Shown here piece by piece: positions 1 through 64,000 of a stretch of DNA of 64,000 nt. This stretch comes from a virus. The DNA lies in the IMG/VR virus record IMGVR_UViG_3300033149_003115, positions 1 through 64,000 of that record, one strand, 5' to 3'. A model generated the notes under the pieces. The model saw only the letters and a list, made by a program, of their open reading frames with translations, did not search any database and was not told the origin of the DNA. Made by a program: the position numbers and the translations under genes. Numbering within the stretch: position 1 is the first letter of the stretch; each line of letters starts with the position of its first letter.

Positions 1-10
1 TTTTTTTTTA

Positions 11-619
11 GTGTTAAAGGTTGTGTTTGTTCATATGCCTTTAATGATAGACAATAAAGAGCTAGAAGTTTTAAAGGGTAAGAGAAACAGAGCCATTACT
101 AAAGTAATTGATTATGATAACCTAACAGTTCAGTTCTTAACATCTTATTCTTTACCTACAAAGATCAATATTCCTATAACAGATATTTATTCAGATAAGG
201 GTTTAACCATTAAGAATTATAACATTAAAGCTTTAGGTAATTCTCAAAATATGTTAGTTAAAGTGTTTTCATATGCTAATAAGTCTAGACAACAGCTTTA
301 CTATTTCAACCATAACGACTTATTAGCTAAATCCTTTCTTAAGACCAGCTTACCAAAATATGTTAAAGCTGTTCTCTTACGTTTGGTTATTTCTCTTATC
401 AAGATACCTAGAAAACCACTAGAGCCACCTCGGAGCCCTTATTTTAAGCCTAAAAAACCCATCTTAACTTTAACTGTTAATTGTCCTCTGAACAAAATCA
501 ATATTCCTATTTCCATGTGTCAAGCATGTGGTTATTTCATTAGGTATAGACACGAATACCAAACCATCAAGGGTAAACGAGTTAAAGTAATAAAAGACGT
601 TATTTGTAAGCTAGAATAG
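11..619 (+). CDS. hypothetical basic protein with C-terminal Cys cluster
   Basis: 202-aa ORF, Lys-rich, C..CxxC..C near the C-terminus; no family recognised. Confidence 0.55.
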   Translation: MLKVVFVHMPLMIDNKELEVLKGKRNRAITKVIDYDNLTVQFLTSYSLPTKINIPITDIYSDKGLTIKNYNIKALGNSQNMLVKVFSYANKSRQQLYYFNHNDLLAKSFLKTSLPKYVKAVLLRLVISLIKIPRKPLEPPRSPYFKPKKPILTLTVNCPLNKINIPISMCQACGYFIRYRHEYQTIKGKRVKVIKDVICKLE

Positions 620-1744
620 CTTCTTTAACTTCTTCATTCTTACCTTATTCTCATTATTCTAATTCTTTAGAAGGATATCCTTCATGTCTAGAAATTTCTA
701 TCTTGAACTAGAGCTAGTTAGCTCTAAGCTCAAGACCATGATCAAGCTACTCAAGAGCCCTAATATTCAGTATTTTGAAAAAGGGTACTTGATCAGCTTT
801 GTGATTTTAAACCTAAAGGATATCCAGATGGAGGTTGAGCTACTAGGCAGAGATAAGCTAATAATAGCTGAAAAAATGCAAAAGTGAAAAAGAGGTATTG
901 GTAATTTGGCTAAATGTTTAGTATGTGGTAAAGAGTTCATAATGGATCAGAAATACCTTAAGGAATTTGGCTACTCTATAGCTCGTAAGCTATTGTGCTC
1001 ATGGGAATGTTACTACAAATATGTAAATAACCCTGAAAAATATCAGATGTTCAAATAATAGTCGCTTATTATTATTCCACTCTTAAAGATCACCTGGAGA
1101 ATAAGATTATGAGAATAGAAGATTATGCTGAAACAGAGCTCAAGGAACTACTCAAGAGAATCAGGAACTATCTGAAAGAGGAACACAAGAAGGATGGTAT
1201 TACGATCTGGAAAGAGGTAAACGAACATTACTACAATATTCTAAAATCAGTTATTTTACCAATTATAGAGTTTGAGATAGAAACCTACAAGTAGCTGACT
1301 TGGAGAATAAGGTCATGAATGTTAAAGCTCATATTGGAGCAGATCTTAAGAGAATAAGAAGATATTTCAAAAGAGATCAAAAGGTTGATCTAACTGAGTT
1401 CTTCAATAGATGTATAGAAGCAGCTGACAGAGAACCAACCAGAGTTATTAGACAGCTTAAAAGAGTTAAAAGAATGGTTGGTAAAGAAGAATTTGAGAAA
1501 CAATTTATTCAATATAAGAAAAACAGAGAAATATTTCCAAAGATAGCTCCCTTTCTATTTGGTAAAGTGTGGAGAGACTATGATTATGAATAAAATAACA
1601 CATAGGTGAACAACATGGAAAAACCAGAATGTTTTGGTATGTATAACTCCCTAGACCCAAACTGTGAACTAAGCTGTAGATATAGCTCTGAATGTAAGAA
1701 AAAGAGACAAGAAATAGAAGGTTCGTAGAGGAGCCTTAGCTCTT

Positions 1745-2161
1745 TTGAAGCTCTTAAGGCTATTTCGTAGATCACTATCAAGTAAACCTAGAACTATCGT
1801 AGCTCCAGCTTCGATCCCGATCTGGAACACTGACATCATGGTTAAGATAACCCTTGTAAAGGGTTATGGTCTGATAAAGACATCACCACCTATTGACATA
1901 TTTGCTTATTCACCCCAGCTGGATGCTATATTGATCCCAGTGATATCCTCTGATTACTACTACACCTTTAGGAGCTTTATCAAGTCCTTATCCCATGAAG
2001 AGCTTCATAGAGTGTTAGCACATCTAGTAGGTCATGAAGCTTCTACTCAACTTGATTTCTTAATAAGACATGATCCTTCTATTAGAGAGTATTTGTTCAA
2101 TGAAGACCCCTACGAGGATGATGATGATTTTAGCTATATCATGGAAAAAATAAAGAAGTAA
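1745..2161 (+). CDS. putative zincin-like metallopeptidase (HExxH)
   Basis: SLSHEELHRVL motif; start uncertain. Confidence 0.45.
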   Translation: MKLLRLFRRSLSSKPRTIVAPASIPIWNTDIMVKITLVKGYGLIKTSPPIDIFAYSPQLDAILIPVISSDYYYTFRSFIKSLSHEELHRVLAHLVGHEASTQLDFLIRHDPSIREYLFNEDPYEDDDDFSYIMEKIKK

Positions 2162-2498
2162 GAAGATCTAGAAGGTTTTCTTTTTGATTAGTCTAAAGCT
2201 TCTAGAGCAAATAGCTCTTTCACACATTGAGAGAGCCATAGAGCTTATAGAGGCTATCCTAGATTTAATACATTTTAGGATCAGGGTTTGCTACATCTTA
2301 ATCTCAACTACTCTACTAGACAAAATAGATCATTTTAATCACCTAATCATGGAGATAGGAGAGGGTAAGAGATTGAAAAGAAAGACTACGTATATCGTCT
2401 ATTACACATGCTCTGATCTAGAGACAGCTAGACACATTGTCTCAGTAGTAGCTAAAAGAGTGGGAATATCGGGTTCTATCAAGAGGGAGGACATGTAA

Positions 2499-4169
2499 TT
2501 GTCCAACACTATAAACCTAGAGTTTGATCCCAGAGTGATGTCTCTATTAGCTAGAGACCTCTACAAGGAAAGGCTATCGTTCTTAAGAGAGCTAATACAG
2601 AACAGCTATGATGCAGGAGCTAATGAGATCAACTGGATCATAGACTATGATAATAAGACCATCACAGAGGAGGACAATGGAAGAGGTATGAGCTATGACT
2701 TTCTTATTAGTGACTTCAGGAGAATAGGTAAGAGCTTCAAGACATCTAGTGATCAGATAGGGTTCTATGGCATAGGAAGGTTATCTATATGGCTGGTAGC
2801 TGATAGAGCAACCATCAGAACAAAGGATGCTTTCCTAAGCTGGGATGAGATAAGCTCCTACAATGTTGAGAAGACTGATAATGAGTACAAAGGGTTGAGG
2901 TTCACTATCCACATTAAGGATGAGCATGAAAGTATCCTGTCCAAGTGGAGGATACTTAACTACATAGAAGACAACATCATATTACCCATCAACATCACAG
3001 TGAAGGAGGTATCTAGTCACAAGACACTGAGCGAATCATCTTTCTCTAACAGCTCATTCCAATACCCCTATACATTCTATGATGGGATAGGGAATGCTGA
3101 TGTGTACCTAAAACCAAACAGTAAATACTCATCTTATATCTACGTATATGAGCATGGTCTAAAGATAACATCCAAGTACTCCAGCAGTGTTAGTGCAATT
3201 ATCAACTATCATAAGAAGATAAGAACCCTATCCAGGGAATCTATAACTATATCTGATAATGAAATATTCCAGACCTTGTCTAGAGCTTACAAACACCTAG
3301 CTAGATCTCTTAGCTCTGAGGAGCTAGAATCCCTTAACAAGGGGATGTCTAAAGTAGCATCTAGGCTACAAGATACAGAGCTAGCTTCTCTTGTTGTAGT
3401 GAATCATCATCCTCTGAAGTATTACAGGTCAAACTCATACATGTACAGCAGACCAAGTACCCTGATCTCCAAGGCTCGGAGCATGGGTATTAATGTCATA
3501 GTCTCTGACAATGATGCCATCATCAACTGTATGGAGCTATTGGGAATACAACCATTGTCATCGATCAAGGATCAGCTCAGAGACACCTTCATATTGTCTA
3601 AAGCCAGAGACGAGATAGGAGTAGAGCTACTAAAGCAGAGCAACAAATACCTAGAGAAGCTAAGGAACTACACTCTTGAGGCTTATAACAAGGTGGACAC
3701 ATCATCAATAGGAAAGATAGTCAAGGACATGGAACTCTCAAAAGTAGAGAGTTCGATCAAGAGCATGGATTTAGCAGAAGCTAAAGTGATAAATGATCCT
3801 TCATCTAAAGAGCTGATATTATATGGTAACACAGGGTTTGGATACAGTGATGAGGAGATAGATGCATGGACAAGTCAAGGAAGGATATTCCTTAACCTCA
3901 ACAGTAACCTAGTCAAGACAGCTCTAGAGACTAGACGGTTTGACATCCTTCAAGAGACACTAATACATGAATATGTCCATCTACTGGGGTACCTCTGGCA
4001 TGACAATGACTTCATGACTGTGTATTCTTACTTGATAGATGAGATATCTATAGACAGAGCTAGGAGAACCCATCTAGCTGAGGTAGAAGCTGGCTCACTG
4101 CCTCCAGACTTGTTATCCAAGTTTGATAATGTCAACAGAGTTAGGATAGAAATAGATCCCATAGACTAA
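2499..4169 (+). CDS. GHKL (HSP90/MORC-like) ATPase fused to C-terminal HExxH metallopeptidase-like domain
   Basis: LRELIQNSYDA, EDNGRGMS, IGFYGIG (GHKL motifs); C-terminal LIHEYVHLLGYLWHDNDF. Confidence 0.8.
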   Translation: MSNTINLEFDPRVMSLLARDLYKERLSFLRELIQNSYDAGANEINWIIDYDNKTITEEDNGRGMSYDFLISDFRRIGKSFKTSSDQIGFYGIGRLSIWLVADRATIRTKDAFLSWDEISSYNVEKTDNEYKGLRFTIHIKDEHESILSKWRILNYIEDNIILPINITVKEVSSHKTLSESSFSNSSFQYPYTFYDGIGNADVYLKPNSKYSSYIYVYEHGLKITSKYSSSVSAIINYHKKIRTLSRESITISDNEIFQTLSRAYKHLARSLSSEELESLNKGMSKVASRLQDTELASLVVVNHHPLKYYRSNSYMYSRPSTLISKARSMGINVIVSDNDAIINCMELLGIQPLSSIKDQLRDTFILSKARDEIGVELLKQSNKYLEKLRNYTLEAYNKVDTSSIGKIVKDMELSKVESSIKSMDLAEAKVINDPSSKELILYGNTGFGYSDEEIDAWTSQGRIFLNLNSNLVKTALETRRFDILQETLIHEYVHLLGYLWHDNDFMTVYSYLIDEISIDRARRTHLAEVEAGSLPPDLLSKFDNVNRVRIEIDPID

Positions 4170-4202
4170 AGTGGTAACATCTCAGACATGAGGTGAAATG
4201 AG

Positions 4203-4382
4203 ATGAAGCAATGGGAGAGCAAGCCTTGGAAATGTCCAGAATGTGGAGAAACCTCTTTTAAGCTCCACATATCTGAAGAGGGGATATGGCTAGAATGCTC
4301 TGTATGTGGATACCTCAATGAGATACCTGAAGACGTTATCAGATCATTTGTTGAAGCTACTAATATCATCCCTCGAGGATAA
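4203..4382 (+). CDS. small zinc-ribbon protein (59 aa, below ORF-track cutoff)
   Basis: translated by hand: MKQWESKPWKCPECG...LECSVCG...; GAGGTGA RBS upstream. Confidence 0.65.
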   Translation: MKQWESKPWKCPECGETSFKLHISEEGIWLECSVCGYLNEIPEDVIRSFVEATNIIPRG

Positions 4383-5305
4383 TTTATCTTTTAACAATAT
4401 CCTTACCACATTAAGGAGACATAGCTATAGAATGAAAATATCCAGAACACTCTGGATATACTTCTTTAAACTACTCATCCTTTTTAAGCTACATCATGTC
4501 TCCTCCATTAGGAGCTTCATAGAAGCCAGATCTCTGGCATTAGTTGATGACATAATTGAGGATATTCTAAATATTAGAATAATCATAAGGTGATATCATG
4601 AGCAAACAAGGTCTTAAGAAGCTAGTAAAGGATTGGTTCTACTCTGATCTAGACATAGAATTTAGACTAAAGGACAAAAAGACCAGAGAAGTAGCTTTAT
4701 GTACCTTTGAAAATAATGCCTGGTATGAGCATATTAATGATCCTACAAGAGGAGTGACTGTCAAGAGTATCAGACACAAGGGAGATCATAGAGAGTTCAT
4801 AGTGGTTGAGTGTAGTGATCACATGTTTGAAAACCTTAAGCAGTATTGTTATCAGGAATACACTATGGATCAAGTGTTGGATCTAATAGAAGAACTATCC
4901 CTTTATTATAGGTTCTTGAAGTAAAGTAACCTCAAACTGATGGAGGAGATAAGTAAGATGACCATTGATGAAGCTATCAAGTTCATGCTCTGGCTCCGTA
5001 AGAATCGTCCCTGGTATATTAACTCCTATCATGATATTTCCAATAAACAATGGGAAGAGATAATGAAAAAGGATTTTAAAGAATACTTTGAATCACAATA
5101 GGAAAGTGATACTACGTATGGGTAGAAGAAAGAGGAGTAAAGGAGCCAAGTACCATGGATACTGCTCCAAGTGTGGAGCTCCAGGGACTTACTATCAAGG
5201 ACAACCAGCTATATGTATCAAATGTGCTAATGATGCTTACATGAGACACCTGGAAGCTATCAGAAAGAAAAAGAGATCCTACCTAGCTAGGAGGAGTAAA
5301 AGGGT

Positions 5306-5461
5306 ATGAGGCAGACCAAGCTTACTGACTATGAAGAGTTTAGAGATCTATGCTTGTTCCTAGTTAGAAGCAGAGATGATTACCTGAAAAAGATAGAAGA
5401 GCTTAGAAGAAACAGATCAGAGGTGAAGCAGCTATGCTTAAGAGTAGTAAACATGAGATAG
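5306..5461 (+). CDS. 51-aa protein with N-terminal PIP-box-like motif
   Basis: translated by hand: MRQTKLTDYEEF...; ATG overlaps upstream stop (ATGA). Confidence 0.45.
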   Translation: MRQTKLTDYEEFRDLCLFLVRSRDDYLKKIEELRRNRSEVKQLCLRVVNMR

Positions 5462-5853
5462 AGGAAATATCCACCATGCTCGATGAGTTCTGTCTATCCC
5501 TAGACCTAGACCTATCTGAAGATGTCAAAGAGTTCCGACCATTCGTGGAAAGAGGGATAGAGTATTACGAGATAGACCTTAAGGATAGTAGGAGCTACAT
5601 CCTACTAAAGAGTGAGGAAGATGCTATTTCTCTAGCTACTATCAGAGCTGAAGATAGCTTTCTAGACAACCCTCAGCTCTTTAATCAAGACTGGATATTC
5701 TCCTTGTATATTGAAAAGCTTGATAACAAGTCGTTCTCTGAGTATGTAGCAGAGGAAGCTGTCAGAGCAGATGGTTTTCTTTCCTTCCTATCATCGTACT
5801 CTGATGACTGCATAACCACACCTGAGGGCTACATCATCATAAGAACCAACTAG
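5434..5853 (+). CDS. hypothetical acidic protein
   Basis: 139-aa ORF with GAGGTGA RBS. Confidence 0.6.
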   Translation: MLKSSKHEIEEISTMLDEFCLSLDLDLSEDVKEFRPFVERGIEYYEIDLKDSRSYILLKSEEDAISLATIRAEDSFLDNPQLFNQDWIFSLYIEKLDNKSFSEYVAEEAVRADGFLSFLSSYSDDCITTPEGYIIIRTN

Positions 5854-5863
5854 TGATCTCAAA

Positions 5864-6412
5864 ATGGTCACTACAAGAGCTATCCTCAAGTTTTACAAAG
5901 TGTATAGGGATGCATCCAGAGAAAGGATAAAAGGCATCCTCACCACCAAGGACAAGGTTGTAGGACTAAAGCTAGAGGGTGATCCTGATATAGAAAACGC
6001 CTTTGAAAGATCAATCAATATCCTTACCAGAAAGATAGTTTGGTATCCTGAAACCCTCCTTTATGACTATGTAAAAGCAGCTGACACCTTCTTCTATAGC
6101 TCATATATCCATCAAGCTCTGAAAATACTAGATAAGAGAAGGAAAATCAAAGTGTCTCTAAGCTCATCACTGATGAGCAGATATATGAACAGAAAAGCTG
6201 AGACATACAGGATAATAAGGCTAAGTGACGGACTAGATGATGTGTTTGTCTCATCCCTATCTTTTACTACACCTTACCCAAGTCGTGATCTGAGATTGAA
6301 CAGGGATTACATCTTCATAGAGTGCTTATTCTGTGATCACCATAGCTCAACATGTGATCTTGACAAGTGTAGAGCTATATCCAAGAAATACACAATATCA
6401 GAGATCATATGA
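5864..6412 (+). CDS. hypothetical protein with C-terminal Cys cluster
   Basis: 182-aa ORF coupled to next gene. Confidence 0.55.
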   Translation: MVTTRAILKFYKVYRDASRERIKGILTTKDKVVGLKLEGDPDIENAFERSINILTRKIVWYPETLLYDYVKAADTFFYSSYIHQALKILDKRRKIKVSLSSSLMSRYMNRKAETYRIIRLSDGLDDVFVSSLSFTTPYPSRDLRLNRDYIFIECLFCDHHSSTCDLDKCRAISKKYTISEII

Positions 6413-6906
6413 GGAGATACTTCATGATAACCTGGATCAGAAATGGACCAATTGATTATCATTTAGCTATAGGTGAGCTGAGCGATGTGTTGAGACCACA
6501 CATTATAATGAGCAATCACTTTCTTCATCTGTTAAACCTAACTCAATACTCTGAGAAAATATCTGAACTATACAGAGGTAAAAACATCTGGATAGTTCAT
6601 AGCCCTATCCTTACTGATCCATCTAAAGATCATGATAGCTATGCCAGGTTTGTGCTGGAATGTGAATCTGCATATTACTCCTTAAGTCGTATCAAGTTTG
6701 CTTATCCCTCAGAGAATGTCCTAGTGTTTTGTGTAGCTGGTATGGACAGATCACCTTTCATAGTGGCTAAGTACCTAGTGGATAATATGAGCTACTCCTG
6801 GGGAGATGCCTATTCTCTTATCAAGGAGTGTAGACCTCAAGCTATAGAGCATTATGAATGGATACCTGAAACATGGGAGAGAGTACAATACAGGAAAAAA
6901 GAGTGA
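6409..6906 (+). CDS. dual-specificity/tyrosine phosphatase family protein
   Basis: CX5R P-loop VLVFCVAGMDRS followed by IVAKYL...DAYSLIKECRP. Confidence 0.8.
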   Translation: MRRYFMITWIRNGPIDYHLAIGELSDVLRPHIIMSNHFLHLLNLTQYSEKISELYRGKNIWIVHSPILTDPSKDHDSYARFVLECESAYYSLSRIKFAYPSENVLVFCVAGMDRSPFIVAKYLVDNMSYSWGDAYSLIKECRPQAIEHYEWIPETWERVQYRKKE

Positions 6907-7112
6907 AGGATAATGCCTAAGTTCAAAATCTCCACTTCTAAGATAATGTTAGAACACTGGATAGTGGAAGCTGAGAACGAGGAAGAAGCTAAGGACAACC
7001 TTTATGTCAAAGGTAAGAAGATAAAAGAATCTGTATTTGATGTCCAGATAGATCGGGTTGTAAAGCTAAAAGGACTATGACAAGAAGGTGATAAGCCAGG
7101 AGGTGGTGATTG

Positions 7113-7629
7113 TTGAAAACGTGGTTCACATCGGACACACACTTTCGGGCATAAGAATATTATAAAGTACTGTAAAAGACCTTTCAAGTCAGCTGATCAC
7201 ATGGACATGAGGCTGATCCAGCTGTGGAACTCCAGAGTGGACAAGCATGATATTGTTATCCATCTAGGAGACTTCATGTTCTATAAGAGGATCCATAAAC
7301 CCAGCTATTATTTTGATCAGCTTAATGGGATGCTACTCCCACTAAGGGGCAACCATGATCATAACAACTCATTGAACACCCCTATTCAGTCTCTGGTCAT
7401 CAAGCTAGGGGGTAAAGAGATATATTGTACTCATAATCCCAGAGATTATAACCCACAATATTCTATTAACCTAGTAGGACATGTCCATGATAAGTGGAGG
7501 ATAAAGAAGATATCCAGAACTTACCTAGTGAATGTGGGAGTTGATGTCTGGAATTATCATCCAATTGACATCAATGAGATAATTAGAGCTCTAAATAAAT
7601 ACAAGAGAGAAGAGGAGTCCCAGAGATAG
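7113..7629 (+). CDS. calcineurin-like metallophosphoesterase, split by a +1 frameshift near 7143-7146
   Basis: TTG at 7113 gives MKTWFTSDTHF; +1 frame continues FGHKNIIKYC...HLGDF...RGNHD...GHVH...NVGVD; RBS GGAGGTG upstream. Confidence 0.75.
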
Positions 7630-7827
7630 AAGAGCTAAACAACCTATTAGGACATTATGGAGTTCCTACTTTAGATCCGTATTTACTCCTCGTCCTAAAT
7701 ATTAAAGCTCTCTATCGGGAAAGCTCCTAAACCTTTATATTATAGTAAAGGTTAGGAGTAGACGCTTGGAGACATAAAGGAGTTCCTACCCTTTAGTGCA
7801 TTACTAGCTTACTCCTCGTCTCTGAGC
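7625..7827. ncRNA. candidate structured RNA: two copies of GAC..GGAGT-TCCTAC..ACTCC-TC-GTC separated by a hairpin
   Basis: copies start 120 nt apart (7651, 7771); closing stems differ but both pair; intergenic. Confidence 0.55.
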
Positions 7828-7855
7828 TTCTCTTAATATCAAGAGATGAACATAG

Positions 7856-9757
7856 TTGGATTCTATCATTAAGCTCTTTAAAGCCCTACCCATCAAGGTC
7901 AGGAAAGGATCTAAGCCAAGTTCCAAGCTCCTGATGGCTAGTGTTAGCAATGGTATTCTATTCTCTGAGGATGTTATCTATAATTACTCTGAGAACGATC
8001 TTCTATCCATGATAGACAGGATAAAGAGTATCATAGGACTATCACCAGAGGACATGAATGCATCATTCCACAAGTCATGGAAGAAAGTAAGAGACACTCC
8101 TATGTTTCAGCTGGTGTTTGAGCAGCTGATACATTATTTCACTACCTATGGATATGAGAGGCTAGGAGTATATAGCTCAGATTATGTCTTTATACCAGCT
8201 GAGGATCTGGAGATACCTTCTTTGAAAGAAGGAGTGTACCTAGTACTAATAAAGGGATACACTGATGATGAGATAAAAGACAAGCTATTATCCCTCCTCT
8301 CATCAGGGATAGCTCTAAAAGGTGACACTGTAAAAGACATAGTTAATGTAGCTCTATACCTCAATTCTAATGATCTACTGGATGAAAATGCTATTAGCTC
8401 TATCAGGAATAGAGAAGCTAGATGTCTATTGTATGAGTATCTAGGGATAGTTCCAGAGGATCCAGTGGAAATGTTAAGACTAATGGTCTACCAATCAACA
8501 GGTAGCTCTTTACTGATCAAGAATGGTGATCTATATTCTGAAATACGATCTAAGCAGAACCTAAACGTTCTAAGATCTCTTAGAAGATACTGGTCTCAGT
8601 ATGGGTTGGATCCTCTGGGTTCTATTTTCTATAGGTTTAGACCTATATTCCTATCATTCAGAACTAACCCAGGACTACGTAGGTATGTTAACAGGATAAG
8701 AAAGCTGGCTAGACACAATCACAAGCCCATGTCGCTTTCCTACCTAGATACCATCACTGCTAGGATCAACAGAGGAGAGATCATAGACACTATCAGGATC
8801 AAAGAGGAACTAGACAAAGTGAATATCTTTAGAAAGACCAGACTGGCTTATGCTCTCAAGTACAGGATGACTAACCCACGTGTTAACCTTTATAGGGTAA
8901 GAAATGGTAAAGCCTATGTCAAAGGATACACATTCAACAACATAGAAGAAGCTAGTAGGGTCTATGATATAGTTATACACTCCATAGTCTCTGGGCTGGA
9001 TCATCTCAAGGACAAGAGAGTGTATATTCCTGATCACATAGTCTATGCTCTTCCCACTACAGAGAAGCAGTTCACAGGAGACATACCCTCTGGTAGCTAT
9101 GTCAGGATAGGATCTGACATGGTGTTTGGTGTACACTGGGATAATGTTGGTAACCACAGAATAGATCTGGACTTATCCCTAATATCTCCAGAGGGTGGAA
9201 AGATAGGATGGGATGCAAGTTACAGGTTAGGAAATGAGATACTATTCTCAGGTGATCTGACTGATGCTGCTAATGGTGCATCAGAGCTCTTCTATCTAAA
9301 GAGGGTAACATCTAAGAAAGACCTCATAGTCTTCCTCAACTATTACAACTACTCCAGAGACATCTCTGTACCTTACAAGATATTGGTAGCTAAGGAGCAA
9401 GTAGATGCTCTAGAGGAAAACTACATGGTTCATCCTAACAACGTCAAGTGTATCACCACTTCCAGTATCAGATCTAAACAGAAAGTACTAGGTATAGTCA
9501 GCATCTCTCCCACAGAGTCTAGATTCTACTTTTCAGAATGTACCCTAGGTAACAGTATCACATCATCCTATTCTAACATAAGCATGATGGCTAGAGAATA
9601 CCTGATCAAATACTACACAGACCCTATCAGCTTAGGTGATATCCTTTCTAGGGCTGGTTGTAAGATCGTTAACAAAAGAGAGGATGCTGAGATCAACTTA
9701 TCTCCTAATACCCTAGAGAAAGACAGAATAATTTCCATCCTAACAGGATCAGAATGA
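7856..9757 (+). CDS. large protein with C-terminal TerD-like domain
   Basis: FGVHW...RIDLDLSL...KIGWD...FSGDLTDA.NGASE motif string typical of viral TerD-related proteins. Confidence 0.6.
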   Translation: MDSIIKLFKALPIKVRKGSKPSSKLLMASVSNGILFSEDVIYNYSENDLLSMIDRIKSIIGLSPEDMNASFHKSWKKVRDTPMFQLVFEQLIHYFTTYGYERLGVYSSDYVFIPAEDLEIPSLKEGVYLVLIKGYTDDEIKDKLLSLLSSGIALKGDTVKDIVNVALYLNSNDLLDENAISSIRNREARCLLYEYLGIVPEDPVEMLRLMVYQSTGSSLLIKNGDLYSEIRSKQNLNVLRSLRRYWSQYGLDPLGSIFYRFRPIFLSFRTNPGLRRYVNRIRKLARHNHKPMSLSYLDTITARINRGEIIDTIRIKEELDKVNIFRKTRLAYALKYRMTNPRVNLYRVRNGKAYVKGYTFNNIEEASRVYDIVIHSIVSGLDHLKDKRVYIPDHIVYALPTTEKQFTGDIPSGSYVRIGSDMVFGVHWDNVGNHRIDLDLSLISPEGGKIGWDASYRLGNEILFSGDLTDAANGASELFYLKRVTSKKDLIVFLNYYNYSRDISVPYKILVAKEQVDALEENYMVHPNNVKCITTSSIRSKQKVLGIVSISPTESRFYFSECTLGNSITSSYSNISMMAREYLIKYYTDPISLGDILSRAGCKIVNKREDAEINLSPNTLEKDRIISILTGSE

Positions 9758-9797
9758 TCTATAGTAGTATTATATCAGAGCTTGTGAGGACAGCTAA

Positions 9798-10058
9798 ATG
9801 TGGAAGATAGTAGATGAATCTCCTTATTATTATAAGGTAGTCTATTTCAAAGGGTACCAGGTCTTCACAGTGGATGACAACATCCTTGATCTAAGCTGTT
9901 TCCTTGAGGATTTGTGTAATGCAGAGTATTCCTATGAGGAAGCTCTTAAGATATCCAAAAGATTGGATTCTCTATCTAAGATATGTGATCTCCAGAGGAT
10001 CAAGATCATCAATAGACCAACCATCCTTGATAAGGAGTACTTACGAGATCATGTTTAA
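9798..10058 (+). CDS. hypothetical protein, paralog of 20857-21129
   Basis: shared QVFxVDDNxLDL..F.EDLCNAEYSYEEA. Confidence 0.7.
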   Translation: MWKIVDESPYYYKVVYFKGYQVFTVDDNILDLSCFLEDLCNAEYSYEEALKISKRLDSLSKICDLQRIKIINRPTILDKEYLRDHV

Positions 10059-10838
10059 AGATATTTATGGATGATGAGATACATGGTCAAATCAAGAGAT
10101 CAGACATCATCAGACACTATAGGACTTCTATTACCACCTGATAGTATCTGGAGATCTATCTCTGATATCTATAAGAAGATAGATGAGATAGAGAAGAGAC
10201 TGGATAACATCACAGATGAACTAAAAAGACTAGAGAAAGAGTTCTGTGATCATTGTACTTCAGATAAGTGATGATCTTGAGCAAGAGATTCTATCTCCTA
10301 GATCAGACCAACAGACCAATAGCCTGTGTGATTAAAGAGGGAGATGTGTTCATAGTCTGTGATCTCAATGGTAAAGAGCTCTTTAGAACCCCCAACATCA
10401 GGGTTAAAGATGCTATCAGGAGAGCTTTACTAACACTATCTTGTATAGTAGTGTGAGATGAGGATCAATGGATAAAATGACCAGAGTATTCTTGATATGT
10501 TCAACATTTGTATTTGTAGTCATGATCCTAGCAGCTCATTACATCATCCTGAGCTACTCTTATGATTATGACTATATCAAGGAAGATCATCCAGAGCTTC
10601 TAGAGTATGATAAGAACACCTTGTCAAGAGCATCCAATGCTCTTAACTATATAGACCCAGAATTCAAGATTACCACTTATGCTCTTTTCTTAGTAGTAGC
10701 TGGCTTGCTTATGCTCTTGTTAGCTTGTATCATGGAGGATGTCCTAAGCTAGATCTGATATCTCCTTTAAAGCACTCTAATACCAAGAGATAGCTAAATT
10801 TGGTAAACATCGATACTCTCATAAAGAGGGTAAAATAA

Positions 10839-11231
10839 TTGGGTTATTATGTGAGTGTGATGATAGGTATCCGTACTGGAGGTGTATTTAGTCATCCTCC
10901 TAACCTCAAAGACATGGAGGAACGAATAAAGAAAGTCCAAGAGGAACTAGAGATGTACTATTTTGAAACTGAATATGCTATGACACGTCATAGGCATCTA
11001 ACAATGTTCAAGGGAGACTATGTTGTCTTAGCTGGAGTGTCCAATGGATGGCACTGGAAATATGTGTCAAAGTTTGCTAAGGTATTATCTAAGGAGTTTG
11101 GCACTGAGGTTATGGCTATGACATGGGATGAGCAGACCAACAAGATTAATTGTGGAGTGTTCCTAGATGGTAGAGACATTAATAATACTAACGAGGATCC
11201 TATAGGAAGAATATTGAGGAGAATAGCTTGA
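10839..11231 (+). CDS. hypothetical protein
   Basis: 130-aa ORF, GAGGG RBS, coupled to next ORF. Confidence 0.6.
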   Translation: MGYYVSVMIGIRTGGVFSHPPNLKDMEERIKKVQEELEMYYFETEYAMTRHRHLTMFKGDYVVLAGVSNGWHWKYVSKFAKVLSKEFGTEVMAMTWDEQTNKINCGVFLDGRDINNTNEDPIGRILRRIA

Positions 11232-11767
11232 CCATTAGGTTAGGGGTTTATAACAAGATCAAGAAGGACACTCCAACCATTCTATGTGTATGCTGTCCTC
11301 AAGAATGGCAACATGTATGTTTGAGGGATCAAGATCATAAGCTTCTAGAGCCACCATTCTCTCAACAGAGAGAAAGTATGCCTGTCAAGCTATGTGAAAG
11401 AGACATCATTATCCCCAGCTTGTTCTTCTCATATGATGAGCTGACTATGCTCAAACACATAGATCCATTGTCATCCTCATCCTATTTGGTTATTCTCAAT
11501 GATCATCAGAAACATACCAGTTTCCTAATAGAATGGGATCACAACAGAGAGGTTAGAAAGTCTTATCTCTTAGAGGTAGAGGACATCCTTCCTCATGTTT
11601 ATTTTAAATATCATCCAACACCATCAGGAAAGGTTAGAGCTGAGTACTCCAGAAGAGAGACCCTAAAGAAGCTAGGAAATCTGGCTCCGTACTTTAGGCA
11701 TAAGCTAGGATACATGAATGTAATTGGATTATCTTACAAGCTAGAGAACATACTGGATGATCTATGA
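11228..11767 (+). CDS. hypothetical protein with shared C-terminal tail (ILDDL)
   Basis: 179-aa ORF overlapping both neighbours by 4 nt. Confidence 0.55.
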   Translation: MTIRLGVYNKIKKDTPTILCVCCPQEWQHVCLRDQDHKLLEPPFSQQRESMPVKLCERDIIIPSLFFSYDELTMLKHIDPLSSSSYLVILNDHQKHTSFLIEWDHNREVRKSYLLEVEDILPHVYFKYHPTPSGKVRAEYSRRETLKKLGNLAPYFRHKLGYMNVIGLSYKLENILDDL

Positions 11768-12417
11768 TGAGCAAGGATGAGATCATATATTGTAAGACAT
11801 GGAAATATCAGAAGTGTCCTTTCAGTAGCTTGAAAACACTCCTGGAATACTGCTGTATCTCTTGTCCTAATCTTGAGGAGTGTGAAAGTGTGGGTGTATT
11901 GTGTAGCCAGTATGAGATAGATCCAGATAATTGTCCTCATAGGATAACCGAGAAAGAGATCCTGATAGAGTATCTATAGCTGATATAAGATGACTGATCA
12001 GGAAATCTACTTTTGTAGAGGTAGATATTATCGGGGATGTCCTCAGATAGAGATTAATGGTCAAGTCTATGAGTACTGCTGTAAATCATGTCCTAGATTA
12101 AAAGAATGTAAAGGACTATCTTGTAGCATAAGCTTAAGTGAAACATGTGATCTTAGGTTAACCTTAAAGGACATTATAGTTGAATCTCTATAGTGGTCTT
12201 AATGTCAGAGAACACTAGCAAAGAAGAGGCTTACTGTTATAAGAAATTCAGGTTATCATGTCCTCATCTCCTCTTTAATGGTTACCTTATTCAGTATTGT
12301 TGTAGATCATGTCCAGACCTGGAGAAATGTCCTGAATGGAGGAGATGTCCTAGGTACATGGATAATAGCTGTAAGTATAGACACTCCATGAGGGATGTTC
12401 TTCTAGACACTTTATAG
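11764..12417 (+). other. three tandem Cys-rich family B genes (11764-11979, 11990-12193, 12193-12417)
   Basis: shared YC/FC...CP...YCCxSCPxLxxC...C...C and tails LIEYL, IVESL, LLDTL. Confidence 0.75.
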
Positions 12418-12866
12418 TGATGAGCTTATGAAATGCCCATGTGAATCATGTGAGGAAACAGATGAGAGATGTCCCTTATACTGTGCAGTGTTCCAGGCAT
12501 GGTATAAGGATCATATCCTAGAACTAGGGAAATTAGGATCTAAGAAGTCTAAGAAGAGGAAACACTAAGTGACATGCTCATCAAGGAGTGATCTCAAAAA
12601 TGACTGAGGTATGTGGTGCATGTGAATCCAAGCTATCAGACAGGGTTAGTGACTGCTGTGGTAAAGACGTATGGACTTACTACTCATCGGATGATGCTAC
12701 CTCTTATTGCTCCAGCTGTGGACAAGAGTGTAAGCCTGTCCCACTAGAGGATTATCTCTCATCCCTAGAGGATGAGATTGAGAAGCTAAGGGAGCTAAAG
12801 AGAAGAATCCTCACCCTTGAAGCCTTCAAGGATATCAAGAAAGAGCTCATAGCAGACCTGATCTAA

Positions 12867-12890
12867 AATTAGTATAATATTGTACTAGTT
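12867..12890. repeat. 24-bp imperfect palindrome AATTAGTA-N8-TACTAGTT
   Basis: its reverse complement matches 44147-44170 at 22/24 positions. Confidence 0.6.
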
Positions 12891-12903
12891 AGGGGGATCA
12901 AGC

Positions 12904-13143
12904 ATCTCTACTAACCCTTTAAGGACAGGTGATAGATGTCCAGATTACATATCCAGAGAATGTGACAAGATAAAAATGTCAGGTCTAAACATATCTCCAA
13001 ATATTTCCACTTATTGTGGAGAATGTACCGAATGTGGCACTGAATCCCATGAAGTGTGTATCCATTGTCCTCTGATAATAATGCGTAAGTTCCCCAGAGA
13101 GTTTTCTATCCTAATTAAGGAGAAGATAGTAGAGGAAATCTAA
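12904..13143 (+). CDS. Cys-rich family C protein lacking a canonical start codon
   Basis: hand translation ISTNPLRTGDRCPDYI...VCIHCPL...FPREF...KIVEEI*; paralog of 13143 and 41458. Confidence 0.55.
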   Translation: MSTNPLRTGDRCPDYISRECDKIKMSGLNISPNISTYCGECTECGTESHEVCIHCPLIIMRKFPREFSILIKEKIVEEI

Positions 13144-13346
13144 TGATACCTTTAAAGATAGGTGATGAGTGTCCTGATTATATCAGGAAATATTGTAGAA
13201 TAAGAATTGAGGGCTATGAACCACAGTGTTCCCCTTGTAGCATATGTAAGATTGGGAAATACCAAATATGTGTCCATTGTCCTCTAGATGTTATGTTGAG
13301 GTTTAGAGAAGAATTTAGATATCTATTGGTAATGAAGGAGCTATAA
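13143..13346 (+). CDS. Cys-rich family C protein
   Basis: LKIGDECPDYI...ICVHCPL...tail VMKEL. Confidence 0.7.
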   Translation: MIPLKIGDECPDYIRKYCRIRIEGYEPQCSPCSICKIGKYQICVHCPLDVMLRFREEFRYLLVMKEL

Positions 13347-13350
13347 TATC

Positions 13351-14334
13351 ATGAATGATAAAGCCATACAAGATCTATTAGAAGCTATGAAAGACTTTAG
13401 AGAAGATCTAAAGATGAATAAAGAGCCAGAAAATGAATGGGAGATAGCTTCAGAGCCCTTTAGAGGAAAGATAAGCTGGGATGATCTGAGCAGAAGACCA
13501 GATTATGACAGTATGATAACATTACCTACTAAAGGGTCTAAAGCCAAGCCTCTTAAAGTCTTTAAGACAGACACTTTCCTAGATCTATTATTCCTGGATC
13601 AAGATAAGAAGACAATAAAAGGAATCCCTGAAGGAGTTCAGCTAGGAGTGTTAGGAACATCAGGATCAGGCAAGTCTATCCTCATGGAAGAAATAGGGAT
13701 AAGAGCAGCTGCTAAAGGGATCAAGACCCTATATATCACATCAGAGGATATCTTCATTTCAAACACTCCTAGGTACGATCTACAGTCCAGGATGATGTCC
13801 AAAGCTAAGACACTGGGACTAGACTGGAACTCTATCAAGGATAACCTCGTGGTTATGGATACCGTAGCTAACCCAGAGCTCAGAGACTGGAACACATTTG
13901 CTGAGGTGTATAGGTACATAGCTGAGAGACATGATGTTAAGCTATCCATCATAGACTCTGTTACTATCCTGGAAACATACAGAGGATCTCTAAAGTATAG
14001 AGTAATGGAGCTAGCAAGGTTTAACCAAGTGAGAGGGATAACCTGTATCATGGTTAACCAGAGAGTGGGAGAGAGCTTTGACAAGTATGATGTGGCTGGA
14101 GGCATGGGTATCATACATGGTCTTGATGCTACAGTCCTAGTAGACAGAGGTAGAGTCTACTATGGAGATCAAATATCAGATCTGGGTAAGCGAGGAGCAG
14201 AGGTTTACATGGTAAGGGTTACAGACTGTAGATTATGTGGTTTTGTTAGAGAACATATCAAGACCTACATCACTAATGATGGTTTTTTAAGAGTATCAGA
14301 AGAAGGGTTAAAGATACTAAAGAACTATGAATAA
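13351..14334 (+). CDS. KaiC/RAD55-like RecA-superfamily ATPase (archaeal single-domain type)
   Basis: Walker A GTSGSGKS, LYITSE, Walker B SIIDSV, MVNQ, AGGMGIIHGLD. Confidence 0.85.
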   Translation: MNDKAIQDLLEAMKDFREDLKMNKEPENEWEIASEPFRGKISWDDLSRRPDYDSMITLPTKGSKAKPLKVFKTDTFLDLLFLDQDKKTIKGIPEGVQLGVLGTSGSGKSILMEEIGIRAAAKGIKTLYITSEDIFISNTPRYDLQSRMMSKAKTLGLDWNSIKDNLVVMDTVANPELRDWNTFAEVYRYIAERHDVKLSIIDSVTILETYRGSLKYRVMELARFNQVRGITCIMVNQRVGESFDKYDVAGGMGIIHGLDATVLVDRGRVYYGDQISDLGKRGAEVYMVRVTDCRLCGFVREHIKTYITNDGFLRVSEEGLKILKNYE

Positions 14335-14536
14335 AAGAGGTATGATAAAGAATGAGACTTAGAAGAGTAATTAGACTCATAGTTTCTACCCTTGGTATAA
14401 TAATCTCTATAGCTTGGATGATTATCTTTGTTATTTCAAATGCAACTATAATGATGATACCATTTGGATTATCTGCATTGTTTTTCCTTTGTTGTCTAGT
14501 AGATGAGATTGTTAGACTAGATTAGATGATTATGTC

Positions 14537-14755
14537 ATGGATAATAACGATATTATCTGTATGAGATGTGGTAAAAGAATATATTGTAAGAGAACTTGTG
14601 ATCTCTTATCCAATACTTGTATCTGCTTAGAATGTGCTCTTGATATATTTGTCAAACGAGGTTATAGCCTAAAAAGAATCCATGATGCTATCCCAAAGTG
14701 TTATGATGTATCCTCTGATGAAGTATCTAGATTATTGGTGTTAGAATATCTTTAA
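14537..14755 (+). CDS. Cys-rich family A protein
   Basis: CMRCGKRIYCKRTC...CICLEC...KCY...tail VLEYL. Confidence 0.7.
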   Translation: MDNNDIICMRCGKRIYCKRTCDLLSNTCICLECALDIFVKRGYSLKRIHDAIPKCYDVSSDEVSRLLVLEYL

Positions 14756-15012
14756 GCTAGTTAGGGGATCAATGATGAGGGTAGCTGTGTTAAGATCTCT
14801 ACCATCTCCTAAAGGGATACCCAAGGGGATAGTAGAAGTGTATGATGTAGATGCCAAGCTCTTTAGAGAGGAGCTTGAGGGCATAGTGCCTACTAACCCA
14901 GATGATCTTCACTACATAGATGTATGGTTGTCTAACCATGGTAAGCTAATCCATAAGATCAAGATAGACTACTCAATATTATTAGAAATGTAGAAAGAGG
15001 TGAATAGAGAAA

Positions 15013-15360
15013 ATGGATGATGACATCCTAGCTGGCGTAGTCTTCTTCCTCCTGATAGCTCTGGCAGTAGGGGGAAGCATCATGTATTTGGTAATGTTTT
15101 ACCAGAGTGCCACAGTGAGGACAGTAACTATCAAGGAGAAATGGGTTAAAGCTTCTGGATCAGACAAGCAGATATATCTATTCTCTGACACTGATGGGAA
15201 TGTCTATTGTATAGTAGATGAGCTACTACTATGGAGATTTGATGCATCAGACAGATGGGCTAAGCTAGAGGTAGGAAAGACATACAGGATAACATTCTAT
15301 GGATGGAGGATACAGTTCTTCTCATGGTATCCTAATGCCATAGAGATAGAGGAGATATAA
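15013..15360 (+). CDS. membrane-anchored protein, DUF1523-like
   Basis: N-terminal TM helix; FDASD.WAKL..GKTY.I..YGWRI.FFSWYPN pattern. Confidence 0.6.
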   Translation: MDDDILAGVVFFLLIALAVGGSIMYLVMFYQSATVRTVTIKEKWVKASGSDKQIYLFSDTDGNVYCIVDELLLWRFDASDRWAKLEVGKTYRITFYGWRIQFFSWYPNAIEIEEI

Positions 15361-15364
15361 AGAA

Positions 15365-15595
15365 ATGGCTAGATGCATATCTTGTGGACTACACTTAAAC
15401 GACAAGGCTATTTGCTTAGAATGTTATAATGAGCTGCTCTATGAGAGAGACCAGCTTGCCAGTGAAACTGATAGACTACATAAATTAATAGCTGATCTGG
15501 AGTCTAGAATAGCAGACTTAGAGTATGAGCTTTCATGCTCCAGGGAAGACATAGACTACTGGAAAGAGCGATATCATAGATCACTAGGTGTATAG
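15365..15595 (+). CDS. zinc finger plus coiled-coil protein, paralog of 26523-26783
   Basis: CxxC...CxECYNxL followed by heptad repeats in both. Confidence 0.6.
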   Translation: MARCISCGLHLNDKAICLECYNELLYERDQLASETDRLHKLIADLESRIADLEYELSCSREDIDYWKERYHRSLGV

Positions 15596-15614
15596 TGGGA
15601 TGCTACTCCCACTA
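15593..15614. repeat. dispersed palindrome TAGTGGGA-N6-TCCCACTA
   Basis: perfect 8-bp arms; related copies at 7323, 26808, 41391, 51292. Confidence 0.7.
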
Positions 15615-16877
15615 AGATTTTAGCTATAGTAATAGAAGAGCTAGAGTCTGATTAGACAATTAGAAGGTATGAAGTTGAGCTATCTTAAAAGAATTAAACA
15701 GTTCACTGTTCTAGGGAAAACCTTTAAAGTTAAAGCAGGTAAACGACGTGGTGTTGATCTCAAATGTACATGTGGAAGTAAGGAGTTCTCCTTCTTCTTT
15801 GACATATCAATGCTAGATATTAATGAATATGAAAAATACCAGGAATTGTTTGGAAGCATGGAAGCTTATATTATGAAATGTAAGAAGTGTGGTAAGTATT
15901 ACCTGGAACGAGAAGTATGGGACTACGACTACTTCTATGTCAATCCTCTAGTTGAGGTATTTAATGAGAATACTACTAAGAGAGAGTGATTAACTATGAA
16001 ATTAAAATACCCTGATTGTAAGATTTGTAAGAAGCTAGCTACAGAACTGTCTAACTCCTCGGAGATAATACAAGCCATTAATGATTATCATGAAAGCAAA
16101 GGCTCATATGAGCTATTTCCCAAACAATATCAGGACTTGGTGATAGACATAATGTTAAGGATATAGGAGGTAGTAAAGCTGAAGGATGTGTCTTTAGATG
16201 AAGAGATAGATACCCTTGTAGATACAGAGATCCCTAAAGAGATAGAGGACATGATCATCGATAGACTTCTGAGCATAGTTCGGAAGCTCAGAGACAAGAG
16301 CATTGATCCATCCTTATCTGATATCATTATCCAACATATCCTGGACTCCCTCACAGTATCTTGGATGTATAACACGTACACTAGGCTAGTTCAAATGTCT
16401 GAATCAGGTAAGTATCCAGAGCTAGAGTGGTTATTCTTAGAAGGTAAAGGAGAGTAGCTTATGTACAAGGAAATACCCTTACCCAACAAGATCCAGAGCT
16501 ATGATGATCTAGAAGAGAAGATGTATGATCTAGGGTATCATTGGTGGTCAGCTTACTGTGGTATCTGTGATGAGAGGACAGATGAGATACCTGAACACTG
16601 TACTATTTGTGACCATCTGTACAATGGTATATCTAACGTTATCTCTAAGAGCTCTTTAGTCAGCTCTTGGGATGACATATGGCGTTTTAGCTACGTGATC
16701 CTCTCTGATACTATTCAGGACTTGTTGTATTCTGATTCTAAGATTAAAATCCTAGAGGGTACCTTGAAATGGATCTCAGATGAGACGTTTGAGCTCACAA
16801 GTCCCTACATTATCCTAGAGGATGATTTTGAGAATAGATACCTGATAATCAAGTCTATCCTAGGAAGATAACCACCA

Positions 16878-17939
16878 ATGGTCAGATGCTCTGAATGTGG
16901 ACAAGAGATACAATGCTCTTGGGATATATACTTCAGGAATAAGAGGAAGAAATGTATCTGTGATAGATGTTATCTTTATGCCATAGTTGATAACTATGGT
17001 ATAGGGTTCTTAAAGTCTTTAATGAAGAGAGGCTACTATAGATCACCTTGCACTGGGAAAGAATACTCACTAGAGGACATAAAGAAAATCATCATAGTAG
17101 AGGAACTCTAGACATGACCAAGTTCATAGCCAAGTGTGCTGTCTGTGGTAAGCTATTTAGCTGTAATGGTGGTCCTGACTTTAACAAGAAAGACCCTATT
17201 TTAGATCCTGAAAGAGTGGTGAAAGCTGACAGATCATTTGCATCTCTATTCTGTCCTATCTCCCATGATCTCTTCTGTACGTGTGGTGAGTGTCATCTAC
17301 ACCAGCTATTTCGATCATTTGGGATAGAATATCTAGAGAACCTGATCAAAGAGAAAGGATATATTTATCACCCTTGTACTGGTACCAAATATTCTATAGA
17401 AGACATAGAGAAGATAGTACTATTGAGAGAGATATAGCTTGATCTGCTACAGGTGTGGAGCAGAGTTCAAGTGTACCAGGAAAAGATTCTTGTCTTGTAA
17501 AGAAAGATCCATATGTTTTTGTCAGGACTGTGCTCTAGAAACCATTAGAAGCTACTATAACTCATACCCTTATTTTGCTAGAACTGGATATAAGATTACG
17601 CTTAAATTTCTTAAGAATTGTTATGGCAAGGATGTCAGGATAGATGAACTTAAGAAAATATTTCTAGTCCATATATTGTGATATAAAATGGGTAAAGTAA
17701 TCTGCATAATATGTGGTAAAGAAATTGAATGTTCTAGAAGATGTTACCCTACCAAGATTAGTAACTTAACAACTAAATGTCAATGTCTAGAATGTAGGGT
17801 AAGAACAATAGGTGAGTACTTTAGAAAGACACCTGAACCCAAGAAGAGCTTTAATTACTTTCTTAAAGCTCTAGTGTCCTGCTTTAATAACATAGATCCA
17901 GATCATATCAGGAGAAAGCTACTTGCTTCTATACTATAG
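16878..17939 (+). other. four tandem Cys-rich family A genes (16878-17111, 17114-17437, 17439-17681, 17688-17939)
   Basis: CxxCGxx[F/I]xC...CxCxxC...C; tails IVEEL, LLREI, LVHIL, LASIL; the 17048 ORF probably starts at ATG 17114. Confidence 0.75.
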
Positions 17940-17956
17940 TGAAGTGATCTAATATT

Positions 17957-19500
17957 ATGATAAACATGATCACTATCTTAGAATTTCTAAAGTTCGTATG
18001 TCTCGATCTCTTTAGGATAAAGAGGAGGATGCTTAAGATATGGAGCAGCTATTTCCTATCTGATCCTTTGGTTCTCATTGTGGACACCCTTCTTAGCTTT
18101 GTTATAGGTGTTTCAGCCATAGGGCTGATATCTATAATATATCCAGACTTAGTTAGCATGTTCTTATCCTCAACTATCATAAACATATCCAGAGCTATTC
18201 TGGTCTTCACCTTGATAGGGATAGCTCTCTTGTACATCCTAGAGAAGTGGGATGAGTACACTCTAATGAGGAAGGGACATCCATTGTCTCTGGATCTATA
18301 GAGTGAGAAACATGACTATCATCTTATTCTTAGAGTATGTAATATCCAAGAGCAAGGACAGAACACTTGGACATTTATCAAGATATATCAGGAGATCTAG
18401 AAAAGAGATTAGAGATGGAAACTACTGGTGTCTAATGTTAGAGCTATCTTTACTATTTGCTTATCTAGTCATACTTGGTATCCTAGCTAGCAACCTGATA
18501 GACCTGATAACATCAGGTCATCTAGGAGAAGGGTTAGCTAATTGCTCAATATCCATGTTTCTACTAGGACTAACCCTATTAATCAGACCATCAGAGCCTT
18601 ATCACTTTAAACATGTCAATGATCTCAAGGGGATAAATGTAAGCACTGATGATAGTCTGATCAGAGTCCTAATATCTTACATCATTATCCTTTTTCTATC
18701 CCTGGGCTCAGGGCTTTATGCCAGCTACGATCCTTCATTCTCATCCATATTCTCTACTATCTCCAGATGGATATTGTTAGCATCTATAGCTTACTTCTGG
18801 TATGTCTACCTCAGAATACAATGGATAGACTATAACAGGTTCAAGCTTAGAGTGAGAGATTCTCTATGATGCTTAAGACAGTAGCAGAGTTCATATTGTT
18901 CCTAAGTAGAGAAATATTATACTCCCTCAAGCACAAGGTCTCTGCCTTACTGGATAACAAGATCATGTCTTATGTTATTATAAGACTGTCAATAACACTC
19001 CAGTTGTTCCTGGCTTTCCTGGGGATCCTGGTGATATCATCACATGATATAGGAGACAGATGTTTTAGCTATCTGTGTATTATATCTCTGATCTCTCTAA
19101 TACTGTATCCATACATCTATCTAAGAAAGAAATGGGATGAGTATAAAGATTTTAAGTCCAAGGTGGTGAATGAGATATGATATCTAAGAGCACTCTTATA
19201 GGGTTCATCCACTATATCTTCATTACATATCCATCTGGTTTCCTTAGAAAGAGAAGGGAGTCTCTGGGTAAAGTGGCATCCTATCTAGTGCTCTTGTTCA
19301 TCTCTGCCTTACTAGCATCTGGTGTAATGGGAATAATCAGCTTTCTAGACCCTTCAATAGTTAGGGTGTTAACATCCTCTGAGATCATGTTCTTCAGGTG
19401 TAGCTTCTACCTGAGCATTGGGGTTCTTGTAGCTCTTTTGTTAGACCACTTGTGGGACAGCTATATTAAGTACAAAGAGAGGATAGCTAATGAGATCTAG
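17957..19500 (+). other. four tandem paralogous membrane proteins (17957-18301, 18303-18869, 18866-19180, 19177-19500)
   Basis: N-terminal T[I/V/L]xxF[L/I], 2-4 hydrophobic helices, C-terminal WDEY/WIDY/WDSY. Confidence 0.7.
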
Positions 19501-19523
19501 AAGTTCACATCGAGGTCTTACTC

Positions 19524-19805
19524 ATGATCTGTAGAAAATGTGGTAGAAAGTTCACTTGTAGAGGTGACACCAAGGGTTGTGTGTTCCAGGAACACTTGTC
19601 AAGAGAAGGGTCTAGGGATGACACCTGCTTATGTGCTAAGTGCTACCTACTAGATAGATGGACATATCTCCATAATGTTCTCTATGCTTCTGATAAGCAT
19701 ATGAGAGACATTCTGGAGATCCTGAATAAGAGGAGATCAAGGATAGGATGTCAATACCTCTCAGAAAAGGATCTAGAGAAGGAATTAGTGATAATGTCTC
19801 TATAG
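19524..19805 (+). CDS. Cys-rich family A protein
   Basis: CRKCGRKFTC...CLCAKC...GCQY, tail VIMSL. Confidence 0.7.
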   Translation: MICRKCGRKFTCRGDTKGCVFQEHLSREGSRDDTCLCAKCYLLDRWTYLHNVLYASDKHMRDILEILNKRRSRIGCQYLSEKDLEKELVIMSL

Positions 19806-19821
19806 CAGAGGTGTCTCTGGC

Positions 19822-20827
19822 TTGTTCTCTTCTAGTTATATGATATATGTCAAGCTTATTGGGGGTACACCGAGGAGCATAGAACGCCTCTACAAAAGAT
19901 CTAACAAAGTATTCTCAGAATGTGTCTCTTCTGCTGTCATCAAGAGAAAGATCCTATCTGGTGTTTGGACTGTGGTTAGTGAGGTATTACAGTTCCTGGA
20001 AAGAGAGATATTATTTATCCTGGAGGAGAGAGGGGTAACAAAGGACAAGCTGGAGGATGCAATAATGATCAGTGACAGCATAGCTATATGTCCTATCAGT
20101 AACGAAATAGGAGAGATGTTGGAGGAATATTATAAGTTCAAGGATAAGATCATCAAGTCTTTCTATGCTCCATCTAAAAAGGAACATGAAAGAGTTAGAA
20201 GTGTGTTGATGACACTAGAGTCATTGAGGATATTCTCTCTGATGAAGGACAGAGATATATCCACAATATCTAACAAGCTAAGATCTGTAAGGGTAATAGA
20301 TGAAATATAAAAAGGAAATAGTGATGTTCAAGTCCAAGTATTGTATCTCACTTCTAACCAAGAGAGGGACTTTCTGTTGTAGGATCCTTGGTCTGTTCAT
20401 AAGAGGAGAGGATGGAGTGTATTCCAAAGCTATTGACCCTTATTTCTTTAGATCAACAGACTTCAAGGCTAGATGGAAAATACTTACTCCTATCTTCTCT
20501 CTAATAGAAGATGAGGTAGTCTCTATTCTTAACACTGATTCATCAAGCTTAGAAGTAATATTAAGGGATCTAACAAATGGTGTAGGTACTCTAATCTGTG
20601 CTATTTCAGATGATCTAGGAGATCTTATACTAGAGATCTTTCTCCTCAAAGATCTAGTCACTGGACTTAGCCATAAGTATCCCAGACATGGCTCAGGATC
20701 TCCAGTGACCCCTAAAGATATCCTTAAGATCTTTGAGGATATCAAGGTTTTTTCTAATCTAGACAATAGGAACTTAAGATATCTAGCCAATAGGTTAAGA
20801 TCAATTAGAGTTTCAATAGAGCTATGA
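19822..20827 (+). other. tandem paralog pair of unknown function (19822-20310, 20300-20827)
   Basis: shared IC[P/A]IS..[I/L]G and N[K/R]LRS[V/I]RV..E[I/L] ends. Confidence 0.65.
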
Positions 20828-20856
20828 ATTTAATAGGATATATGATGTGATCTTTT

Positions 20857-21129
20857 ATGATATGGCAAATATTAGATGAAGGATTCTACAAGATAGTTCT
20901 ATTTAGAGGGGATCAAGTCTTTGTAGTAGATGATAATACTCTAGATTTAAGGTATTTTATAGAAGATCTATGCAATGCTGAATACTCATATGAGGAAGCT
21001 AAGGATGTCTATGAATCCTTAAACGATCTACTCACTTTATGTGAAGAAAAGAATATTAGAGTAATTAATACTCCTCCTAAGTTTAATAGAGAAATCTACA
21101 AAGAAACATGGAATAGCATTTACGGTTAG
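20857..21129 (+). CDS. hypothetical protein, paralog of 9798-10058
   Basis: EDLCNAEYSYEEA identical in both. Confidence 0.7.
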   Translation: MIWQILDEGFYKIVLFRGDQVFVVDDNTLDLRYFIEDLCNAEYSYEEAKDVYESLNDLLTLCEEKNIRVINTPPKFNREIYKETWNSIYG

Positions 21130-21206
21130 GTAATATTTAGATTATTAGATGAATTATAGTTACTTAATTATTAAGTAACAAATAAAAAACATAGAGAAGT
21201 GATAGA

Positions 21207-22442
21207 ATGCCAAGAGGTAGTATTAGATCAGGAAATATCTACTCCATAACCCACAACCAGCTAGTTAAGATAGTCAAGAGAGTGTATGAGACTAAGGAAT
21301 CGCTGTTTGTACAGGGAGCTATAGGGATAGGAAAATCAGAAAGTGTTAGAAGAGCAGCTAAGGAGATAGCTCAAGAAAGAGGTCTAGAGTTCATAGAAAC
21401 CAAGTCTCCCAACCAGTATCCAGATAGGTTCTGTTTAGTGGATATTAGACTAGCTCAGAAGGATGCTGGTGAGATCCTGGGGTTACCAGAGAACTATGCT
21501 CTAATAGAGAAGAACGATAACCTCGATATCTTACCTGTCAAGGCTCTAGACGTGTTCCTATCGAACAACCACGATTCTGAGTATAGGATCATAGACTACA
21601 TCACTAGATGGAATCCTCCATCCTGGTTCCCAAGGAAAGGCAATGGTATCATATTCGTAGATGAGTTTAACCTAGCTCCTCCTCTAGTACAATACGCAAT
21701 GTATGAACTCATTAACGATAGAGCTCTGGGAGATTATCACCTACCAGAGGGATGGGTGGTTATAGGAGCTGGTAATAGAGGATCACTGGATGGAGCTACC
21801 ACATTCGAGTTCCCAGCTCCATTGAACGACAGGTTCCTATGGTATGAGCTAAAGATGCCATCAGTAGAGAAATGGACAGAGTATGCAGCTCGTAACGGAG
21901 TGGACTATCGTATTATAGGGTTCCTACAAACCACGAGATCAGCTATATACACCTTTAACCCCAAGTCTAAAGAGAAGGCTTTTGCTACACCTAGAAGCTG
22001 GGTCAAAGCTTCTAGGCTTATTAAAGGGGTGGAGGATGAGGATCTAGTGGAGCTATACCTCTCAGGTGCAGTTGGTAGCTATGTAGCTAAGCAGTTCAGG
22101 GCATACCTCCAAGCTAGGAGAACGTTACCTCCCACAGAGAAATACATCAAAGATCCCAAGGGGACAATGCTACCAAAGGAGAACGATCTGCTGTACACAT
22201 TATGTACTAACTTAGTGGAGTACCTGTCATATCATAAGGATGACAAGGATCAGGGTCTTCCTATACTCAGGAGCATACTGATATTCAGTGAGAGACTGAG
22301 CATGGAGTTTAGGACATTCCTACTCAAGCTAATAAAGCTCTCAGATGAGTCTTACTTCAAGGAGAACATCATTAAAATACCAGAGTTTGATAGGATATGC
22401 TCAACCATATCCAAGTACCTATTAAGAGAGGATGATGACTAG
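21207..22442 (+). CDS. MoxR-like AAA+ ATPase
   Basis: Walker A GAIGIGKS, Walker B IIFVDEFN, VIGAGN, PLNDRF, ATPRSW. Confidence 0.85.
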   Translation: MPRGSIRSGNIYSITHNQLVKIVKRVYETKESLFVQGAIGIGKSESVRRAAKEIAQERGLEFIETKSPNQYPDRFCLVDIRLAQKDAGEILGLPENYALIEKNDNLDILPVKALDVFLSNNHDSEYRIIDYITRWNPPSWFPRKGNGIIFVDEFNLAPPLVQYAMYELINDRALGDYHLPEGWVVIGAGNRGSLDGATTFEFPAPLNDRFLWYELKMPSVEKWTEYAARNGVDYRIIGFLQTTRSAIYTFNPKSKEKAFATPRSWVKASRLIKGVEDEDLVELYLSGAVGSYVAKQFRAYLQARRTLPPTEKYIKDPKGTMLPKENDLLYTLCTNLVEYLSYHKDDKDQGLPILRSILIFSERLSMEFRTFLLKLIKLSDESYFKENIIKIPEFDRICSTISKYLLREDDD

Positions 22443-23718
22443 CATGACTGGAATGAGTGTAGAAGACAAGATAATCAAAGCTAGAGTCCAAATGATATCC
22501 AAAGCTCCATTCTATGGTACTCTGGTGATGAACCTTAACTTTAAAGAAGCAGATCCCAGAGAGATACCCACATGTGCGGTTACCCCTTATGGAACTGTAT
22601 ATTACAACAGAGAGTACATAGAGAACCTGACCCTGGAAGAGCTAAAAGGTGTACTAGTTCATGAGGTGCTTCATGTAGCTTTGCTACATCTGGAAAGAAG
22701 AGGAACCAGAAACATCATCAAAGCCAACATGGCTATGGATTATGCAGTTAACCTCATAGTAGAAGAGGACTTCTCCTTACCTAAGGGAGTATTGCTAGAT
22801 CACAAGTATCAGAACATGGCATGGGAGCAGATATATGATCAGCTACCAGATCCTGAGCTTTGTGATGGAGACTGTAGCAAGTGTCCTCTAGCCAAGGGTA
22901 TGGGTATCCCAGGGAGAGGGTTTGGTAACAAGGCATGTAGGAGATTTGGTAGCTTTGACAAACATATAACCAGAGATGAGCTAGAAAGAGCCAAGGAAGC
23001 TGCTAAGTCAGGTGCATCAAGTGATGATCTAAAGAAGCTAGGAATACCCAAGGAGATCCTGGATGAGGACACCTCCAAGTCTCCTAATTGGAGAAAGATA
23101 ATGTCTGATGCTTATAACTATGCCAAGAACGCAGGCAACCTACCAGCTGGGTTAGAAAGACTAGTGGATGAGTTCTCTCAACCTCAGATATCCTGGAAGG
23201 AGCTACTATCACAGTATGTTAGCAGATCTATTCCCTATAACTTCACCTATCGTAGATGCTCCAGGAAGTCTATAGTGTCAGGACACTACTTCCCATCTCT
23301 CTTGAAGGAGATGATAGAGGTGATGATATGTGTAGACACATCAGGCTCAATAAATGAGGATGATCTAAGGGAGTTCATGGGAGAGATACTAGGACTACTA
23401 AGAAGCTTTGAGAGAGTGGAAATAACATTGATGTCATGTGATACCCAGCTATACCAGGTCAACAAGGTGTCTAATGAATATGATCTAAGAGCATCCAAGC
23501 TAGTGGGTGGAGGAGGTACATCATTCAGACCTGTGTTCAAATACCTGAGAGAGGAAAAGAAGGACACCAAGATCCTAGTCTATTTCACTGATTGTTATGG
23601 GGACTTCCCTGATCCAGATGAGGTTCCATCTGGGTTAACAGTAATATGGGTGGTTACCAGAGATGGAAACCCTGAAGCTATACCAGAATACTTCCCATAT
23701 GTGGTTCAGCTTAAATGA
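22432..23718 (+). CDS. DUF2201-type metallopeptidase plus VWA domain protein
   Basis: LVHEVLH, N.AMDYAVN, MIDAS DTSGS, GGGGTSF, YFTD; usual partner of the upstream MoxR ATPase. Confidence 0.85.
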   Translation: MMTSMTGMSVEDKIIKARVQMISKAPFYGTLVMNLNFKEADPREIPTCAVTPYGTVYYNREYIENLTLEELKGVLVHEVLHVALLHLERRGTRNIIKANMAMDYAVNLIVEEDFSLPKGVLLDHKYQNMAWEQIYDQLPDPELCDGDCSKCPLAKGMGIPGRGFGNKACRRFGSFDKHITRDELERAKEAAKSGASSDDLKKLGIPKEILDEDTSKSPNWRKIMSDAYNYAKNAGNLPAGLERLVDEFSQPQISWKELLSQYVSRSIPYNFTYRRCSRKSIVSGHYFPSLLKEMIEVMICVDTSGSINEDDLREFMGEILGLLRSFERVEITLMSCDTQLYQVNKVSNEYDLRASKLVGGGGTSFRPVFKYLREEKKDTKILVYFTDCYGDFPDPDEVPSGLTVIWVVTRDGNPEAIPEYFPYVVQLK

Positions 23719-24446
23719 GGTCTGGTAAAGACATCAATAAACCTATTTACTGTAGATCCATTTGTCCTGTGACTAGCTCTCATATATGTTGTGGATTCTG
23801 TAGTAAGCTACCAGAGTGTTCTCATTCCTGTTCTAGAGCCGATAATGAAACAGCTGAGGAGCTGATGACTTGTCCAGACTTAGTAACACTAAAGGATCTA
23901 GTATTAGAGAATCTGTAGATGATGTATTATATTGTAAATTTAGATGTGAGAATAAAGAACATAACATGGGTTACATATGTTGCTTCTATTGTAAATATAA
24001 GACAGACTGTGACAGTCTATGCCCAGAAATATCATATGATCAGGAGTTTGAGTGTCCTCTTCTAAGATCAGAAGCTGACCTCCTTCTGGAGGTTCTCTGA
24101 TGTCCAAGATCTATTGTAAGTACTTATGTCATGAGAGAAATGATCACTTATGTTGCTATTATTGTGAAATGTTTGATGAGTGCATGTCACAAGAGAAATG
24201 TGACATCTATTCTGGGGAAGACAAGGACTTCAGGACCTGTGAGGATCTAATAACCTTAAAAGAGCTATTGATAGAGACATTGTGATGTCTAAGAAGATCT
24301 ATTGTAAAGAATGCTATAAAGGCTTGAGGTATTGTTGTTATTTCTGTCCTAGAAGGACTAAATGTGATAGTGAGACCTGTCTTTTAAATTACAAAGTATG
24401 TCCTTATAGAATCTCAGAGGGGGATGTATTGCTCAAGGAGTTATAG
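23715..24446 (+). other. four tandem Cys-rich family B genes (23715-23918, 23870-24100, 24100-24285, 24285-24446)
   Basis: [I/L]YC..C...CCxxC...C...C...C; tails VLENL, LLEVL, LIETL, LLKEL; last gene (53 aa) translated by hand. Confidence 0.75.
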
Positions 24447-24460
24447 TCAAAGGTGGTATT

Positions 24461-25201
24461 ATGAGTAGAGAGAAGCTACTAGTAGAGTTTGATGTTGAGA
24501 AGACCATAAGCAGGAAATATGGGTACCAGGAGAAGCTATTGACCTACAGGGGTAGTGATACCAGGTACAAGGCTATCATCAAGGATGGTACATTGTGTGC
24601 TATTCTGGGTAGATACTACAAGCTAATACCGAATGAGGAAGTTCTAAAAATAGCTCAGGAGATATCCATAGCCAGGAACTTAGATCTAATGTTCTTTTCC
24701 TATGGATGGAGGCTTTACTGTATCTTGACAGATGGCTCTTTAGGAGTAATGGTCTCCAACAGTGTTGATGGGACCATAGCCTTAAGATGTGATGCCGTAC
24801 TTCAGCTTAAGAGGGGAATAGCTATCCTAGCTGGTACCAAGGTATCCAACATTTATCGTAGGCATAGCAAGACCCTAAGCATAGAGGATCTAGACCAAGA
24901 GATAGCTGAAATCTACAATGTCTCTAAAAGATACAAGCAATGGCTGGAGAAGCTAGATGACTATAGCTACGTGGATTATTATGACACCTTACATGAGCTT
25001 TTAACAAGAAACCTACCTAAGGTCTACACTGATGGGCTACTACACAGATACTACATTGGTAAGCCTTTCACTATCAAGGAGATATACGAGAGGATAGCTA
25101 ATCGAATATGGAGCAGAGACACTGATATCAGAACCAAGATAACCTTATATAAGAAGCTAAATGACGTGATTATGACCCTAGGAGTGGTGGATGTGTTATG
25201 A
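24461..25201 (+). CDS. DUF932-like phage/plasmid protein
   Basis: ILGRYYKLIPNEEV and VSNSVDGT motifs. Confidence 0.55.
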   Translation: MSREKLLVEFDVEKTISRKYGYQEKLLTYRGSDTRYKAIIKDGTLCAILGRYYKLIPNEEVLKIAQEISIARNLDLMFFSYGWRLYCILTDGSLGVMVSNSVDGTIALRCDAVLQLKRGIAILAGTKVSNIYRRHSKTLSIEDLDQEIAEIYNVSKRYKQWLEKLDDYSYVDYYDTLHELLTRNLPKVYTDGLLHRYYIGKPFTIKEIYERIANRIWSRDTDIRTKITLYKKLNDVIMTLGVVDVL

Positions 25202-25405
25202 TGAACACTATCTCAGTGTATGGTAAGCTAGAATATGTCTCCATGGATTGTGATGGTAACATAGTCCTGGGAATATCTAAGAAGACCAAGAGGGATCTAG
25301 CTCTTAAGATGCTAAAAGAGCTAGAGAATAAAGAGATCTACATAGAGTGCTCTGAAGGGAGATGGGCTCTTACAGATCAATAGTGGTAATCTGGGGTAAA
25401 AGAAA

Positions 25406-26050
25406 GTGAAGAACCTTTACTGGCTAGTTCAGGGAGACGCTTGTAAGATCTTACCCAAGCTGAAAGACCAGAGTATCGATCTAATAATCACAGATCCACC
25501 TTATACAAAGGAAGGAATCTGCTTATATGAGCCTCTAGCCAGAGAAGGGAAAAGGCTCCTCAAGAATGGACGATACCTGTTTGCTTATTGTGGAGCTCAG
25601 TTCTTACCAGATGTCCTTGAGCTAATGACTCCACACCTAGACTGGTTCTGGTTATACGAGATCTTGCATAGAGGAGGTAACCCCAGAGTGTGGTACAAGA
25701 AGCTAATGATTAGATCAAAGCCTGTCCTTGCTTTCACTAATGGTAAACCCTACAGGACAGAATGGATGTGTAATGTCCATGAGTCAGAAAGAAAGGATAA
25801 GAGATACCACAAGTGGGGTCAACATGAAGGATTTGTAAAGAAGATCATAGAACTGCTAACCGATGAAGGTGATACTGTGCTTGATCCATTTCTTGGTGGT
25901 GGTACCACTATGAAGGTTTGTCAAGATCTGAGCAGGTCTTGTATTGGGATCGAAATAGATCCTAAGTACTGTATGATTGTCAAAGAGAGATGTTTTGGTA
26001 GACAGTTCCTGGATCATGAGGTAGAATACAAGTTTGAAGTTGATGAGTAG
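25406..26050 (+). CDS. beta-class DNA amino-methyltransferase
   Basis: catalytic IITDPPY before SAM-binding VLDPFLGGGTT, CIGIEI. Confidence 0.9.
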   Translation: MKNLYWLVQGDACKILPKLKDQSIDLIITDPPYTKEGICLYEPLAREGKRLLKNGRYLFAYCGAQFLPDVLELMTPHLDWFWLYEILHRGGNPRVWYKKLMIRSKPVLAFTNGKPYRTEWMCNVHESERKDKRYHKWGQHEGFVKKIIELLTDEGDTVLDPFLGGGTTMKVCQDLSRSCIGIEIDPKYCMIVKERCFGRQFLDHEVEYKFEVDE

Positions 26051-26498
26051 AATGAAGATTTGTATGATATCTCCTAAGCGATATGGTAATGTCTACAGTG
26101 TTCTAAGATTAGCTGATGGTGTTGGAGCAGAAGAGTTCATCATTGTGTCTCCAAGAGTTTCAATCAGATCGAAGATGGAACGTAAGATGTTCTCTAACAA
26201 AGAGCCATGGAATATCATCAATATCCTGGATTCTGTTGATGATTTTATAGATTATACCAACAATGAGTACCTAGTGTCCATGGAGCTACATCCCAGAGCA
26301 CATAACATCTCATCCTTTCAATGGAAGACAGATCCAACTATAGTAGTAGGTCCAGAGGATGGCAATATACCAGATGAGATCATATCTATCTCAGATGATA
26401 TAATAGAGCTACCCATGAGGAACAAGGTCAGATGTCTCAATGTAGCCTGTGCAGCTACACTGGCTGTGTGGGATTACTTGGTAAAGAGACAATACTAA
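26051..26498 (+). CDS. SpoU/TrmH-family (SPOUT) RNA methyltransferase
   Basis: GNVYSVLRLADGVG, VVGPEDG, LPM...CLNVACA. Confidence 0.8.
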
Positions 26499-26522
26499 GA
26501 ATACTAAGGATGGGAGAAATAG

Positions 26523-26783
26523 ATGGGTGAAGGAGAGATAGTAGTTTCAGTCTATTGTGGAGAATGTAGGAGTAAGATATCACCTGAGGACATCGTGTGT
26601 AGGGAATGTTATAATAATCTGTATAATGAAATTTCTGAGCTCTCATTGACAATAGAGTCCTTAAATGATGAGATAGAAGCCTTGACTAAGGAACTAAATT
26701 ATAAGCATAGATTACTTGAGGTTATCTTAAATGATCCAGAGTATCAAAGACTTAAGAGAAGGATAATAGCTGATGAGATTTAG
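26523..26783 (+). CDS. zinc finger plus coiled-coil protein
   Basis: CGEC...CRECYNNL; tail IADEI. Confidence 0.6.
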   Translation: MGEGEIVVSVYCGECRSKISPEDIVCRECYNNLYNEISELSLTIESLNDEIEALTKELNYKHRLLEVILNDPEYQRLKRRIIADEI

Positions 26784-26949
26784 AAGATCAATTAATGTAA
26801 GAGTTATTTGTTGGATATCCTCCCACTATCCCTTATCTAAAGAAAAGAAGAGGTATATGAGTTGGTTGAACATCCTGAGATCAAGGAACAAGGGATTGAT
26901 TCAGAGCTAGAATTTGTATCCTTTAGAAAGATAATAGAGGTGGTTTAAA

Positions 26950-27216
26950 TTGACTGATGAAGGAACAGCAGTATTGATTGGCTTGGTAGCTATTGGAGGT
27001 ATTCTTCTGCTATCCATAGCCTCAACTGCATTAGGAGCTTTTGTTGGATGGCTGGTAGGACTTACACCACTGGGACAAGGTGTGATGAGAGTCTGGACTG
27101 GTCTCACTGGAGTAAAATGTGAGATGTGGGAACTTGGATCGTTTCTGGGGTTCATCAGTGGGTTCTTCCAGAGCATCATAAATTCTATAGCTAAGAGCTT
27201 CAACAACAGTCACTAA
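26950..27216 (+). CDS. small Gly-rich membrane protein
   Basis: hydrophobic helices; GAGGTGG RBS. Confidence 0.6.
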   Translation: MTDEGTAVLIGLVAIGGILLLSIASTALGAFVGWLVGLTPLGQGVMRVWTGLTGVKCEMWELGSFLGFISGFFQSIINSIAKSFNNSH

Positions 27217-27233
27217 GCTACTGGTGATCTAGA

Positions 27234-27560
27234 ATGAAGAAGACATGGCATGAGATAGTGAAGTTCAATGACATCTATTATCCATACTGGAGATTTAGAA
27301 AGGGACCTATGTTCTTTGCTGTAGCTCTAGCTGGTGAGACAGGGGAGCTCTGTAATAAGCTAAAGAAGCTATTTGGTGGTGGCACTAACCTAGAGACAGT
27401 TACTACTGAGGACATAGGGGAAGAGGCATTTGATGTTATAGTATATCTTGTTCTACTGCTAGAATCAATAGGGATCTCAGCAGATGAGTTCCATGAGATA
27501 GCTAGTAAAAAGCTCAAAGTCCTCTATGACAGAATGACATCTAACAGAGGTGATCCTTAG
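27234..27560 (+). CDS. MazG-like nucleotide pyrophosphohydrolase
   Basis: ALAGETGELCNKLKK...IGEEAFDVIVY. Confidence 0.8.
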   Translation: MKKTWHEIVKFNDIYYPYWRFRKGPMFFAVALAGETGELCNKLKKLFGGGTNLETVTTEDIGEEAFDVIVYLVLLLESIGISADEFHEIASKKLKVLYDRMTSNRGDP

Positions 27561-27661
27561 TTGATTGGCTATGAGAGTAAGGGTTATCAAGATATGAAGA
27601 GTATGAGGGGAAAGTGATTGAACATGGATACTTATCTTAAATCAATGTTAGAGGCTGAGGA

Positions 27662-28273
27662 GTGTTGAAGAACCCTGTAACAGATTTTAGTACTTTAGAC
27701 AAGCAGAGGCGATACTGGGAGAGTGCTGATCCAAGCTTAGTTGGACCTCTAGATGCATCAAGGCTTGGAGGATGGATAAGAGAGCTGCATCCTGAGGATT
27801 TGTCTGGTAGGATACTAGATCATGGATGTGGAGTAGGGAGAGTCTATGAGGCTATTGCTAAGCCCAGTAGCTACATAGGGGTAGATATTAATGAGAAATA
27901 TCTAGAGATATTCAGATCCAAACATCCAGAAGCTATAATCATGAAGCTAAGCTCATGGGAGCTACCATTTCTACCAGAGTATTTTGATCATATCATTTCA
28001 TACTCAGTGTTTACACACTTTGATGTACATCAGATGGCATTTATGCTAGGAGAGTTCAACAGAGTGCTCAAGGTTAATGGTGAGGTACTCTTAACAATAT
28101 TTAGAGAAGAAGAGGTGAAGACACCAATTGGGAACTGGACAACAGTCAGTAGGGATCTATTTGGTTGTCTACTTAACACCCTAGGGTTTGAAGTTGTGAA
28201 TGAGGTCTTGATACCAGAAAGTGGTTATCACCAGGATTTCATCTTAGCTAAGAAGCAGGATGATGTTGTATGA
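27662..28273 (+). CDS. class I SAM-dependent methyltransferase
   Basis: ILDHGCGVG, YIGVDIN, FDHIISYSVFTH, RVLKVNG. Confidence 0.85.
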   Translation: MLKNPVTDFSTLDKQRRYWESADPSLVGPLDASRLGGWIRELHPEDLSGRILDHGCGVGRVYEAIAKPSSYIGVDINEKYLEIFRSKHPEAIIMKLSSWELPFLPEYFDHIISYSVFTHFDVHQMAFMLGEFNRVLKVNGEVLLTIFREEEVKTPIGNWTTVSRDLFGCLLNTLGFEVVNEVLIPESGYHQDFILAKKQDDVV

Positions 28274-28641
28274 GAATCTACATAGCAGGTCCATATAGTC
28301 CAGTTAGAGCAAAGGACAAACATGAGGCAGTTCAGGTAGCTGCTAAGAATGTCCATAGAGCCATAGAAGCTGGAATAGTACTGATAGAGAAGGGACACCA
28401 CCCATTCGTACCACATCTAACACACTATATTCATGTTCATCCATCATGTCCTAGAGACTATGGGAAATGGTGGTATGAGTATGACATGACATTTCTGGAG
28501 CTATGGGCTGAAGCTCTTCTCTATCTTGCTCCAAGCAGAGGAGCAGATAAGGAACTAGAGAGAGCTAAGGAACTTGGATTGAGGATCTTCTACTCTATAG
28601 ATGAAGTACCAGACATTTCCAATAGAGCTCCATCAGAGTGA
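28270..28641 (+). CDS. DUF1937/DUF4406-like protein (nucleoside deoxyribosyltransferase-like fold)
   Basis: RIYIAGPY, PFVPH, SRGADKELERAKELG. Confidence 0.7.
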   Translation: MRIYIAGPYSPVRAKDKHEAVQVAAKNVHRAIEAGIVLIEKGHHPFVPHLTHYIHVHPSCPRDYGKWWYEYDMTFLELWAEALLYLAPSRGADKELERAKELGLRIFYSIDEVPDISNRAPSE

Positions 28642-29426
28642 GGAACTTGAATCTATTCTACCACCTAATACAGGGAGACTGCTTAGAAGCTCTCTCAAAG
28701 ATCGATGATAACTCTATAAATCTGGTAGTTACTAGTCCACCATACAACGTAGGTGTAGACTATGGTGTTTACAAGGATAATCTAGACTGGGATGAGTACT
28801 ACAAGTGGTGTGAGAGATGGATGAGAGAGATCTACAGGGTCCTTAAGCCAGATGGAAGAGCCTGCCTAGATCACTACATCAGCTTTGGCTCTAGTAAAGC
28901 AAGATCAAGTCCAGCTCTAGATCTTCACTGTCTATCTAAGAAAATAGGCTTTAAACACCATGCATTGGTGATATGGGAAGAGAGAACTAGAAGTAAATAC
29001 ACAGCTTGGGGTAGCTGGTTAAGTGCATCTGCTCCATGTATCAACTCTCCCTATGAGGCTATTCTTATCCTCTATAAGGATCAATGGAAAAGGATCAATA
29101 AAGGCAAGAGCACAATAGCTAAGGAGGAGTTTCTTGAGGGAGTTTCTGGGATATGGAGACTAGGAACAGATAAGATACGCTTGACTCCAGCTACCTTCCC
29201 AGAGTCACTACCCAGGAGATGTATTAACCTATTTACGTTTGAAGGTGATGTAGTCTTAGATCCATTTATGGGATCTGGAACAACAATGAAAGCTGCTCAG
29301 GACCTTAAGCGGAGCTGTATTGGTATAGAGATAAACCCAGACTATTGTGAGACTATAAAGAAACGATGTTTTGGTAGGATGTTTCTAGACTGTGATGTTG
29401 AATATAGATTTGAGATCATTGAATGA
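28638..29426 (+). CDS. beta-class DNA methyltransferase (SPPY, likely N4-cytosine)
   Basis: VVTSPPYN, PATFP, VLDPFMGSGTT. Confidence 0.9.
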   Translation: MRNLNLFYHLIQGDCLEALSKIDDNSINLVVTSPPYNVGVDYGVYKDNLDWDEYYKWCERWMREIYRVLKPDGRACLDHYISFGSSKARSSPALDLHCLSKKIGFKHHALVIWEERTRSKYTAWGSWLSASAPCINSPYEAILILYKDQWKRINKGKSTIAKEEFLEGVSGIWRLGTDKIRLTPATFPESLPRRCINLFTFEGDVVLDPFMGSGTTMKAAQDLKRSCIGIEINPDYCETIKKRCFGRMFLDCDVEYRFEIIE

Positions 29427-29438
29427 GGAGGTGTGTGT

Positions 29439-29696
29439 ATGAGAGAGATAAGAGTAAGTGACTCTAGGAAGATTGTAGTACAGAAGACCAGGTTTAGGAA
29501 TAGAGAAGTACTTGATGTTAGGACATACATAGAAACTCCTAAGTACACTGGGTTTACCAGGAAGGGAATAAACATCCCAATAGAGTATGCTAAGGATCTT
29601 TCTCAAGCCATACTTGAGGAGATAGCAAAGCAGGATACCATTGATCCTTCCAAGAGCCTGAAACACTTAGATACTAATTTGTCCAGGGAACTGTAG
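29439..29696 (+). CDS. PC4/PdbC-like ssDNA-binding protein
   Basis: FRNREVLDVRTY...FTRKGINIP. Confidence 0.75.
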   Translation: MREIRVSDSRKIVVQKTRFRNREVLDVRTYIETPKYTGFTRKGINIPIEYAKDLSQAILEEIAKQDTIDPSKSLKHLDTNLSREL

Positions 29697-29727
29697 GATT
29701 TACAAAGCTAAAGTGGAGGTGATAATT

Positions 29728-30621
29728 ATGAATGACTTTAAAATTGTTTTATTAGGACACTTAGGAGTGGGATCTATATTCGGAATGATCACCAGAGGAA
29801 ATGAACAGAATAGATTTCAAAGATGGCTGAGGAACGAAGCATGGGAAAAAGCTAAGACAGCTGTTGGGGTTCCAGGGACCTACCCTGATATCCTAGTTAT
29901 AGGTGGAGAAGTAGGAGAGGGACAGAACAGGCTCGATTTCTGTGAGGATATCTGGTTACCAGACTATGAAAAGCAATCCATGATGGGAGCTGAGCTCATA
30001 AGTGAGTGGATAGGTGAGAACACTAAAGAGGTTCTAATTCTCTATGCTCATAGATATCATGGGATGAAAGAGATCAGGTTTGAGGATTTGCTAGCTAAGG
30101 ATCTAAAGATACTTCATCCCAACAAGAAGATACTGGTAGGAACTCAGTTTATCAGATCATACTTTGGTAAGACACTGAGGTTCAGACATGGTACATCTGG
30201 AGCTTTTGTATACTTATCAAGTGCTAATGAGAGACAGATCAAGTTCAACCTGATAGAGTATAGCTTAGGTAAAACACCAAAGTATGACTTCAGCTATGAG
30301 TTCCATAATCACAGAGCAGCTGGAGCCATGTTTGAGACCATTGGATCTATGTGGTGTCCATGTTTCAAGCTAATAGACAGATATGCAGAACTTAGACACC
30401 CCGATGCATGGTTACCAGACATAGGTCTACTAGCTATCACATTCCAGGTTAGGTTTGGTGATGTGAGAGTAAACAATGATCCTATCCTGTTTTATCCTCC
30501 CTTCAGGTTTGAGGATCTGGAGACTGCTATTAGAGACTTTAACAAGGTGTTAGAGGAGAAGAGAAAGGAAACGTATAAGAGACAGCTGGAGCTCCTGAAG
30601 AAGGATACATCATGTTCATAG
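29728..30621 (+). CDS. divergent calcineurin-like phosphoesterase with altered metal-binding motifs
   Basis: IVLLGHLGVG, VIGGEVGEG, RFRHG, FHNH at the positions of the DxH, GDxxD, H and GHxH motifs. Confidence 0.5.
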   Translation: MNDFKIVLLGHLGVGSIFGMITRGNEQNRFQRWLRNEAWEKAKTAVGVPGTYPDILVIGGEVGEGQNRLDFCEDIWLPDYEKQSMMGAELISEWIGENTKEVLILYAHRYHGMKEIRFEDLLAKDLKILHPNKKILVGTQFIRSYFGKTLRFRHGTSGAFVYLSSANERQIKFNLIEYSLGKTPKYDFSYEFHNHRAAGAMFETIGSMWCPCFKLIDRYAELRHPDAWLPDIGLLAITFQVRFGDVRVNNDPILFYPPFRFEDLETAIRDFNKVLEEKRKETYKRQLELLKKDTSCS

Positions 30622-30691
30622 GATAAGCTATGATATGATCCGATGAGATCTGCTTGGTTGTGCTTAGCCAGGTTATGCTAATCTTAGATAA
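30609..30691 (+). ncRNA. pentamer-repeat unit 1 (candidate guide RNA): ATCATGTTCAT leader plus 14 GHT-NN pentamers
   Basis: 12/14 pentamers from 30622 begin G[ACT]T. Confidence 0.75.
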
Positions 30692-30703
30692 CTAGAATAA
30701 TAT

Positions 30704-30776
30704 ATCATGTTCATGGGCTTTGATATGTTAAGCTGGGTTAAGCTCGGTTGTGCTTAGTTGAGCTGAGATAAGTTAA
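30704..30776 (+). ncRNA. pentamer-repeat unit 2 (candidate guide RNA): ATCATGTTCAT leader plus 12 GHT-NN pentamers
   Basis: 12/12 pentamers from 30717 begin G[ACT]T. Confidence 0.75.
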
Positions 30777-30803
30777 ATAGGCTAAATTGTAATTAACGTT
30801 ACA

Positions 30804-30905
30804 TTCATAAGCTCTGATTTGATAAGATATGATGGGTTAGGCTGTGATTAGTTTGGCTTAGCTACGTTGGGTTCGGTTAAGCTAGGATAAGATGTTCTTA
30901 GACAT
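30804..30905 (+). ncRNA. pentamer-repeat unit 3 (candidate guide RNA): TTCAT leader plus 19 pentamers
   Basis: 17 consecutive G[ACT]T-NN from 30811, then TCT-TA GAC-AT. Confidence 0.75.
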
Positions 30906-30936
30906 AATTTGAGCTATGATAATTGGAGGTGATATT

Positions 30937-31506
30937 ATGGAGTCAGATTTGATATACCAAATAAGATGTAGAATAATAGGACTAAGACCATATCTACAAC
31001 ATAGAAGACCCATAGACAAGAAAGAGAATAAAGAGCTAAGTAACTTGATTAAAATACTACAGAAAGATGCTACTGATGAGAAAGCATATACTAAGGAAGC
31101 TGAGTACTATGTCTACAAGAACGACAATGGATACTATATTCCATCCATACACATCAAGAGTGCTATGATCAAAGCTTCTACTAACTTTAAGGTAGGAGGG
31201 AAAGGTAACAAGACATACAAGGATTTCGTTAAAGGATTCGTAGTAATAGATCCAAAAGAGATACCAATAAATCCTCAAAAATACACTCTAGATAGAAGAT
31301 GGGAAAGAGTACAACAAGCTAGGATCATGAGAACTAGACCTAGATTTGATGATTGGTCAGCTGAGTTTAATCTAATTAGCTTAGATGAGACAGTATTACC
31401 AATGAAAGACCTAAAGAAAATCATAGTGTATGCAGGAAAGTATATCGGTATTGGAGATAGAAGACCAGAGTTTGGTAGGTTTAAAGTAGAGTTTCTAGAT
31501 GACTAA
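30937..31506 (+). CDS. stand-alone RAMP (Cas7/Csm3-like) protein; candidate Vipr-type RNA-guided effector
   Basis: N-terminal IxCRIIGLRPY strand, YYIPSIHIKSAM (RAMP YIPxSSxKG-like), RPRFDDWSAEF, Gly-rich loop AGKYIGIGDRRPEFGRFKV; RBS GGAGGTG at 30925. Confidence 0.8.
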   Translation: MESDLIYQIRCRIIGLRPYLQHRRPIDKKENKELSNLIKILQKDATDEKAYTKEAEYYVYKNDNGYYIPSIHIKSAMIKASTNFKVGGKGNKTYKDFVKGFVVIDPKEIPINPQKYTLDRRWERVQQARIMRTRPRFDDWSAEFNLISLDETVLPMKDLKKIIVYAGKYIGIGDRRPEFGRFKVEFLDD

Positions 31507-31541
31507 CGAGACTAGGGTCTTACTACTAGGAAGTAAAACAA

Positions 31542-31751
31542 GTGAAGTCCAATATCTACTTATGTTTTGATCATTATACCCATATTTGTCCTAAGATAGG
31601 AAACCATGAGATCTGTTGTTACTCTTGTCCCTATTATATTCCAGAGCTTCACAGGTGTACTAAGAGAGAAGGGTTTGGATGTATAGAAGATCCATCTAAG
31701 TGTGAATATAGAATAAAGCTAACTAAAGAATATGTAATGGAAATACTCTAG
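31542..31751 (+). CDS. Cys-rich family B protein
   Basis: IYLC...CP...CCYSCP...C...C...C; tail VMEIL. Confidence 0.65.
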   Translation: MKSNIYLCFDHYTHICPKIGNHEICCYSCPYYIPELHRCTKREGFGCIEDPSKCEYRIKLTKEYVMEIL

Positions 31752-32005
31752 AGATGAACACTAAAGATACAATATATTATTGTACAAAATACACCTATAA
31801 GCCTAATAGGTGTGTCCTACCACCGAGTATGGATACACATATTATCACCTCTTTCCTCCTAAAGAAAGAAGAATGTGTAGAGAGATTATCCTTCTCCCTC
31901 CATGATCCAAGATTAATCCCTATCTCTAAATCCCTATATGATGTTAGGTCTTAAATGTAATGATCATGAGATTTTAAAAAAGAGATAGTAGCTAAAAGAG
32001 ATATA

Positions 32006-32413
32006 GTGATCTTAGCAATGAAACACACAGGTATAAAATACAAACCTAAACACCCTCTAAGTTATACCTGGAGAGGATCCTTCATCTGGGTTGGACCATC
32101 CATAACATCTTCTCTAAGTGATCTAGAGGATCTGATGAGAAAGAGCAAGATCCAGGAGATAGAGAAAAACAGGAAGGTGATGTTGGCTTATAAGAGGATG
32201 TACTCTAAGACTGCTATTTGTCATTCTATTATAGGATCTAGCTCTCTTATAGTTCTACTATCCCTCTTGTTGATAGGGGTACTAGAATCTTTAGCTTTGT
32301 TACCCCTTGTTCTCCTTAGTATCTTTAGGATTATCGAGAGCTATTCTGATTACACAGATAAGAAAGATAAGTATGAGCAATCTCTTAAGAGCTTTGTGAT
32401 AGAGGATATTTAA
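32006..32413 (+). CDS. membrane protein with shared C-terminal tail (VIEDI)
   Basis: two hydrophobic helices near the C-terminus. Confidence 0.55.
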   Translation: MILAMKHTGIKYKPKHPLSYTWRGSFIWVGPSITSSLSDLEDLMRKSKIQEIEKNRKVMLAYKRMYSKTAICHSIIGSSSLIVLLSLLLIGVLESLALLPLVLLSIFRIIESYSDYTDKKDKYEQSLKSFVIEDI

Positions 32414-32415
32414 AC

Positions 32416-32486
32416 GATCATAGTGAGATTAGTTAAGCTTTGTTCCGTTAGGCTCGGCTTCGCTAGGTTAAGTTAGGTTAAGTTTA
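32416..32486 (+). ncRNA. pentamer-repeat unit 4 (detached candidate guide RNA)
   Basis: TCATAG leader, then 12/12 G[ACT]T-NN pentamers from 32427; intergenic. Confidence 0.7.
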
Positions 32487-32551
32487 ATATCACTAAATGC
32501 CGATACTATCGTTATATCCTGATAATAGATTAATAAGAGGTGTATTTAGAA

Positions 32552-33127
32552 ATGGGTACCAGAGGATTATATGGATTCTATAAGAATGGGATAACCAAGG
32601 CTACATACAACCACTGGGATAGTTACCCAGAGGGGTTAGGGCTAGATCTACTGGAGGAGCTGAGAGAATACACTATAGAGCAGCTCAATGAAACATTTGA
32701 CAGGATAATCCTGGTATCTGAGTCATCAAAAGCTACTGATGAGCAAATAGAGGAGTGTAAGAGGTATCTGGATCTCTCAGTGTCTACTAGATCCTCTAAT
32801 GACTGGTACTGTCTCCTACGTCAGGCTCAAGGTAGCCTGAGACCATGGGTGAAGGATGGACTAAGGTATATGATCGATAATGCCTCTTTCATTAGAGACA
32901 GCTTATTCTGTGAGTGGGCTTATATAATTAATCTAGATACCAATGAGCTTGAAGTGTGGAAAGGGTTTCAGCGTTTACCTGTCAAGAGCAGATATTATGA
33001 TCATAGATCTCCTGTCCATGGGTATTATCCATGTGTCCTGGTCAAGAGGTACAAGCTGGATAGTCTACCTTCTAATGAGAAGTTCCTGGAGGACATGAAA
33101 GTAGTAGAAATGATAGAGGATCTCTAG
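32552..33127 (+). CDS. phage-type hypothetical protein
   Basis: MGTRG...YNHWDSYPEGLG...CEWAYIINLD pattern typical of viral hypotheticals; tail MIEDL. Confidence 0.65.
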   Translation: MGTRGLYGFYKNGITKATYNHWDSYPEGLGLDLLEELREYTIEQLNETFDRIILVSESSKATDEQIEECKRYLDLSVSTRSSNDWYCLLRQAQGSLRPWVKDGLRYMIDNASFIRDSLFCEWAYIINLDTNELEVWKGFQRLPVKSRYYDHRSPVHGYYPCVLVKRYKLDSLPSNEKFLEDMKVVEMIEDL

Positions 33128-33129
33128 TC

Positions 33130-36100
33130 TTGAGGACCATGACATGTGCTCATTGTGGTAGGCAGTTCACTTGTAGTGGTAAATGCCAGAGGATCAGTCC
33201 CTACACATCCACTCTTTGCTCTTGTCTGGACTGTAGGATCAAGTTCTTAGTCAACTGTGAAATAGAACGATTCTCAGTCCTTCTAAAGGATATTCTAGAG
33301 ATCTATTCCACATGCTATGATCTTAGTGTAGAAGAGCTAAAGAAGAGATATATTATGTGTCTTATTTAGAGGACTATATCTAATGAAAGACACTAAATGC
33401 TTTAGATGTGGTAAAACATTCAAATGTACTAAAGATTGTACTCATAAACCATTCACATTCTTACCAGAGAACTCTGAACTTGAAACTGTTTGTATATGTC
33501 TAGATTGTAGAATAGAAGATTATCTTGAGCTTAGATCTAAGGCATGGGCATTACAAAGAGGTAAAACACCTTCATTTTTGGAATATAGCTTTTTTATTAA
33601 AGGATGTGTTAGCTGTTATAACATACCTGAAGAAGAAGTAAAGAAGAGGATATTGATAGACACGCTATGAGGTAAACACATGAAGAGGATGAAGTGTGCT
33701 AGCTGTGGAATAGAATTTGAGTGTACTCGTTTTTGTAGTCACTTACTCCCCTTTAGAGAAACTTGTTTATGTCTTAAATGTCAGATACGTTTACAAAAGA
33801 ATGTAGTAGGAGAAATTCTAGAGCTATATGGAGGACTAGGAGCTGATGATGAATATATCAGACGATGCTTTAATTTAAGTAGAGAGGAGCTAAAGAAGCT
33901 AAAGGTCATAGAAACATTATAAATGGGATAACAAATGATATGTTGGAACTGTGGTAAATCATTTGAGTGTACTAAGTATTGTCAATCTAAGCTTGATCCA
34001 GTTGAATATTGTCTATGCATGGAATGTCAGATCAAGATATTGAACTCTCCAAAAGAAGGATATATTTTTATCCCTAGGACATATTCTCCAATAGAGGTAG
34101 AGGATATCATGAGGTGTTTCGATCTATCCAGGACTGATCTAGAGAAGCTCCAGGTGATACATCTCTTATGATCTACACTTCTCGATGTGTCAGATGTGGT
34201 AAGATCTTTAAGTGTACTAAGAGATGTACTTTGTCACCTGAGGTACCTTATGGTTGTATATGTCTGAAATGTAGGTTAGAGGAGATCAAGAAGAACATAG
34301 ATCCCTATAGGATGATAGGGAAGCTGGATAGCATACTAGACTTATACTCATCCTGCTATGATGTCCCTCTTGATACTATGAAGAAGCTCTTCTTTATCAG
34401 CTATTTGTAGGGAATAACCTTGTATAAGATGAAACATGTCAACTGGGATAAGGTATTTGAATATACCAGGTTCTGTGATCCTATGATTTCTAGCTCTTAT
34501 CATCCTAGAGAAATTTTAGAAGGGAGCGTAGACAGGTGTTTGTGTTTAAGTGTCAAATCAGATATTTTAGAACCTATACTAAGGAGCTGTTTTGGTCTTT
34601 CTAAGAAAAAGTGTAAAGAGCCTATTATTGATAGAGGATTTATAGATTGACTAAAGTAATCTGTGCTAGATGTGGTAAGGAGTTCAAATGTGAGGGAATA
34701 TGTCCTTCTTTCTCATTATCCCCTCAAAATAGGTGTATCTGTTTAGAATGTAGGCTAAAAAACTTCCCTTATTATAGCGATAATTTCTATTTCTTTGGTA
34801 AGGAGTACACCAAGAAATGTTTTAATCTAAGTGAAGAGGAGATCTCTAAGCTACTAATAATCTATAGTTTATAGAGTGATCATATTTGGGAGAATAAGGT
34901 TATATGTTCTCAATGATCTTTTTGATAGTATACACTTTGTGATTATATCATGATAGTTAGATGTTTAGACTGTGGTAGAGTCATCAAGTGTACCAGATCA
35001 TGTCATAAGATCAAAAGTCTGAAGGGGAGAGATCTGGTATTTTGCTATTGCTCAGACTGTCTAATGAAGCAGCTAGATAAGCTTTCAAGATATTCAGATA
35101 GAAGCTCCAAGCTCTCTGAGTCTGACTTGAATGATATTCTAGACAGGTTAGAAAGATGCTTTGAGATGGACAAGAGCGAAATAGACAAGATCCTAATCCT
35201 TTATTCCTTATAGCAATATTTAAGAGATGAGGTGGATGAAGAAGCCTAAAGTAGTGAGGGTTAAGCCTAAGCTTAAGCTAGAGAGCTCAATGTCTGGATA
35301 CATTATCTATCTATGTGATGATCTGGGAAATGAGATATGGACTGAGCTATTTAAGGATGTGAAAGAGGCTACCACTATATACAATGTCCTCTCTGAGGTC
35401 CTGCTATCCCTTAGACTTAACTCATTTCATATCATGAGATCCACATAGAGGGTTTTAGCTTGGATATTAAACATGTTTGTGAGTTTGAAGCATCTGGTGG
35501 ACTATGCTGGCTAAAGGGTCTTAGGGTATGTAATGAAATAGACTATACCAAGTGTAAGACACGTAAAGCTGGACTGATCGTCTGTGAGCTATAGGTGTTA
35601 GATCTTGATAAGAGTCTGCTCCAAGTGTGGTGTTGAGTTCGTGTGCAATGGAGAGTGTCCTCAATATAGAATGTTTGGTCCTTCTTGTATCTGTCTAAGA
35701 TGTAGACTAGTCTTACTCAAAACATGGAAAGAGTATTTTAATCTAGGCTATTCTTACCTGATGAGGATACTTAAAATAGAAGAGTGTTTTAACCTGGATG
35801 ATATTGAAATAAAGAAGATCTTGCTAACAGAGCTACTTTAGGAGGAAGACATTAAATTGATACCTGTATGTAAGAACTGTGGAAGCTCAAATATACTGGT
35901 CAAGTGGGTACGTAAGTCAGAGAAATCAGATATTGTCTCGTTTGAGAAGTATGCTAATAAACTACTAGAGGAGAGGAAGAACACCAAGCATGATATTGGA
36001 TCTCTCTATTCATCAACCATTTCCTACCCCTTCCCATCTCTCGGATCAGTGCCTGATCCCATCACTAATTACGCTCAGCTGGTCCTGACTTGTAAGAACT

Positions 36101-36385
36101 GTGGATACACTATAGTGATCAACATCGATAGCTGGCTAGTGGCTAATGACATCTGAAGTAGAGACAACGAAGACAAGATGTCTAAGATGTGGTAAGGAGT
36201 TCAGATGTACCAGGCACATAGCATCCATATGTAGAGATATCTCAGCTTGTATCTGCTTTGATTGTAGTGTTCCTCTCCTCTTGGAGCAGGGGATTAGTCT
36301 TCATAGTATAATATCAAGCTGTGTAGAGTGTTATGATGTTTCACCAGAGGAGGTTAAAAAGAAGATAGTCATCTCTTCCCTTTAA
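33130..36385 (+). other. cluster of Cys-rich family A genes (33130, 33383, 33680, 33935, 34168, 34647, 34950, 35605, 36146) with interspersed small ORFs
   Basis: each has CxxCGxx[F/I]xC...C...CxCxxC...C[Y/F] and a terminal amphipathic helix ending in L/I. Confidence 0.8.
34420..34645 (+). pseudogene. decayed family A paralog
   Basis: Cys ligands replaced (HVNW, FEY); removing one A from the A5 run at 34606-34610 restores the tail CFGLSKKSVKSLLLIEDL*. Confidence 0.6.
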
Positions 36386-36396
36386 GGTGAAGTTCT

Positions 36397-37584
36397 ATGA
36401 TACCTCGTGAGATCCTTTATGATATAAGAGAGGGTATGAAGAATAAGTCATTACCAAAGGCTATCTCAATAATAGCTCAGAGACTACACTTAGGATCTGG
36501 GGATTATAAGAGATTCTCCCATTCTATCAATGGTCATAAGTGGAGAGGTATCATATATTACAAGAGAAATAGCCTACTAGGAACTATATTCTCATACTTT
36601 GATAGTAAGCCATTGGTGATCAAGGGATATCCTAAGATACGTTACTCAGAGGTATCCAGAGTTAGAGACAAGGAGTGTTATCTAGAGGCTAAGTACGATG
36701 GCACCAACCTGGGGTTCTGGATGTTCCCTGATGGTACTCTAATGGGTAAAACCAGGTTTGTAGAGCGTTATGATCGTCCAGGATACGAGGGTAGGAGATG
36801 GAGTGAGCTCATTAGTGACACTGGATACATGGATCAGATAGCCAAGCTATGTAAGGATGATTATTCCCCATTTGGTGAGCTTTATGGATACAGGAACCCA
36901 GGTGAGTTTATCAGGTACTCCACTCCCATAGACATCAAGTTCTTTGAGGTGTGTGATCTGAGGACCATGGAGTGGATAGAATACAATAGAAAAATAAAGC
37001 TACTAGAGAGCTATGGTCTCAGACCAGTGGAGCTATACTGGCATGGAGTACTATCATTAAAAGAAATAGCCAGGTTAGAATATGAAGCTAAGCAATATGT
37101 CTGCTTGGATGGTATGGAAGGGTATGTAGCAAAGTGGTATAGCTCAGAGGATAGAGAGACTTACATGGCTAAGCTCAAGTGTGATGACATCAAGGAGAGA
37201 GCATGGGGTTTATCTCCCAGATCCACCATCCCAAGATCCGTGATCTCCAAGGCTGTCAAGAAGGCTCTTGATAATAGATCCAGCTTTAGTACCTTGAAAG
37301 AGGTGGAGGACTTTGTTAGAGAGGAATTGTTGGAGGAGGCTACCAAAGAGCTGGTTAATAGAGTGGATAAGAAGATCAAGAGGATAGTGAAAGGAGCCTT
37401 TGGTAATATTGAAGATCAAAAGAAGATATGGGACTACTTTGAGGAGCTAGAGTCCATGGGTGTTTCTATTGATAATAAGAATAAGATCCTCTCTCTAGCA
37501 GCTAGTGTCTTTAAGGACATCAACCCAAGTGAGCTCTACAGAGCATATTGTGGATATCTGGCTATTAGAGAAATTAGAAGGTAA
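36397..37584 (+). CDS. ATP-dependent RNA ligase family nucleotidyltransferase
   Basis: motif I EAKYDGTN, FGELYG, IKFFEV, EGYVAK, MAKLK. Confidence 0.8.
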   Translation: MIPREILYDIREGMKNKSLPKAISIIAQRLHLGSGDYKRFSHSINGHKWRGIIYYKRNSLLGTIFSYFDSKPLVIKGYPKIRYSEVSRVRDKECYLEAKYDGTNLGFWMFPDGTLMGKTRFVERYDRPGYEGRRWSELISDTGYMDQIAKLCKDDYSPFGELYGYRNPGEFIRYSTPIDIKFFEVCDLRTMEWIEYNRKIKLLESYGLRPVELYWHGVLSLKEIARLEYEAKQYVCLDGMEGYVAKWYSSEDRETYMAKLKCDDIKERAWGLSPRSTIPRSVISKAVKKALDNRSSFSTLKEVEDFVREELLEEATKELVNRVDKKIKRIVKGAFGNIEDQKKIWDYFEELESMGVSIDNKNKILSLAASVFKDINPSELYRAYCGYLAIREIRR

Positions 37585-37897
37585 GTAGCTTGATACATGA
37601 AATTACTAATAGAGTGTTAAGGAAATATGATGATTGTGAAATAAAGGAGCTCACTCCTTCATGTTCTGTGATAGTATTCCCTGGGTTCAGGCTTATAATC
37701 AAAGCCACCTTTGATTATAGTGTTTACTTGGAGATATCCTTCAAATCTAATCTTAAGATATACCTCGATTGTAATCTAGAGGTCTATTCAAAAGTCCTTG
37801 AACGTAACGCTAAGATGAATGATATACTAACATTCATAGATAAAGTCAGGTCTTTTATGGAGAAGACGATCCTGGTTAACACCTTATAGGGATAAAC

Positions 37898-38665
37898 ATG
37901 AGGTCTCCAGATAGAATGTTTAATCTACAATGTAGAAATAGCTACTTCCTATCTCAGATCTTGCCTGGCATGGATGTCATTACTAACACTCCAGAGACAC
38001 CCTATGAGAAGAACTCCATTATCCATAAGAATATCCTATTATATGCCACTCAGGGGAGTGGTAAGACAGAGACCATTAGATCTTTAGTAGAGGAGATAGT
38101 AAACAAGTATGGGAAGGATAATGTTAATGCAGTTATCTCTAGTGGATCTAATAGCCTAGAGGATCTAATGGTGTTTGGACTAGATAACAAGCTGATACAG
38201 GTCCAGGTAGCTGATGACTTCACTCTACAAGAAGTCCCTAAGGAAGTGATCAAAGCTTACTTCAAGATCAGACATATATGGTATAAGAGGATCAAAAGAC
38301 CTTTTGGATATATTCTAAGCATATTCTCACTACACAGATTTCACTCTGGAGCTAAAGAGATCAGGAGCACAGCTGATGCTGTGTTAATAAGAGACGATAG
38401 CCTCAACCCTTATGATCACTCAGTCATCAAGGGGTTCATAGGAGAGTATGGACTAGAGGATCTACACTTCATAGAAGAGAACAGGGATCTCCATCCTGTC
38501 CTCAAGAGCTACTCTATATTTGCCACCAGGACTAAAAGAGTTGGATTAGTATATTTCCCTCTAGCATCCAAGAATCACCTTAGAGAGATATCTCCTATCA
38601 AGAGCAAATACACTAATATTGAACAACGTAAGCTAATAAGGAACTGTCTTTACGGTGATATATGA
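37898..38665 (+). CDS. P-loop NTPase of unknown function
   Basis: ILLYATQGSGKT; QVQVADD as possible Walker B. Confidence 0.6.
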   Translation: MRSPDRMFNLQCRNSYFLSQILPGMDVITNTPETPYEKNSIIHKNILLYATQGSGKTETIRSLVEEIVNKYGKDNVNAVISSGSNSLEDLMVFGLDNKLIQVQVADDFTLQEVPKEVIKAYFKIRHIWYKRIKRPFGYILSIFSLHRFHSGAKEIRSTADAVLIRDDSLNPYDHSVIKGFIGEYGLEDLHFIEENRDLHPVLKSYSIFATRTKRVGLVYFPLASKNHLREISPIKSKYTNIEQRKLIRNCLYGDI

Positions 38666-38880
38666 TGAGCAAGGAAATAGTCAGAGTATGTAAGATATGT
38701 GGAAGGAGATGGAAGTGTGTCCCTAGACGAGTCAACAGGAGTGAGCTTTGTACTAAGGATTGTATCCAAGTCTGCTTCAGCTGCTTCACCCCTACTAATG
38801 GTCTAAAGAAAGAGGATGTTATAAACTCTAGATGTTACAAGCTAGAGGATTTCAAGTACAAGATCAGCTCCCTGATATGA
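38662..38880 (+). CDS. Cys-rich family A-like protein
   Basis: CKICGRRWKC...C...CFSC...RCY, tail ISSLI. Confidence 0.6.
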   Translation: MMSKEIVRVCKICGRRWKCVPRRVNRSELCTKDCIQVCFSCFTPTNGLKKEDVINSRCYKLEDFKYKISSLI

Positions 38881-40055
38881 GGTGACATCTTTGAACTGTC
38901 CATATAGGTACAAGGTAGAAGGTGATCCCTGGAGGTATTGTGGCTATTATAAGAAGGAGAAAGTAATATGTGGATGTGAGGGGTATGAGGATGATTGTAT
39001 TATTCTAAAGAAGGAGATAGAAAAGAATGACTAAAGTACTCTATCCATCATGTAGTGAGCTAGTCACTCATCTGTACATCACTGATATAGAGGAGATCAG
39101 AAAGGCTCTAAGAGAGATCACCAGGATCACTGGGTACAAGGTGGGGGTATATGCTTATGTCACAAAGTACACAGATATCCCTCTCAACTCCAGACTTGGA
39201 GTTAGTACTAGAAAGGTGTACCTGGAGGTTGACATTGGCAAGGTTCAGCTCGTGAACACCAGTTATGGAGATGTTAAACTGGGAATAGACCTGAGCTCTC
39301 TATCCTCAAGAGACAAGAGAAAGATAGGGAACAAAAAATCAGATGATCTATGGCTAGTGTTATACAACCCTAACAAGAAGGATCATCTAAGGATCACCTT
39401 ACATGATAGCTACTGCTCAGCCTATGGACTAACCTTTGAATGTGAGCAGCATTGTTGCACTCTTAATTACCCAGCATTTGCAAAGATAATACAACACTTT
39501 GGATCTATTTATCATGCTCATGATGGAGGTAGCCCTTATGAGTTTGAAGACTGGTGTAAGAGGAATGATCTGGATGATGTCTTGGAACATGGATCCTATT
39601 AGAGGAATATTTAATGAGTGATCTAGTAGATTTCATAGTATGGTTGAAGAAGAAAGAGAACAAGGAGATATCATCCTCTCTAGTAAGAAGTATAGGATAT
39701 TATGTGTATAGATTCCTAGAGGAACAATATAAGGAGAAAGATCAGAGTGTCAAAGACAGGACAGCTAATTGAGATATCCAATATCTTAGTTAGAAAGAAA
39801 GGATTTACTATAAGATCTTTGAACCGTGAGGAGTCTAAGTTAAAATATAAAACCATAGATCTAAGGATCACCTGTGAGTACTCAGGGCTTAGCTTGGAAA
39901 TGGAAATGGGCTCCAAGATAGCTAATAATAACAAAACCATTCTATCCCTTACATGTTCTAGTATATTTGGTGTGGTTAAGGTTCTTGAATGGGTAGATGA
40001 AGCTCTTAGAATACTAACCAAGGTAGCTGTTATAGATGAGCTTTAGGGAATTACC

Positions 40056-40557
40056 TTGATCTGTATAAGCTGTGGTAAAGAGTTCAATTGTGACTCTAAA
40101 TATAGACTACATTGTACATTCTACGAGACAGGCGAGTGTTATTGTCCTTCTTGCGATATTGAGCTCCATTATTCTGAAAGCAATATATCGAGCTTAGAAC
40201 CTAGAGAGGTAGATATCCTCTTTGAACAATATGTCCTACATCATGTTAGGTGTTATGGGTCTAAGAGTCTTATCAAATATTCAGATAAAATATTACATCT
40301 TTATTTTAAAGGGAGGAATAATGTTTAAACATCTTTGCTTAGAATGTAACAAAGAGTTCCAATGTACTGGAGAAGGATGTACATCTTATTTTCCTTATAT
40401 CTCAACATGTCCTTGTTACAAATGTTTTCTGGAGATTAACAAGAGCTTGATATTAAATCCTGACTTAGCTGGATTTGTTAGAGAACAGTTTATTCTATGT
40501 TATGGTGAGTCTAAAGTACATTATTTTGATAGATATTTAGTACGGGAGACCTTGTAA
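40056..40557 (+). other. two Cys-rich family A genes (40056-40328, 40321-40557)
   Basis: CxxCxKEFxC...CxCxxC...CYG; second starts at ATG 40321, tail VRETL. Confidence 0.7.
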
Positions 40558-41366
40558 TGTATCCTAAAGTATTATCTTTACATTGTACTAATCAATGTAA
40601 TCTAAGATGTAGATTCTGTTATATACCCAAAAATAAGAGATCTAAACCATTGAATTGGTTCTTGGATATTCCATCTGTAGCTAGAGACATAGGGATAGAA
40701 CAGATAGCCATAGGTGGAGGGGAGGTGACCTTATTCCCCAAGTTCCTAACCAAGCTAGCTAAGAGGTGTGTAGAGAATGATATTATACCCAACCTCACCA
40801 CCAATGGGATCAAGTTCGATCCATCCAAAATAGATACCAGCTTGTTTGGAGTGATATCCTTTAGCTTGGACTCTTACAAGATGTCTCATCTAAGCTATCA
40901 CCATCTGAGACGTATCATATCTAGTATCCAGAAATATCCTGACAGAGATCATAAGCCTAAAATCGGGATTAACTATTTACTCCTTAACAAGAGATCTCTA
41001 TACCAGCTTCCTCTGGTGATCAGATCTCTTGATGATATTGTGGACAGCTGGTACATCTTACATCTTAAATATCACCCAGTGGACTATAAGAGGAAAGACC
41101 TTGAGGGTGTCCTATACCTTCTTTCCCCTTTCCTTAGAGACAAACTACTGGTGGATGATTCTATTCAGGTCATCCTGGGTAAGAAGGAGATCTGTAATAG
41201 AGGTAGAGATCTGGTTAGTATAGATCCAAGTGGAAATGTCAAACCCTGCTCTTTTGACTCTTCCATAGGTTACTTGAATGATCCTAGAGATCTTAAAGAC
41301 ATAGTAAACATGTACTATCCTATGATGTTTGATGATAATAGGTGTCCTTATATTGTCTACAAATAG
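40557..41366 (+). CDS. radical SAM protein
   Basis: CNLRCRFC, IAIGGGE, LTTNG, SFSLD, C-terminal GNVKPC. Confidence 0.9.
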   Translation: MYPKVLSLHCTNQCNLRCRFCYIPKNKRSKPLNWFLDIPSVARDIGIEQIAIGGGEVTLFPKFLTKLAKRCVENDIIPNLTTNGIKFDPSKIDTSLFGVISFSLDSYKMSHLSYHHLRRIISSIQKYPDRDHKPKIGINYLLLNKRSLYQLPLVIRSLDDIVDSWYILHLKYHPVDYKRKDLEGVLYLLSPFLRDKLLVDDSIQVILGKKEICNRGRDLVSIDPSGNVKPCSFDSSIGYLNDPRDLKDIVNMYYPMMFDDNRCPYIVYK

Positions 41367-41390
41367 ATCAAGATTCATATCAGGTGACTA

Positions 41391-41411
41391 TAGTGGGACA
41401 TCCTCCCACTA
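41391..41411. repeat. dispersed palindrome TAGTGGGA-N5-TCCCACTA
   Basis: perfect 8-bp arms, intergenic. Confidence 0.7.
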
Positions 41412-41457
41412 TTGTAAATATGCCCAATGGTTAGAGTGCTCTTAGAGAGAATGTCTG

Positions 41458-41646
41458 ATGTCTAAAATACTGGAGATAGGAGACAAATGTCCTGATCATA
41501 TCCGTGTATCATGTATCCCAGGATGCTATTGCTGTAAATGTAATCTCCATGAGAGGGTGTGTATTCATTGTCCTTGGGAGATCATATCAAGGTTCCCTCA
41601 TGAGTTCTCTAAGATAGCCAGGCTAAAGCTAATAAATGAGCTATAA
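41458..41646 (+). CDS. Cys-rich family C protein
   Basis: LEIGDKCPDHI...VCIHCPW...FPHEF...tail LINEL. Confidence 0.7.
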   Translation: MSKILEIGDKCPDHIRVSCIPGCYCCKCNLHERVCIHCPWEIISRFPHEFSKIARLKLINEL

Positions 41647-41775
41647 CCTGAGCAATGATATCACATCTAGAAAATCAGAAAAGACCTGGAATGATGTTAT
41701 AAATTTATAACATCTTTTATTTTTATAGAATCATTATAGCTTAAATACCAGATAAGATAAATAAAGAAGGACTGA

Positions 41776-42255
41776 ATGGAGAAGAACAAGATGAGACTCT
41801 CATTAGATGATTTTGTATTCTATTTCTGCTCTATTGCTCTGTTGATAACAACCACTGTTATCATCCCACTCTCTGTATTCACAACTCAATACACCATCAC
41901 AACCATAGAATACTACGAGATATACAGGGTAACATGTCCATTTGGAGTATGGCATATATCTAGTGAAGGTACAGCTCTTTTCTTTTTAACCTCTTTTAGT
42001 ATTGATATGAGGGAGTCTTATGTGATCAAGTATTTTGATGAGAACAGACACCTCAAGACATCTATCCTTGATTCTAGAGAAGCTGATATAGTCATAGACG
42101 GAACTTTCAGATTAGAGAGGGTAACTACAACTCAATATTATAACCTTCTATTTTTATTCCCTGATATCCTAACACACGAGGTTAAGTGGATCATCCATTT
42201 ACCTTACTTACCTAAAGTTAATAACACCATGACTGAGGATTGGATATATCCATAA
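41776..42255 (+). CDS. membrane-anchored hypothetical protein
   Basis: N-terminal TM helix. Confidence 0.55.
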   Translation: MEKNKMRLSLDDFVFYFCSIALLITTTVIIPLSVFTTQYTITTIEYYEIYRVTCPFGVWHISSEGTALFFLTSFSIDMRESYVIKYFDENRHLKTSILDSREADIVIDGTFRLERVTTTQYYNLLFLFPDILTHEVKWIIHLPYLPKVNNTMTEDWIYP

Positions 42256-42322
42256 ATATTTAGAATATGAGGAGGAGTAGAACCTGAATAGAGAAGATAA
42301 GAAAATAGACAATATCCTCTTA

Positions 42323-43069
42323 GTGAAGACTAAGAAGCTAAGACCACACCCTATAAACCTGGACATATACTCAGATCAAGAAGATCTGGCTCTGGACGAG
42401 GACATCAAAAGATCTGGTATTAGAGAGCCTCTGATTATTAATAGCAAATACGAGATCCTCAATGGAGTGAGGAGGTTCAATAGAGCTCTTAAGTATGGTA
42501 TTGAAGAGGTCCCAGCTATTGTGAAAGACTACCAGGATGAGGAACTAGCAATAGTGATGGGTAACAAGTATAGACAAAAGACACCCAGGGAGATCTATTT
42601 AGAATCTAAGATCCTGGAGAAGAGGTTTAAGGATACTGTCAAGGTTGGAAGACCCCCTAGGGGAGAGGACTATGAAAGAGGGAAGACACTAGCTGACAAA
42701 GTATCTAATGAGCTGGGGATATCCAGAGGTAAGCTATACCAAATAAAGAAAGTGTATGACAATCAAGAGAAAATACCAAAGATAGTGGAAGCTCTGGAAA
42801 ATGGCACCATATCTGTGAGCAAAGCAGCTCAAGCTGCTACCCTGGTCCTTGAGGATGGGTTACCAGAAACTAAGGTACTAAGGAAAGCTCTCAAGTCAGA
42901 TATCACAATGCCTATACCCAAGAAATCATCCAGAGGAAAGGCTAGGAAGAGAGACTACATAGTCAAGTGTCCAGTGTGTAATGCTGTGATCATAGCTGAT
43001 AAGAAGGTTAACCTCAAGACCATTGAGCAAGCTAGGATAGAAAGTAGGTTAAAGAAGAGAGGTAGCTGA
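42323..43069 (+). CDS. ParB/Srx N-terminal domain protein with HTH
   Basis: LRPHPIN..., GIREPLII...ILNGVRR, later HTH-like VSNELGISRG and ISVSKA. Confidence 0.75.
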   Translation: MKTKKLRPHPINLDIYSDQEDLALDEDIKRSGIREPLIINSKYEILNGVRRFNRALKYGIEEVPAIVKDYQDEELAIVMGNKYRQKTPREIYLESKILEKRFKDTVKVGRPPRGEDYERGKTLADKVSNELGISRGKLYQIKKVYDNQEKIPKIVEALENGTISVSKAAQAATLVLEDGLPETKVLRKALKSDITMPIPKKSSRGKARKRDYIVKCPVCNAVIIADKKVNLKTIEQARIESRLKKRGS

Positions 43070-43823
43070 TAATGCCTAAAGAGATTGTACATTTTCCTAA
43101 GACCGAGAACTTTAAAGATGGTCAGATGTTTTTTCTAATAGGAGTAAAGAGAAGGAAAGGATGGTATGCTCTATTAAGTGTCTTTGAGAAAAGAGCTCTT
43201 AAATATTCAGAGGTTTTAAGAGATCATCTTGAGGAGTGTTTACTTCAGCTATGGAAAGACACTGGTATAGATTTCAAGCCTAGACCTAAACCTAAGCAGT
43301 CTGAGTATGTAGTTACCAGCCAATAGTATGTTCAACAGGGTTTTAGAATATCTTTTCTTTCTATAGCCTATATAAACTACCTAAGCTTCAACTGTATAAA
43401 AACTAAGAATAGTATTTTATGTGATAGAAGTGATCAAAATTGGAATATAGAGAGGTAATAGAGAACTCTATTAAGCAAATAATATCTCAGTGTATAGAGG
43501 AAGTTAAAGAGTCTAAGTCAGAGGAGAAGAACAAGGAGATCCTCAGGAAATATGAGAGAGTCATCAGTGAGCTGATAGACGATCTACTAGATCACGAGAC
43601 CAATGGTAGAAGAAGGTGGAGACTAGAACCACATGATATCTCTGAGATCGTCCTGGACACTGAGGATCTGGACATGGAAACCCTGGACAAGATATTACAG
43701 CAGCTTTTAGATGAGATCAGCAAGTGGGATTTCTAGCTATCCTGTCCTGCTTATGTTTTATCCTCTCTTATCTTAAGATAAAATATAAGTAACCGTATTG
43801 TATCCTATACAATAGGGATCCCT

Positions 43824-44147
43824 ATGAGCACAGAGACTGATATATTACGTATAGTAGAACGACTAGCCAGGGTAGAGACATTAGTCACTGAGATCAAAGG
43901 AGATGTTAATGATCTCAAGAATAGAAAGGATCTCCAGGAGCTCAAGCAGAGCTACAAAGCTTTTAGAAAAGACTTCTATGAGTGGGAAAGAAAGGTTGAA
44001 CAGAAGCTGGATGCTATCCATGCTTGTAATAATAATAATAATGGAATAAACAGGAGAGACAGAGTGGCTATTTATGTTGCACTAATATCATCCGTAGCCC
44101 TGGTGATCTCTAAGTTCATAGAGATATTTCCTCTTCTCTTGGGGTAA
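43824..44147 (+). CDS. coiled-coil protein with C-terminal TM helix
   Basis: ERLARVET heptads; VAIYVALISSVALVI. Confidence 0.6.
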   Translation: MSTETDILRIVERLARVETLVTEIKGDVNDLKNRKDLQELKQSYKAFRKDFYEWERKVEQKLDAIHACNNNNNGINRRDRVAIYVALISSVALVISKFIEIFPLLLG

Positions 44148-44170
44148 ATTAGTACAAAATTATACTAATT
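44147..44170. repeat. 24-bp imperfect palindrome AATTAGTA-N8-TACTAATT
   Basis: inverted near-copy of 12867-12890. Confidence 0.6.
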
Positions 44171-44588
44171 CTTCTACTAAGGGAGTCTTGAGATGCTTAG
44201 TCTGGTGTTGGTAGTTTTAGGTATTCTAATTATTCAAACAATGTCCCAGAGGGATATATATGACTCAGAAGGAGAAAGAGAGAGGAAGAACTACCCATAT
44301 GTCTATAGAAGAGGTTGAGAGGTATCTCTTCTTAGCTGAGAACTACTATAAGACCCACTATCTTGAACACATGTCTCATCACCTCTCATCAGAGCAAAAG
44401 ATGACCATAGCTAAGAGAATAAGTGATCTAACTCTAAGGAGCCCTATATGGCTGGATCATAACAAAGACTATAGAGATCAGTTCCCTGAGGTGTCTCCTT
44501 ATGTTAGTGATGGAGTACCATTATCTGGACTGTACCTGGTAGGAATACTAAAAGGGATAATAGAGGAAAGATATAGAGTCCCTCGATC

Positions 44589-45233
44589 ATGATATCTTAT
44601 TATAGTTCTAGTCTAGGAGTGATTACCTTGTTGTCTGTCCTACTAAAAGAGCAGTTTGATGCTCTAAGAGATATCCTGGAGTTCTACTTAGATCCTGGAT
44701 CTAAGATACTAGACATAACCTACGGACATGGTAAGCTATGGCAGTTCATAGGTAATGGAGTGTCCAACAAGTACCAAGTGATAAGTAATGATGTGGATCC
44801 AGGTTCTCCCTCTCAATACCACTACTCATTCCCTAGCTTACACAAGATACCTCATTCTCCCTATGATTGTGTTCTATATGATCCACCATACAAGTACAAC
44901 ACCTCATCCTTCATCCTATTCCAGAGATCCGATGATGACTGGAGACCGAATAAGACCAAGTGGAGCATAAGCTCCCAAGTACAATCAGCTAGAACACTAA
45001 ACAATGTGTTACCTCCCTTGCTAAAGGAGAATGGGTTACTAATAGTCAAGATCATGGACACCAGATATAGAGGGAAGCTAGTATTGAATCATAAGATCAT
45101 GTTAGATACCTTCTCTAACTTTACTATAGAGGACATCATAGTTTATATCAGGCTCTTAGTAGGGCTATTCAAGAATAAGAAGCACTCCCAGACAGCTCAT
45201 GGGTATTTCATGGTATTTAGAGTGAATAAATGA
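44589..45233 (+). CDS. DNA amino-methyltransferase (SAM motif before DPPY)
   Basis: ILDITYGHG, YDCVLYDPPY, LKENGLLIVK. Confidence 0.75.
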   Translation: MISYYSSSLGVITLLSVLLKEQFDALRDILEFYLDPGSKILDITYGHGKLWQFIGNGVSNKYQVISNDVDPGSPSQYHYSFPSLHKIPHSPYDCVLYDPPYKYNTSSFILFQRSDDDWRPNKTKWSISSQVQSARTLNNVLPPLLKENGLLIVKIMDTRYRGKLVLNHKIMLDTFSNFTIEDIIVYIRLLVGLFKNKKHSQTAHGYFMVFRVNK

Positions 45234-47166
45234 TCTAGGAGAGATATGAAGTTGAGTACCCAATACAAAGAATATATTAATAAAAGAAGACATGAGGACC
45301 AGGATCAAAGAAGAGACCTTAGTGAGGTGATTAGATGATTATTCAACTCCCTCGATGTCCATCCAAGGCTCCTTGTCCCTTTAGAATATTCAGAGGTAAA
45401 GTGCCTTACTGTGGAGGGGTAGAATACCCTCATCTTAGGATATATTGTAAAGAGATACAGAACTACGTGATCCCCATAGTTCCTCAAGATGAAAACACAG
45501 GTATTTTACTTACAAATAAAGAGCTTCATCAAGATACCCTGACTTCTATAGAAGAAGAGGAGACAATAGATGACCAATAGATATAACAAGATAAAGAGAA
45601 TGTCCAGTGAGGAAGCTTACAAATATGGAATAGACAAGGGATTTGGAGATGCACTTGGAAGGTGTATAAGGTTTCTAAGGATGAGAGGCTTGGATAGTCT
45701 AGAGGATGATCTTAGAGAGTTTGTTCTGAGCAAAAGAGGGTATAAACACCATAAAAGAGAGATGAGGAATGAGAGTAGCAACAATGGTAGCACTGAGTAA
45801 CATATCCTTATGTACATTACTAGCTGTGGCTATTCTGGTCACTAAGAACCCCTGGTGTCTGTTAGGTCTATGCTTCTTGCTAGGAATGAAATATACAGAT
45901 GAGGATGATCAGGAATGAGCTGGAAAGACAAAGCTAAGTCATTAGGAGAGTTACGTAGATCTCCATTGAGTGGTAGCTTGGGAGCTGATGCCAAGACCTT
46001 GAATACCAAGTGGATACCTATAGAGGAAATGGAGAGACTAGAGGAGGATCTTAGGAGAGCAAGGGAGATGCTCCAATATGCTGGCTCTAAGATCCTAGAT
46101 CTACAATACCGTGTGGACAGGATATCTTCTCTGGTAAAGAGCAATGATCACAAATGTTCCAAGCTAAGAGAGATACAGAGGATACTTAGACAAGCAGATC
46201 CTATACCTCTTAAGGATGTGAAACAATGAAAGGAAGAGAGTTCTATAATCAAGCAATAGAGAAAGCTATAAGATGGAATCATGGGATGTTACCAGAAGCA
46301 AGAATACAGCTCACTTTCATCTGTAATGAGCTAAGAGGTAAAGTTGTCCTTGATGATGCTGAACTCCAACAAATAGCCAAAATAGTTGACTCTACTTGGT
46401 TGGATGAAAAAGACATAAAAGATAAAGTTGAAAAACTGAGGAAATTCTTCCATAAGATTCTTTGTGAGGAGACTTCTGAAGATGAGAATTAGCAAAGAAG
46501 AATTTGTGAAACGATTTGGAGAACCAGTAAATTTTCCACATGATGAATGGCAAATAATAGAAGTAACTGGAGAAGAGATTTATGAATGGGTAACTGATCT
46601 AGGCATTGTTCTTGTTGATGAGGCTGAGCTACTCCAGAAACTAGTGAATACCAGTGTAATGCAGAAAAAGACTCAAGATGTTGAGGAAAGAATGTATTGG
46701 CAAGGACAATCCGATATTCTGAAAAGGATTCTTGGAGAGGAGGTTGGTAAGGGTTGAGCTTGGAGAGCAAAGCAAAAACACTTAATGAGATCTATGGTAA
46801 AGCTGTTGAGCTGTACGGTGAGCGTTATAGTAAGCTAATTTCGAGTAAAGAGCTTGATGAGAAATTAAACACTAAGTGGATTAGGCTTGAAGATTGCCAA
46901 AAAACGGTTAGTGCTTATGAAGAGCAAGTGTTTAAGCTTGCAGTTGAAAAAGCTGAGTTGAAGAAGTGTCTCGAAAAGCTGCCACAGACCATAGACGATG
47001 TTGCGAAGAGGATCCGACAGAAACTGGACTTGACTCGCTCTAGTGGGGTGGCTGTTTTTGATGTGGCTGTTTCCATGTTGAAAGACGAGTTAAACAAGGA
47101 GACAAAACCATGAGAATTAGCTGGTAATCTATCCTTATAATGATTACACTCCAGTTCTCCAGCTCT

Positions 47167-47805
47167 CAAGATAAGAAGGGATCTCTGATGGAGAGTGTGT
47201 GTCCCAGATGTGGTAAACCATTTAATGACTATTTACACTTGAAGTCTAAAGAGGATATCTATCTATGTAACACATGTGGGTTATTCTACTATAAAGATAA
47301 CAAGTGGAACATGGTGAAGTACCCTTGTCCAAAGTGTAAATCCAACTATAAGGAACCTTACAAGACAGAGGGTACATGGGTGTATTGTAAATGTGAAATA
47401 CATGGTGAGTGGAAAGTATCCTTCCTCAGATCCTTCAAGTTTAGGAGACTATGTAGCATAGCTGCTAGTAAGCCTAACAAAGACTCCAGGTATTATACCC
47501 CACCAGAGGTCAGAGCTAAGAAAATACTTGATAGTATGGGACTAAGGGAGAACATCGATTATTATCATAACAAGAGGATCAGGGTGGGGAAGGGGAGATA
47601 CTATTATCCAGACTTTATAGTATTTGATAAGATAGTGTTTGGGGTAGATCCCTCCATATGGCATACCATGTGGAATAGAGACGATAATGCCAAGATCACT
47701 TATCTAAAGAAGCTAGGGTATGAGTATGTCTCACTATCAGACAAGAATGAGAGAGAGTGGGAGAGGATCATTTCTAGATCCTTGAAGTCTCTAAGGGATG
47801 AGTGA
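47167..47805 (+). CDS. zinc-ribbon plus PD-(D/E)xK (DUF559/Vsr-like) endonuclease
   Basis: multiple CxxC; TPPE...YYPDF...VDPSIWH...RD...YLKKLGY. Confidence 0.65.
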   Translation, partial: QDKKGSLMESVCPRCGKPFNDYLHLKSKEDIYLCNTCGLFYYKDNKWNMVKYPCPKCKSNYKEPYKTEGTWVYCKCEIHGEWKVSFLRSFKFRRLCSIAASKPNKDSRYYTPPEVRAKKILDSMGLRENIDYYHNKRIRVGKGRYYYPDFIVFDKIVFGVDPSIWHTMWNRDDNAKITYLKKLGYEYVSLSDKNEREWERIISRSLKSLRDE

Positions 47806-48858
47806 TGAAATAACATGAAGAGATGGGTGTTAGTTAAGACATTCCAGCTGGTTGTTGAGGATGTTGAGATATGTGGCTCTTTCCAGGAAGCTAAGGATCG
47901 GTTTGAGGTGTACACTGGGATGAGCTATGATAAATGCCAGATGTGGAAGACAAGTGATAAGTATGATAGCATGTGGGATTATGATCAATCCAAGATATTT
48001 GAGATAGATGTAGAAGATAGAGCCACTTTAGCTGATAGAAGATGAGATGGAGAAGTGAAAATCAGGAGATCCTAGAATGAAAGGTGAGAATGGTAAGCAG
48101 GTTGATGTGGTTGTCGTAGGTACTGATAATCTTAGAGATTATCTAAGCCCAGAATGGATACGAGATTGTGTCATGTTCGATAGGAAACATAGCTCTCTGG
48201 TGATCTCTCCTCAGAGATGCCTAGAACACAGGGTCTCAGCTATAGACATAGCCCAGGATAAGTTTGCTTCTAGAACCATACTTCATTTCCGACTAGACTA
48301 TGATTTTAAAAGGGTTAAGAAGTCCTCTTGATAGAGGGACATTGGGATACTTGAGAGATTACAAAGACTGGAGAGATCAAGATGACTATGAGCCACCTTG
48401 CTGAGATGATCATCCAGTTTTACGATGATCCTGGCTCTTTCCATGACTGGCTTGAGATAATGCATAATGCAGGGGTGATCCAGAGCATAGAGATTGATGG
48501 TGACATAATAAGGATACATGGTCAGGTCAGCACATGTCTATGGAGGAAAGTTGATCCAGTCAACAACCTGGTGTGTCTAGCCCTTGCTCTCTTTGGTCCT
48601 TTCTGGGTATTCATGAGCGATAAAGACATTGCTTTTAAGAAAGTGAAACAATGGTGGAGAAGCCAGATCAAGAGGACATCCTCTGTAAAGAAGTCTAAGA
48701 AGCAGAGGACCTTGGAGAACTGGAGCAATACTTCTTAAATATAGAGATCAATCTTCAGATGTCCTCATCTGCTTAGTGTCTCTCCTAGAACATTTTGAAT
48801 ATCAAGAGATTATAGATCAAGATGTGAGTAATCATCGTAAAAGGAGGTATGAGGTGAA

Positions 48859-50232
48859 TTGAGTAGCTATGACTGGGATGAAGATGATTGGGAAGAGGAT
48901 GACTGGGAAGAGGTAGAGGAGATAAGGGTAGAAAAACCAGCTAAGAGGTTATCCTCTTCTAAGGTAGAAATAGTCAAGGATATAGTGCGTGAGCTCAAGG
49001 CTCTGCTAAAGGAGCTAAACCAGAAAGATAAAGACTATGATGAGCACTTAGGTGAAGATAGGACCAATAGAAGAGAGATCACCAGATCTTATCCTAGGTA
49101 TAGGCGTAGAGAGGCTTGCTATGCTATATCCAAGTTCTTAGAGGAGGAGGTGAAGCTAAAGAAGCTGTGTGACTACGCCAGTGGTGAGTACTCTCCAGTC
49201 TCTTACTTCTCACTGGAGATCAAGAGAGGAGAGCTAAAGTCATTACCTTCAGAGGGTACTGCGTATATTTATTACAAGGATAAACCCTTTATCGTCAGCC
49301 TAGACCTGGAGTATAAAGATCCCTGGATCAGTATAGTCTGTAGAAATGAGGACGATAGCTTAGCTGAGGAGATATTCAAGAGAATAGATGAGATGATGAA
49401 CACTCTCTCTTTTCTAAAAGGGGAGAAGCTAGAGCTAACATATGGGGTGGACTTTGAGTTCTTAGATTATCCTAAGAGAACATGGGATGATATAGTGTTG
49501 TCTCCTAAAACTAAGAGAGAGATACTACTCAACATTATTTACCCCATTGAGAACAGAGACATATTACTAAAGAATAGACTACCTTGGAAGAGAGGGATAT
49601 TACTAGAGGGGTTCCCTGGTACTGGTAAGACATTGCTAGGGAAGATATTATGTAATGAGCTAAAAGATATCACCTTTATACTGGTCTCATCCAAGAGCAT
49701 TGGTAACAAATCCCACATTAGCTTACTATTCAAGGCAGCTAGGATATTAGCTCCTACTCTGCTCTTCTTTGAGGATATAGACCTATTTGGTAGGGATAGG
49801 GAGAGAGGAGACACTCTATTCCTGGGTGAGCTATTGAACCAGCTGGATGGTATTAGGGATAACGAAGGGGTGTTTGTGGTAGCTACAACCAATAGACCCA
49901 GCCTACTGGATAAAGCACTTCTACACAGACCATCCAGGTTTGATGTTAAGATAAGGTTTGAGCTACCCAGTTCTTCTGAGAGACTGAGCCTGGTGAACCT
50001 GTATTCTAAAGGGGTCAAGATGTCTAAAGAGATAAGGAGCTTAATAGCGTCCAGGACTGAGGGATTCACTCCTGCCATGATCAAGGAGGTCATAGTGTAT
50101 TCCAGGTTATTGTCTCTGTTCAAGGGATCAACACTGAGAGATGACATAGTGAAATCCTCCATATCCATCCTCAAGGAGAGCATGAGAATGAACAGGGAGA
50201 GATATCAAGATCAAAAAGGACTAATAGTATGA
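48859..50232 (+). CDS. classical-clade AAA+ ATPase (CDC48/PAN-like, single module)
   Basis: RGILLEGFPGTGKT, LLFFEDID, ATTNRPSLLDKALLHRPSRFD. Confidence 0.9.
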   Translation: MSSYDWDEDDWEEDDWEEVEEIRVEKPAKRLSSSKVEIVKDIVRELKALLKELNQKDKDYDEHLGEDRTNRREITRSYPRYRRREACYAISKFLEEEVKLKKLCDYASGEYSPVSYFSLEIKRGELKSLPSEGTAYIYYKDKPFIVSLDLEYKDPWISIVCRNEDDSLAEEIFKRIDEMMNTLSFLKGEKLELTYGVDFEFLDYPKRTWDDIVLSPKTKREILLNIIYPIENRDILLKNRLPWKRGILLEGFPGTGKTLLGKILCNELKDITFILVSSKSIGNKSHISLLFKAARILAPTLLFFEDIDLFGRDRERGDTLFLGELLNQLDGIRDNEGVFVVATTNRPSLLDKALLHRPSRFDVKIRFELPSSSERLSLVNLYSKGVKMSKEIRSLIASRTEGFTPAMIKEVIVYSRLLSLFKGSTLRDDIVKSSISILKESMRMNRERYQDQKGLIV

Positions 50233-50593
50233 GATAATGAGGTGCAGACTTGATGTTATATGTTAATAAATTAGAAGATAGAGAGATCACCTACAAAGGA
50301 AGAGAGGAAAGAGATGAGTAGGCTATACAGGGATCCAGATCTATATAGAAAGATATGGAGCTTGTACAGGGTGATTAAGGAGGATATCAAGCTACTAAGC
50401 ATGGTCTCTGATGACTCTAGGGAAGCTCTTAGGATTAAGATATTAAAAGAGCTGGATGAGCTATGGAGTCTTATTAGACCTATACTGGAAGAACTGTTGT
50501 TACCTGACCCTAGGAGATTATTCCCTAGAGATATTCTGGATAGATCTTCTCTCCTATAGCTCCTTATCTTTTATTTATTACAAGCTTAGGTGA

Positions 50594-51187
50594 ATGTATA
50601 TGAGAAACTTATATTGTAACGAGATAGAACGCAATAAATGGAGAGCAACCAGAGACTTTGTTAAAAAGTACTTGAGCAGAGATAGTGTAGTACTAGACAC
50701 ATTTGCTGGTGTAGGTTTTATAACTGAAATATACGCCTCTCATGTAAAGAGAGTAGTAGCCATAGAAGTAGATAATGAAGTATTTAAGTCTCTAAAAGAG
50801 CATCTAGTTCCTTACTCTAATATTCAGTACTACAATGAGAATAGTGAAGTTCTAATATCTAGGGGTTTAAATGACAAGTTTGATGTTATAGATTTTGATC
50901 CTTGGGGATGTGCAGACAAGCTAATAGTGAAAAGCTTAAACCTATTAAAAGAACACTCCTATCTGGCTATCACTAACTGTGATCCCTTTGTTATCTCTAG
51001 ATTCAAGTGTACTATTAAGAAATATGGAGAGCCATATATTAATGATTGGAGAGGGTACTCTAAGCGTTATTATGATCAGTTTATATCTCCTGTGCTAGAG
51101 AACAATGGGTTAGAGTCCAAGCTCATCAGTCATATGGACACATCTAATATTTGTAGAATAATAGTGGAAACAAATAGGTTATCATGA
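50594..51187 (+). CDS. SAM-dependent methyltransferase, Trm1-like motif
   Basis: VLDTFAGVG, VAIE, FDVIDFDPWG. Confidence 0.65.
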   Translation: MYMRNLYCNEIERNKWRATRDFVKKYLSRDSVVLDTFAGVGFITEIYASHVKRVVAIEVDNEVFKSLKEHLVPYSNIQYYNENSEVLISRGLNDKFDVIDFDPWGCADKLIVKSLNLLKEHSYLAITNCDPFVISRFKCTIKKYGEPYINDWRGYSKRYYDQFISPVLENNGLESKLISHMDTSNICRIIVETNRLS

Positions 51188-51291
51188 GATGATAAAATGG
51201 TGAGTAAACCATATTATCTAGCTCATCATATTAACAACAGGAGTATAATAGGAACAACAGACTGATGGTGTAATGTATAATCATATGAGAA

Positions 51292-51312
51292 TAGTGGGAG
51301 GATATCCCACTA
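51292..51312. repeat. dispersed palindrome TAGTGGGA-N5-TCCCACTA
   Basis: perfect 8-bp arms, intergenic. Confidence 0.7.
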
Positions 51313-51471
51313 AGATCTAGTATATGGAAATACCTCTTTGTTAGAAGAGCGTCATGGATAAGGATGATTAAATAAGGTGATCCATTGTCTCTTTCATACT
51401 GAGATCTAACTGATAAGGTTGTATCTTTATATTATCCAAATTTATGATCAATGGTAAAGGAATGATGTATT

Positions 51472-52476
51472 ATGAGTAAACTGATAGAAGTGTATGGAGG
51501 AACACTAGAAGATCTAAAAAATAGGATAGAAGAATCTCAACCACTACAAATGGCATTTCACTCAGACTCTGATGGAGTTGCTAGTGCTTGCTTATTAGCT
51601 TCGATATTTGAGGTGGAGGAGTCTAAGGACTTTCCTTATTCTCCCTCTATATTTGGAGCTTATAGAGAAGGGAACATAGCAGTGGATCTGGGATCTCCTC
51701 TGTTCCCCAGTCAGTGGAAAGGAGTTATAATAGATCATCATGATCACCCTAATCCTAGCTATCCATTGATATGGGGAAGAATACCAACTGGTGGTATTAT
51801 TTATGAGATCTTTAAGGATAGAATACCAGAGGACAAGCTATGGCTGGTGGTGTTATCCCTGGCTGGGGATGGACAACCAGAGCTAATACCTGATGAGATA
51901 TGGGATGCCTTACCAGAGCTATGGTTTGAGCAAGGGAGGGTGTACAAGGATAAGTATAGAAATGTCAAGGCTTATCCATACCCCTTCTTTAGTAAAATAT
52001 CACCACTGGTCAACTCATTGTGTAGAACAGGTAATGTGATGGGAGCTTACAAGCTAGTCAGGAGTGCTAGGGGGATCAGAGACATCATCTTTAACTCCAC
52101 TGCTCTGAGAGCCCAGAGAGAGCTGTCAGATGAGGAGAGCAGAATATATGCTGGAAATGATCCAGAGAGGACACTACAGGTAGAAAAAATAGGACACTTC
52201 AGCCTGGTCTTGATAAGATCCAAGTATCACATAGCTGGTAGGATAGCAGCTGGGTTACAAAAGGGAGATCATTACTCCACTTATATAGTGGTGAACATGA
52301 TCAACAAGGAGGTCTCTATTAGAGGACTACTGGCTAAGTATGTGGCTAACAGGCTAGCTCAAGAGGGTTATCTATGTGGAGGACATGCAGGGTTCACAGC
52401 TTGTAGTATCTTACCAACTCAGAATATGGAAGTATTTGTTTCTAAGGTAAGGGAAGTGTTAGCTAGAATTAAGTGA
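51472..52476 (+). CDS. DHH-family phosphoesterase (RecJ/GAN-like)
   Basis: HSDSDG, AVDLG, IIDHH, SIRG, GGH. Confidence 0.85.
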   Translation: MSKLIEVYGGTLEDLKNRIEESQPLQMAFHSDSDGVASACLLASIFEVEESKDFPYSPSIFGAYREGNIAVDLGSPLFPSQWKGVIIDHHDHPNPSYPLIWGRIPTGGIIYEIFKDRIPEDKLWLVVLSLAGDGQPELIPDEIWDALPELWFEQGRVYKDKYRNVKAYPYPFFSKISPLVNSLCRTGNVMGAYKLVRSARGIRDIIFNSTALRAQRELSDEESRIYAGNDPERTLQVEKIGHFSLVLIRSKYHIAGRIAAGLQKGDHYSTYIVVNMINKEVSIRGLLAKYVANRLAQEGYLCGGHAGFTACSILPTQNMEVFVSKVREVLARIK

Positions 52477-53190
52477 TCTTAGATGTCTAAGATGGAAGAT
52501 CCAGTGTACTCCTTATTTTTTAATACACATTATGAGGTGATCACTATTCAATCTCTTAGACCAGTATGGGTGGGAGATAAGATGGTATTTAATAAGCGTA
52601 CTAAGGTGATTAGAAAGAACCTCAGTCTGATGGACAAGCTAAGGTATTATTGGAGAGATCTCAGACTATGGATAAGGATGAAGAGCTCAGGATAGCTCCT
52701 AATGTTTATCACTCCTCTACGGGTTCAGAGGTAACATTGAGATCATTGGAACATAGAAAAGGAGCCTTTATCAGATCTAGCTTCCCAGGTTCCAGCATTG
52801 TTCTAACTACGAGATTATCCATGCTCCAGTCAGTCGAAACTATTAGTAAGATCATTATGAGATAGCTTTGTTAATAGGAAAATAGGTGATAGAAGATCTA
52901 TGAATGTCTTGAAGGATAAACTATATCGAGAATATCTGAAAATAAAAGAGGCTCGTGTAGAGCTGAATGACCTGCTATCCCAATGGGAGCACCTATCTCT
53001 AGCCTTTGGCTCAAATGAGAGCTCAGTTAAAAGACTAGAGGATCAGATCAATAATATCTACAAGGAGTTCCCATATCTCTCATCCAAAGCTGATACTCTC
53101 AATATACAGTTTCCATTGATCCTTAGGTTTATTAAGTACATGGACAAGAGGATTGGAATACTTGAAGATCTATAGTGAAGGTGATATGAT

Positions 53191-54111
53191 ATGATGAAGG
53201 TGATAGTAACAGGTGGGTTGGGGTTCATAGGTAGTAACCTGGTGGAGAGGCTAGTAAAAGAGGACTATGAGGTGACTATCTTTGATAACTACCACACTGG
53301 TAGCTTTGCTAATGTGAAAGAGTTCTACGATAGTAAAGTATACGATCTAACTCATCTTAGATACTTTGGTAAGAATGATGTGGTCTTTCACTTTGGGACA
53401 CCATCATCATCCCCTATGTACAAGAGGAATCCTCTGCTAGTATCGGAGGCTATAAGGGACTTTATTAGAGTGTTGGAGTATTGTAAAAGAACTAAGAGCA
53501 AGCTGGTGTTTGCTAGCTCCTCCAGTCTCTACAATGGTAACTATACCCCTTTTAAAGAGAATATGAGCATTAAGGTCACAGATTACTACACTGAGGCTAG
53601 ATATAGTATGGAGAGACTAGCTGAGCTATATTCTAAGCTACATAAAGTTAGATCCATAGGACTCAGGCTCTTTAGTGTCTATGGTCCCAGGGAGGAGCAT
53701 AAGAAGCAGTATGCTAATGTCATCACTCAGTTCCTATGGAAGATGTTAAAAGATGAGCAACCAGTGATCTATGGAGATGGCACTCAGACCAGGGACTTTA
53801 TACATGTCAGTGATGTGGTTGATGCATGTATGTTAGCCATGAATTATAGAACTAAGTTTGAGATCTTCAACATAGGGACTGGTGATGCATACTCCTTCAA
53901 TGATGTGGTAGAGCTTCTGAACCTACTACTTCTTAAGGACATATCTCCTAAGTATATCAAGAACCCTGTTAAGAACTATGTTAAGCACACACTGGCTGAC
54001 ACCAGGAAAGCTGAGAGAAAGCTCAAGTTTAAGTCTAAGGTTGATCTGGAGAAAGGGGCTAGAGGTTTAGTGGAGTATTACCTGTATAACAACTTGTTCG
54101 ATGGGATCTAG
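53191..54111 (+). CDS. NAD-dependent epimerase/dehydratase
   Basis: VTGGLGFIGS, FASSSSLY, YTEAR, RLFSVYGP, GDGTQTRDFIHV. Confidence 0.9.
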   Translation: MMKVIVTGGLGFIGSNLVERLVKEDYEVTIFDNYHTGSFANVKEFYDSKVYDLTHLRYFGKNDVVFHFGTPSSSPMYKRNPLLVSEAIRDFIRVLEYCKRTKSKLVFASSSSLYNGNYTPFKENMSIKVTDYYTEARYSMERLAELYSKLHKVRSIGLRLFSVYGPREEHKKQYANVITQFLWKMLKDEQPVIYGDGTQTRDFIHVSDVVDACMLAMNYRTKFEIFNIGTGDAYSFNDVVELLNLLLLKDISPKYIKNPVKNYVKHTLADTRKAERKLKFKSKVDLEKGARGLVEYYLYNNLFDGI

Positions 54112-54315
54112 ATGTCTAAAGAATATGATGGGTACGTCATTAAGAAGCTCTCCTATAGGGTGTGGCTAGTAGTGTCACCTGAAGGGAGATCATACTATGT
54201 TATCTTAACAGATAGAAAATGGATATGTACCTGTCCTTATTACAATAGGTTTCCAAGAGCTTGTAAACATATTAGATATGTGATCAGGTCTATCATGGAG
54301 GAGAGTAAGAAATGA
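54112..54315 (+). CDS. SWIM zinc-finger protein
   Basis: WICTCP...ACKHI. Confidence 0.8.
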   Translation: MSKEYDGYVIKKLSYRVWLVVSPEGRSYYVILTDRKWICTCPYYNRFPRACKHIRYVIRSIMEESKK

Positions 54316-54783
54316 CCATTTCTCCTTCATCAGGATGTTGGATATCCTCTTCTACCTTAGAAGGTACCTTAGAAGGTACATTTTCTATATTAATAAAATG
54401 TGATATATGTGGTAGAGAAGCTGATATCAGATCTTGCTCTCAGATCTTTGTAAGAGATAAGCAGATATTCCTGTGTGAGGAATGCACAGTGAAAATGTTA
54501 GGTAAGCTAATCACTGTTGTGGATCTCTAGAGGTATTGAAATGAATAACATAGAAGCATTTTATATTACCTTAGACTCTTTTAGACACACAGCTGACATT
54601 AGAGTGGATCTCTCTATTTCAGATCCCTTTAAATGTCATAATTGTGAGGGTTTTATAGACCAGGGGAAAGGATATTTTATTTTAGATCCTAAGAGACACA
54701 AGGTGTTTCACCTCTGTAGAAACTGTGGAAATGAAGTGTTAAAGAAGCTAGAAGTGATAGAATGTTTGTGAGAGTGAATAGAA

Positions 54784-55773
54784 TTGGTTAAACTATCAGA
54801 TATACCTGGAGTGGGTCCATCCACTGTGGAGAGGCTAGAAGCTAAGGGAGTATTAACTGTAGAGCAAATGTCTATTATGGATCCAGAAGAGCTTAAAGCT
54901 ATTCTGGAATGTTCCCTGGCTAAGGCTAAGAAGCTGATCAAAGGAGCTAAGGATCTAAGCAAGGATGCTATCAAGATCCTAGATGGGGATGCACTACTAC
55001 AGGAGAGAAAGAGCAAGATACAAAGAATATCAACAGGTAGTAAGGATCTGGACACTATACTGGGAGGAGGGGTACCAACTGATGCACTAACAGCATGGTA
55101 TGGACAGTTCAGTACAGGGAAAACACAGCTTTGTAACCAGTTGGTTATTAATATGAAGAAACAATACAATAGAAAGTCAGCTTGGATAGAGACAGAGCCT
55201 CAGACCTTGGTGATAGAGAGACTACTAGAAATATCCAAGGCTCAGGGAGTTGACTTTGATCCCAAGACTGATCTATATGTGATAACAGCTAAGTTCATGG
55301 ACTCTCCTGTTCACATGTTCAAGGCATATGAGGCTATAGAGTCTAAGATCAAGATGGGAGAGGACATAGGGCTAATAGTCATAGACTCCTTTAATGCTAT
55401 CTTCAGGAGCACTTACACTGGTAGAGAGATGTTGCCAGCTAGATCAGCTGAAACTGGTAGACATATAGGGTACCTACAGAAGCTAGCATCCAAGTATAAC
55501 ATAGCAGTTGTGATGACTTTACAGGTGATGGGAGTTCCTGACTCTGGTTCTCAGCTTGGAGCCATTAAGCAATATGGGATCAGAGAGGTGCCAGTGGGTC
55601 CTCATGTCCTGAAACATGGGGTTAATTACATGGTTGGATTACAAAGGATATCAGCTAATGACAGAACATGGTCAGCTATAGTGGCAGATGGTCCTGTTCC
55701 TAGGGGAGATTGTGTGTTTGTAATAGATGAGACAGGAATTAGAGACTTCAGGAGTAGAAAGGGAGTAAGATAA
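54784..55773 (+). CDS. radA: archaeal RadA recombinase
   Basis: N-terminal HhH IPGVGP, ISTGSKDLDTILGGG, Walker A GQFSTGKT, LIVIDS, FRSTYTGRE. Confidence 0.9.
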   Translation: MVKLSDIPGVGPSTVERLEAKGVLTVEQMSIMDPEELKAILECSLAKAKKLIKGAKDLSKDAIKILDGDALLQERKSKIQRISTGSKDLDTILGGGVPTDALTAWYGQFSTGKTQLCNQLVINMKKQYNRKSAWIETEPQTLVIERLLEISKAQGVDFDPKTDLYVITAKFMDSPVHMFKAYEAIESKIKMGEDIGLIVIDSFNAIFRSTYTGREMLPARSAETGRHIGYLQKLASKYNIAVVMTLQVMGVPDSGSQLGAIKQYGIREVPVGPHVLKHGVNYMVGLQRISANDRTWSAIVADGPVPRGDCVFVIDETGIRDFRSRKGVR

Positions 55774-56014
55774 ATGAGTAATATAGCTACTTTTTCTATT
55801 AGCCCTAAAACTTGGACATCAGTCAAGAAAAGGTGTCCATTAATAGAGATATGTAATAGGAAAATACCAGAAGACATATTTAAGTTCACTTGTATGTCCA
55901 CTGACTACGTATATTGTGAATACTTTAAGGAACATGCTACTAAGGATATGCTAGACAAGATATTCAAAGAGCCTAAAAAGTGGTTAGCTATGAGAGTAGC
56001 TGAGGACATATAAG

Positions 56015-56347
56015 ATGAATAGCTATCTTGTAGTTCCTTTCTTAGAGACAGTGTACTTCCTCATAGGGTTGAACTTTGGTAGAGCATTTGGTAAGAAGCT
56101 GGATCAAGAGATACAGAGAAGTGAATGGTATAAGAGGAGATCCAAACCTACTAGATGGATGATCAGGAGAATGTTGGACTTTACTCATCACTGGTACATA
56201 GGGGCATTAATGATGATTTATTCTAGCTGTCCAGAAACCTACTGGTTCGGAGCTGGATTACTAATAGACGACTTACCAGACATTCCAAGAAGAATCAAAT
56301 CAGTTTTAGCTGATTTAAAGAAAATGGCAAAAGAAAATAATCCTTAA
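56015..56347 (+). CDS. small membrane-associated protein, probable homing-endonuclease target with replaced 3' end
   Basis: DFTHHW motif; C-terminal part duplicated at 56827-56961. Confidence 0.65.
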   Translation: MNSYLVVPFLETVYFLIGLNFGRAFGKKLDQEIQRSEWYKRRSKPTRWMIRRMLDFTHHWYIGALMMIYSSCPETYWFGAGLLIDDLPDIPRRIKSVLADLKKMAKENNP

Positions 56348-56368
56348 AGATATTATGAGGTTAGAATA

Positions 56369-56821
56369 TTGGACTGGTCTTATATAGCTGGGTTTATAGA
56401 TGGTGAAGGCAATATTGGATTGATGAAAAGACGAGGCACTAAAAGAATAGAACCTTATTTGAAGATGGTGAACTCAAATAGAGAAGTTCTTGAAGAAATC
56501 GAGAAATTCATAGGAGCTGGTGTTGTGAGGTTAAATAACAAAGGTAGCTTTAAAAAGAACTGGAGGAAAACTTATGTTCTTGTGTTCAACTCTAGAGATA
56601 ATATTAGGACTATCTTAAAAAATTGTATAAATGATTTAATAGTAAAACAGAGACAAGCTGAGCTCATGTTAGAGTTCATTAAAATTAGAGATCTCAAATG
56701 TAGATCAGGTTCCCCCTTAAAAGGGAGATCAAGAGGTTCTTCAAGCTTTGATGAAGAATTAAAAATATATGAAGAGATGAAAAAGTTAAACTTTCAACGA
56801 GGTAAGGCACATTATAAATAG
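56369..56821 (+). mobile_element. single-motif LAGLIDADG homing endonuclease gene
   Basis: WSYIAGFIDGEG, LIVKQRQAEL; AT-rich codon usage unlike flanks. Confidence 0.9.
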
Positions 56822-56826
56822 AAAGG

Positions 56827-56961
56827 ATAGGAGCACTTATGATGATTTACTCTAACTGTCCAGAGACTTATTGGTTTGGAGCTGGTATCCTGGTTGATGA
56901 TCTCCCTGATATCCCTAGAAGAGTAAAAGAGGTAATGTCTGATCTGAGGAGAGAGCCTTAA
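56827..56961 (+). pseudogene. displaced original 3' end of the 56015 gene
   Basis: IGALMMIYSNCPETYWFGAGILVDDLPDIPRRVKEVMSDLRREP* versus IGALMMIYSSCPETYWFGAGLLIDDLPDIPRRIKSVLADLKK upstream. Confidence 0.8.
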
Positions 56962-56964
56962 AGA

Positions 56965-57624
56965 ATGACTATCTATGTTGATATCCATGAGCCGTCTTCT
57001 ATGTCCACTAAGCTCAAACACCTTGGGGTGGATGTCAAGGTGATGGACCTTAAGGTGGGGGACTACTGGGTGGGAGATGCCATGATAGAGCGTAAGACCA
57101 TAGATGACTTCCTCAGATCCATAGTACAGAAGAGATACTATAAGCAGCTTTACAACATGATGAAGAACACCAAGAAGGGGATGGTCTACATTACTGGAGT
57201 ATATCCCAAAGTACCTCCGATGAGGAGAGTTGGGGGTAAGCTAAGACCTATAGACATAGAAAGTGTGTTGAGGACTCATAGGATCGTTAGCTATTATTCC
57301 TTTAGAATACCAGTGTTCCATGTTAGCTCTGATGATGATCTCATCAAGGATCTGCTGGAGTATCATACCAAATCAGGTAAGAATGTCTCTCTCAAACCCC
57401 TGGACATCAGACGTAAAGCTGATAGCCTGGAGGATATCAGGACTAACATATTTGGATCCATACCAGGGATAGGGAGGAAGACAGCTAACTACCTGGGTAA
57501 GCATCTCTCTCTAGAGAGTGTGTTCTCCATGTCGGTGGATGAGCTTAGAGATCTTAAAGTAGGAAATAAGAGATTAGGAAAGAGAGGTGAGCACATATAC
57601 AATGTCTTCCATGATAAGAGATAA
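56965..57624 (+). CDS. short XPF/ERCC4 nuclease with HhH
   Basis: IYVDIHE, VGDY, IERKTIDDF, IPGIGRKTA. Confidence 0.85.
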   Translation: MTIYVDIHEPSSMSTKLKHLGVDVKVMDLKVGDYWVGDAMIERKTIDDFLRSIVQKRYYKQLYNMMKNTKKGMVYITGVYPKVPPMRRVGGKLRPIDIESVLRTHRIVSYYSFRIPVFHVSSDDDLIKDLLEYHTKSGKNVSLKPLDIRRKADSLEDIRTNIFGSIPGIGRKTANYLGKHLSLESVFSMSVDELRDLKVGNKRLGKRGEHIYNVFHDKR

Positions 57625-57880
57625 GAAGGATGTTGAGCTAGGAAAGGATATACCCTCTATCAAGAAGCAGCTAGGTAGACCTGTCACATGCTTTGGATGT
57701 GGTAAGATAATAGAGAACCTAGAGGACATCAGGTGGGGTAGAGTAGTGATAGAAATGGGTAATCTAAGGTTTAGATACCTGGCTCCATTCTGTAGTGACA
57801 AATGTGTGGTCACTTATGAGCTGTGAGATGAAATATCGGTTAGTATCGGATCATAGTAACAACCTAAAGGAGGATACGAG

Positions 57881-58909
57881 ATGAGTGAGAAGATACCTAA
57901 GAAAATAGTAGATAGGTTAGTGAAACACTCAGAGCAATATGGAATATCCATGGATGAGCTGAAAGAGGAGTACATGGAATACCTAGGACAAGTGAGAAAG
58001 GAGTTCAGTGATCTACCAGAGAGGAAGCAAAAGGTCCTGGCATACAGAAGACTAAAAGCAAGGCTGAAAGCTGAGGAGGGTGGGATTGGATCCAGAGCAG
58101 TTATGCACAGTGCTTTCTTCATAGGAGAGTCAGGGTTACAGAATACAGCTGATCAGATGATAGCTAAGATAAAGAGAATGTCAACTGAGGAGCAAAGGAT
58201 CTTTCATCCTGATCCCAACACGTGGCTAGACTACAGAGAGGGTGACACCTACCTTAAACCAATAGAGGGATATGATCATAGGACATACTATGCTGTTGGA
58301 TCAAGTGGTAAGGAGATAGACAAGAGCAGGTTAGGATTCATGGCTATACAGGCATGGAGGAAAGCTGCTACAGCCCTGAGCCCTGAGCTAGGGGTTGTGT
58401 ATAACTTCAGAGCTATCAACAATGGAGGGGACAAGCAGCTCAAGTACTATGATCTGAATGCTACTGAGATAACCAGGCTAAGAGAGTCCTCTAAGCAGCT
58501 AACAGAGGATGAGAAAGAGTATCTGATAAGGAACTGTGGATGGGAGATATACACACTAGCAGACTTGGACATGTTGTATAAGACTCATTTCCAAGCTAAT
58601 GAGCTAAATGGGAATAGAGTCTTCGATAGACAACCAGTCTTCATAGAAGCTGATGTCTCTAACATAGTTTTTAGAGATGATAGATCTACCAGAGTGTCCC
58701 TGGATGATGAGCTGGAGACAGGGGATTTCGTTTCAACTGCTTATGTCCCACACTACTTACCTATTAAGTTCAAGCAGGGAGATAGGGTAATATTTCTAGC
58801 AGAGCTTGGAGAGATCACATCCAGGACAGGTGATACCAGCACAGTGCTATTTGTCAAGGGGTACTTTAGAGTCCCAGAGTCTAGTAAAGCAATAGACTTC
58901 CTAGACTAA
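57881..58909 (+). CDS. hypothetical protein, possible OB-fold ssDNA-binding protein
   Basis: helical N-terminus plus beta-rich C-terminal region, acidic/aromatic tail, replication context; fold is inference. Confidence 0.4.
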   Translation: MSEKIPKKIVDRLVKHSEQYGISMDELKEEYMEYLGQVRKEFSDLPERKQKVLAYRRLKARLKAEEGGIGSRAVMHSAFFIGESGLQNTADQMIAKIKRMSTEEQRIFHPDPNTWLDYREGDTYLKPIEGYDHRTYYAVGSSGKEIDKSRLGFMAIQAWRKAATALSPELGVVYNFRAINNGGDKQLKYYDLNATEITRLRESSKQLTEDEKEYLIRNCGWEIYTLADLDMLYKTHFQANELNGNRVFDRQPVFIEADVSNIVFRDDRSTRVSLDDELETGDFVSTAYVPHYLPIKFKQGDRVIFLAELGEITSRTGDTSTVLFVKGYFRVPESSKAIDFLD

Positions 58910-58911
58910 CC

Positions 58912-58934
58912 TATTTATTCCTCTCTTTTTTTTT
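58912..58934 (+). terminator. pyrimidine/T-rich archaeal-type terminator
   Basis: TATTTATTCCTCTC followed by T8 immediately after the stop. Confidence 0.45.
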
Positions 58935-59277
58935 AATGTAAGAGGTGATTTGTTTATGATGATAATTGGAGTAGAGATCAAAGATGCCATAAGGGTAAAG
59001 GGGAGAATAGTCTGGAATAACCCTTATAGGAGAGAGAAAGGACCCAGGTCTGATAAGCATCCTGTGTTTAGAGTTAAGAACAGGAGTCTGAGGACTTTGA
59101 TGTGGTTGTATGGTTTATTTAGAGAGGAGGGTGTTGTCCCATCAGCTATGGATTTTTCTCTATTAACCGAGGTGATCAGTAAGAAGATCGGTATCACTAG
59201 ATATGGAGCTTATGACTATGCTAGAGCATTGTCCTATATTACTTCATAATTAAGTAGAAAAGAGGTGAACTAAGAAT

Positions 59278-60174
59278 ATGAGTGATGGATATAGTAGGTT
59301 ATGGGAAGAGAAGGGTGATGAGTGGGAGATCCTGTATCTAAGCCCTGATGAGATCAAGGGGATATCCCAGTACAATGCTAGGAAGACATTCCCTGATAAG
59401 GAGCTAGAGGAGCTGGTGATCTCTCTGAGAGAAGCTGGTATTAACACCAGACCTATCATCCTGGACCAGCACAATGAGGTGGTGGAGGGTGGTAGAAGAT
59501 ATCAAGCAGCTCTCAAAGCTGGGCTAGAGAAGGTCTTCTGTCTTAGAAAGACCATGACACCTCTGGAGGCTAAAGTAAGATCCTTCATAGAGAACGAGCT
59601 ATCATATGACATGACTGAAAGAGACAGATATCTCTTTGCTAAGGATCTGGTTGAGAAAGAGGGGATCAAGCCAGAGGACATAGCTTTCATAGTGGGAAGA
59701 TCACATAGCACTGTTAGAGAATGGTTAGCCTATGAGAAATACCCAAAGGTGCTCTCAGAATCTGATGCCAGGGATGTGTATGATACTCAGTCAGCTAGAA
59801 AGAGAAAGATCCTGAGGGTCACTATAGATAACCCAGCCTTCCAGGATGATCCAGAGGCTGCTCTCAAGCTAGCAAAACATCTGGACAAGATCAGGCATAG
59901 GACACTGGACGATATTAAGCAGGATGTCAAGGAGGGAGTCTTCAACTCTCATGCATCAGAGAAGGTGGATAGGATAGTGAGGAGGGAGGAAGAGCTCTCA
60001 TCACACCCTGAGAAGTTTAGGCTTAGACATCTAAGGGTCCCTAGAGAGCTGGACAGGAGGCTGATCAAGGTATTCAAGTTTGATTATCCCAAGGATCCAG
60101 TGGAGGATGCTATAGTGAAGATCCTGGAGGACTATGTGAATACAAGAGAAAAAGAGCTGGGGTTTGTACGATGA
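59278..60174 (+). CDS. ParB/Srx domain protein with HTH
   Basis: NARK..., ELVISLREAG...PII...VVEGGRRYQAA, SFIEN, IAFIVGRSHSTV. Confidence 0.8.
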   Translation: MSDGYSRLWEEKGDEWEILYLSPDEIKGISQYNARKTFPDKELEELVISLREAGINTRPIILDQHNEVVEGGRRYQAALKAGLEKVFCLRKTMTPLEAKVRSFIENELSYDMTERDRYLFAKDLVEKEGIKPEDIAFIVGRSHSTVREWLAYEKYPKVLSESDARDVYDTQSARKRKILRVTIDNPAFQDDPEAALKLAKHLDKIRHRTLDDIKQDVKEGVFNSHASEKVDRIVRREEELSSHPEKFRLRHLRVPRELDRRLIKVFKFDYPKDPVEDAIVKILEDYVNTREKELGFVR

Positions 60175-60386
60175 GGGTAGTGATAATCTTTGACACAACT
60201 GAACCATCATTTGAAGCTGAAGTGTTCCATGATGGGGTCAAGAAGAAGAACCTTAGTAACCTGTTCTTGTTACTAAGACCCACTCAGCTTCCCATATATG
60301 AGACCTTCCAGAACATCCTATTTTATGATATTTTAGAAAAAGGGATCAATGCTGTTAAGAAAGAAAGAGTGGTAGAGGAGCTATAG

Positions 60387-62975
60387 ATGAGGCTCTGCCT
60401 GACCAATATAGACTACAAGATAGAGGACAATGCTCCAGTTGTTTACATGTTTGTGAGGGACATAGAGGGGAATAGGTACATCATTAGAGACAATAGCTTT
60501 GAGCCTTATTTCTATATTAGAGAGAAAGACTACAATGTCTTGAGACTGGATGACAAGAGGAGAGGGTGCATTAAGAGAGTTGAGAAGGGGAACTTCAAGC
60601 TCTTAAGGGCTAGTAGAAGAGGAGTGAAGATAGTAACTTATTTACCTGGTCAGGTCAGGGAGCTCAGGAACTGGTTACACTCTATGAGGGATAGGAGGGA
60701 GCATCCCAGAGGGATAGAGACGTATGAAGCTGATGTGTTGTTTGTCTATAGATACCTTATAGATAGGAAGATCATCAATGGGGTGGAGATAGATGACAAG
60801 TATTTCAGGATATGTAAAGACCTTGGATATATCCCCTGGAGTGATGAATATTGTGGACCAGCAAATGTTGAGTTCTCCAGGGTTAGATGTTTGTTTATAG
60901 ATATTGAGGTCACAGACGGGATCCCCAAAGAGGGGTACACATCCCCAGTGACCGTGATAGGGACTTATGACTCTTTCACCAGACAATACCATGTGTTCTA
61001 TTGGAGGGGATCCCATTATTCTATCTCATCTGATCATATCATATACAGCAGATCAGAGGATGGCATGTTTGTTAGGTTCTTGGAGTATGTTAGCAAGATA
61101 AACCCAGATCTTATCCTCTCCTTTACCAAGTTTGACATGTTGTATCTTATCAAGAGGATGAGAAAGATCAGGCTAGATCCCTCAGTGTTATCTCAGATAG
61201 GGACAGTGAAGTGTTATGACAAGATGGAGAGAGTGAGCATAGGTGGTGTTGAGTACATAGACCTGGGACAGGTGTACAAGAAGGTGGTGAGAGGACAGAA
61301 ATGGGAGACTCTGGATGCTATCTCTAACAGGGAGCTAGGGTATGGTAAGAAGAGGCTAAGCAAGGGTGATATATACTCTACCTGGATACATGATTATAGG
61401 AGTGTGTTACTCTATAACCTCAGAGATGTGTTCTTGATCAAGAAGCTAGATGAAAAGCTTGATCTTGTGGATTACTTGGATGTTATCAGGAGAATAGTGG
61501 GGTGTAGGTTCAATGATGCTATGTTTGCAGCTAGAGTGGCTGATATCCTCTACCTGAGGTTGCTAAATGGGAAGCTAGCCTTGTTCTCTAGACCTATGGA
61601 GAGAGCTAAAAGAGGGTACCTGGGAGCAATGGTGTACACAGCTAAGAAAGGTATTTACGATCATGTTGTGTGTCTGGACTATAGGTCATTGTACCCCTCT
61701 ATCATCAGGGCTTACAACATTGGCTATAACACCTATGATCCGATAGCTGGGGATATAGTGATAGCTGAGAACTACAAGTACAGGAGTGATGTCCAGAGCT
61801 GGACTGTTAAGATATTAAATGATCTAAGTCCTCTCCTGGATGAGAACAAGAGAGAGATAGAGAAAGCTAAGAAGGCTAAGGACTTTGCTGAGGTTAAGAG
61901 ACTAAAGAGAAGACGTATGGCTCTGAAGTCTATTGTAAATGGTATCTATGGCTTCTATGGGTATGCAGGGAACCCAGATGAGCATCACCCAGCTGCTAGG
62001 TTATATTCATCCGACATAGCAGAGTCTATCACAGTAGCAGCTAGGAAGCTACTAGAGAAGACATGGAGCATAGTCGGGGATCTGGGGTATGAAATGGTGT
62101 ACTCTGACACAGACTCAGTATTTGTCAAGCTAAAGGGGACTGATAACTACATGGATGAGAGCATGGAGCTTAAAGACAAGATAGAATCCAGGTTGTGGAG
62201 CTATATCAGGGAAAGATGGAGGATAGACCCTTCTAACTTCATACTAGACCTGGAGGATGTCTATAAGAAATTTGTGATATTGACTAAGAAGAGATATAGT
62301 GCTCTGACCATAGATGGGGATAGAATAAACAAGGGACTGGAGATAGTCAGGAGGGATCAATCAGATCTGACGGTGGAGACCCAGAAGGGGTTACTGGATC
62401 TGATCCTTAAGGATGCTCCAGTATCCAGGATTAGGGAGTTTGTCAAGGGACAGATAAGGAAGCTAGACACTGAGCCATTGGAAAGGGTGGGGATAGCTGC
62501 TATGCTTCAACAGAGGAGGGACAGCTACACCAGTGCAGTTATCCATCTCAAGGCATTTGAATTTGCTAATCAGGTGTTGAAGCTCGATCTAGAGGAGGGT
62601 GAGAGGTTCTATTATATCTTCATCAAGCCATACAAGCTAAAGAGAGTGAGGATAAGGATCAGGCTGAGCAGCCCAGTCATGAGCTCTCAGGGAGAGATCT
62701 ATGATGTGGTGAGCGATGAGGGCAAAGGGTACCAGAATAAGAAGATAGCTCACATCACCAGGGACATTATCAGTGATGTGGCTGGGTTCAGATCATCATC
62801 TGATCTTGAGAGAGCTCCTGGGATAGTTGTGGACAAGGAGAGGTTATTGGATCGTACTATAAAGAGCAAAGTGGAGGATCTCCTAGATCTGGTGGGTTTA
62901 TCATGGAGTGAGATATTAGATGAGACAAGGAACCAAAAGAGATCAAGGCTTGACTACTATTTCTCATCAAGCTAA
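60387..62975 (+). CDS. polB: family B DNA polymerase, archaeal type
   Basis: ExoI DIE, ExoIII YNLRD, DYRSLYPSII, KSIVNGIYG, YSDTDS, KKRY, KGLEIVRRD; PIP-like RLDYYF near C-terminus. Confidence 0.95.
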   Translation: MRLCLTNIDYKIEDNAPVVYMFVRDIEGNRYIIRDNSFEPYFYIREKDYNVLRLDDKRRGCIKRVEKGNFKLLRASRRGVKIVTYLPGQVRELRNWLHSMRDRREHPRGIETYEADVLFVYRYLIDRKIINGVEIDDKYFRICKDLGYIPWSDEYCGPANVEFSRVRCLFIDIEVTDGIPKEGYTSPVTVIGTYDSFTRQYHVFYWRGSHYSISSDHIIYSRSEDGMFVRFLEYVSKINPDLILSFTKFDMLYLIKRMRKIRLDPSVLSQIGTVKCYDKMERVSIGGVEYIDLGQVYKKVVRGQKWETLDAISNRELGYGKKRLSKGDIYSTWIHDYRSVLLYNLRDVFLIKKLDEKLDLVDYLDVIRRIVGCRFNDAMFAARVADILYLRLLNGKLALFSRPMERAKRGYLGAMVYTAKKGIYDHVVCLDYRSLYPSIIRAYNIGYNTYDPIAGDIVIAENYKYRSDVQSWTVKILNDLSPLLDENKREIEKAKKAKDFAEVKRLKRRRMALKSIVNGIYGFYGYAGNPDEHHPAARLYSSDIAESITVAARKLLEKTWSIVGDLGYEMVYSDTDSVFVKLKGTDNYMDESMELKDKIESRLWSYIRERWRIDPSNFILDLEDVYKKFVILTKKRYSALTIDGDRINKGLEIVRRDQSDLTVETQKGLLDLILKDAPVSRIREFVKGQIRKLDTEPLERVGIAAMLQQRRDSYTSAVIHLKAFEFANQVLKLDLEEGERFYYIFIKPYKLKRVRIRIRLSSPVMSSQGEIYDVVSDEGKGYQNKKIAHITRDIISDVAGFRSSSDLERAPGIVVDKERLLDRTIKSKVEDLLDLVGLSWSEILDETRNQKRSRLDYYFSSS

Positions 62976-63428
62976 TCCTAACATAGTGATCACATATCTT
63001 GATCTTGATGACTATCCACACCCTAAGCTTGATCTATCACCACCATACACTTACTCGTTAATATCTTATTGTTATGAGTGTAAAAAGAAGTTCAAGCCTA
63101 ATGATAAGATTATATGGTATAGAGATTTTAAAGACATCTATAGACCCTACTGCTCTATGAGATGTCTAGTCAAGCATATTCTTTAAAGCTAAGGATATAT
63201 TCCTCTTTTCTTATTTTAGATCACACTAGAGGAGAATAATATGCCTAAACCCTTGTATAAATATTCTATGTGGTTATGTCCTCAATGTGGTAAAGAGCTA
63301 AGTGTCTCTAGTGTCAAGTATCATAAAATAGACAATGGTGTGTTCAAGAGTGATAAGGTGATAATAGAGACTACTTATGAGTGTAAAGTATGTGGGTGGT
63401 CTTACTGGGAATCAGAGGAGGTATAGAC

Positions 63429-63767
63429 ATGGAGACCAGGGTTCTTCTTAAGGAGTACTTTAAGGATAAGATAGTGAAGGATAAGAAATGTCCTTATTGT
63501 GACCAAGTGTCATTAGTCTTACAAAGGGATGTTGACTACCACACATTACGTTCTTACTACTGGTGTACTGAGTGTGGATTTGCTATAAGCTCTTACTTAT
63601 TAGATAACCCTGAACATGCTGAGGATGCTTTGAAAGTAGCTGTGGAATGGTATAACGAGCTATTGGAGAAAAAGAAGGGGTTAGAAAGAAGCTTAGGGTA
63701 TGTAACTGACAGGCTAAGGAGAGCTGGTAAGAAGGTACTGAGATCAGTGGTGATCGATGAGCTATGA
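63429..63767 (+). CDS. zinc-ribbon protein with coiled coil
   Basis: CPYC...CTEC; GGAGGT RBS; tail VIDEL. Confidence 0.6.
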   Translation: METRVLLKEYFKDKIVKDKKCPYCDQVSLVLQRDVDYHTLRSYYWCTECGFAISSYLLDNPEHAEDALKVAVEWYNELLEKKKGLERSLGYVTDRLRRAGKKVLRSVVIDEL

Positions 63768-63973
63768 CCAGGTGCGAGTCCTGTGGATCTTTCTTTAATG
63801 GGAGGGGATCCAACAATCTATGCTTAAGGTGCTTCCTGAAGGTTCTGGAACATTTCCCATTCTTGAAACATCTGTTGTACTCATCTGATGAGCTCTTTGA
63901 TCTATACTTTACCACTTATTATGATGAGCCAGTTGACAAGATCAGAAAAATGATAATAGCTGAAATACTGTAG
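63764..63973 (+). CDS. small Cys-rich protein related to family A
   Basis: CESCGSFF...CLRC; tail IAEIL. Confidence 0.6.
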   Translation: MTRCESCGSFFNGRGSNNLCLRCFLKVLEHFPFLKHLLYSSDELFDLYFTTYYDEPVDKIRKMIIAEIL

Positions 63974-64000
63974 TAAAGATATATTAAGGGTATGTAAGTT

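Follow-up and report, generated by a model that had tools for sequence, protein, structure and literature searches.

Pairs of a MoxR ATPase and a vWA protein are widespread in phages and archaeal viruses (phrog_1297, phrog_1314). The described MoxR/vWA pairs (NorQ-NorD, CbbQ-CbbO, RavA-ViaA, Rea1 MIDAS, ATV p618/p892) act on one or few defined clients. The vWA domain has been described as a peptide-capturing co-chaperone of MoxR (PMC7159879). Its MIDAS site holds the target of MoxR by an acidic residue (PMC9976466), and the ATPase remodels what has been captured. Group 2.2 jumbo phages encode MoxR together with a metallopeptidase-vWA protein (Iyer et al. 2021, PMC7824862), a pair for which a role in the processing of virion proteins has been suggested. 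Peptide-processing modules of the FxSxx-COOH type are found in association with vWA-MoxR ternary systems (Haft & Basu 2011, cited after Kaur et al. 2020, PMC7159879). They consist of a zincin and small, fast-diverging proteins with a conserved C-terminal peptide, often accompanied by a radical-SAM/SPASM enzyme (PMC7159879).

The stretch of archaeal-virus DNA analysed here (the window: 64,000 nucleotides, positions 1 to 64,000 of IMG/VR record IMGVR_UViG_3300033149_003115) encodes a putative pair of this kind on the plus strand. The first gene (21207..22442) codes for a AAA+ ATPase of 411 amino acids that matches phrog_1297 ('ATPase', E=1.6e-79). Its matches to Pfam AAA_5, AAA_3 and AAA_16 are weak (E ~0.004-0.008) and below the cut-offs, there is no NCBIfam match, and the label MoxR-like comes from the surrounding genes and from the phage pair of Iyer et al. 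2021 (PMC7824862). The second gene (22432..23718) overlaps the first by 11 nt and codes for 428 amino acids, in which an N-terminal HExxH metallopeptidase domain (DUF2201_N; PF13203, E=5.6e-38) is joined to a vWA domain (PF09967, E=1.5e-19). The MIDAS motif DxSxS..T..D is intact: in an alignment of 50 sequences there is little or no variation at D298, S300, S302, T359 and D383. The same holds for the HExxH motif and H82 of the peptidase domain (H77 invariant; H73, E74 and H82 nearly invariant). The peptidase domain gave weak profile matches to M48, HtpX, BepA and MJ1213, and the vWA profile a weak match to integrin I-domains around the MIDAS. Relatives of the vWA protein are numerous; one scan of IMG/VR contigs yielded 361 that were confirmed by tblastn.

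A MoxR-like ATPase gene adjoining a vWA gene with an intact MIDAS is the arrangement of the described pairs, and the N-terminal HExxH peptidase fused to the vWA protein is that of the jumbo phages. However, what distinguishes the present locus is a short C-terminal tail on dozens of small, non-structural proteins of the accessory region; we found no published MoxR/vWA pair with a link to a C-terminal tag shared by dozens of small proteins of unrelated families. Like the FxSxx modules, the island combines a predicted zincin, vWA-MoxR and small, fast-diverging proteins with a common C-terminal peptide. It also holds a radical-SAM gene (40557-41366; sub-threshold SPASM-like match, E=0.0054), homologues of which lie within ~6 kb of the MoxR/vWA genes in two related genomes (G006, G007). 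But the motif is hydrophobic-hydrophobic-E-x-L instead of FxSxx, RxD or acidic types, the carriers include folded domains and membrane proteins, there are up to ~44 of them per genome, they occur in viruses, and the predicted peptidase is fused to the vWA domain. FxSxx-COOH precursors were thus rejected on the tail consensus, hydrophobic-hydrophobic-[E/D]-x-[L/I].

Carriers and consensus of the tail

An earlier note on this DNA, made from the sequence alone, had claimed a common C-terminal tail on about 50 small proteins between 11228 and 63973. Greedy gene calling, in which the longest ORF took precedence, gave 199 ORFs for the genome of 113,897 bp (G000), and these were scored for [LIVMF][LIVMFA]xx[LI]-COOH. 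The pattern is present on 44 of the 120 ORFs in 11228-63973, with ~2.5 expected from its internal frequency of 0.021, and on none of the 79 ORFs outside this region. Together with four near-misses (LLTELL, ITVVDL, VVTYEL, SILLEM) this is close to the hand count of the earlier note. About a quarter of the genes of the virus are carriers, mostly small and otherwise unrelated: a zinc-ribbon family (family 1, 14 members), two other Cys-rich families (family 2 has 7 members), a membrane family, coiled-coil proteins and ~17 singletons. The claimed spread over Cys-rich, membrane and coiled-coil families as well as singletons was thus borne out, and so was the absence from large enzymes, since only 2 of 22 proteins longer than 200 amino acids have the tail. 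Enrichment also persists when paralogues are collapsed: 24 of 92 BLAST clusters in the region have the tail, compared to 2.4 expected and a maximum of 10 in 20,000 simulations.

Among 98 small proteins, position -1 is Leu or Ile in 52 and position -8 is Lys or Arg in 47, and positions -3 and -2 are biased to acidic residues. The consensus is hydrophobic-[S/T]-x-x-[E/D]-hydrophobic-hydrophobic-hydrophobic-[E/D]-x-[L/I]-COOH, a predicted amphipathic helix of ~8-12 residues that ends at a free Leu or Ile carboxylate. We found no description of this tail in the literature searched.

All carrier genes listed in the following are on the plus strand. The region opens with a singleton of 179 amino acids (11228..11767, ..NILDDL), followed by three tandem Cys-rich family-2 genes in 11764..12417 (11764-11979 ILIEYL; 11990-12193 IIVESL; 12193-12417 VLLDTL), a zinc ribbon with coiled coil (12588..12866, 92 amino acids, ..LIADLI), two Cys-rich family-4 genes in 12976..13346 (12976-13143 KIVEEI; 13143-13346 LVMKEL), a family-1 gene coding for a zinc ribbon plus helices (14537..14755, ..LVLEYL) and a gene for 56 amino acids (15996..16166, ..DIMLRI). 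Three genes in 17048..17939 (17048-17437, family-1-like, VLLREI; 17439-17681 FLVHIL; 17688-17939 LLASIL) precede two membrane-protein genes of family 5 (18866..19500; KVVNEI, RIANEI), whose hydrophobic segments are followed by WDEYxxFKSKVVNEI. Next are a family-1 gene (19524..19805, ..LVIMSL) and a family-9 gene (19822..20310, 162 amino acids, ..RVIDEI), the paralogue of which (20300-20827) ends RVSIEL. Directly downstream of the vWA gene lie three Cys-rich family-2 genes (23870..24446; LLLEVL, LLIETL, VLLKEL) and then a gene for a 246-residue protein (24461..25201, ..GVVDVL) that is a conserved neighbour of the pair. Its orthologues in G002, G006 and G007 all have the tail and lie just downstream of the pair; the protein has no match in Pfam, NCBIfam or PHROG.

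Further downstream are a zinc ribbon with coiled coil (26523..26783, 86 amino acids, ..IIADEI), a family-2 gene (31542..31751, ..YVMEIL) and two singletons in 32006..33127 (32006-32413, membrane, FVIEDI; 32540-33127, 195 amino acids, EMIEDL). The family-1 array (33130..36385) has tail genes starting at 33130, 33383, 33680, 33935, 34168, 34647, 34950 and 36146, the near-miss LLTELL (start 35605) and two singletons with the tail (35460-35594 LIVCEL; 35857-36156 LVANDI). The remaining carriers are 37590..37889 (99 amino acids, ..ILVNTL), 41458..41646 (family 4, ..KLINEL), 52900..53175 (coiled coil, 91 amino acids, ..GILEDL), 54517..54771 (84 amino acids, ..EVIECL), 55774..56013 (79 amino acids, ..RVAEDI), 60171..60386 (71 amino acids, ..RVVEEL) and two genes in 63390..63973 (63390-63767, zinc ribbon with coiled coil, VVIDEL; 63764-63973, family-1-like, IIAEIL). 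The protein encoded at 55774..56013 is the only one of the tail proteins with a homologue in a tail-free genome (G001), and there the end reads ..WMKEYEEEME instead of ..WLAMRVAEDI. Two further matches to the pattern are probably fortuitous: 39716-40021 on the minus strand is probably a spurious ORF, and the NAD-epimerase at 53191-54111 ends LFDGI probably by chance.

Protein-level selection and predicted structure

The genes are tightly packed, and E-E/E-D and V-I can result from translation of GAGG- and GTGAT-like words. The tail could then be a by-product of a nucleotide signal for the next gene, such as its start context, a ribosome-binding site within the tail codons or some other signal at the junction. 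Indeed, genes with a gap of 6-14 nt to the next start have the tail most often (13/16). But the tail is enriched in every gap class (overlap 11/26, 0-5 nt 6/11, 15-30 nt 6/17), and it is still on 5 of 24 genes more than 30 nt away from the next start. A Shine-Dalgarno-like 5-mer is found within 9 of 42 tails and is absent from 33. Codons are diverse at every tail position; all six Leu and all three Ile codons occur at position -1, and the terminal Leu codons follow the usage of the genome (chi-square p=0.17). Equally compact relatives with similar Shine-Dalgarno use have no tails. Finally, when motif ends are counted by their distance from the C terminus in the tail-rich genomes, offset 0 has 153, compared to 44 for offset 1 and 16-38 for each of offsets 2-24. 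From the diverse codons, the few Shine-Dalgarno 5-mers, the enrichment at every gap and the exact C-terminal peak it follows that selection on the tail acts at the amino acid level and at the exact C terminus. A nucleotide by-product is effectively refuted and retains only a minimal probability, and the caveat about ribosome-binding sites attached to the earlier note is removed.

The tail is predicted to be a terminal α-helix on two unrelated folds. In the AF2 monomer model of the family-1 protein encoded at 33680-33922, a zinc ribbon is combined with three helices and the tail is the terminal helix 68-79 (block-mean pLDDT 94 and 89 over residues 61-80). A family from G004 is modelled as a five-stranded barrel of the chromo-barrel/Tudor-like type with the tail as helix 80-87; over the last 10-20 residues the block-mean pLDDT is ~89-94 in both models. 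Since these monomer models are fairly confident and chromo-barrels normally include a C-terminal helix, the helix may, in some families, be packed on its own domain and not be free for docking. Between homologues from different lineages the identity of tail residues is 0.30, compared to 0.35 for the rest of the protein; across lineages the tail is conserved only as a pattern and not in its exact residues.

A packed helix would also fit the view that nothing reads the tail in trans and that it is simply the last structural helix of fast-evolving superfamilies of small proteins. These would have expanded in the island by duplication, N-terminal replacement and extreme divergence, with gene ends trimmed to the last core residue. 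The paralogue expansions of families 1 and 2, which supply much of the count, are in line with this, as are the resemblance of most G004 carriers to one barrel superfamily and the retention of the tail by ~14 of 21 distant family-1 homologues from other metagenomes. However, 24 clusters of G000 unrelated by BLAST (membrane, coiled-coil, Cys-rich and zinc-ribbon proteins) have the tail, and so have two clearly different folds. The offset-0 peak and the terminal Leu/Ile are missing in equally compact relatives, and the sole orthologue pair spanning tail-rich and tail-free genomes, 55774..56013 and its G001 homologue, differs precisely in the tail. We consider this explanation unlikely.

Co-occurrence with the MoxR/vWA pair

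Related genomes were found via RadA or PolB, hence independently of the vWA gene. Five of these relatives have both the pair and tail enrichment (P 1.5e-4 to 2e-33), and 14 have neither, with tails at chance (~2%; G001 1/172, G008 1/96, G009 2/120, contig C34 1/46, G011-G020 16/780). None was discordant. In a pan-genome clustering that took in neither C34 nor G011-G020, MoxR and vWA, which have the same phyletic pattern, were the only families present in 8/8 tail-rich pieces and 0/3 tail-free genomes. The earlier note had listed MoxR/VWA only as a target for screening; it is the sole component that follows the tail from genome to genome. In every lineage there are tail genes on the flanks of the pair or between the MoxR and vWA genes. 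Altogether, 189 tail proteins form 123 BLAST clusters (G000, G002, G003, G004/5, G006/7 and contig L009), and the flavour of the tail differs by lineage (VIEEL, FLExL, LLEKL, LAxxI). In several of the tail-bearing virus lineages RadA is most similar to the RadA of Thermoproteota.

A tree of vWA proteins places all tail-rich genomes in one clade of nine sequences (SH-aLRT 99). Tails are at chance at 55 phage vWA loci of other lineages, which have no tail in common, and the 76 vWA loci outside the tail-rich set add up to 45/2149 (2.1%). Even in the tail clade the numbers are low for L017, L018 and L023 (1-4 tails). Having the pair is thus not enough for tails. Co-occurrence could also reflect linkage of tail genes and pair in one variable accessory island, and because of this shared island and of only ~3-5 independent tail-rich lineages the concordance counts overstate independence. 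Still, among the virus genomes compared the tail is found only where the pair is encoded, and it is therefore probably an address label, possibly read by the pair.

Candidate readers of the tail

We favour, tentatively, a C-terminal address tag with a reader acting in trans, for which the MoxR/vWA-peptidase pair is the most likely candidate. Dozens of small proteins of the accessory set, probably expressed early and unrelated in fold, carry the tag and would have one common partner that reads it. By analogy to NorQ/NorD, CbbQ/CbbO and Rea1, the vWA protein, as candidate receptor, would capture the tail, with either the acidic residue conserved at -3 or the carboxylate of the last residue possibly completing the metal coordination in the MIDAS; or else the tail might lie in the peptidase cleft. 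The MoxR ring, as candidate motor, would then remodel or load the tagged protein or feed it to cleavage. Of the address tag proposed in the earlier note, the protein-level signal at the exact C terminus, on unrelated folds and again on non-homologous proteins in other lineages, is upheld; reading by a hub is what we infer from it. That a trans reader exists, that it is this pair, and that docking, timed proteolysis or assembly awaits the tagged proteins is plausible, if somewhat short of probable. More speculative, and rather doubtful at present, is that one subclade of MoxR/vWA-metallopeptidases is a tag-addressed system that recognises the free hydrophobic-hydrophobic-E-x-L/I end of dozens of fast-evolving, early or accessory clients, which are then docked as interchangeable adaptors or destroyed on schedule, in the manner of a split, virus-encoded, FtsH-like timer protease.

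Non-polar C termini are classical degrons for FtsH, ClpXP and Tsp, and a host factor such as a protease or unfoldase for non-polar C termini, or some other host hub, could read the tag, with the pair merely sharing the accessory island. A protein-level, exactly C-terminal signal is no less compatible with this, viruses can have the pair and yet no shared tail, and in G002 the tails are far from the pair (15-50 kb). But relatives that lack the pair also lack tails (4/388 in G001, G008 and G009; 16/780 in G011-G020), though their hosts may differ, MoxR and vWA are the only families that match the tail distribution among the clustered genomes, and the lineage-specific flavours suit a co-evolving viral reader at least as well. 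A host reader is therefore improbable in our view.

The earlier note had also named the AAA+ ATPase encoded at 48859-50232 and, as a target for screening, the capsid. The former is a classical AAA protein (FtsH/Cdc48/PAN/CdvC-like) with an uncharacterised N-terminal region of ~200 amino acids, to which the tail might be a degron or a MIM-like helix. However, it is not supported, since none of the other tail-rich genomes (G002-G007, L009) has a homologue. Nor does the tail fit the MIM1 consensus, (D/E)xxLxxRLxxL(K/R), which makes this ATPase a very unlikely reader. Docking of the ESCRT-III MIM/Vps4-MIT kind was likewise rejected: the tail ends with Leu or Ile and not with a basic residue, and the gene at 48859 is the only CdvC-like AAA+ gene. 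The PIP box of PCNA partners, Qxx[LIM]xx[FYW][FYW] at the C terminus, was rejected because the position table has no conserved Gln or aromatic pair. Nothing points to the capsid. G001 shares the structural module including both major capsid paralogues, yet has only 1/172 tails, and an encapsulin-type or capsid-targeting tag was rejected on this distribution. The C-terminal loading peptides of encapsulins and the N-terminal capsid-targeting sequence of T4 resemble the tail in that one terminal peptide common to unrelated proteins serves as address, but they dock onto the inside of an HK97-fold shell or onto a scaffold, whereas the tags described here are also on membrane proteins, lie far from the structural module and track MoxR/vWA and not capsid genes.

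If the pair is indeed the reader, a client code would for the first time be defined for a MoxR-vWA pair of a phage or archaeal virus, and a whole class of orphan small viral proteins would be assigned to one pathway. A tag confined to genomes with one subclade of the pair would give a direct handle on clients, and it could serve as a portable targeting label in archaeal systems. Even with a host reader, the tag would bring together, under one functional label, over 120 orphan families that are unrelated and belong to several virus lineages.

Such a code would have precedents among C-terminal tags for AAA+ machines, e.g. ssrA (ClpXP/FtsH/Tsp), the XB tail of SspB (ClpX) and HbYX (20S proteasome). 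These, too, are short hydrophobic peptides at the extreme C terminus of unrelated proteins that are read by one ATP-dependent machine, and the parts of FtsH, a AAA+ domain and a zinc protease, resemble a split MoxR plus HExxH-peptidase. For a degron system the virus would thus have the candidate parts, namely hydrophobic C termini, a AAA+ ATPase and an HExxH peptidase. However, the sequences differ, and the candidate reader is of the MoxR/vWA type and not Clp, FtsH or the proteasome. The tails LIDTL, VIETL, IVESL and LLDTL also recall the integrin MIDAS ligands LDV, IDS, LDT and IET, in which an acidic residue sits between aliphatics; but those are internal loops, whereas the tails are predicted C-terminal helices and other lineages use FLExL or LLEKL.

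A common tail on unrelated small proteins

When open reading frames were called greedily by length, the complete genome (G000) gave 199 ORFs, whose C-termini were scored for the pattern [LIVMF][LIVMFA]xx[LI]. Between 11228 and 63973, 44 of 120 ORFs end in this pattern, where 2.5 are expected from its internal frequency of 0.021, and none of the 79 ORFs in the rest of the genome does so. Among 98 small proteins, 52 terminate in L or I and 47 carry K or R at position −8, with an acidic bias at −3 and −2. BLAST clustering sorted the tail-bearing proteins into a zinc-ribbon family of 14 members, two Cys-rich families (7 and 3 members), a membrane-protein family, a further family of two and about 17 singletons, coiled-coil proteins among them. 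Counted by family, the tail is present in 24 of 92 clusters against 2.4 expected, and 20,000 simulations peaked at 10. The earlier note on this DNA had described a tail shared by largely unrelated small proteins; these counts confirm it, and they far exceed what chance, paralogy or overlap with ribosome-binding sites would give. Its further statement that the large enzymes lack the tail also holds, since just 2 of the 22 proteins longer than 200 aa match and one of the two is probably a chance match. One of the matches, the minus-strand ORF at 39716-40021 (LLILFL), is probably not a gene, as it runs against the plus-strand genes around it and is very hydrophobic.

The evidence points to a signal in the protein rather than in the DNA. 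A ribosome-binding site overlapping the gene end had been raised as a partial explanation, and any 5-mer of GGAGGTGATC is indeed found within the last 18 nt, but only in 9 of 42 tail genes. As the source of the tail, a Shine-Dalgarno or other nucleotide-level origin was rejected: the last position uses all six Leu and all three Ile codons, with Leu usage there in line with genome usage (p = 0.17), and the hydrophobic positions are encoded by many different codons. Stratification by distance to the next start, a check proposed beforehand, left the enrichment in place: the tail rate is well over 2% in every class, and even where the next start is over 30 nt away, 5 of 24 genes carry a tail. The complete relative G001, with a RadA 51% identical and 57 core proteins in common, has the tail in only 1 of 172 ORFs, so the tail is no product of compactness, base composition or the use of ribosome-binding sites.

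In tail-rich genomes, i.e. those enriched in such ends, the motif ends exactly at the C terminus 153 times, one residue before it 44 times and at each offset from 2 to 24 only 16-38 times; the same count gave no C-terminal peak in tail-free genomes. This sharp peak at offset 0 suggests selection on the free carboxylate itself, or on the lack of any extension.

A predicted terminal helix

A consensus was derived from one representative of each of the 123 tail-bearing clusters of all genomes. It reads E at −12, T/S at −10, K at −9, E at −7, hydrophobic residues at −6, −5 and −4, a free position −2 and L/I at −1; E occupies −3 in 58 of the 123. In sequence terms this is an S/T-x-x-E helix N-cap with two to three amphipathic helical turns behind it, and AF2 models are consistent with it. 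The AF2 model of the zinc-ribbon (family-1) protein encoded at 33680-33922 (pLDDT 83, pTM 0.70) has a zinc-ribbon hairpin and three helices, the final one comprising residues 68-79, with block-mean pLDDT values of 94 and 89 across residues 61-80; Foldseek against the PDB found nothing at E ≤ 0.001. In a tail-bearing protein of the related virus G004, modelled at pLDDT 77, a five-stranded barrel with only weak chromo-barrel/Tudor matches in the PDB (E ~0.01, TM ~0.6) is followed by a terminal helix of residues 80-87. So, according to the models, one and the same helix appears to end at least two unrelated folds, and membrane and coiled-coil proteins as well.

Could the tail be a purely structural or inherited helix that nothing reads? 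In some families the modelled helix may pack on its own domain, and residue-level conservation of the tail above that of the rest of the protein was not found among cross-lineage homologues (identity 0.30 vs 0.35). On the other side stand the occurrence on unrelated folds and the one tail-bearing protein for which a tail-free genome has a homologue: the two end in ..WLAMRVAEDI and ..WMKEYEEEME and differ exactly at the tail. We consider a helix of this kind less likely than a tag that is read, but a live rival.

When family 1 served as the profile for an exhaustive search, small homologues turned up in other metagenomes, the same ending recurring in about 14 of 21. One of them led to the 13.7-kb contig L009, where 6 of 32 ORFs fit the strict pattern and further ORFs match more loosely (AVVEEL, LVVEGL, WILEEI, IVLERL and others). 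The tails of L009 are borne by proteins unrelated to the carriers of G000, and the only large genes that the two have in common are those for a MoxR-like ATPase and an HExxH-vWA protein (45-46% identity). Another homologue, P0010 (161 aa, on a 1.3-kb metagenome contig), naturally joins two family-1 zinc-ribbon modules in tandem, and the tail (..IVIDEL) terminates the second copy only; used as query, it found no related loci in IMG/VR.

Co-occurrence with a MoxR/vWA-peptidase pair

Of one virus record of 113,897 bp, the window covers the first 64 kb. Its genes are tightly packed and nearly all on the plus strand; Pfam matches include a family-B DNA polymerase, RadA, KaiC-like and classical AAA ATPases, methyltransferases and an RNA ligase, and the structural genes lie further along the record, outside the window. 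PolB shares just 22-24% identity with its counterparts in haloarchaeal tailed viruses, and the closest cellular RadA (~35% identity) is from Thermoproteota/'Crenarchaeota' metagenome bins. Gene content and these comparisons make G000 a tailed virus of archaea, known from uncultivated material; there is only a hint, from sequence, of Thermoproteota as host.

Relatives were sampled independently via RadA and PolB, without using the vWA gene, and tails were counted over whole genomes. G000 (44/199), G002 (14/210), G006 (14/178), G007 (16/190) and G004 (38/282) are enriched (binomial P 1.5e-4 to 2e-33), and all five encode the pair of MoxR-like ATPase (21207-22442 in G000) and HExxH metallopeptidase-vWA protein (22432-23718). 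Relatives without the pair are at chance: G001, G008 (1/96), G009 (2/120), the Guaymas contig C34 (1/46) and ten PolB relatives, G011-G020 (16/780). Pair and enrichment thus agree in 5 positive and 14 negative genomes with no discordant one; the naive Fisher p is ~9e-5, with several negatives being fragments and the positives few independent lineages. In a pan-genome clustering that left out C34 and G011-G020, only the MoxR and vWA families were present in 8 of 8 tail-rich pieces and 0 of 3 tail-free genomes. In every lineage, tail genes lie beside the pair or between its two genes.

A single vWA protein as query found no related loci in IMG/VR. The vWA-based search gave 80 viral loci, of which L015 (26/60), L016 (20/47) and L014 (20/59) are strongly tail-rich; the other 76, pooled, have 45 tails in 2149 ORFs (2.1%). 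These three were also the sole outliers when 80 phage vWA loci were scanned, in an unbiased way, for any C-terminal bias; the scan revealed no other common C-terminal motif near vWA genes (L086, z = 5, is without a readable one). In a quick maximum-likelihood vWA tree all tail-rich genomes fall within one 9-member clade (SH-aLRT 99), and the loci of the 55 sequences placed elsewhere have tails at chance level. The remaining clade members L017, L018 and L023 have a few tails, some immediately adjoining the pair. The pair alone is not sufficient for tails, and its co-occurrence with them could be explained by linkage inside one accessory island. An SPFH/Band-7 domain protein of ~205 aa (L009:11621-12238), with homologues in G002, G004, G006 and G007, is confined to tail-rich genomes among those compared, yet absent from G000.

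The candidate reader and neighbouring genes

The reading with the best support makes the tail an address tag at the C terminus of accessory proteins. No report of such tails was found in the literature searched, including the Bathyarchaeia-virus paper. As leading candidate for the reader we tentatively name the one viral MoxR/vWA-metallopeptidase subclade to which the tail is linked, with a little less than even confidence. Across 50 homologues of the vWA protein the HExxH residues are invariant or near-invariant and the MIDAS motif is complete. In NorQ/NorD, acidic residues of the client are bound by the MIDAS site and a 'finger' of the vWA protein plugs the MoxR ring (PMC9976466). According to Kaur et al., what MoxR systems share is that the vWA domain captures peptides, and zincin peptidases next to vWA-MoxR systems process small proteins that diverge fast but have a C-terminal peptide in common (PMC7159879). 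Jumbo phages likewise encode MoxR next to a peptidase-vWA protein, the same pair, for which Iyer et al. name no clients (PMC7824862). Plausible MIDAS ligands in the tail would be its conserved Glu at −3 and its carboxylate end. A complex prediction of the vWA-peptidase (50-row alignment) and the 33680-33922 protein (30-row alignment) with Mg and Zn scored 0.01 against a mark of 0.32, which counts neither for nor against binding. That a host factor reads the tail instead is less likely, but a live rival.

The AAA+ ATPase at 48859-50232, earlier suggested as a hub for the tails, is excluded as general reader, being absent from all the other genomes. It is a classical AAA ATPase with an FtsH/Cdc48/PAN/CdvC-like module at residues 200-420 and an N-terminal region of ~200 aa without domain assignment, and has no homologue among the related viruses examined.

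MoxR homologues beside vWA genes (L013-L092; 21207-22442) have conserved extreme C-termini themselves. Many end in one acidic and three hydrophobic residues (..GRDLLL, ..HQDVLL, ..GAELVL), another subgroup in ..[DE]L[IL]P[SN]x; those of tail-rich archaeal viruses differ (KYLLREDDD, KYILSMEREDEDE, KYLIED, KYFEI or DYLL). The ATPase may use this end as a docking tail, perhaps one related to the tails of the small proteins. The vWA-peptidase of G007 is one ORF of 761-763 aa (G007:C1:47311-49596), in which a stop-free insert of ~330 aa, which may be an intein or an extra domain, parts the peptidase and vWA halves.

The Cys-rich, family-1-like gene at 40222-40557 shares its final base with the start of a radical-SAM enzyme (40557-41366; sub-threshold SPASM-like match). 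Homologues of this enzyme in G006 (13926-14759) and G007 (55372-56178) lie ~6 kb or less from the MoxR/vWA genes and adjoin homologues of 39027-39602; the Cys-rich tail families might be radical-SAM substrates. Outside the window, in the tail-fibre region (genome 102984-108463), proteins that are nearly pure Cxx repeats adjoin another Cys-rich protein of 426 aa; low-complexity Cys content is the sole reason why BLAST puts the repeat proteins in one group with small Cys-rich family 2. A 556-aa protein (2499-4169) has a GHKL/MORC-like ATPase domain (HATPase_c_3, E = 6e-13) and no homologue in related viruses. Within 56015-56961, a LAGLIDADG endonuclease gene (56369-56821) has a 110-aa gene on one side and, on the other, a 40-aa ORF in which the C-terminal part of the 110-aa gene recurs.

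Follow-up and report, generated by a model that had tools for sequence, protein, structure and literature searches.

The locus described here raises the question of what is encoded where a gene for a 189-aa RAMP-like protein is flanked, on its own strand, by tracts of five-nucleotide units. The window that we analysed is a stretch of 64,000 nt, positions 1 to 64,000 of IMG/VR record IMGVR_UViG_3300033149_003115, which is a complete viral record of 113,897 bp (~114 kb). A class of systems with similar anatomy, VIPR (Viral Interference Programmable Repeat), was first published in April 2026 (10.64898/2026.04.26.720920, 10.64898/2026.04.26.720927), and non-canonical VIPR repeat units followed in October 2026 (10.64898/2026.10.21.760802). 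We conclude that the locus is very probably a VIPR system with a G-H-T scaffold, which by analogy with the SUSP1 and P. fulva systems would make it an RNA-guided system for DNA binding that a virus encodes. What we have is a variant of known VIPR and no new kind of system or principle; both VIPR itself and the existence of non-canonical scaffolds are on record in the 2026 preprints.

We assign the locus to VIPR because the 189-aa protein matches the Vipr protein of SUSP1 (PDB 36pp) over its full length, with residues 10-188 aligned to residues 5-191 of the 202 in chain 36pp_D (E = 1.3e-14). A profile built from the family finds 36pp as its sole PDB match (E = 1.4e-26), phrog_4652 matches the protein (E = 3.2e-26), and identity is ~30% to the vipr products of 131 phage records, SUSP1 among them. 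Pfam and NCBIfam returned nothing for Vipr. The start codon at 30937 lies 6 nt downstream of the ribosome-binding site GGAGGTGA and agrees with a 189-aa database entry. Viprs described so far are minimal RAMPs with a G-loop and a thumb; here, a single-sequence AlphaFold model had a pLDDT of 33, too poor for judging the fold. The protein had been called Cas7-like in the original prediction; this stands at the level of the RAMP superfamily, as claimed in the literature, but no Cas7, Csm3 or Cmr4 chain matched the family profile in the PDB search.

The features of the locus are collected in the table. The original prediction had placed TTCAT motifs at 30615, 30710 and 30804, ATCATGTTCAT in both of the first two tracts, TCTTAGA after the first and third, and a 315-nt gap upstream of the ATG at 30937, and all of these were found as described.

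Features of the candidate VIPR locus (positions are those of the window)
Feature	Position	Strand	Remarks
297-aa metallophosphoesterase-like protein, candidate VIPR accessory (vap-like)	29728..30621	+	conservation upstream of vipr
vrRNA candidate 1	30609..30703	+	leader ATCATGTTCATAG overlaps stop codon of upstream gene
vrRNA candidate 1, units	30622-30681	+	12 G-H-T/NN units, then tail starting TCTTAGA
vrRNA candidate 2	30704..30803	+	leader ATCATGTTCATGG; 12 units at 30717-30776; short tail, possible 6-bp hairpin
vrRNA candidate 3	30804..30936	+	leader TTCATAA; 17 units at 30811-30895
vipr, 189-aa Vipr-family RAMP protein	30937..31506	+	G-loop GIGDRRPEFGRF
Three small ORFs: 69 aa (Cys-rich), 66 aa, 135 aa	31542..32413	+	between vipr and array 4
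vrRNA candidate 4	32417..32539	+	leader ATCATAG + 3 nt; 12 units at 32427-32486; tail

Chains of G-[ACT]-T at an exact 5-nt spacing make up all four tracts, with 12/14 units fitting in tract 1 (30622-30689) and every unit fitting in tracts 2 (30717-30774, 12/12), 3 (30811-30893, 17/17) and 4 (32427-32484, 12/12). The longest chain in 200 shuffles of the window was 6, and no other G-H-T arrays were found in the whole 113,897-bp genome. Of the 55 units, 54 start with G and 54 have T at position 3, and position 2 is A in 16, C in 20, T in 19 and G in none, such that the scaffold indeed differs from GGY, as had been claimed. In the 55-unit logo the fixed positions carry 1.87 bits, compared with 0.17 and 0.19 bits at positions 4 and 5, where 14 of the 16 dinucleotides are used. 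As a positive control, we ran this chain finder on the published SUSP1 locus, testing for GGY. It recovered three arrays, of which one precedes vipr and two follow vap1; the paper describes one vrRNA upstream and three downstream, four in all. Our 17-unit tract is one over the published range, since 9-16 units per vrRNA are given in the VIPR preprint.

The sequences around the units are less regular. The tails, of 22-53 nt, are of two kinds (TCTTAGA... and ...CTAAAT...), and that of candidate 3, which starts with TCTTAGA, extends into the vipr ribosome-binding site. Their predicted folding is no better than that of shuffles (z-scores -1.2 to +0.5), and they differ among three related viruses (the source virus, its sibling G001, and L159). 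Rfam gave no match for the array RNAs, hammerhead included, and no sigma-70 promoter or terminator signals were above chance at the locus.

Period-5 tracts could in principle act as DNA, for instance by bending the helix, as iterons, or as repeats that a protein binds at an origin or a promoter, with the adjacency to vipr being coincidental. Tracts with a period of 5 or 10 can bend DNA, and nothing specific favors this explanation here. It is opposed by the strand specificity of the conserved bases (on the coding strand they are G and T), by variable dinucleotides that run along the arrays without repeat order, and by the family as a whole: of ~190 Vipr homologues on contigs of viral, genomic or metagenomic origin, nearly all had adjoining period-5 arrays, in unrelated genomes. 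The proposed check of homologue flanks for such tracts thus came out in favor of the original prediction. In the first 108 loci, a set that includes L001 and the duplicate loci L002/L004, there were 834 array calls, each array possibly counted twice because both strands were scanned, versus 8 calls in shuffles. We regard a purely DNA-level role as extremely improbable. With a full-length Vipr homologue and adjoining period-5 arrays, the guess of a VIPR system, which the original prediction offered, is supported.

Two close relatives are informative about what is kept. Vipr is 66% identical in sibling virus G001 and 69% in L159; both retain a GDRRP loop with the same arginine together with G-n-T arrays, and their NN strings are unrelated. 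Scaffolds of the broader G-n-Y class were also seen in our survey in L015, L030, L040-42, L053-54, L086 and L159. The arrays of G001 are visibly more degenerate, and both solo and decoy vrRNAs are known from satellites and from relatives of SUSP1, which raises the alternative that the tracts are relics, either decaying or orphaned, or else "solo" decoy vrRNAs for loading the Vipr of a competitor. Against this, 54/55 units retain the G and 54/55 the T, the cognate vipr is intact and adjacent, and in three viruses this scaffold occurs together with this loop variant. A decoy for a GGY-type Vipr would also need GG, which is absent from 55/55 units. We therefore consider remnants or decoys very unlikely, and favor arrays that serve the adjacent vipr.

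The absence of GGY does not exclude the locus from VIPR, because the VIPR literature allows "a related consensus" besides GGY and reports non-canonical units. Published examples include NNNGG, YNNNG and NNNNG arrays (10.64898/2026.04.26.720920) and GAC/NN, CAC/NN, WGT/NN and TGH/NN arrays (10.64898/2026.10.21.760802). Like the locus described here, these are period-5 arrays beside genes of the Vipr fold in which the trinucleotide is not GGY and, in some, one position is degenerate. The difference is that G-H-T/NN keeps G1 and Y3, and only its middle base is degenerate and non-G. None of the motifs that the main text of the VIPR preprints names is G-H-T.

How might the scaffold be read? We transferred the residue roles published for SUSP1 by alignment to 36pp_D. 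The residues that read G1 and Y3 are conserved, and the matches comprise H17 (here H22), D177 (D174), R138 (R134), R179 (R176), K33 (K39) and K82 (K89). Among the residues compared, the one that differs is the G-loop aromatic that stacks on G2 (W178 in SUSP1 and Y176 in P. fulva), which is replaced by R175. A non-G middle base fits the replacement of this aromatic by Arg175 while the G1 and Y3 readers are retained. Across 137 loci, loop residue and GG scaffold are associated in the raw count (Fisher p = 4e-11), but the phylogenetically independent pairs number 7 (sign test p ~0.6), and for this reason we do not claim co-evolution of loop and scaffold. Loops with His, Asn or Gln had mixed scaffolds across the surveyed loci.

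Overall, the locus closely resembles that of SUSP1, a Type II VIPR composed of Vipr, Vap1 and four vrRNAs (PDB 36pp). Vipr length and domain span are alike at ~30% identity, and the residues contacting G1, Y3, the skipped base and the non-target strand are kept. In both, four tracts of pentamers, each pentamer with a fixed trinucleotide and a variable dinucleotide, flank vipr on the gene strand, in a viral context without a CRISPR array and without self-targeting. The differences lie in the scaffold (GGY there, G-H-T here), the G2-stacking residue (Trp there, Arg here), the arrangement of the tracts, with three upstream and one downstream reversing the order in SUSP1 and one tract having 17 units, and the tails, which here are short with predicted folds no better than shuffles, and there are conserved, ~40 nt long and contain a pseudoknot. 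We noted no vap1 homologue, and a metallophosphoesterase-like gene lies upstream instead. SUSP1 is an Escherichia phage, whereas the host here is probably archaeal. The genes of our virus are all on one strand and include those for a phage-type ATPase, an HNH protein and PolB. An archaeal tailed virus is plausible, although the evidence for it is indirect.

The setting is viral and free of a CRISPR array, as described for VIPR; a search for 16-mers recurring at least three times at 45-100 nt spacing found no CRISPR-like repeats in the 113,897-bp genome. We also weighed membership in Class 1 CRISPR-Cas and rejected it, there being no repeat-spacer array and no Cas chain that matches the family profile. 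According to the literature, the Cas7 backbone of those systems shares the RRM, G-loop and thumb logic, a base-flipping thumb, and protomers that each take up a fixed step of the guide RNA. However, the step is 6 nt with 5 pairing bases in Class 1 CRISPR-Cas and 5 nt with 2 pairing bases in VIPR, and the genome described here lacks a CRISPR array, other cas genes and spacer acquisition machinery.

The original prediction had vipr as a stand-alone gene, which is open to doubt given the conserved metallophosphoesterase-like gene that adjoins vipr upstream. Its 297-aa product is 86% identical in G001, compared with 66% for Vipr; in L159, the 3´ end of a homologue precedes the arrays; and an HMM of the 297-aa family matches a same-strand ORF immediately upstream of vipr at 10 further loci, giving 13 loci with the source virus, G001 and L159. 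The protein had no sequence match in Pfam, NCBIfam or the PDB. Its neighbours in the ESM Atlas carry Metallophos, and weak Foldseek matches of a model with a pLDDT of 61 are mostly to the metallophosphoesterase fold (PolD DP1, Mre11, LpxH and Vps29). We suggest this gene as a candidate VIPR accessory gene; VIPR loci are described as small and as carrying a vap accessory gene, with vap1-6 published. The three small ORFs between vipr and array 4 had no family matches and no homologue anywhere in G001 or the other loci compared, and were rejected as conserved accessory genes. They lie within the array-flanked locus, yet are not conserved with it.

Searches for natural targets gave negative or chance-level results throughout. 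In the virus's own genome, no self-targets were above permuted-guide nulls at skips of 0-3, and absence of self-targeting is published for VIPR too. Guides compared with genomes in both directions between the source virus and G001 were at chance level, as was a search of five related records for the complete vr3 pattern, allowing up to 3 mismatches. An exact-seed scan of IMG/VR with a 9-unit seed gave 0 matches, and four 8-unit seeds gave 16, 27, 20 and 16 matches with no significant extension. The best foreign match, 22/24 in L239, was rejected as a target: ~0.6 such matches are expected by chance over 79 seed matches, GC content is 49% versus 40% here, and there is no clear coding-frame pattern. 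The nearest archaeal MAG is a Parvarchaeota MAG; in 401 genomes from its phylum, vr2 with up to 3 mismatches had 2 matches, versus 2 for the control.

The lack of a mobile-element target under the 1-nt skip rule is one reason to ask whether a genuine Vipr-vrRNA ribonucleoprotein might have another job or follow another rule, such as control of the virus's own or host genes, RNA targeting, or a different skip length, the last being conceivable because the scaffold pocket differs. The changed G2 pocket residue, an accessory gene that resembles a metallophosphoesterase enzyme and not DNA-binding Vap1, and the ability of published VIPR filaments to pair with RNA as well would all be compatible with such a role. 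We nevertheless think it unlikely. The own genome has no match above chance at skips 0-2, and the counterparts of K33 and K82, which in SUSP1 contact the skipped-base backbone and the non-target strand, are conserved. The negative target result also weighs little, because the search was shallow, with exact seeds of 8-9 units.

We favor a role in DNA binding, for which the SUSP1 and P. fulva complexes suggest a model. The four plus-strand tracts would be transcribed and give rise to vrRNAs of ~90-130 nt, on which one Vipr protomer per pentamer could assemble into a helical filament. In the filament, the scaffold bases G-H-T would be sequestered and the variable dinucleotide of every unit left exposed, and the exposed bases may jointly read double-stranded DNA in a gapped code, NN-x-NN-x... 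The likely purpose would be to silence a competing mobile element, or to damage it with an accessory enzyme. That one protomer binds each pentamer and that the NN bases form a discontinuous guide was already proposed in the original prediction, and matches the published VIPR mechanism, which by analogy supports it.

More tentatively, we can envisage an orthogonal code, a possibility to which we give limited weight. Arg175 might re-specify the middle base from G to non-G, insulating the system from rival GGY or decoy vrRNAs, with the metallophosphoesterase-like protein as effector. If this were true, the pairing of a metallophosphoesterase-type effector with Vipr would be one not so far described for VIPR in the main text of the preprints.

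As a class of RNA-guided DNA binders that read a gapped code, VIPR has been known for months only, and natural variants can reveal which parts of that code are fixed. At this locus, the G2 pocket and the middle base change together, providing a testable pair for scaffold recognition, Arg175 with non-G versus Trp or Tyr with G, which could be of use in designing protein-RNA pairs that are orthogonal. With this locus, VIPR also reaches into a large virus that is probably archaeal, and a conserved metallophosphoesterase-like gene emerges as a candidate partner.

The locus is a VIPR system, a virus-encoded RNA-guided DNA-binding system of a known kind. VIPR was first described in April 2026 and, according to the text of the discovery paper, consists of a minimal RAMP protein (Vipr) and guide RNAs (vrRNAs) of ~100 nt, each made up of 9-16 GGY/NN units and then a 3´ tail; one protomer binds per unit, and the NN bases read double-stranded DNA with one base skipped per unit (10.64898/2026.04.26.720920). 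The vipr ATG in the window lies 6 nt downstream of GGAGGTGA, and the protein database entry has the same 189-aa length. Pfam and NCBIfam gave no match for the protein. In a search of all PDB chains, the sole molecule matched was 36pp_D, 'SUSP1 Vipr protein' (E = 1.3e-14, with residues 10-188 aligned to 5-191 of 202), which a ten-homologue profile matched at E = 1.4e-26. The original prediction had likened the protein to Cas7; what was found is homology to SUSP1 Vipr, and no Cas7, Csm3 or Cmr4 chain was matched, even by the ten-homologue profile against the PDB. Vipr also matched PHROG 4652 (E = 3.2e-26), and tblastn found vipr at ~30% identity in 131 phage records, including SUSP1 and SUSP2. 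A single-sequence structure model was unusable (pLDDT 33). Together, Vipr homology and the adjoining arrays support the VIPR-like reading first proposed from the sequence.

Features of the VIPR locus and of the surrounding window
Feature	Position	Strand	Description	Leader
Chain 1	30622-30689	+	12/14 units fit G-[A/C/T]-T	ATCATGTTCAT(A/G)G
Chain 2	30717-30774	+	12/12 fit	ATCATGTTCAT(A/G)G
Chain 3	30811-30893	+	17/17 fit	TTCATAA
Chain 4	32427-32484	+	12/12 fit	ATCATAG + 3 nt
vipr	30937-31506	+	189 aa	
Candidate accessory gene	29728-30621	+	297 aa, metallophosphoesterase-like	
Cys-rich ORF	31542-31751		69 aa, C-terminus ...VMEIL	
DNA methyltransferase genes	27662-28273, 28638-29426		adjoin VIPR module	
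RNA-ligase-domain protein and radical-SAM protein	36397-37584 and 40557-41366		downstream of locus	
ATPase and HNH endonuclease	21207-23718		adjacent; phrog_1297 and phrog_1314, both strong matches	
RadA-type recombinase	54784-55773		HHH_5 + Rad51 domains	
Family-B DNA polymerase (PolB)	60387-62975		closest to haloarchaeal tailed viruses, 24% identity	

The arrays are as originally described. A chain finder returned four chains of G-[A/C/T]-T at exact 5-nt spacing; the longest chain in 200 shuffles of the window was 6, and no further such chain occurs on either strand of the whole 113,897-bp genome. With TCT-TA GA(T/C)-A after tracts 1 and 3 counted as tail rather than guide, the tracts comprise 12, 12, 17 and 12 units. 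Of the 55 units, 54 have G at position 1 and 54 have T at position 3; positions 4 and 5 carry <0.2 bits and use 14 of the 16 dinucleotides. Position 2 is A in 16, C in 20, T in 19 and G in none, which is not chance in 55 draws given a genome G content of 22.7%; the scaffold thus differs from GGY, as had been proposed. Each tract is preceded by a short common leader, that of tract 1 overlapping the upstream gene's stop codon. The locus has no excess of promoter or terminator signals, and the candidate vrRNAs have neither an Rfam family match nor a stable RNA fold.

Arrays adjoin vipr in almost every one of the ~190 Vipr-homologue loci gathered from IMG/VR, species-representative genomes and metagenomes, as the original prediction had anticipated for homologues' flanks. 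A register-free detector made 834 period-5 calls in the first 108 loci (a set that takes in L001 and duplicate loci L002/L004) versus 8 in shuffled copies, although one array may count twice because both strands were scanned. At the published SUSP1 locus, a GGY chain finder recovered three arrays, one upstream and two downstream. The closest relatives, the complete 107,896-bp sibling virus G001 (Vipr 66% identical) and the metagenome contig L159 (69% identical), retain the GDRRP loop and G-n-T arrays, with NN strings and leaders unrelated to those of the window; the position-2 G fraction is 0.00 in the larger L159 arrays. The G001 arrays are more degenerate and include some GGT units; most lie upstream of the metallophosphoesterase-like gene, 1.2 kb upstream of vipr, rather than between the two genes, so array position is fluid within the module. 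Other loci carry GGA/NN (L013, L082), G-T-Y/NN with the GDRRP loop (L021, L029), G-n-C/NN (L040-42, L053-54) or a unit built on TT that lacks a conserved G (L003), and the G-T-T arrays of L084 are opposite in strand to vipr. The discovery paper's text lists the patterns NNNGG, YNNNG and NNNNG (10.64898/2026.04.26.720920), and that of an October 2026 preprint describes 21 clusters of non-canonical units adjoining Vipr-fold genes, including GAC/NN, CAC/NN, WGT/NN and TGH/NN (10.64898/2026.10.21.760802). G-H-T/NN is not named in the text of these VIPR papers.

How might the protein accommodate this scaffold? By cryo-EM, H17 and D177 read G1, R138 holds G2, whose stacking partner is W178 (or Y176 in P. 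fulva), the Y3 pocket includes R179 and M72, and K33 and K82 touch the target and non-target strands (10.64898/2026.04.26.720927). Read against these roles, the 36pp_D alignment shows that the G1 readers (H22 and D174), the G2 holder (R134), the Y3 pocket (R176 and M77) and the strand contacts (K39 and K89) are kept, and that the G2-stacking aromatic is changed to Arg175. The fixed bases G1 and T3 thus retain their readers, and the altered middle base is left without a stacking partner; we infer from this alignment that the G2-pocket change may match the G-H-T scaffold. Loop residue and scaffold were compared over 137 loci that each encode a complete protein and carry 9 or more units: a GG doublet is present in 90 and absent in 14 with an aromatic loop residue, versus 8 and 25 with a non-aromatic one (Fisher p = 4e-11). 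In a tree-based test with only 7 well-supported independent contrasts, the sign test was not significant, and we therefore offer a link between Vipr loop residue and scaffold type as a hypothesis only.

Natural VIPR targets are satellites and prophages, and the own genome is not targeted, according to the discovery paper's text (10.64898/2026.04.26.720920). As expected for VIPR, the guides had no match in the virus's own genome that exceeded nulls from permuted guides, for skips of 0-2 target bases per unit. No targeting was found in either direction between the window's virus and G001, exact-seed scans of IMG/VR gave match numbers and extensions consistent with chance, and matches in 401 genomes with 3 mismatches allowed equalled the control's.

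The 297-aa metallophosphoesterase-like protein is 86% identical in G001, exceeding the conservation of Vipr. In L159, the 3´ end of its homologue precedes the arrays, and an eight-homologue HMM identified a same-strand ORF directly upstream of vipr in ten further loci (E 3e-154 to 3e-6). Its ESM Atlas neighbours carry Metallophos, and Foldseek with an eight-sequence AlphaFold model (pLDDT 61) gave weak matches, mostly of metallophosphoesterase fold (PolD DP1, Mre11, LpxH, Vps29). Invariant His, Asp, Glu and Asn are scattered through the family alignment; by eye, Gly occupies the usual Asp position of the first metal-binding motif, which makes enzymatic activity uncertain. The discovery paper recognizes seven VIPR types and six vap (accessory) gene families, and its text makes no mention of a metallophosphoesterase-type vap gene (10.64898/2026.04.26.720920). 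For the three small ORFs that separate vipr from tract 4, neither G001 as a whole nor the other compared loci contain a homologue. DNA methyltransferase genes also adjoin vipr in two related loci (L159:1110-1700, L003:3200-3910).

The window covers the initial 64 kb of the virus record. All long ORFs in it are on the + strand, no tRNA genes were found there, and the genome contains no CRISPR-like repeats. Both this genome and G001, each complete, have a 114-bp direct terminal overlap, which looks like circular permutation or assembly overlap rather than a true end; the G001 break falls directly upstream of vipr. The RadA-type recombinase, the affinity of PolB and the Vipr homologues that are nearest among cellular assemblies, which are from DPANN and Thermoproteota MAGs, indirectly suggest an archaeal virus, and the first two a tailed one. 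VIPR hosts include archaeal viruses, according to the discovery paper's text (10.64898/2026.04.26.720920). The 2026 preprints limit the novelty of the locus, a G-H-T VIPR system whose host is probably an archaeal virus and whose metallophosphoesterase-like neighbour is conserved.

What the first reader, a model, noticed from the sequence alone, without database searches (positions are those of the whole stretch)
30622..30905. Scaffold is G-H-T and never GG; decoded variable dinucleotides give testable gapped targets
Seen: over all four units 53 of 57 pentamers start GAT, GCT or GTT and none has G in the middle position, so each pentamer has two fixed bases, one three-way base and two free bases. 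NN strings: U1 AA AT AT CC GA CT TG GT TA AG AT AA TA AA; U2 TT AT AA GG AA CG GT TA GA GA AA AA; U3 CT TT AA AT GG AG GT TA TG TA AC GG CG AA AG AA GT TA AT; U4 TA AA TT CC AG CG TC AG AA AG AA TA. CG occurs as NN three times although CG is visibly rare in this element, hinting that the information derives from foreign DNA. Inference: targets would read NN-x-NN-x, which tolerates wobble-position changes when in frame. The variable middle base may reduce repeat instability or carry extra information.
Basis: partly seen in the sequence, partly recalled or inferred. Interest (0 to 1): 0.8.

Follow-up and report, generated by a model that had tools for sequence, protein, structure and literature searches.

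The report
Viral VIPR guide arrays, G-H-U scaffold
The five-letter repeats are guide-RNA genes of a VIPR system, a CRISPR-like viral DNA silencer first described in 2026, here built on G-H-U instead of the published G-G-Y scaffold, so it is a real but already known kind of system in a variant form.

Summary
Four + strand intergenic arrays (30622-30691, 30717-30776, 30811-30905, 32427-32486) contain 57 pentamers. 53 are G[ACT]T-NN and none has G in the middle. Shuffled sequence gives about 0.04 such runs.

The 189-aa gene next to them (30937-31506) is a homologue of the SUSP1 Vipr protein (PDB 36pp; E 1.3e-14 for the protein alone, 1.8e-45 for a family profile). Its model has a Cas7-like RAMP fold. 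A pattern-only scan of IMG/VR for such arrays recovered this protein family in 14 of 24 loci.

This is therefore a VIPR system (bioRxiv 10.64898/2026.04.26.720920). This scan has already noted VIPR in at least 328 other genomes.

What differs is the scaffold: G-H-U instead of GGY. The Trp that stacks on G2 in SUSP1 Vipr (W178) is Arg here. In 37 of 47 related loci with readable arrays, an aromatic residue at that position goes with GGY. Loci with a non-aromatic residue have a non-G middle base.

No natural target was found. Exact-seed gapped searches of IMG/VR, GTDB genomes and JGI metagenomes gave only chance-level hits, so the skip rule is not shown for this locus.

The parts
30622..30691 (+). 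vrRNA array U1: 14 pentamers, 12 of them G-H-T. NN = AA AT AT CC GA CT TG GT TA AG AT AA TA AA.
30717..30776 (+). vrRNA array U2: 12 of 12 G-H-T pentamers. NN = TT AT AA GG AA CG GT TA GA GA AA AA. It ends GATAA GTTAA, as do arrays in other viral loci.
30811..30905 (+). vrRNA array U3: 17 G-H-T pentamers to 30895, then TCTTA GACAT. It is longer than the 9-16 units reported for the SUSP1 and P. fulva vrRNAs and runs to about 30 nt before the vipr start codon.
32427..32486 (+). vrRNA array U4: detached, 12 of 12 G-H-T pentamers, 0.9 kb downstream of vipr in a separate intergenic gap. It is flanked by an imperfect inverted repeat (GATATTTAAAC ... GTTTAATATC).
30937..31506 (+). vipr gene: 189-aa lone RAMP, homologue of SUSP1 Vipr. 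The G-loop reads GIGDRRPEFGRF. SUSP1 H17, D177, R179 and R138 are kept (window H22, D174, R176, R134). SUSP1 W178 is Arg175 here.
   Evidence: (phrog_4652)
29713..30621 (+). Candidate accessory (vap-like) gene, 302 aa (297 aa from the ATG at 29728). It is next to vipr and the arrays in this genome, in relative G001 and in the distant locus L010. It may have a metallophosphoesterase-like fold with a degenerate motif I in this copy. Low confidence.
30610..30621 (+). Short motif TCATGTTCATAG directly 5' of U1, inside the end of the 302-aa ORF. It recurs as TCATGTTCATGG at 30705-30716 before U2, TTACATTCATAA at 30799-30810 before U3, and CGATCATAGTGA at 32415-32426 before U4. It may be a 5' boundary, promoter or processing signal; its function is not shown.
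   Evidence: read directly from the sequence

Best explanation
The locus is a VIPR (Viral Interference Programmable Repeat) system carried by a 114-kb virus that is probably archaeal. The four arrays are genes for vrRNAs.

Inferred by homology with the SUSP1 system: one Vipr protomer (the 189-aa RAMP protein) binds each pentamer, two neighbouring protomers sequester the three scaffold bases, and the two NN bases are presented for pairing. The resulting helical filament would read double-stranded DNA with one skipped base per repeat (target NN-x-NN-x). It would silence transcription of a competing mobile element, with the skipped base falling on codon wobble positions.

Shown here: the scaffold is G-H-U rather than G-G-Y. 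The residues that read G1 and Y3 in SUSP1 Vipr are conserved. The Trp that stacks on G2 is replaced by Arg, which plausibly explains why the middle base is A, C or U and never G.

Also shown: the arrays, their strand and register, the Vipr homology and fold, the array-protein co-occurrence, the residue-scaffold covariation, and the absence of self-targets. Not shown: expression, RNP formation, the skip length in this clade, and the identity of the targets.
For: - **Arrays:** highly non-random, on one strand, intergenic.
- **Co-occurrence:** a scan of IMG/VR for 10 perfect G-H-T-NN units, with no protein information, returned many loci with degenerate arrays. The one protein family shared by 14 of the 24 loci compared (22 from the scan, plus this genome and G001) is that of the 189-aa ORF.
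- **Homology:** the family profile hits PDB 36pp 'SUSP1 Vipr protein' at E 1.8e-45. The window protein alone gives E 1.3e-14 over residues 10-188. It is 30% identical over 100% of its length to the phiSUSP1 gene.
- **Fold:** the AF2 model (pLDDT 91.8) matches Cas7, Csm3 and Cmr backbone subunits, E down to 5e-7.
- **Comparison locus:** in SUSP1, GGY-NN arrays lie on the vipr strand upstream and downstream of the gene, the same general layout as here.
- **Literature:** vrRNAs of 9-16 repeats, one protomer per repeat, 1-nt skip rule, no PAM, no self-targeting, mostly viral.
- **Covariation:** of 47 IMG/VR loci with a G-D-x-R-P G-loop, 37 gave readable arrays with GGY-type units (position 2 = G in about 0.7-1.0 of units), and all 37 have x = W, Y or F. 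x = R (window, G001) goes with G-H-U (G = 0.00 of 62 units). x = G (L176) goes with G-M-Y. Loci with S, N, L or D there have GUU or RUU.
- **Self-targeting:** no match in the own genome or in G001 above shuffled-NN controls.
Against: - No natural target was found. Every seed hit in IMG/VR, GTDB genomes and JGI metagenomes extends at chance level.
- The published scaffold GGY is not met.
- There is no long conserved 3' tail or pseudoknot like that of the SUSP1 clade. Spacers between arrays are only 25-34 nt, and Rfam finds nothing.
- U3, with 17-19 units, exceeds the 9-16 units reported for the SUSP1 and P. fulva vrRNAs.
- No transcription signals rose above background, and no expression data exist.
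- The covariation rests on related sequences, not independent events, and has exceptions: L010 and L056 (F) and L073 (Y) have GUU arrays.
Confidence: 0.9

Rival explanations
1. It is a VIPR-type RNP that reads its target differently from SUSP1. It might use another skip length, target RNA rather than DNA, or use the three-way middle base as a third specificity position that reads the 'skipped' base.
For: - The protein is only 30% identical to SUSP1 Vipr.
- The G2 pocket is altered.
- 1-nt-skip searches found no target.
- Middle-base C is mildly enriched: 21 of 57 observed against about 13 expected from the non-G genome composition (counts; my own arithmetic gives chi-square of about 6.4, P of about 0.04).
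- SUSP1 VIPR can also pair with ssRNA in vitro.
Against: - The thumb Arg and the residues reading G1 and Y3 are conserved.
- The published structures place all three scaffold bases in protein pockets facing away from the target.
- Searches at skip 0, 2 and 3 were run only on G000 and G001. They gave nothing but the arrays themselves, found trivially at skip 3.
- Failure to find targets is expected when the rival element has not been sequenced.
Confidence: 0.12
2. The arrays are cis-acting sites on mRNA or ssDNA. They would be bound cooperatively by a ring or filament protein with a 5-nt footprint (TRAP-like, or like the T4 gene 32 operator) to regulate the downstream genes, and would not be trans-acting guides.
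For: - Period 5, strand specificity and 12-19 units resemble TRAP sites (11 triplets with 2-nt spacers; my own knowledge).
- In this window and in several IMG/VR loci the arrays abut the ribosome-binding sites of downstream genes.
Against: - The co-occurring protein is a Vipr/RAMP homologue, not a TRAP-like ring.
- The NN positions are hypervariable between arrays and between relatives. That fits guides and not a fixed operator.
- Homologous SUSP1 arrays are processed into about 100-nt trans-acting RNAs.
Confidence: 0.04
3. The arrays are decaying or orphan remnants of a former GGY system and no longer function.
For: - Four of 57 units break the pattern.
- There is no recognisable long 3' tail.
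- No target was found.
Against: - Zero G in 57 middle positions cannot come from random decay of GGY.
- G1 and U3 are 96% conserved.
- The same G-H-U scaffold is present in relative G001, with 1 G among 31 units by my hand count of the units printed, although array positions and NN strings differ completely.
- The vipr ORF is intact and its model is confident.
Confidence: 0.03

Closest known systems
Type II VIPR of Escherichia phage SUSP1 (Vipr + vap1 + four vrRNAs; PDB 36pp; bioRxiv 10.64898/2026.04.26.720920, .720927, 2026.10.15.759431)
   Same: - A lone RAMP protein of about 190 aa, alignable end to end (30% identity), with the G1- and Y3-reading residues and the thumb Arg conserved.
- Arrays of pentamers with three scaffold and two hypervariable bases, on the vipr strand, on both sides of the gene.
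- Four arrays of 12-19 units.
- Viral genome; no self-target.
   Different: - The scaffold is G-H-U rather than G-G-Y, and SUSP1 W178 is Arg here.
- There is no roughly 35-nt conserved 3' tail or pseudoknot (SUSP1 arrays end GGTAT GGGTAG...).
- Three arrays lie between an upstream 302-aa gene and vipr, instead of downstream of vap1.
- No vap1 homologue was recognised.
- The virus carries a family B polymerase whose best matches are haloarchaeal tailed viruses. The nearest cellular-record Vipr is in a Parvarchaeota MAG.
Non-canonical VIPR repeat classes in the literature: NNNGG, YNNNG and NNNNG repeats (10.64898/2026.04.26.720920, methods); GAC/NN, CAC/NN, WGT/NN and TGH/NN (10.64898/2026.10.21.760802)
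   Same: A 5-nt period, a Vipr-like fold next to the array, about 10 or more repeats, and a scaffold that is degenerate at one position.
   Different: G-H-U/NN (fixed G, three-way base, fixed U, in that order) is not among the motifs named in the text of either paper. The figure logos (fig. S17, fig. S10) could not be read, so prior description cannot be excluded.
Class 1 CRISPR-Cas backbone subunits (Cas7, Csm3, Cmr4, type VII Cas7)
   Same: RRM core, G-rich loop and thumb. These are the top structural matches. The filament runs along a guide RNA with periodically flipped bases.
   Different: No CRISPR array and no other cas genes. The footprint is 5 nt, with three bases sequestered and two presented, instead of 6 nt with one flipped. 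The guide is noncontiguous.
TRAP (trp RNA-binding attenuation protein) binding sites
   Same: About 11 triplets separated by 2-nt spacers on one strand (my own knowledge).
   Different: The protein is unrelated, the logic is cis-regulatory, and the triplets are GAG/UAG. This was my first working idea, and I dropped it.

Membership tests
VIPR system | A Vipr protein: a lone RAMP (RRM core, G-loop, thumb) homologous to characterised Vipr | tested here: met
   - Profile against PDB 36pp_D: E 1.8e-45.
- Single sequence: E 1.3e-14 over residues 10-188.
- 30% identity over 100% of its length to the phiSUSP1 gene.
- AF2 model pLDDT 91.8; Cas7, Csm3 and Cmr are the top folds.
VIPR system | Tandem pentanucleotide arrays with three constrained and two hypervariable positions, next to vipr | tested here: met
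   Four arrays of 12-19 units on the vipr strand. Information content per position is 1.78, 0.42, 1.78, 0.17 and 0.20 bits. The array-protein association was recovered without using protein information, in 14 of 24 loci.
VIPR system | Scaffold trinucleotide GGY | tested here: not met
   0 of 57 units have G at position 2; the scaffold is G-[A/C/U]-U. The defining papers allow 'a related consensus' and list other variants. This departs from the canonical form but is not a reason for exclusion.
VIPR system | Conserved structured 3' tail capping the repeat tract (a pseudoknot in the SUSP1 clade) | tested here: inconclusive
   Inter-array spacers are 25-34 nt. Only short shared ends are seen: TCTTAGAYAW after U1 and U3, and GTTWAATA..CTAAAT after U2 and U4. 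There is also a 5' TTCATRR motif. Rfam gave no hit, and folds are unconvincing.
VIPR system | Accessory vap gene beside vipr | tested here: inconclusive
   The 302-aa ORF is conserved next to vipr and the arrays in G000, G001 and L010 only. The metallophosphoesterase signal is weak: Pfam E 8.5e-4 for the L010 homologue, and Atlas score 0.94. The AF2 model is unusable (pLDDT 45.8).
VIPR system | Targets read by the 1-nt skip rule in competing mobile elements | tested here: inconclusive
   Exact 9-10-unit seeds were scanned in IMG/VR (U1-U4), GTDB genomes (U1-U3) and JGI metagenomes (U3). Hit counts and extensions are at chance level. The best is U2 at 22 of 24 in L178, L210 and L214, with 18 of the 24 forced by the seed. 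Mismatch-tolerant search was possible only locally and in 401 genomes of the phylum of the Parvarchaeota MAG.
VIPR system | No self-targeting | tested here: met
   The best 1-nt-skip matches in G000 are 16-22 informative bases, no higher than with shuffled NN order.
VIPR system | vrRNAs expressed and co-purifying with Vipr; DNA binding and silencing | not testable with these tools
   Needs sRNA-seq, pull-down and reporter assays.
CRISPR-Cas (class 1) | CRISPR repeat-spacer array and further cas genes | tested here: not met
   No repeat array with a 25-80 nt period anywhere in the window. Neighbouring ORFs have no Cas families in Pfam or PHROGs.
TRAP-type RNA-binding attenuation | A TRAP-like ring protein encoded nearby | tested here: not met
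   The protein that co-occurs with the arrays is a RAMP. Pfam found no TRAP family in the ten neighbouring ORFs searched.

The most novel reading that the evidence does not exclude
The G-loop residue after the conserved Asp (SUSP1 W178, Arg175 here) sets the identity of scaffold base 2. Switching from GGY to G-H-U would then create an orthogonal VIPR channel. This virus's Vipr would ignore canonical GGY guides, including decoy or solo vrRNAs of rivals, and its own guides could not be hijacked by canonical Vipr proteins. On this view scaffold diversification (GGY, GHU, GUU, AGC, GMY) is an arms-race trait with a readable protein-RNA code.
Probability: 0.25. Interest if true: 0.6.

Novelty: new variant of a known kind. 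Interest (0 to 1): 0.4.

Why it matters
VIPR systems were described only in 2026. They are of interest as a possible ancestor of CRISPR effectors and as compact programmable DNA binders.

This locus does not change that picture. It adds a clean natural example in which the middle scaffold base is any base except G, together with a matching substitution in the pocket that holds that base. The trend holds across about 40 related loci with readable arrays. This gives a directly testable rule for how Vipr recognises its scaffold, through an R175W swap and GHU-to-GGU array swaps. It also suggests that mutually orthogonal VIPR variants exist in nature.

The locus also places a VIPR system in a large virus with archaeal-type replication genes. 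The failed target search and the BamA false positives are a useful caution. Decoded guides look like codons, so in-frame hits to conserved proteins arise by chance.

Tried and rejected
- **TRAP-like or gene-32-like cis operator.** This was my first idea. I dropped it once the co-occurring protein proved to be Vipr.
- **Coding or microsatellite origin.** The arrays are intergenic and degenerate. Perfect microsatellites in the IMG/VR scan were filtered out.
- **Known RNA families, tRNAs, promoters, terminators.** Rfam (gathering threshold) gave nothing, ARAGORN gave nothing, and the sigma-70 promoter and terminator scan was at background.
- **Self-targets and targets in relative G001, at skip 0-3.** Nothing above shuffled-NN controls.
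- **Cross-targeting.** 142 guides from fetched loci were scanned against G000 and G001; none rose above the null.
- **Target scans with exact 1-nt-skip seeds.**
  - IMG/VR: U3 0 hits, U2 2, U4 4, U1 0.
  - GTDB genomes: U3 15, U2 17, U1 6.
  - JGI metagenomes: U3 1.
  - Extensions are at chance level. Ten of the U2 genome hits are one conserved BamA POTRA site in Desulfobacterales.
- **Mismatch-tolerant search.** U3 at up to 3 mismatches in 401 genomes of the phylum of the Parvarchaeota MAG gave 0 hits.
- **Structure of the 302-aa protein.** pLDDT 45.8, so it was not used.
- **Relatives of a virus record.** The genome search does not draw them.

Full report
**Observation**

The region was read directly and scanned with a pentamer-run caller. 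Four arrays of G[ACT]T-NN units lie on the + strand:
- 30622-30691: 14 units
- 30717-30776: 12 units
- 30811-30895: 17 units, or 19 to 30905 if TCTTA and GACAT are counted
- 32427-32486: 12 units

There are no such runs on the - strand. Fifty shuffles of the window give a mean of 0.04 runs of 6 or more units. The whole 113.9-kb genome, a contig with a direct terminal repeat, holds no further array of 7 or more units.

Of 57 units, 53 fit G-H-T and none has G at position 2 (P about 4e-7 at genome G = 0.227). Information content is 1.78, 0.42, 1.78, 0.17 and 0.20 bits for positions 1-5.

CG is NN three times against 0.33 expected (P = 0.005), in a genome with CpG O/E of 0.14. All arrays are intergenic and on the same strand as the surrounding genes.

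**How the identity was found**

Rfam, tRNA and promoter/terminator scans gave nothing. My first idea was a TRAP-like 5-nt-footprint protein acting on mRNA leaders.

A scan of IMG/VR for ten consecutive G-H-T-NN units returned mostly microsatellites. It also returned about twenty loci with degenerate multi-copy arrays of GTT-NN or GCT-NN. These arrays usually lie between genes.

I clustered all ORFs of the 22 loci with degenerate arrays, plus this genome and G001, by all-against-all BLASTP. Exactly one widely shared family emerged. It is present in 14 of the 24 and is the family of the 189-aa ORF at 30937-31506, immediately downstream of U3. No protein information went into that scan, so the array-protein link is independent evidence.

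A profile of this family hits one PDB entry, 36pp, 'SUSP1 Vipr protein', at E 1.8e-45. The window protein alone gives E 1.3e-14 over its full length. It is 30% identical over 100% of its length to the corresponding gene of phage phiSUSP1 and 130 other phage records. The AF2 model (pLDDT 91.8) finds Cas7-type backbone subunits of type VII and type III CRISPR complexes as best folds.

**What is known about the family**

Three 2026 preprints describe VIPR systems:
- A lone ancestral RAMP, Vipr, polymerises along a vrRNA made of 9-16 GGY/NN pentamers, one protomer per repeat.
- Two neighbouring protomers sequester G1, G2 and Y3 and present N4 and N5.
- The filament reads dsDNA with one skipped base per repeat and forms an R-loop triplex.
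- No PAM is needed, and the outcome is transcriptional silencing.
- Natural targets are satellites, prophages and rival VIPR systems, usually in coding sequence with the skip base at the wobble position.

Other repeat forms are mentioned: NNNGG, YNNNG and NNNNG, and GAC/NN, CAC/NN, WGT/NN and TGH/NN. G-H-U/NN is not named in the text I could read. The figure logos are not held. This scan has itself noted VIPR in at least 328 other genomes, some with other scaffolds.

**What is particular here**

Mapping the SUSP1 contacts given in 10.64898/2026.04.26.720927 onto the alignment gives:

| SUSP1 residue | Role | Window residue |
|---|---|---|
| H17, D177 | read G1 | H22, D174 (kept) |
| R179 | cation-pi on Y3 | R176 (kept) |
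| R138 | thumb | R134 (kept) |
| W178 | stacks on G2 | Arg175 (changed) |

This fits a scaffold that keeps G1 and U3 but not G2.

To test the idea I fetched 47 IMG/VR loci whose Vipr has a G-D-x-R-P G-loop. I called their arrays on the vipr strand.
- 37 of the 47 loci gave readable arrays with GGY-type units (position 2 = G in about 0.7-1.0 of units). All 37 have x = W, Y or F.
- The other ten either gave no array that passed my caller (6 loci, including the G001 fragment L130), gave an array or a pooled consensus that could not be read (L131, L137, L157), or were the x = G locus L176.
- The window and its 66%-identical relative G001 (x = R) have G-H-U. G001 has 1 G among 31 units, by my hand count of the units printed.
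- L176 (x = G) has G-[A/C]-Y.

In the more distant loci of alignment A1:
- S, N, L or D at this position goes with GUU or RUU arrays (L050, L103, L072, L092, L079, L002, L223).
- F or Y goes with AGC/NN when read on the vipr strand (L053, L100, L101, L081).
- The exceptions are L010 and L056 (F, but with the thumb Arg lost) and L073 (Y), which have GUU.

These sequences are related, so this is a consistent trend and not a set of independent events.

**Locus architecture**

U1-U3 fill the 315-nt gap between a 302-aa ORF and vipr. U4 sits 0.9 kb downstream, after three small ORFs.

In G001 the arrays instead lie in a 400-nt gap upstream of the 302-aa homologue, with only short runs before vipr. 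The NN strings of the two genomes share nothing, as expected for fast-evolving guides.

Each array is preceded by a TTCATRR-like motif. The 3' ends fall into two short types. There is no counterpart of the roughly 35-nt SUSP1 tail.

The 302-aa protein recurs beside vipr in G001 and in the distant locus L010. The L010 copy keeps metallophosphoesterase-like motifs (Pfam Metallophos E 8.5e-4; Atlas neighbours partly Metallophos). The window copy has Gly in place of the first motif-I Asp. Its AF2 model was too poor to use. It is a candidate accessory gene, no more.

The virus encodes a family B polymerase whose best matches are haloarchaeal tailed viruses at 22-24% identity. The nearest Vipr in a cellular-genome record is on a Parvarchaeota MAG contig (43% identity). 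An archaeal host is therefore likely but not shown.

**Target search**

No self-target exists in G000 or G001 at any skip length above shuffled-NN controls.

Only exact patterns can be scanned in the large collections, so I used 9-10-unit seeds under the 1-nt skip rule and scored the full guide around every hit.

| Collection | U1 | U2 | U3 | U4 |
|---|---|---|---|---|
| IMG/VR | 0 | 2 | 0 | 4 |
| GTDB genomes | 6 | 17 | 15 | not scanned |
| JGI metagenomes | not scanned | not scanned | 1 | not scanned |

These counts are about what chance predicts. Extensions are random: U3 reaches at best 28 of 38.

The best case is U2 at 22 of 24 at the start of a small ORF in L178, in frame. Two unrelated genome hits also reach 22 of 24, and 18 of the 24 positions were forced by the seed.

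Ten of the U2 hits are one conserved BamA POTRA segment in Desulfobacterales. Nearly all U2 hits are in frame, because the decoded guide looks like a run of codons. In-frame matches are therefore weak evidence.

A mismatch-tolerant search for U3 in 401 genomes of the phylum of the Parvarchaeota MAG found nothing. None of 142 guides from other loci matches G000 or G001 above the null. The targets remain unknown.

**Verdict**

The locus is a variant with a G-H-U scaffold and a matching change in the G2 pocket. That change suggests a readable protein-RNA code and possible orthogonality. Expression, skip length and targets are inferred by homology and are not shown here.

This prevented a close-range test on relatives that carry Trp in the G-loop.

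Noticed in passing
whole genome G000 (window 1-64000 and beyond): CpG depletion is extreme (O/E 0.14) and GpC is also low (0.71), while AG, CT, GA and TC are over-represented. GC skew is positive throughout the window and nearly all long ORFs are on the + strand. The arrays are local CpG-rich exceptions.
   Followed up: partly
L003:3598-4003 and L001:1-115 (relative IMGVR_UViG_3300033149_001657): In the 66%-identical relative the vrRNA arrays sit upstream of the 302-aa gene instead of between it and vipr. Their NN strings share nothing with the window's. The segment GCTNGGATAAGATGT is shared between the end of the window's U3 and the start of the relative's vipr leader.
   Followed up: partly
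IMG/VR loci L010, L029, L050, L056, L072, L079, L092, L103 (GTT-NN); L053, L074, L081, L100, L101 (GCT-NN, which reads AGC-NN on the vipr strand): Vipr homologues were found in L010, L050, L056, L072, L079, L092 and L103 (GUU/NN) and in L053, L081, L100 and L101 (AGC/NN). In L029 and L074 no homologue lay within the fetched stretch. L100 has about ten arrays at a regular period of about 115 nt. GUU arrays often end GATAA GTTAA, like the window's U2.
   Followed up: partly
L223 (JAUWZX010000003.1, Candidatus Parvarchaeota MAG), about 1572-1660: This is the nearest Vipr homologue in a cellular-genome record (43% identity, G-loop GDDRP). Its pentamer arrays read NN-AAC on the vipr strand, that is GTT-NN on the opposite strand, about 0.9 kb upstream of the gene.
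   Followed up: partly
window 32405-32415 and 32482-32491: U4 is bracketed by an imperfect inverted repeat (GATATTTAAAC ... GTTTAATATC) that could close the array in a stem. It is AT-rich and could be chance.
   Followed up: no
L178 (IMGVR_UViG_3300002220_003056), plus-strand 4627-4662: This is the best candidate target of U2: 22 of 24 informative bases, in frame, 15 nt into a small ORF (MANYKVINGKRVYEDTK...). The contig has 49% GC, normal CpG content and no similarity to G000. The match is statistically indistinguishable from chance.
   Followed up: yes
L200-L215 (Desulfobacterales MAGs): The decoded U2 seed I-[KN]-G-[KN]-R-V-Y-[DE]-[DE] matches a conserved BamA POTRA segment in ten species. 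This is a homology-multiplied chance hit, and it shows how decoded guides can mimic conserved protein motifs.
   Followed up: yes
window 29433-29696: An 87-aa ORF just upstream of the 302-aa gene has a PC4-like ssDNA-binding domain (Pfam PF02229, E 1.7e-5, just below the curated cut-off). Whether it is linked to the VIPR locus is unknown, and no homologue was seen in the other fetched loci.
   Followed up: partly
window 30647-30661 and 30742-30756: U1 and U2 share the 12-nt block GGTTGTGCTTAG and the leader ATCATGTTCAT, which suggests they arose by duplication. U1, U2 and U3 all contain the NN run xG-GT-TA.
   Followed up: no

What the first reader, a model, noticed from the sequence alone, without database searches (positions are those of the whole stretch)
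30937..31506. Minimal RAMP protein with no other cas gene in 64 kb
Seen: no recognisable cas1/2/3/5/6/10 and no CRISPR repeat-spacer array in the window. The gene is AT-richer (AAA/TTA codons) than its upstream neighbour, suggesting acquisition as a cassette with its array. Established: RAMPs normally occur inside class 1 CRISPR operons. Inference: a one-protein effector acting by binding or silencing rather than cutting, possibly against competing elements.
Basis: partly seen in the sequence, partly recalled or inferred. Interest (0 to 1): 0.7.

Follow-up and report, generated by a model that had tools for sequence, protein, structure and literature searches.

The report
Viral VIPR guide-RNA silencing locus
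The lone RAMP gene is the protein part of a VIPR system, a virus-borne RNA-guided DNA-silencing device first described in 2026. It sits among four guide-RNA arrays that use an unusual G-H-T scaffold, so it is a real but already known kind of system in a slightly off-standard form.

Summary

The complete 113.9-kb virus genome has no Cas1, Cas2, Cas5, Cas6 or Pfam-RAMP match and no CRISPR array. The gene is not array-less, though. Four period-5 arrays of 12-17 units each (55 units, all on the + strand) flank it and occur nowhere else in the genome. This is the published VIPR architecture: Vipr plus vrRNAs, which silence DNA through a gapped code.

The scaffold here is G-H-T/NN, not GGY/NN; position 2 is never G. 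The G-loop tryptophan that stacks on G2 in SUSP1 is arginine here. Across 79 Vipr loci, an aromatic residue at that site goes with G2 (median frequency 0.87) and a non-aromatic one with its loss (0.16).

I found no vap1 homologue, structured RNA tail or natural target. The closest relatives lie in archaeal (DPANN) bins.

Verdict: new member of a known kind.

The parts
30937..31506 (+). vipr gene: 189-aa stand-alone RAMP (Vipr)
30620..30689 (+). vrRNA array 1: 14 units of NN-G-H-T. It begins inside the stop codon of the upstream ORF.
30715..30774 (+). vrRNA array 2: 12 perfect units
30809..30893 (+). vrRNA array 3: 17 perfect units. It ends 43 nt before the vipr ATG.
   Evidence: The longest perfect run in 30 shuffles of the genome was 5 units.
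32425..32484 (+). vrRNA array 4: 12 perfect units, downstream of vipr and three small ORFs
30609..30619 (+). 11-mer ATCATGTTCAT directly before array 1. A second copy lies at 30704-30714 before array 2, and a CATTCAT variant lies before array 3. It may be a boundary, processing or start element.
   Evidence: The 11-mer occurs only at these two places in 113.9 kb. Flank alignment.
31447..31479 (+). Glycine-rich loop (residues 171-181, motif GIGDRRPEFGR). It holds D174 (= SUSP1 D177, reads G1), R175 (= SUSP1 W178, the G2 stacker, replaced here) and R176 (= R179).
31285..31347 (+). Thumb beta-hairpin (residues 117-137), including R134 (= SUSP1 R138)
   Evidence: Secondary structure of the model. 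Residue mapping.
31000..31002 (+). H22 codon (= SUSP1 H17, reads G1)
29713..30621 (+). 302-aa ORF, the only neighbour conserved with the sister virus (86% identity). It is a weak candidate accessory gene. Protein-language-model features point to a viral metallophosphoesterase-like group.
   Evidence: The adjacency may simply reflect genome collinearity. The single-sequence fold failed.
31542..32413 (+). Three small ORFs (69, 66 and 135 aa) enclosed between vipr and array 4. They are not conserved in any other VIPR locus and match no family.

Best explanation
This is a VIPR (Viral Interference Programmable Repeat) system carried by a complete 114-kb, probably archaeal, tailed virus.

Inferred by homology to the SUSP1 and P. 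fulva systems. The four + strand arrays are transcribed into vrRNAs. Arrays 1-3 probably lie on the same transcript as the upstream gene and vipr, because they fill the gap from its stop codon to the vipr SD. One Vipr protomer binds each 5-nt unit, and the protomers form a helical filament along the RNA. H22 and D174 read the scaffold G, and a narrow pocket with R176 holds the scaffold T. The two free NN bases of each unit are exposed. They pair with double-stranded DNA while skipping every third target base, which forms a gapped R-loop that blocks transcription. No nuclease or helicase gene accompanies the system, so the expected outcome is repression of a competing element (co-infecting virus, provirus, satellite or plasmid), not cutting.

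Shown here. Homology and fold of the protein; the arrays, their strand and their exclusivity to this locus; the absence of most cas genes (Cas1, Cas2, Cas5, Cas6, RAMP profiles); and a non-canonical scaffold, G-H-T instead of GGY.

Inferred for the variant. The aromatic G-loop residue that stacks on G2 in SUSP1 (W178) is Arg175 here, so scaffold position 2 is no longer read as G. G seems to be avoided at that position.
For: Protein. Full-length match to the solved SUSP1 Vipr. RAMP fold with RRM core, thumb hairpin and G-loop. Conserved H17, R138, D177 and R179 equivalents.

Arrays. 55 units, with G at position 3 in 54 and T at position 5 in 54. All are on the + strand and only at this locus in 113.9 kb. 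The longest perfect run is 17 units, against at most 5 in shuffles.

Family context. Of the 108 loci fetched with Vipr relatives, 79 distinct Viprs have at least 10 period-5 scaffold units within 2.5 kb of the gene. The sister virus G001 has 43 of 43 G-H-T units.

Published mechanism and biology.

No cas genes or CRISPR array in the complete genome.

Covariation. An aromatic residue at position 178 goes with median G2 frequency 0.87 (62 of 65 loci at or above 0.7). A non-aromatic residue goes with median 0.16 (10 of 14 below 0.5), Mann-Whitney p 1.6e-6. The switches lie on several separate lineages with GG-type sisters.
Against: No natural target reached significance under the 1-nt-skip rule. 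No vap1 homologue was found. The arrays with their flanks do not fold better than shuffles, so there is no sign of a structured 3' tail (z -0.2 to -2.0, +1.2 for array 4), and Rfam gives no match. The scaffold departs from the GGY on which the published rules were established, so the skip rule may not transfer unchanged. The covariation has exceptions (Gly in L080 and L168, Leu in L056, His in L154 keep GG; L156 and L050 are aromatic with low G2), and the p-value is not corrected for phylogeny.
Confidence: 0.85

Rival explanations
1. The locus is a working VIPR, but it regulates the virus's own or the host's genes (a timing or takeover switch) and does not attack competing mobile elements.
For: No competitor target was found in IMG/VR, JGI metagenomes or the sister virus. 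The host genome is unknown and could not be scanned.
Against: No site in the virus's own genome exceeds the shuffled-guide null under skip 0, 1 or 2. Published natural targets are overwhelmingly satellites, prophages and rival VIPRs.
Confidence: 0.1
2. The locus is a decaying remnant: Vipr or the arrays no longer function, and the loss of G2 reflects erosion.
For: The canonical GGY is absent, and W178 is replaced. The sister virus has short, fragmented arrays. There is no vap and no tail.
Against: The scaffold is kept in 54 of 55 units while the NN bases vary freely, and G is strictly excluded from position 2. That is selection, not drift. The ORF is intact, its G1- and T-reading residues are conserved, and the model is confident. 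The same scaffold change recurs with matching residue changes in other lineages.
Confidence: 0.05
3. The protein is a virus-borne Cas7-like subunit that plugs into or poisons a host class 1 CRISPR complex, and the period-5 arrays are unrelated DNA features such as iterons or curved DNA.
For: The best structural matches are Csm3 and type VII Cas7.
Against: Sequence homology is to Vipr, not to any Cas7 profile. The arrays are strand-specific and co-occur with Vipr genes in most of the other loci examined (79 distinct Viprs with scaffold arrays). No CRISPR repeat is present.
Confidence: 0.03

Closest known systems
SUSP1 / P. fulva VIPR systems (type II VIPR; bioRxiv 10.64898/2026.04.26.720920, .720927 and 2026.10.15.759431; PDB 36pp)
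   Same: A stand-alone Vipr RAMP of about 190 aa, homologous over its full length (about 30% identity). It is virus-encoded and lies in a small locus without cas genes. It is flanked on both sides by same-strand arrays of 12-17 five-nt units with two free bases. The G1-reading H and D, the thumb Arg and the G-loop Arg are conserved.
   Different: The scaffold is G-H-T, not GGY. The G2-stacking Trp is replaced by Arg. There is no vap1 homologue. There is no evident structured 3' tail or pseudoknot. Three arrays lie upstream and one downstream, the mirror of SUSP1. The host is probably archaeal rather than enterobacterial. Targets are unknown.
Non-canonical VIPR arrays reported from a genomic language model survey (bioRxiv 10.64898/2026.10.21.760802)
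   Same: Period-5 arrays next to Vipr-like folds whose fixed trinucleotide departs from GGY, including motifs degenerate at one scaffold position.
   Different: The motifs named in the readable text are GAC, CAC, WGT and TGH, each followed by NN. G-H-T/NN is not named there. The full list is in a figure I could not read, so I cannot tell whether this exact motif is already catalogued.
Cas7-family RAMPs of class 1 CRISPR (Csm3 of type III-A, Cas7 of type VII)
   Different: Only 10-17% identity and no Cas7 profile match. There are no partner Cas proteins, no CRISPR repeats and no adaptation genes. The register is 5 nt with only 2 pairing bases, and the published family targets dsDNA with a gapped code.

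Membership tests
VIPR system | Vipr protein: sequence homology to described Vipr proteins | tested here: met
   36pp_D SUSP1 Vipr at E 1.3e-14, residues 10-188 of 189. tblastn finds the SUSP1-family genes at about 30% identity.
VIPR system | Minimal RAMP fold with RRM core, glycine-rich loop and thumb, and no second RRM | tested here: met
VIPR system | Tandem 5-nt repeat arrays (vrRNA genes, 9-16 units) in the intergenic DNA flanking vipr | tested here: met
   Four arrays of 14, 12, 17 and 12 units, on the + strand and only at this locus.
VIPR system | Canonical scaffold GGY alternating with NN | tested here: not met
   The scaffold is G-H-T. Position 2 is C20/T19/A16/G0 in 55 units. The papers allow 'a related consensus' and non-canonical motifs, so this does not exclude membership.
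VIPR system | Scaffold-reading residues of the solved complex (H17, R138, D177, W178, R179) | tested here: inconclusive
   Four of five are conserved. W178 is Arg175, which matches the missing G2.
VIPR system | Invariable structured 3' tail (a pseudoknot in the SUSP1 clade) | tested here: inconclusive
   Arrays plus their flanks do not fold better than shuffles. There is no Rfam match. A short conserved 11-mer precedes arrays 1 and 2 instead.
VIPR system | Accessory vap gene next to vipr | tested here: inconclusive
   No similarity to SUSP1 vap1. No neighbour is shared with other VIPR loci except the 302-aa ORF in the collinear sister virus.
VIPR system | Virus-encoded, outside any CRISPR-cas locus | tested here: met
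   Complete virus record with terminal repeats. No Cas1, Cas2, Cas5, Cas6 or RAMP profile hits and no CRISPR-like repeats.
VIPR system | vrRNAs expressed and bound by Vipr | not testable with these tools
VIPR system | Natural targets matching the NN bases under the 1-nt-skip rule (at least 80% NN) | tested here: inconclusive
   The best hit was 22/24 in one unrelated contig, which is about what chance predicts for the collection. There was no convergence of guides. Only exact seeds could be searched.
Class 1 CRISPR-Cas (Cas7 subunit of a type I/III/IV/VII effector) | Match to a Cas7/RAMP sequence profile | tested here: not met
   No Pfam, NCBIfam or PADLOC hit. PF03787 gave nothing in six frames.
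Class 1 CRISPR-Cas (Cas7 subunit of a type I/III/IV/VII effector) | Partner cas genes and a CRISPR repeat-spacer array in the same element | tested here: not met
   None in the complete 113.9-kb genome. Cas3 and Cas10 were not searched by profile.

The most novel reading that the evidence does not exclude
The G-loop residue equivalent to SUSP1 W178 may be a switch that sets the second scaffold base of the vrRNA. Lineages that replaced the aromatic residue (Arg here, Lys, Ser, Glu or Asn elsewhere) have recoded scaffolds (G-H-T, G-T-Y, G-C-Y). That would give mutually orthogonal Vipr-vrRNA pairs. Published work shows that satellites and rival phages deploy solo or decoy vrRNAs to hijack a phage's Vipr. 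A private scaffold, with G actively excluded at position 2 as in this virus, would insulate the system from such hijacking and keep its own guides from being used by a canonical Vipr. Repeated independent switches would then record an arms race over guide loading, not only over targets.
Probability: 0.3. Interest if true: 0.6.

Novelty: new member of a known kind. Interest (0 to 1): 0.35.

Why it matters
The finding shows that sequence reading alone can recover a VIPR system, and it places one in a large, complete, uncultured virus whose nearest Vipr relatives lie in DPANN and other archaeal bins. Its practical value is the natural variant. It pairs a clean G-H-T scaffold with a single substitution at the residue that the cryo-EM structure shows stacking on G2, and that pairing is backed by covariation across 79 loci. 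This gives a directly testable rule for how Vipr proteins choose their guide scaffold. The rule matters for understanding competition between VIPR-bearing elements and for building orthogonal VIPR tools. The locus itself does not change what is known about the family.

Tried and rejected
Targets.
- Self-targeting under skip 0-3: nothing above shuffled guides.
- Cross-targeting between the window virus and its sister G001, both directions: within the null.
- Exact 16-18-base seeds of all four guides in IMG/VR and of guide 3 in JGI metagenomes: 0, 20, 2, 27 and 7 hits, all in unrelated ORFs. The best extensions were 22/24 (L089, GC 0.49, no shared genes) and 26/34, and no locus was hit by two guides.
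- An id-padding slip made seem to show a new 92% hit and made skip L089-L099. Searches corrected both.

Accessory gene.
- No similarity between SUSP1 vap1 and the neighbours.
- The single-sequence fold of the 302-aa ORF failed (pLDDT 43).
- Its homologues in IMG/VR are limited to the sister virus, so association with vipr could not be tested.

RNA and signals.
- Rfam, including hammerheads: no hit.
- Sigma-70 promoter and terminator scans: not above shuffles.

Other points.
- L151 (Parvarchaeota contig, Asp at position 178) has no arrays within 3 kb, so it is uninformative.
- Formal type I-VII assignment was not possible because the paper's supplements are not held.

Full report
OBSERVATION

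The ORF at 30937-31506 on the + strand is real. A GGAGGTGAT Shine-Dalgarno sequence lies 7 nt before the ATG at 30937, and homologues start at the same point. No Pfam, NCBIfam or PADLOC profile matches it. It belongs to phrog_4652, of unknown function (E 3e-26).

G000 is a complete virus record of 113,897 bp with terminal repeats, and the window is its first 64 kb. Six-frame searches of the whole genome with Cas1, Cas2, Cas5d, Cas6 and the Pfam RAMP model gave nothing. The same searches rang in the control genomes. Cas3 and Cas10 were not searched by profile. A k-mer scan found no CRISPR-like spaced repeats, and the Vipr profile hits only this ORF.

The gene's GC is 0.344, the 5th percentile of the genome's ORFs. 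The upstream gene has 0.411.

WHAT THE PROTEIN IS

A phmmer search of PDB sequences returned one significant hit. It is 36pp chain D, 'SUSP1 Vipr protein', at E 1.3e-14, aligned over residues 10-188 of 189. A tblastn search finds the same gene in 131 phage records, mostly SUSP1- and Felix-O1-like phages, at about 30% identity. All are annotated as hypothetical.

The model shows the RAMP landmarks. It has an RRM core, a beta-hairpin thumb (residues 117-137), and a glycine-rich loop between the last helix and last strand. The loop motif is invariant or nearly so among relatives.

THE FAMILY IS ALREADY DESCRIBED

Three 2026 preprints define VIPR systems.
- The system consists of a stand-alone viral RAMP (Vipr) plus vrRNAs made of 9-16 five-nt units, in which a GGY scaffold alternates with free NN bases.
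- One protomer binds each unit, and the protomers form a helical filament.
- The NN bases pair with dsDNA while every third target base is skipped. The result is transcriptional repression.
- Natural targets are satellites, prophages and rival VIPRs.
- Loci are minimal: vipr, often one vap gene, and long intergenic regions holding the vrRNAs.

THE ARRAYS

The 295-bp gap upstream of vipr reads in 5-nt steps. A scan of the whole genome on both strands found period-5 arrays of at least six units only at four places: 30620-30689 (14 units), 30715-30774 (12), 30809-30893 (17) and 32425-32484 (12). All are on the + strand.

Over the 55 units, position 3 is G in 54 and position 5 is T in 54. Position 4 is C20/T19/A16 and never G. 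Positions 1 and 2 vary freely. The longest perfect run is 17 units, against 4 on the opposite strand and at most 5 in 30 shuffles. Lowering the threshold to four units adds only three short runs elsewhere.

Array 1 starts inside the stop codon of the upstream ORF. Array 3 ends 43 nt before the vipr ATG. Arrays 1-3 therefore fill the leader of vipr. Array 4 lies downstream, after three small ORFs. This is the mirror image of the SUSP1 layout, which has one array upstream and three downstream.

An 11-mer, ATCATGTTCAT, occurs only twice in the genome, immediately before arrays 1 and 2. A shorter variant precedes array 3. Each array with its downstream flank folds no better than shuffles (z -0.2 to -2.0, +1.2 for array 4), and Rfam finds nothing. 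I therefore see no counterpart of the SUSP1 3' pseudoknot.

THE VARIANT SCAFFOLD AND ITS PROTEIN CORRELATE

In GGY/NN register the unit here is G-H-T/NN. The cryo-EM paper assigns the scaffold contacts as follows:
- G1 is read by H17 and D177.
- G2 is held by R138 of the thumb and by stacking on W178.
- Y3 sits in a narrow pocket that includes R179.

I validated that numbering on the phiSUSP1 gene. The window protein keeps H22, R134, D174 and R176 but has Arg175 in place of W178.

I fetched 80 IMG/VR loci and 25 genome loci with Vipr relatives. For each I called arrays with a motif-free period-5 detector and phased them on G1 and Y3. Among 79 distinct proteins with at least 10 units:
- 65 have W, Y or F at position 178. 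Their median G2 frequency is 0.87, and 62 are at or above 0.7.
- 14 have another residue. Their median is 0.16, and 10 are below 0.5.
- Mann-Whitney p is 1.6e-6, not corrected for phylogeny.

Individual values for non-aromatic residues:

| Residue at 178 | Locus | G2 frequency |
|---|---|---|
| Arg | window, L020, L028 | 0.00-0.02 |
| Lys | L005 | 0.06 |
| Glu | L029 | 0.07 |
| Ser | L014 | 0.11 |
| Asn | L153 | 0.22 |
| Ala | L039, L052 | about 0.45 |

The exceptions are Gly (L080, L168), Leu (L056) and His (L154), which keep GG. Two aromatic loci have low G2 (L156, L050).

A quick maximum-likelihood tree places the window with L001 (Arg), sister to L004 (Tyr, GGT arrays). It scatters the other non-aromatic lineages among GG-type neighbours. 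Parsimony needs 10 changes, and well-supported branches alone force at least 3.

The sister virus G001 (Vipr 66% identical) has 43 of 43 G-H-T units, with position 2 as A19/T13/C11. The other Arg-bearing loci fix T at position 2. This clade instead keeps it as 'anything but G'.

A fourth preprint already reports 21 clusters of non-canonical VIPR motifs: GAC, CAC, WGT and TGH, each followed by NN. G-H-T is not named in the text I could read. I could not see the figures that list all motifs or the seven types, and no supplements are held.

ACCESSORY GENES

SUSP1 vap1 has no similarity to the neighbours. No neighbouring ORF is shared with any other VIPR locus. Only vipr itself is shared with the archaeal-bin contigs and the closest IMG/VR loci. 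This fits cassette-like mobility.

The exception is the 302-aa ORF at 29713-30621, which is 86% identical in G001 and also lies next to vipr there. The two genomes are collinear in this region, with 55% tblastx coverage overall, so the adjacency may be inherited. The arrays lie on opposite sides of that gene in the two viruses.

Protein-language-model features place the 302-aa protein near viral calcineurin-like phosphoesterases (score 0.94). This is a lead only. The single-sequence fold failed, and no further loci could be fetched.

The three small ORFs between vipr and array 4 match nothing. Two of them (the 69- and 135-aa ORFs) end in the hydrophobic C-terminal tail that earlier notes report on about 50 small proteins of this genome. 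They therefore look like genome-wide small genes rather than VIPR parts.

TARGETS

I decoded the NN strings.
- Under skip 0, 1 or 2, no site in the virus's own genome beats shuffled guides. The skip-3 hits are the arrays themselves.
- The window's guides do not match G001, nor G001's guides the window.
- Collection scans allow only exact patterns, so I used 16-18-base seeds and scored the rest of each guide in the returned loci.
- Guide 3 gave 0 hits in IMG/VR and 7 in metagenomes. Guides 2, 1 and 4 gave 20, 2 and 27 hits in IMG/VR.
- The hits lie in unrelated ORFs. The best extensions were 22/24 (L089) and 26/34, and no locus attracted two guides.
- By my estimate, about one 22/24 match is expected by chance in a collection of that size.

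Natural targets therefore remain unknown. The test was weak because mismatched targets could not be searched.

HOST

The virus is far from cultured phages. Its family B polymerase is 22-24% identical to those of haloarchaeal tailed viruses. The closest Vipr relatives in genome bins are in Parvarchaeota, Pacearchaeota, Aenigmatarchaeota, Thermoproteota and an unclassified archaeon, at 39-46% identity. An archaeal host, possibly DPANN, is likely but not shown.

VERDICT

The system is a VIPR locus, a known kind. Its own features are:
- a G-H-T scaffold with Trp replaced by Arg at the G2 contact;
- no vap1 homologue and no structured tail;
- arrays packed into the vipr leader;
- a probably archaeal virus as carrier.

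The covariation between residue 178 and scaffold base 2 is the most useful new point and can be tested directly.

Noticed in passing
window 33130-35213: A run of at least eight tandem small genes (75-95 aa) encodes paralogous Cys-rich, zinc-ribbon-like proteins. They share a CxxC ... C ... CxxC pattern and similar hydrophobic C-terminal ends.
   Followed up: no
window 29433-29696: An 87-aa ORF has a near-threshold match to the eukaryote/archaea-type PC4 single-stranded-DNA-binding coactivator domain (PF02229, E 1.7e-5, 24.6 bits against a cut-off of 25).
   Followed up: no
window 29713-30621: A 302-aa protein, 86% identical in the sister virus, with only 8 homologues among 5.8 billion proteins. 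Language-model features suggest a divergent viral metallophosphoesterase. Its last codons and stop overlap the 11-mer and the first unit of array 1.
   Followed up: partly
window 27662-29426: A cluster of DNA-modification-type genes lies just upstream of the VIPR locus: a SAM methyltransferase-like ORF (27662-28273) and a DNA methyltransferase-like ORF with the SPPY motif (28638-29426). The second shares 30% identity with an ORF that also sits directly upstream of vipr in the unrelated locus L002.
   Followed up: no
window 21207-23718: An adjacent ATPase (phrog_1297) and HNH endonuclease (phrog_1314) pair, both with strong PHROG matches.
   Followed up: no
L156 (Aenigmatarchaeota bin contig) and L050: These Vipr loci have an aromatic residue at the W178 position but only about 40% G at scaffold position 2 (C is 50% in L156). 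They may hold two array types in one locus, or another residue may also set the scaffold.
   Followed up: no
G001 (IMG/VR record behind L001), contig 982-1378, minus strand: The sister virus's G-H-T arrays are short (4-12 units) and broken by frame slips. They lie upstream of the 302-aa gene instead of between it and vipr, so the arrays have moved or been rebuilt since the two viruses diverged.
   Followed up: partly

Follow-up and report, generated by a model that had tools for sequence, protein, structure and literature searches.

We found that a 60-base tract in the genome of a large virus from hydrothermal-vent metagenomes is very probably the repeat (guide) region of the fourth vrRNA gene of a VIPR system. 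The tract occupies positions 32427-32486 on the + strand of the analyzed DNA, a 64,000-base stretch (hereafter, the window) covering positions 1 to 64,000 of the IMG/VR record IMGVR_UViG_3300033149_003115. VIPR (Viral Interference Programmable Repeat), first described in 2026, is a CRISPR-like, RNA-guided mode of DNA silencing of viruses (10.64898/2026.04.26.720920). As presented in the text of that report, a VIPR system consists of a stand-alone ancestral RAMP protein, Vipr, usually accompanied by one accessory gene (vap), and of vrRNAs of ~100 nt, which are composed of 9-16 YNNGG (GGY/NN) units followed by a 3' tail and co-purify with Vipr; the NN dinucleotides read double-stranded DNA with every third base skipped (1-nt skip), the natural targets are competing phages and satellites, and the outcome is transcriptional silencing (10.64898/2026.04.26.720920). 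If our assignment is correct, a VIPR system is added to a large hydrothermal-vent virus, and the pentamer units that the original prediction had noticed from the letters of the DNA find their explanation as guide-RNA genes rather than as an element of an unknown kind.

The tract, hereafter unit 4, begins 921 bases after the end of vipr (31506), and all 12 of its pentamers fit G[ACT]TNN (GATTA GTTAA GCTTT GTTCC GTTAG GCTCG GCTTC GCTAG GTTAA GTTAG GTTAA GTTTA), yielding the NN string TA AA TT CC AG CG TC AG AA AG AA TA. The original prediction was thus right in reporting 12/12 GHT-NN pentamers at this site and in placing them about 0.9 kb past the neighboring RAMP gene. It had further described the pentamers as following TCATAG; the order is correct, but the two are not directly adjacent, with TGA (32424-32426) intervening between TCATAG (32418-32423) and the first pentamer.

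The unit 4 tract is real and far beyond chance. A regular-expression scan for G[ACT]TNN runs of at least 5 units detected four tracts in the window, of 9, 12, 17 and 12 units, respectively, all on the + strand and none on the - strand. Across the whole 113,897-base genome, assembled as one contig, no run of more than 4 units was found beyond these same four tracts, and the suggestion that more units may exist elsewhere in the element was not borne out. In 200 genomes simulated under a first-order Markov model, the longest run comprised 3 (45 genomes), 4 (141), 5 (13) or 6 (1) units; the possibility, raised together with the original prediction, that similar tracts arise at background frequency is contradicted by simulated genomes that reach at most 6 units. 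A periodicity scan for tracts with at least 8 units and at least 2 invariant phases returned the four tracts at period 5 and 0 tracts at periods 4, 6 and 7. Tandem Repeats Finder reported nothing but two short rows of period 10 (2.1-2.3 copies), which rules out slippage of one unit, in agreement with the earlier argument against local slippage. When shifted to the best offset, the four NN strings are still no more than 55% alike, and that of unit 4 is indeed unrelated to those of units 1-3, as had been claimed. Furthermore, a 151-base contig from run X4 (record 31) spans 32399-32549 and carries 3 letters different from the window.

All four units lie on the + strand, the first starting 315 bases ahead of vipr and the last ending 980 bases past it. 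Unit 1 (30622-30681) begins where the upstream ORF ends, directly past its stop codon, is preceded by TTCATAG and comprises 12 pentamers, namely 9 perfect ones (30622-30666), one GCC unit and 2 further perfect ones. It is followed by unit 2 (30717-30776), in which 12/12 pentamers are GHT/NN, with TTCATGG before and a CTAAAT-containing tail and a short hairpin after the repeats, and by unit 3 (30811-30895), in which 17/17 pentamers are GHT/NN, with TTCATAA before and a TCTTAGA tail after them. Unit 4 (32427-32486), with 12/12 GHT/NN pentamers, stands on the other side of vipr. That units can be dispersed, as had been proposed for this element, has a published counterpart in phage SUSP1, for which the text of the first VIPR report places one vrRNA ahead of the genes and the other three behind them (10.64898/2026.04.26.720920). 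Over the 53 units of the window, pentamer position 1 is G in 53, position 2 is C (19), T (19) or A (15) and G in 0, position 3 is T in 52 and C in 1, and positions 4-5 take all four bases. GG[CT]NN runs of at least 4 units were searched for in the whole genome and none was found. The same first report defines the family so as to admit 'a related consensus' besides GGY (10.64898/2026.04.26.720920); the lack of GGY repeats here therefore does not exclude membership in VIPR.

In the flanks of the units, TCAT[AG][AG] stands 0-3 bases ahead of all 4 units and is missing in the relatives, and there are two types of tail, TCTTAGA after units 1 and 3, and ATA..CTAAAT with a small hairpin after units 2 and 4. 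Upstream of unit 4, an AT-rich box, ATATTTAAA, together with the TCATAG+TGA leader (32405-32426, +), can be read as a possible promoter or 5' handle of the unit; a consensus promoter scan gave no match at 32405-32426, and predicted promoter and terminator sites were not above the numbers in shuffled sequence. Downstream lies a putative 3' tail (32487-32539, +; ATATCACTAAATGCC...) with small hairpins, the extent of which we infer, the next ORF starting at 32540. The four putative transcripts are predicted to fold no more stably than shuffled sequences (z from -1.2 to +0.8; +0.78 for unit 4), as expected if single strands are protein-bound. An Rfam scan of 29500-33500 at E values of up to 1 returned no family, CRISPR repeat families included, and blastn of 29400-33200 against a phage collection gave no match. 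Contigs of four vent-metagenome runs mapped on the region in fragments, with parts of the array uncovered in three of the four runs. One low-depth contig from run X1, another vent sample, matches the ~300-aa ORF upstream of the array to position 30619 and then continues into different G-H-T-type units. This single contig hints that the guide array may differ between strains.

The gene between units 3 and 4, vipr (30937-31506, +), encodes a 189-aa stand-alone RAMP protein with the G-loop GIGD-R175-RP. A Pfam search of this protein returned no family, and it matches phrog_4652, of unknown function, with an E value of 3.5e-26. Its AlphaFold2 model (pLDDT 89, pTM 0.83) retrieved from the PDB, as the best Foldseek matches, Cas7 of type VII and Csm3 of type III-A (E values from 8e-6 to 5e-4, TM ~0.5); thus, the RAMP label given to the neighboring gene in the original prediction is right. 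A profile of thirteen Vipr homologues (A1) matched chain D of PDB entry 36pp, 'SUSP1 Vipr protein', with an E value of 2.1e-25 over profile positions 2-183 of 186. In a tblastn search that matched 149 phage records overall, the window protein aligned to phiSUSP1 with 100% query coverage, 29.8% identity and an E value of 2e-13. In the SUSP1 structure, as described in the text of the structural report, one protomer binds each repeat, H17 and D177 read G1, G2 is held between R138 of the thumb and W178 of the G-loop, and the Y3 pocket includes R179 (10.64898/2026.04.26.720927). Judging from the alignment, the SUSP1 contact residues H17, K33, R138, D177 and R179 are kept in the window protein as H22, K39, R134, D174 and R176, and W178 is replaced by R175, so that five of the six contact residues are kept.

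We then compared 70 Vipr homologue loci, 54 from viral contigs and 16 from metagenome contigs. Runs of at least 6 GG[CT]NN units are present on the gene strand in 50/70 loci and on the opposite strand in 0/70, which bears out the earlier claim that the pattern is selected. Two further loci carry runs with other spellings, GHT in L078 and HGT in L092, bringing the total to 52/70 loci on the gene strand versus 0 on the opposite one. The remaining 18 loci have no run at this threshold, some of them being cut at contig ends or spelled otherwise. Beyond these loci, ~300 kb of viral DNA, drawn from the remainder of this genome and from two other genomes, G001 and G004, contained no such runs, except for the array of G001 itself. 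As a positive control, the same scan applied to phiSUSP1 (L094) detected GGY runs to either side of vipr, all on the strand of the gene. The restriction of the arrays to the gene strand beside vipr homologues indicates that protein and pentamer array form one conserved module. Together with the homology to SUSP1 Vipr, this strand-specific association argues for the tract being a VIPR vrRNA gene.

The GHT spelling is shared by three genomes, those of the window, G001 (locus L001) and L078, in which position 2 is G in 0/53, 2/37 and 2/37 units, respectively. The Vipr of L078 is 69% identical to that of the window, and its locus shows the 3' end of the 300-aa ORF, the array (with GAT, GCT and GTT units) and vipr, in this order. 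G001 is a complete genome of 107,896 bases with terminal repeats, its Vipr is 66% identical, and its GHT tracts precede the 300-aa ORF and are broken up, the pieces measuring 3-7 units. The two ends of the G001 contig (L057 1-114 and L001 1-114) share a direct terminal repeat of 114 bases, which crosses the short interval separating the 300-aa ORF from vipr; this genome was thus opened, in assembly, inside its VIPR locus.

The same three genomes share a substitution in the protein. Of the 54 loci classed as GGY on at least 5 units, 53 have an aromatic residue (W, Y or F) at X of the GxGD-X-RP motif, the site that corresponds to SUSP1 W178. The remaining locus of this class, L088, has Asn at the W178 site, keeps His at the H17 site and carries GGT repeats; hence, an aromatic residue at the W178 site is not strictly required for G2. 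Among the 70 loci and the window, Arg is found at this site only in the window, G001 and L078, and its confinement to one clade implies one evolutionary event. In this one clade, Arg175 can be read as marking a retuned second-base pocket. Other loci point, if imperfectly, towards covariation of pocket and spelling. Asn occupies the H17 site in L087, L090, L092 and L093, three of which have NGT/NN units in which position 1 varies (YNNNG type); these four metagenome loci represent a Vipr subfamily, to which L088 is related. In L089, nine G-N-Y/NN units (1161-1205) accompany Gln at the W178 site, and G1 is kept despite Asn at the H17 site. Units of two further kinds were observed beside Vipr homologues, TG-H/NN in L008 (3622-3666) and K-G-C/NN in L017 (2915-2959).

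From these comparisons, we put forward, tentatively and with some doubt, that the G-H-U clade could be a separate VIPR specificity class in which the Trp-to-Arg change retunes the pocket such that GHU guides are loaded and GGY guides rejected. If this is true, the virus would be shielded against GGY-type competitors that deploy solo or decoy vrRNAs. More generally, pocket residues may co-vary with the degenerate repeat position, Arg or Gln at the W178 site going with position 2 and Asn at the H17 site with position 1 (L087, L090 and L092), in which case the spelling of VIPR repeats would be predictable from the protein sequence. In SUSP1, a GGY to GAY change abolished silencing, according to the legend of fig. 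S12 of the first report (10.64898/2026.04.26.720920), which places a GHU repeat outside the range shown to work. The clade represents a natural experiment on the reading of the fixed triplet by Vipr, as it uses GAU, GCU and GUU and has altered the exact residue that stacks on the second G. GHT/NN is not among the motifs named in the texts of 10.64898/2026.04.26.720920 and 10.64898/2026.10.21.760802, the full lists being given in fig. S17 and fig. S10A, respectively. What is possibly new is only the G-H-U spelling with the matching Trp-to-Arg change, non-canonical spellings as such having already been reported. Should the relationship hold, it would provide orthogonal Vipr-guide pairs and a first rule connecting the spelling of the repeats with the sequence of the protein.

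Directly upstream of the array lies the ~300-aa ORF (29719-30621, +), homologues of which adjoin vipr in G001 (86% identity), in L084 (52%), in L078 (3' end only) and, weakly, in L086; 8 homologues are present in the protein collection. Its matches in Pfam are all below threshold, its profile found nothing in the PDB (best E value of 1.3), and its AlphaFold2 model (pLDDT 52) is too poor for a structure search. An Atlas search gave as a lead, and as a lead only, PF00149 (Metallophos), assigned to 17% of the members of the top cluster. We regard the ORF as a candidate for the accessory (vap-like) gene of the system, and its product may be a divergent metallophosphoesterase. Further upstream is a DNA methylase gene (28638-29426; PF01555, E value of 6.5e-45). 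Between the methylase gene and the VIPR locus, an 87-aa ORF (29433-29696) resembles PC4 (PF02229; 24.6 bits against a cut-off of 25, E value of 1.7e-5) and is a possible single-stranded-DNA-binding protein. Among the ORFs scanned around the locus, no other cas genes were recognized, the neighbors being the DNA methylase, the PC4-like protein and unknowns.

On the other side of vipr, neither unit 4 nor the three small ORFs that separate it from vipr have a counterpart in G001 or L078, and the ORF that follows unit 4 has no homologue in G001. Given that these neighbors lack G001 homologues, unit 4 sits in a variable region. A run of ORFs of ~75-95 aa extends over 33130-35448 (+), and several of their products share Cys-rich N-termini with the pattern C-x2-C-G-x2-F-x-C-T-x2-C, which points to small, zinc-finger-like paralogues arranged in tandem immediately past the VIPR region. 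Elsewhere in the window, a 428-aa ORF (22432-23718) combines a DUF2201 metallopeptidase-like domain (E value of 5.6e-38) with a VWA-like domain (E value of 1.5e-19). The domain of life of the host was not settled by Pfam searches of nine large ORFs.

To look for targets, we used the guides under the skip rule of the published systems, in which a match is accepted at 80% NN identity and self-targets, as stated in the text of that report, are absent (10.64898/2026.04.26.720920). Within the virus's own genome, with skips of 0-2, the best scores were 16-18/24 and 21/34, equal to those of shuffled-guide controls. In the whole G001 genome and all 70 homologue loci (364 kb), with skips of 0-3, the best scores likewise fell within the shuffled-guide range. 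The exact 12-NN pattern of unit 4 had 0 matches in the viral, metagenome and genome contig collections, its 11-NN pattern had 0 matches in genome contigs, and 10-NN seeds of units 1-3 had 0 matches each in viral contigs. Seeds of 9 NN from unit 4 matched, among viral contigs, L064 (18/24) and four related contigs, L065-L068 (21/24), the latter inside a glycosyltransferase-like ORF of a virus with 37% GC. We rejected L064-L068 as chance hits, 18 fixed bases being expected, by our estimate, about once per such collection. On L065-L068, just 3 of the 6 extra bases match, and units 1-3 do not score above controls on that virus. Conceivably, the variable position-2 base (H) might pair with the base that is skipped in the target; across the rejected hits, the skip bases equal H in 0-3 of 12 cases. 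The collection scans accepted exact patterns only, as against the 80% NN identity sufficient in the published systems; imperfect targets would thus be missed, and the blank result is weak.

By analogy with SUSP1, unit 4 would be transcribed from the + strand and, with one Vipr protomer per pentamer, would carry 12 protomers. The fixed G-H-U triplets would be flipped into pockets of the protein, and the 12 NN dinucleotides would pair with double-stranded DNA, every third base of the target (xNNxNN...) being skipped. The predicted outcome is the silencing of a competing mobile element. For this guide, transcription, filament assembly, 1-nt-skip reading and silencing are steps that we infer from the literature.

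Other explanations of the tract were considered. The RNA of unit 4 might be loaded by Vipr without serving as a guide against competitors, acting instead as a decoy or titrating RNA or as a cis-regulatory leader of the ORF at 32540-33127. This would fit with the finding of no target in any collection and with the location of unit 4 in the 5' region of that ORF, ending 53 bases before its start codon; moreover, solo or orphan vrRNAs with redirecting roles have been reported (10.64898/2026.10.15.759431). However, unit 4 equals unit 2 in length (12 units) and in tail type, its NN dinucleotides vary as much as do those of units 1-3, and an absence of targets is to be expected for a poorly sampled habitat. 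We therefore regard a decoy or leader as improbable. It is more improbable still that unit 4 is a decaying, non-functional copy of the array left by rearrangement. Its detachment by 0.9 kb, the lack of conservation of the surrounding genes in G001 and the degenerate, frame-broken tracts of the relatives could be taken that way, but a decaying copy would be difficult to square with 12/12 perfect pentamers, when unit 1 contains a GCC unit and the G001 tracts are broken, with the retained TCATAG leader and the tail like that of unit 2, or with the recurrence of unit 4, with 3 differences, in the contig of another run.

Hardly credible, in our judgment, is a reading of the tracts as iterons in double-stranded DNA, that is, as an origin, partition or packaging site recognized by some DNA-binding protein. 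Iterons are typically tandem short repeats in intergenic DNA, which speaks for such a reading. Yet the G-bearing strand is always the vipr strand (52/70 loci versus 0 opposite), just two of the five pentamer positions are fixed, the partner protein belongs to the RAMPs and has a homologue whose structure was solved with RNA, and, as the text of the first report states, vrRNAs of the published system have been sequenced and co-purified with Vipr (10.64898/2026.04.26.720920). A guide region of a fourth vrRNA gene thus remains our preferred interpretation of unit 4. Weighing against it are the lack of a target for any of the four guides, the loss of silencing in SUSP1 upon the GAY change, the absence of unit 4 and of the small ORFs beside it from G001 and L078, and the fact that no 3' tail that is both conserved and structured is evident; the GGT repeats of L088, next to Asn at the W178 site, weigh against the pocket reading. 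The interpretation can be set against several known systems.

The binding sites of TRAP, the trp RNA-binding attenuation protein, consist of 11 (G/U)AG triplets separated by spacers of 2-3 bases. The window tracts resemble them in having fixed triplets about five bases apart in what would be single-stranded RNA bound by an oligomer. In contrast to TRAP, which forms a beta-sandwich ring, the partner here is a RAMP, and the information resides in the spacers rather than in the triplets; a TRAP-like reading was dropped in view of the VIPR papers and of the match to PDB 36pp. The similarity to Cas7 and Csm3 of class 1 CRISPR systems extends over the RRM core, the G-loop and the thumb, and would include one protomer per RNA segment with flipped bases. 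Unlike the crRNAs of Cas7 and Csm3, however, the pentamer tracts have a period of 5, not 6, and the guide comes without a repeat-spacer array.

Alternative repeats of VIPR, namely NNNGG, YNNNG and NNNNG, are listed in the methods of the first report (10.64898/2026.04.26.720920), and the text of a later one describes 21 clusters with non-canonical motifs, of which it names GAC/NN, CAC/NN, WGT/NN and TGH/NN (10.64898/2026.10.21.760802). Like the non-canonical repeats described there, the window tracts show a period of 5, about 10 or more units, an adjoining Vipr-like fold and one degenerate triplet position. Written in the Y-first register, the window repeat is YNNGH (T-N-N-G-H), with one non-G base between G and T. 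It differs in this respect from YNNNG and WGT/NN, in which G directly precedes T, as seen in L092, L087 and L090, and it differs from TGH/NN as well. Among the classes in the published texts, YNNGH would fit just the loosest one, NNNNG.

Compared with the type II VIPR system of Escherichia phage SUSP1, which comprises Vipr, Vap1 and four vrRNAs, the window system departs in several features. Its triplet is G-H-U, with G at position 2 in 0/53 units, where SUSP1 has GGY; Arg175 stands in the place of W178; its tails contain no recognizable pseudoknot; the neighboring gene is the ~300-aa ORF, at most a putative counterpart of vap1; and its carrier is a 114-kb virus from hydrothermal-vent metagenomes. 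Unit 3, with 17 units, is one above the published range of 9-16. The two systems agree in possessing a stand-alone RAMP of ~190 aa with homology over its full length, four guide genes, each with about 12 pentamers and lying on the same strand as vipr, that are divided between a main array and a separate position, and variable NN dinucleotides without a self-target.
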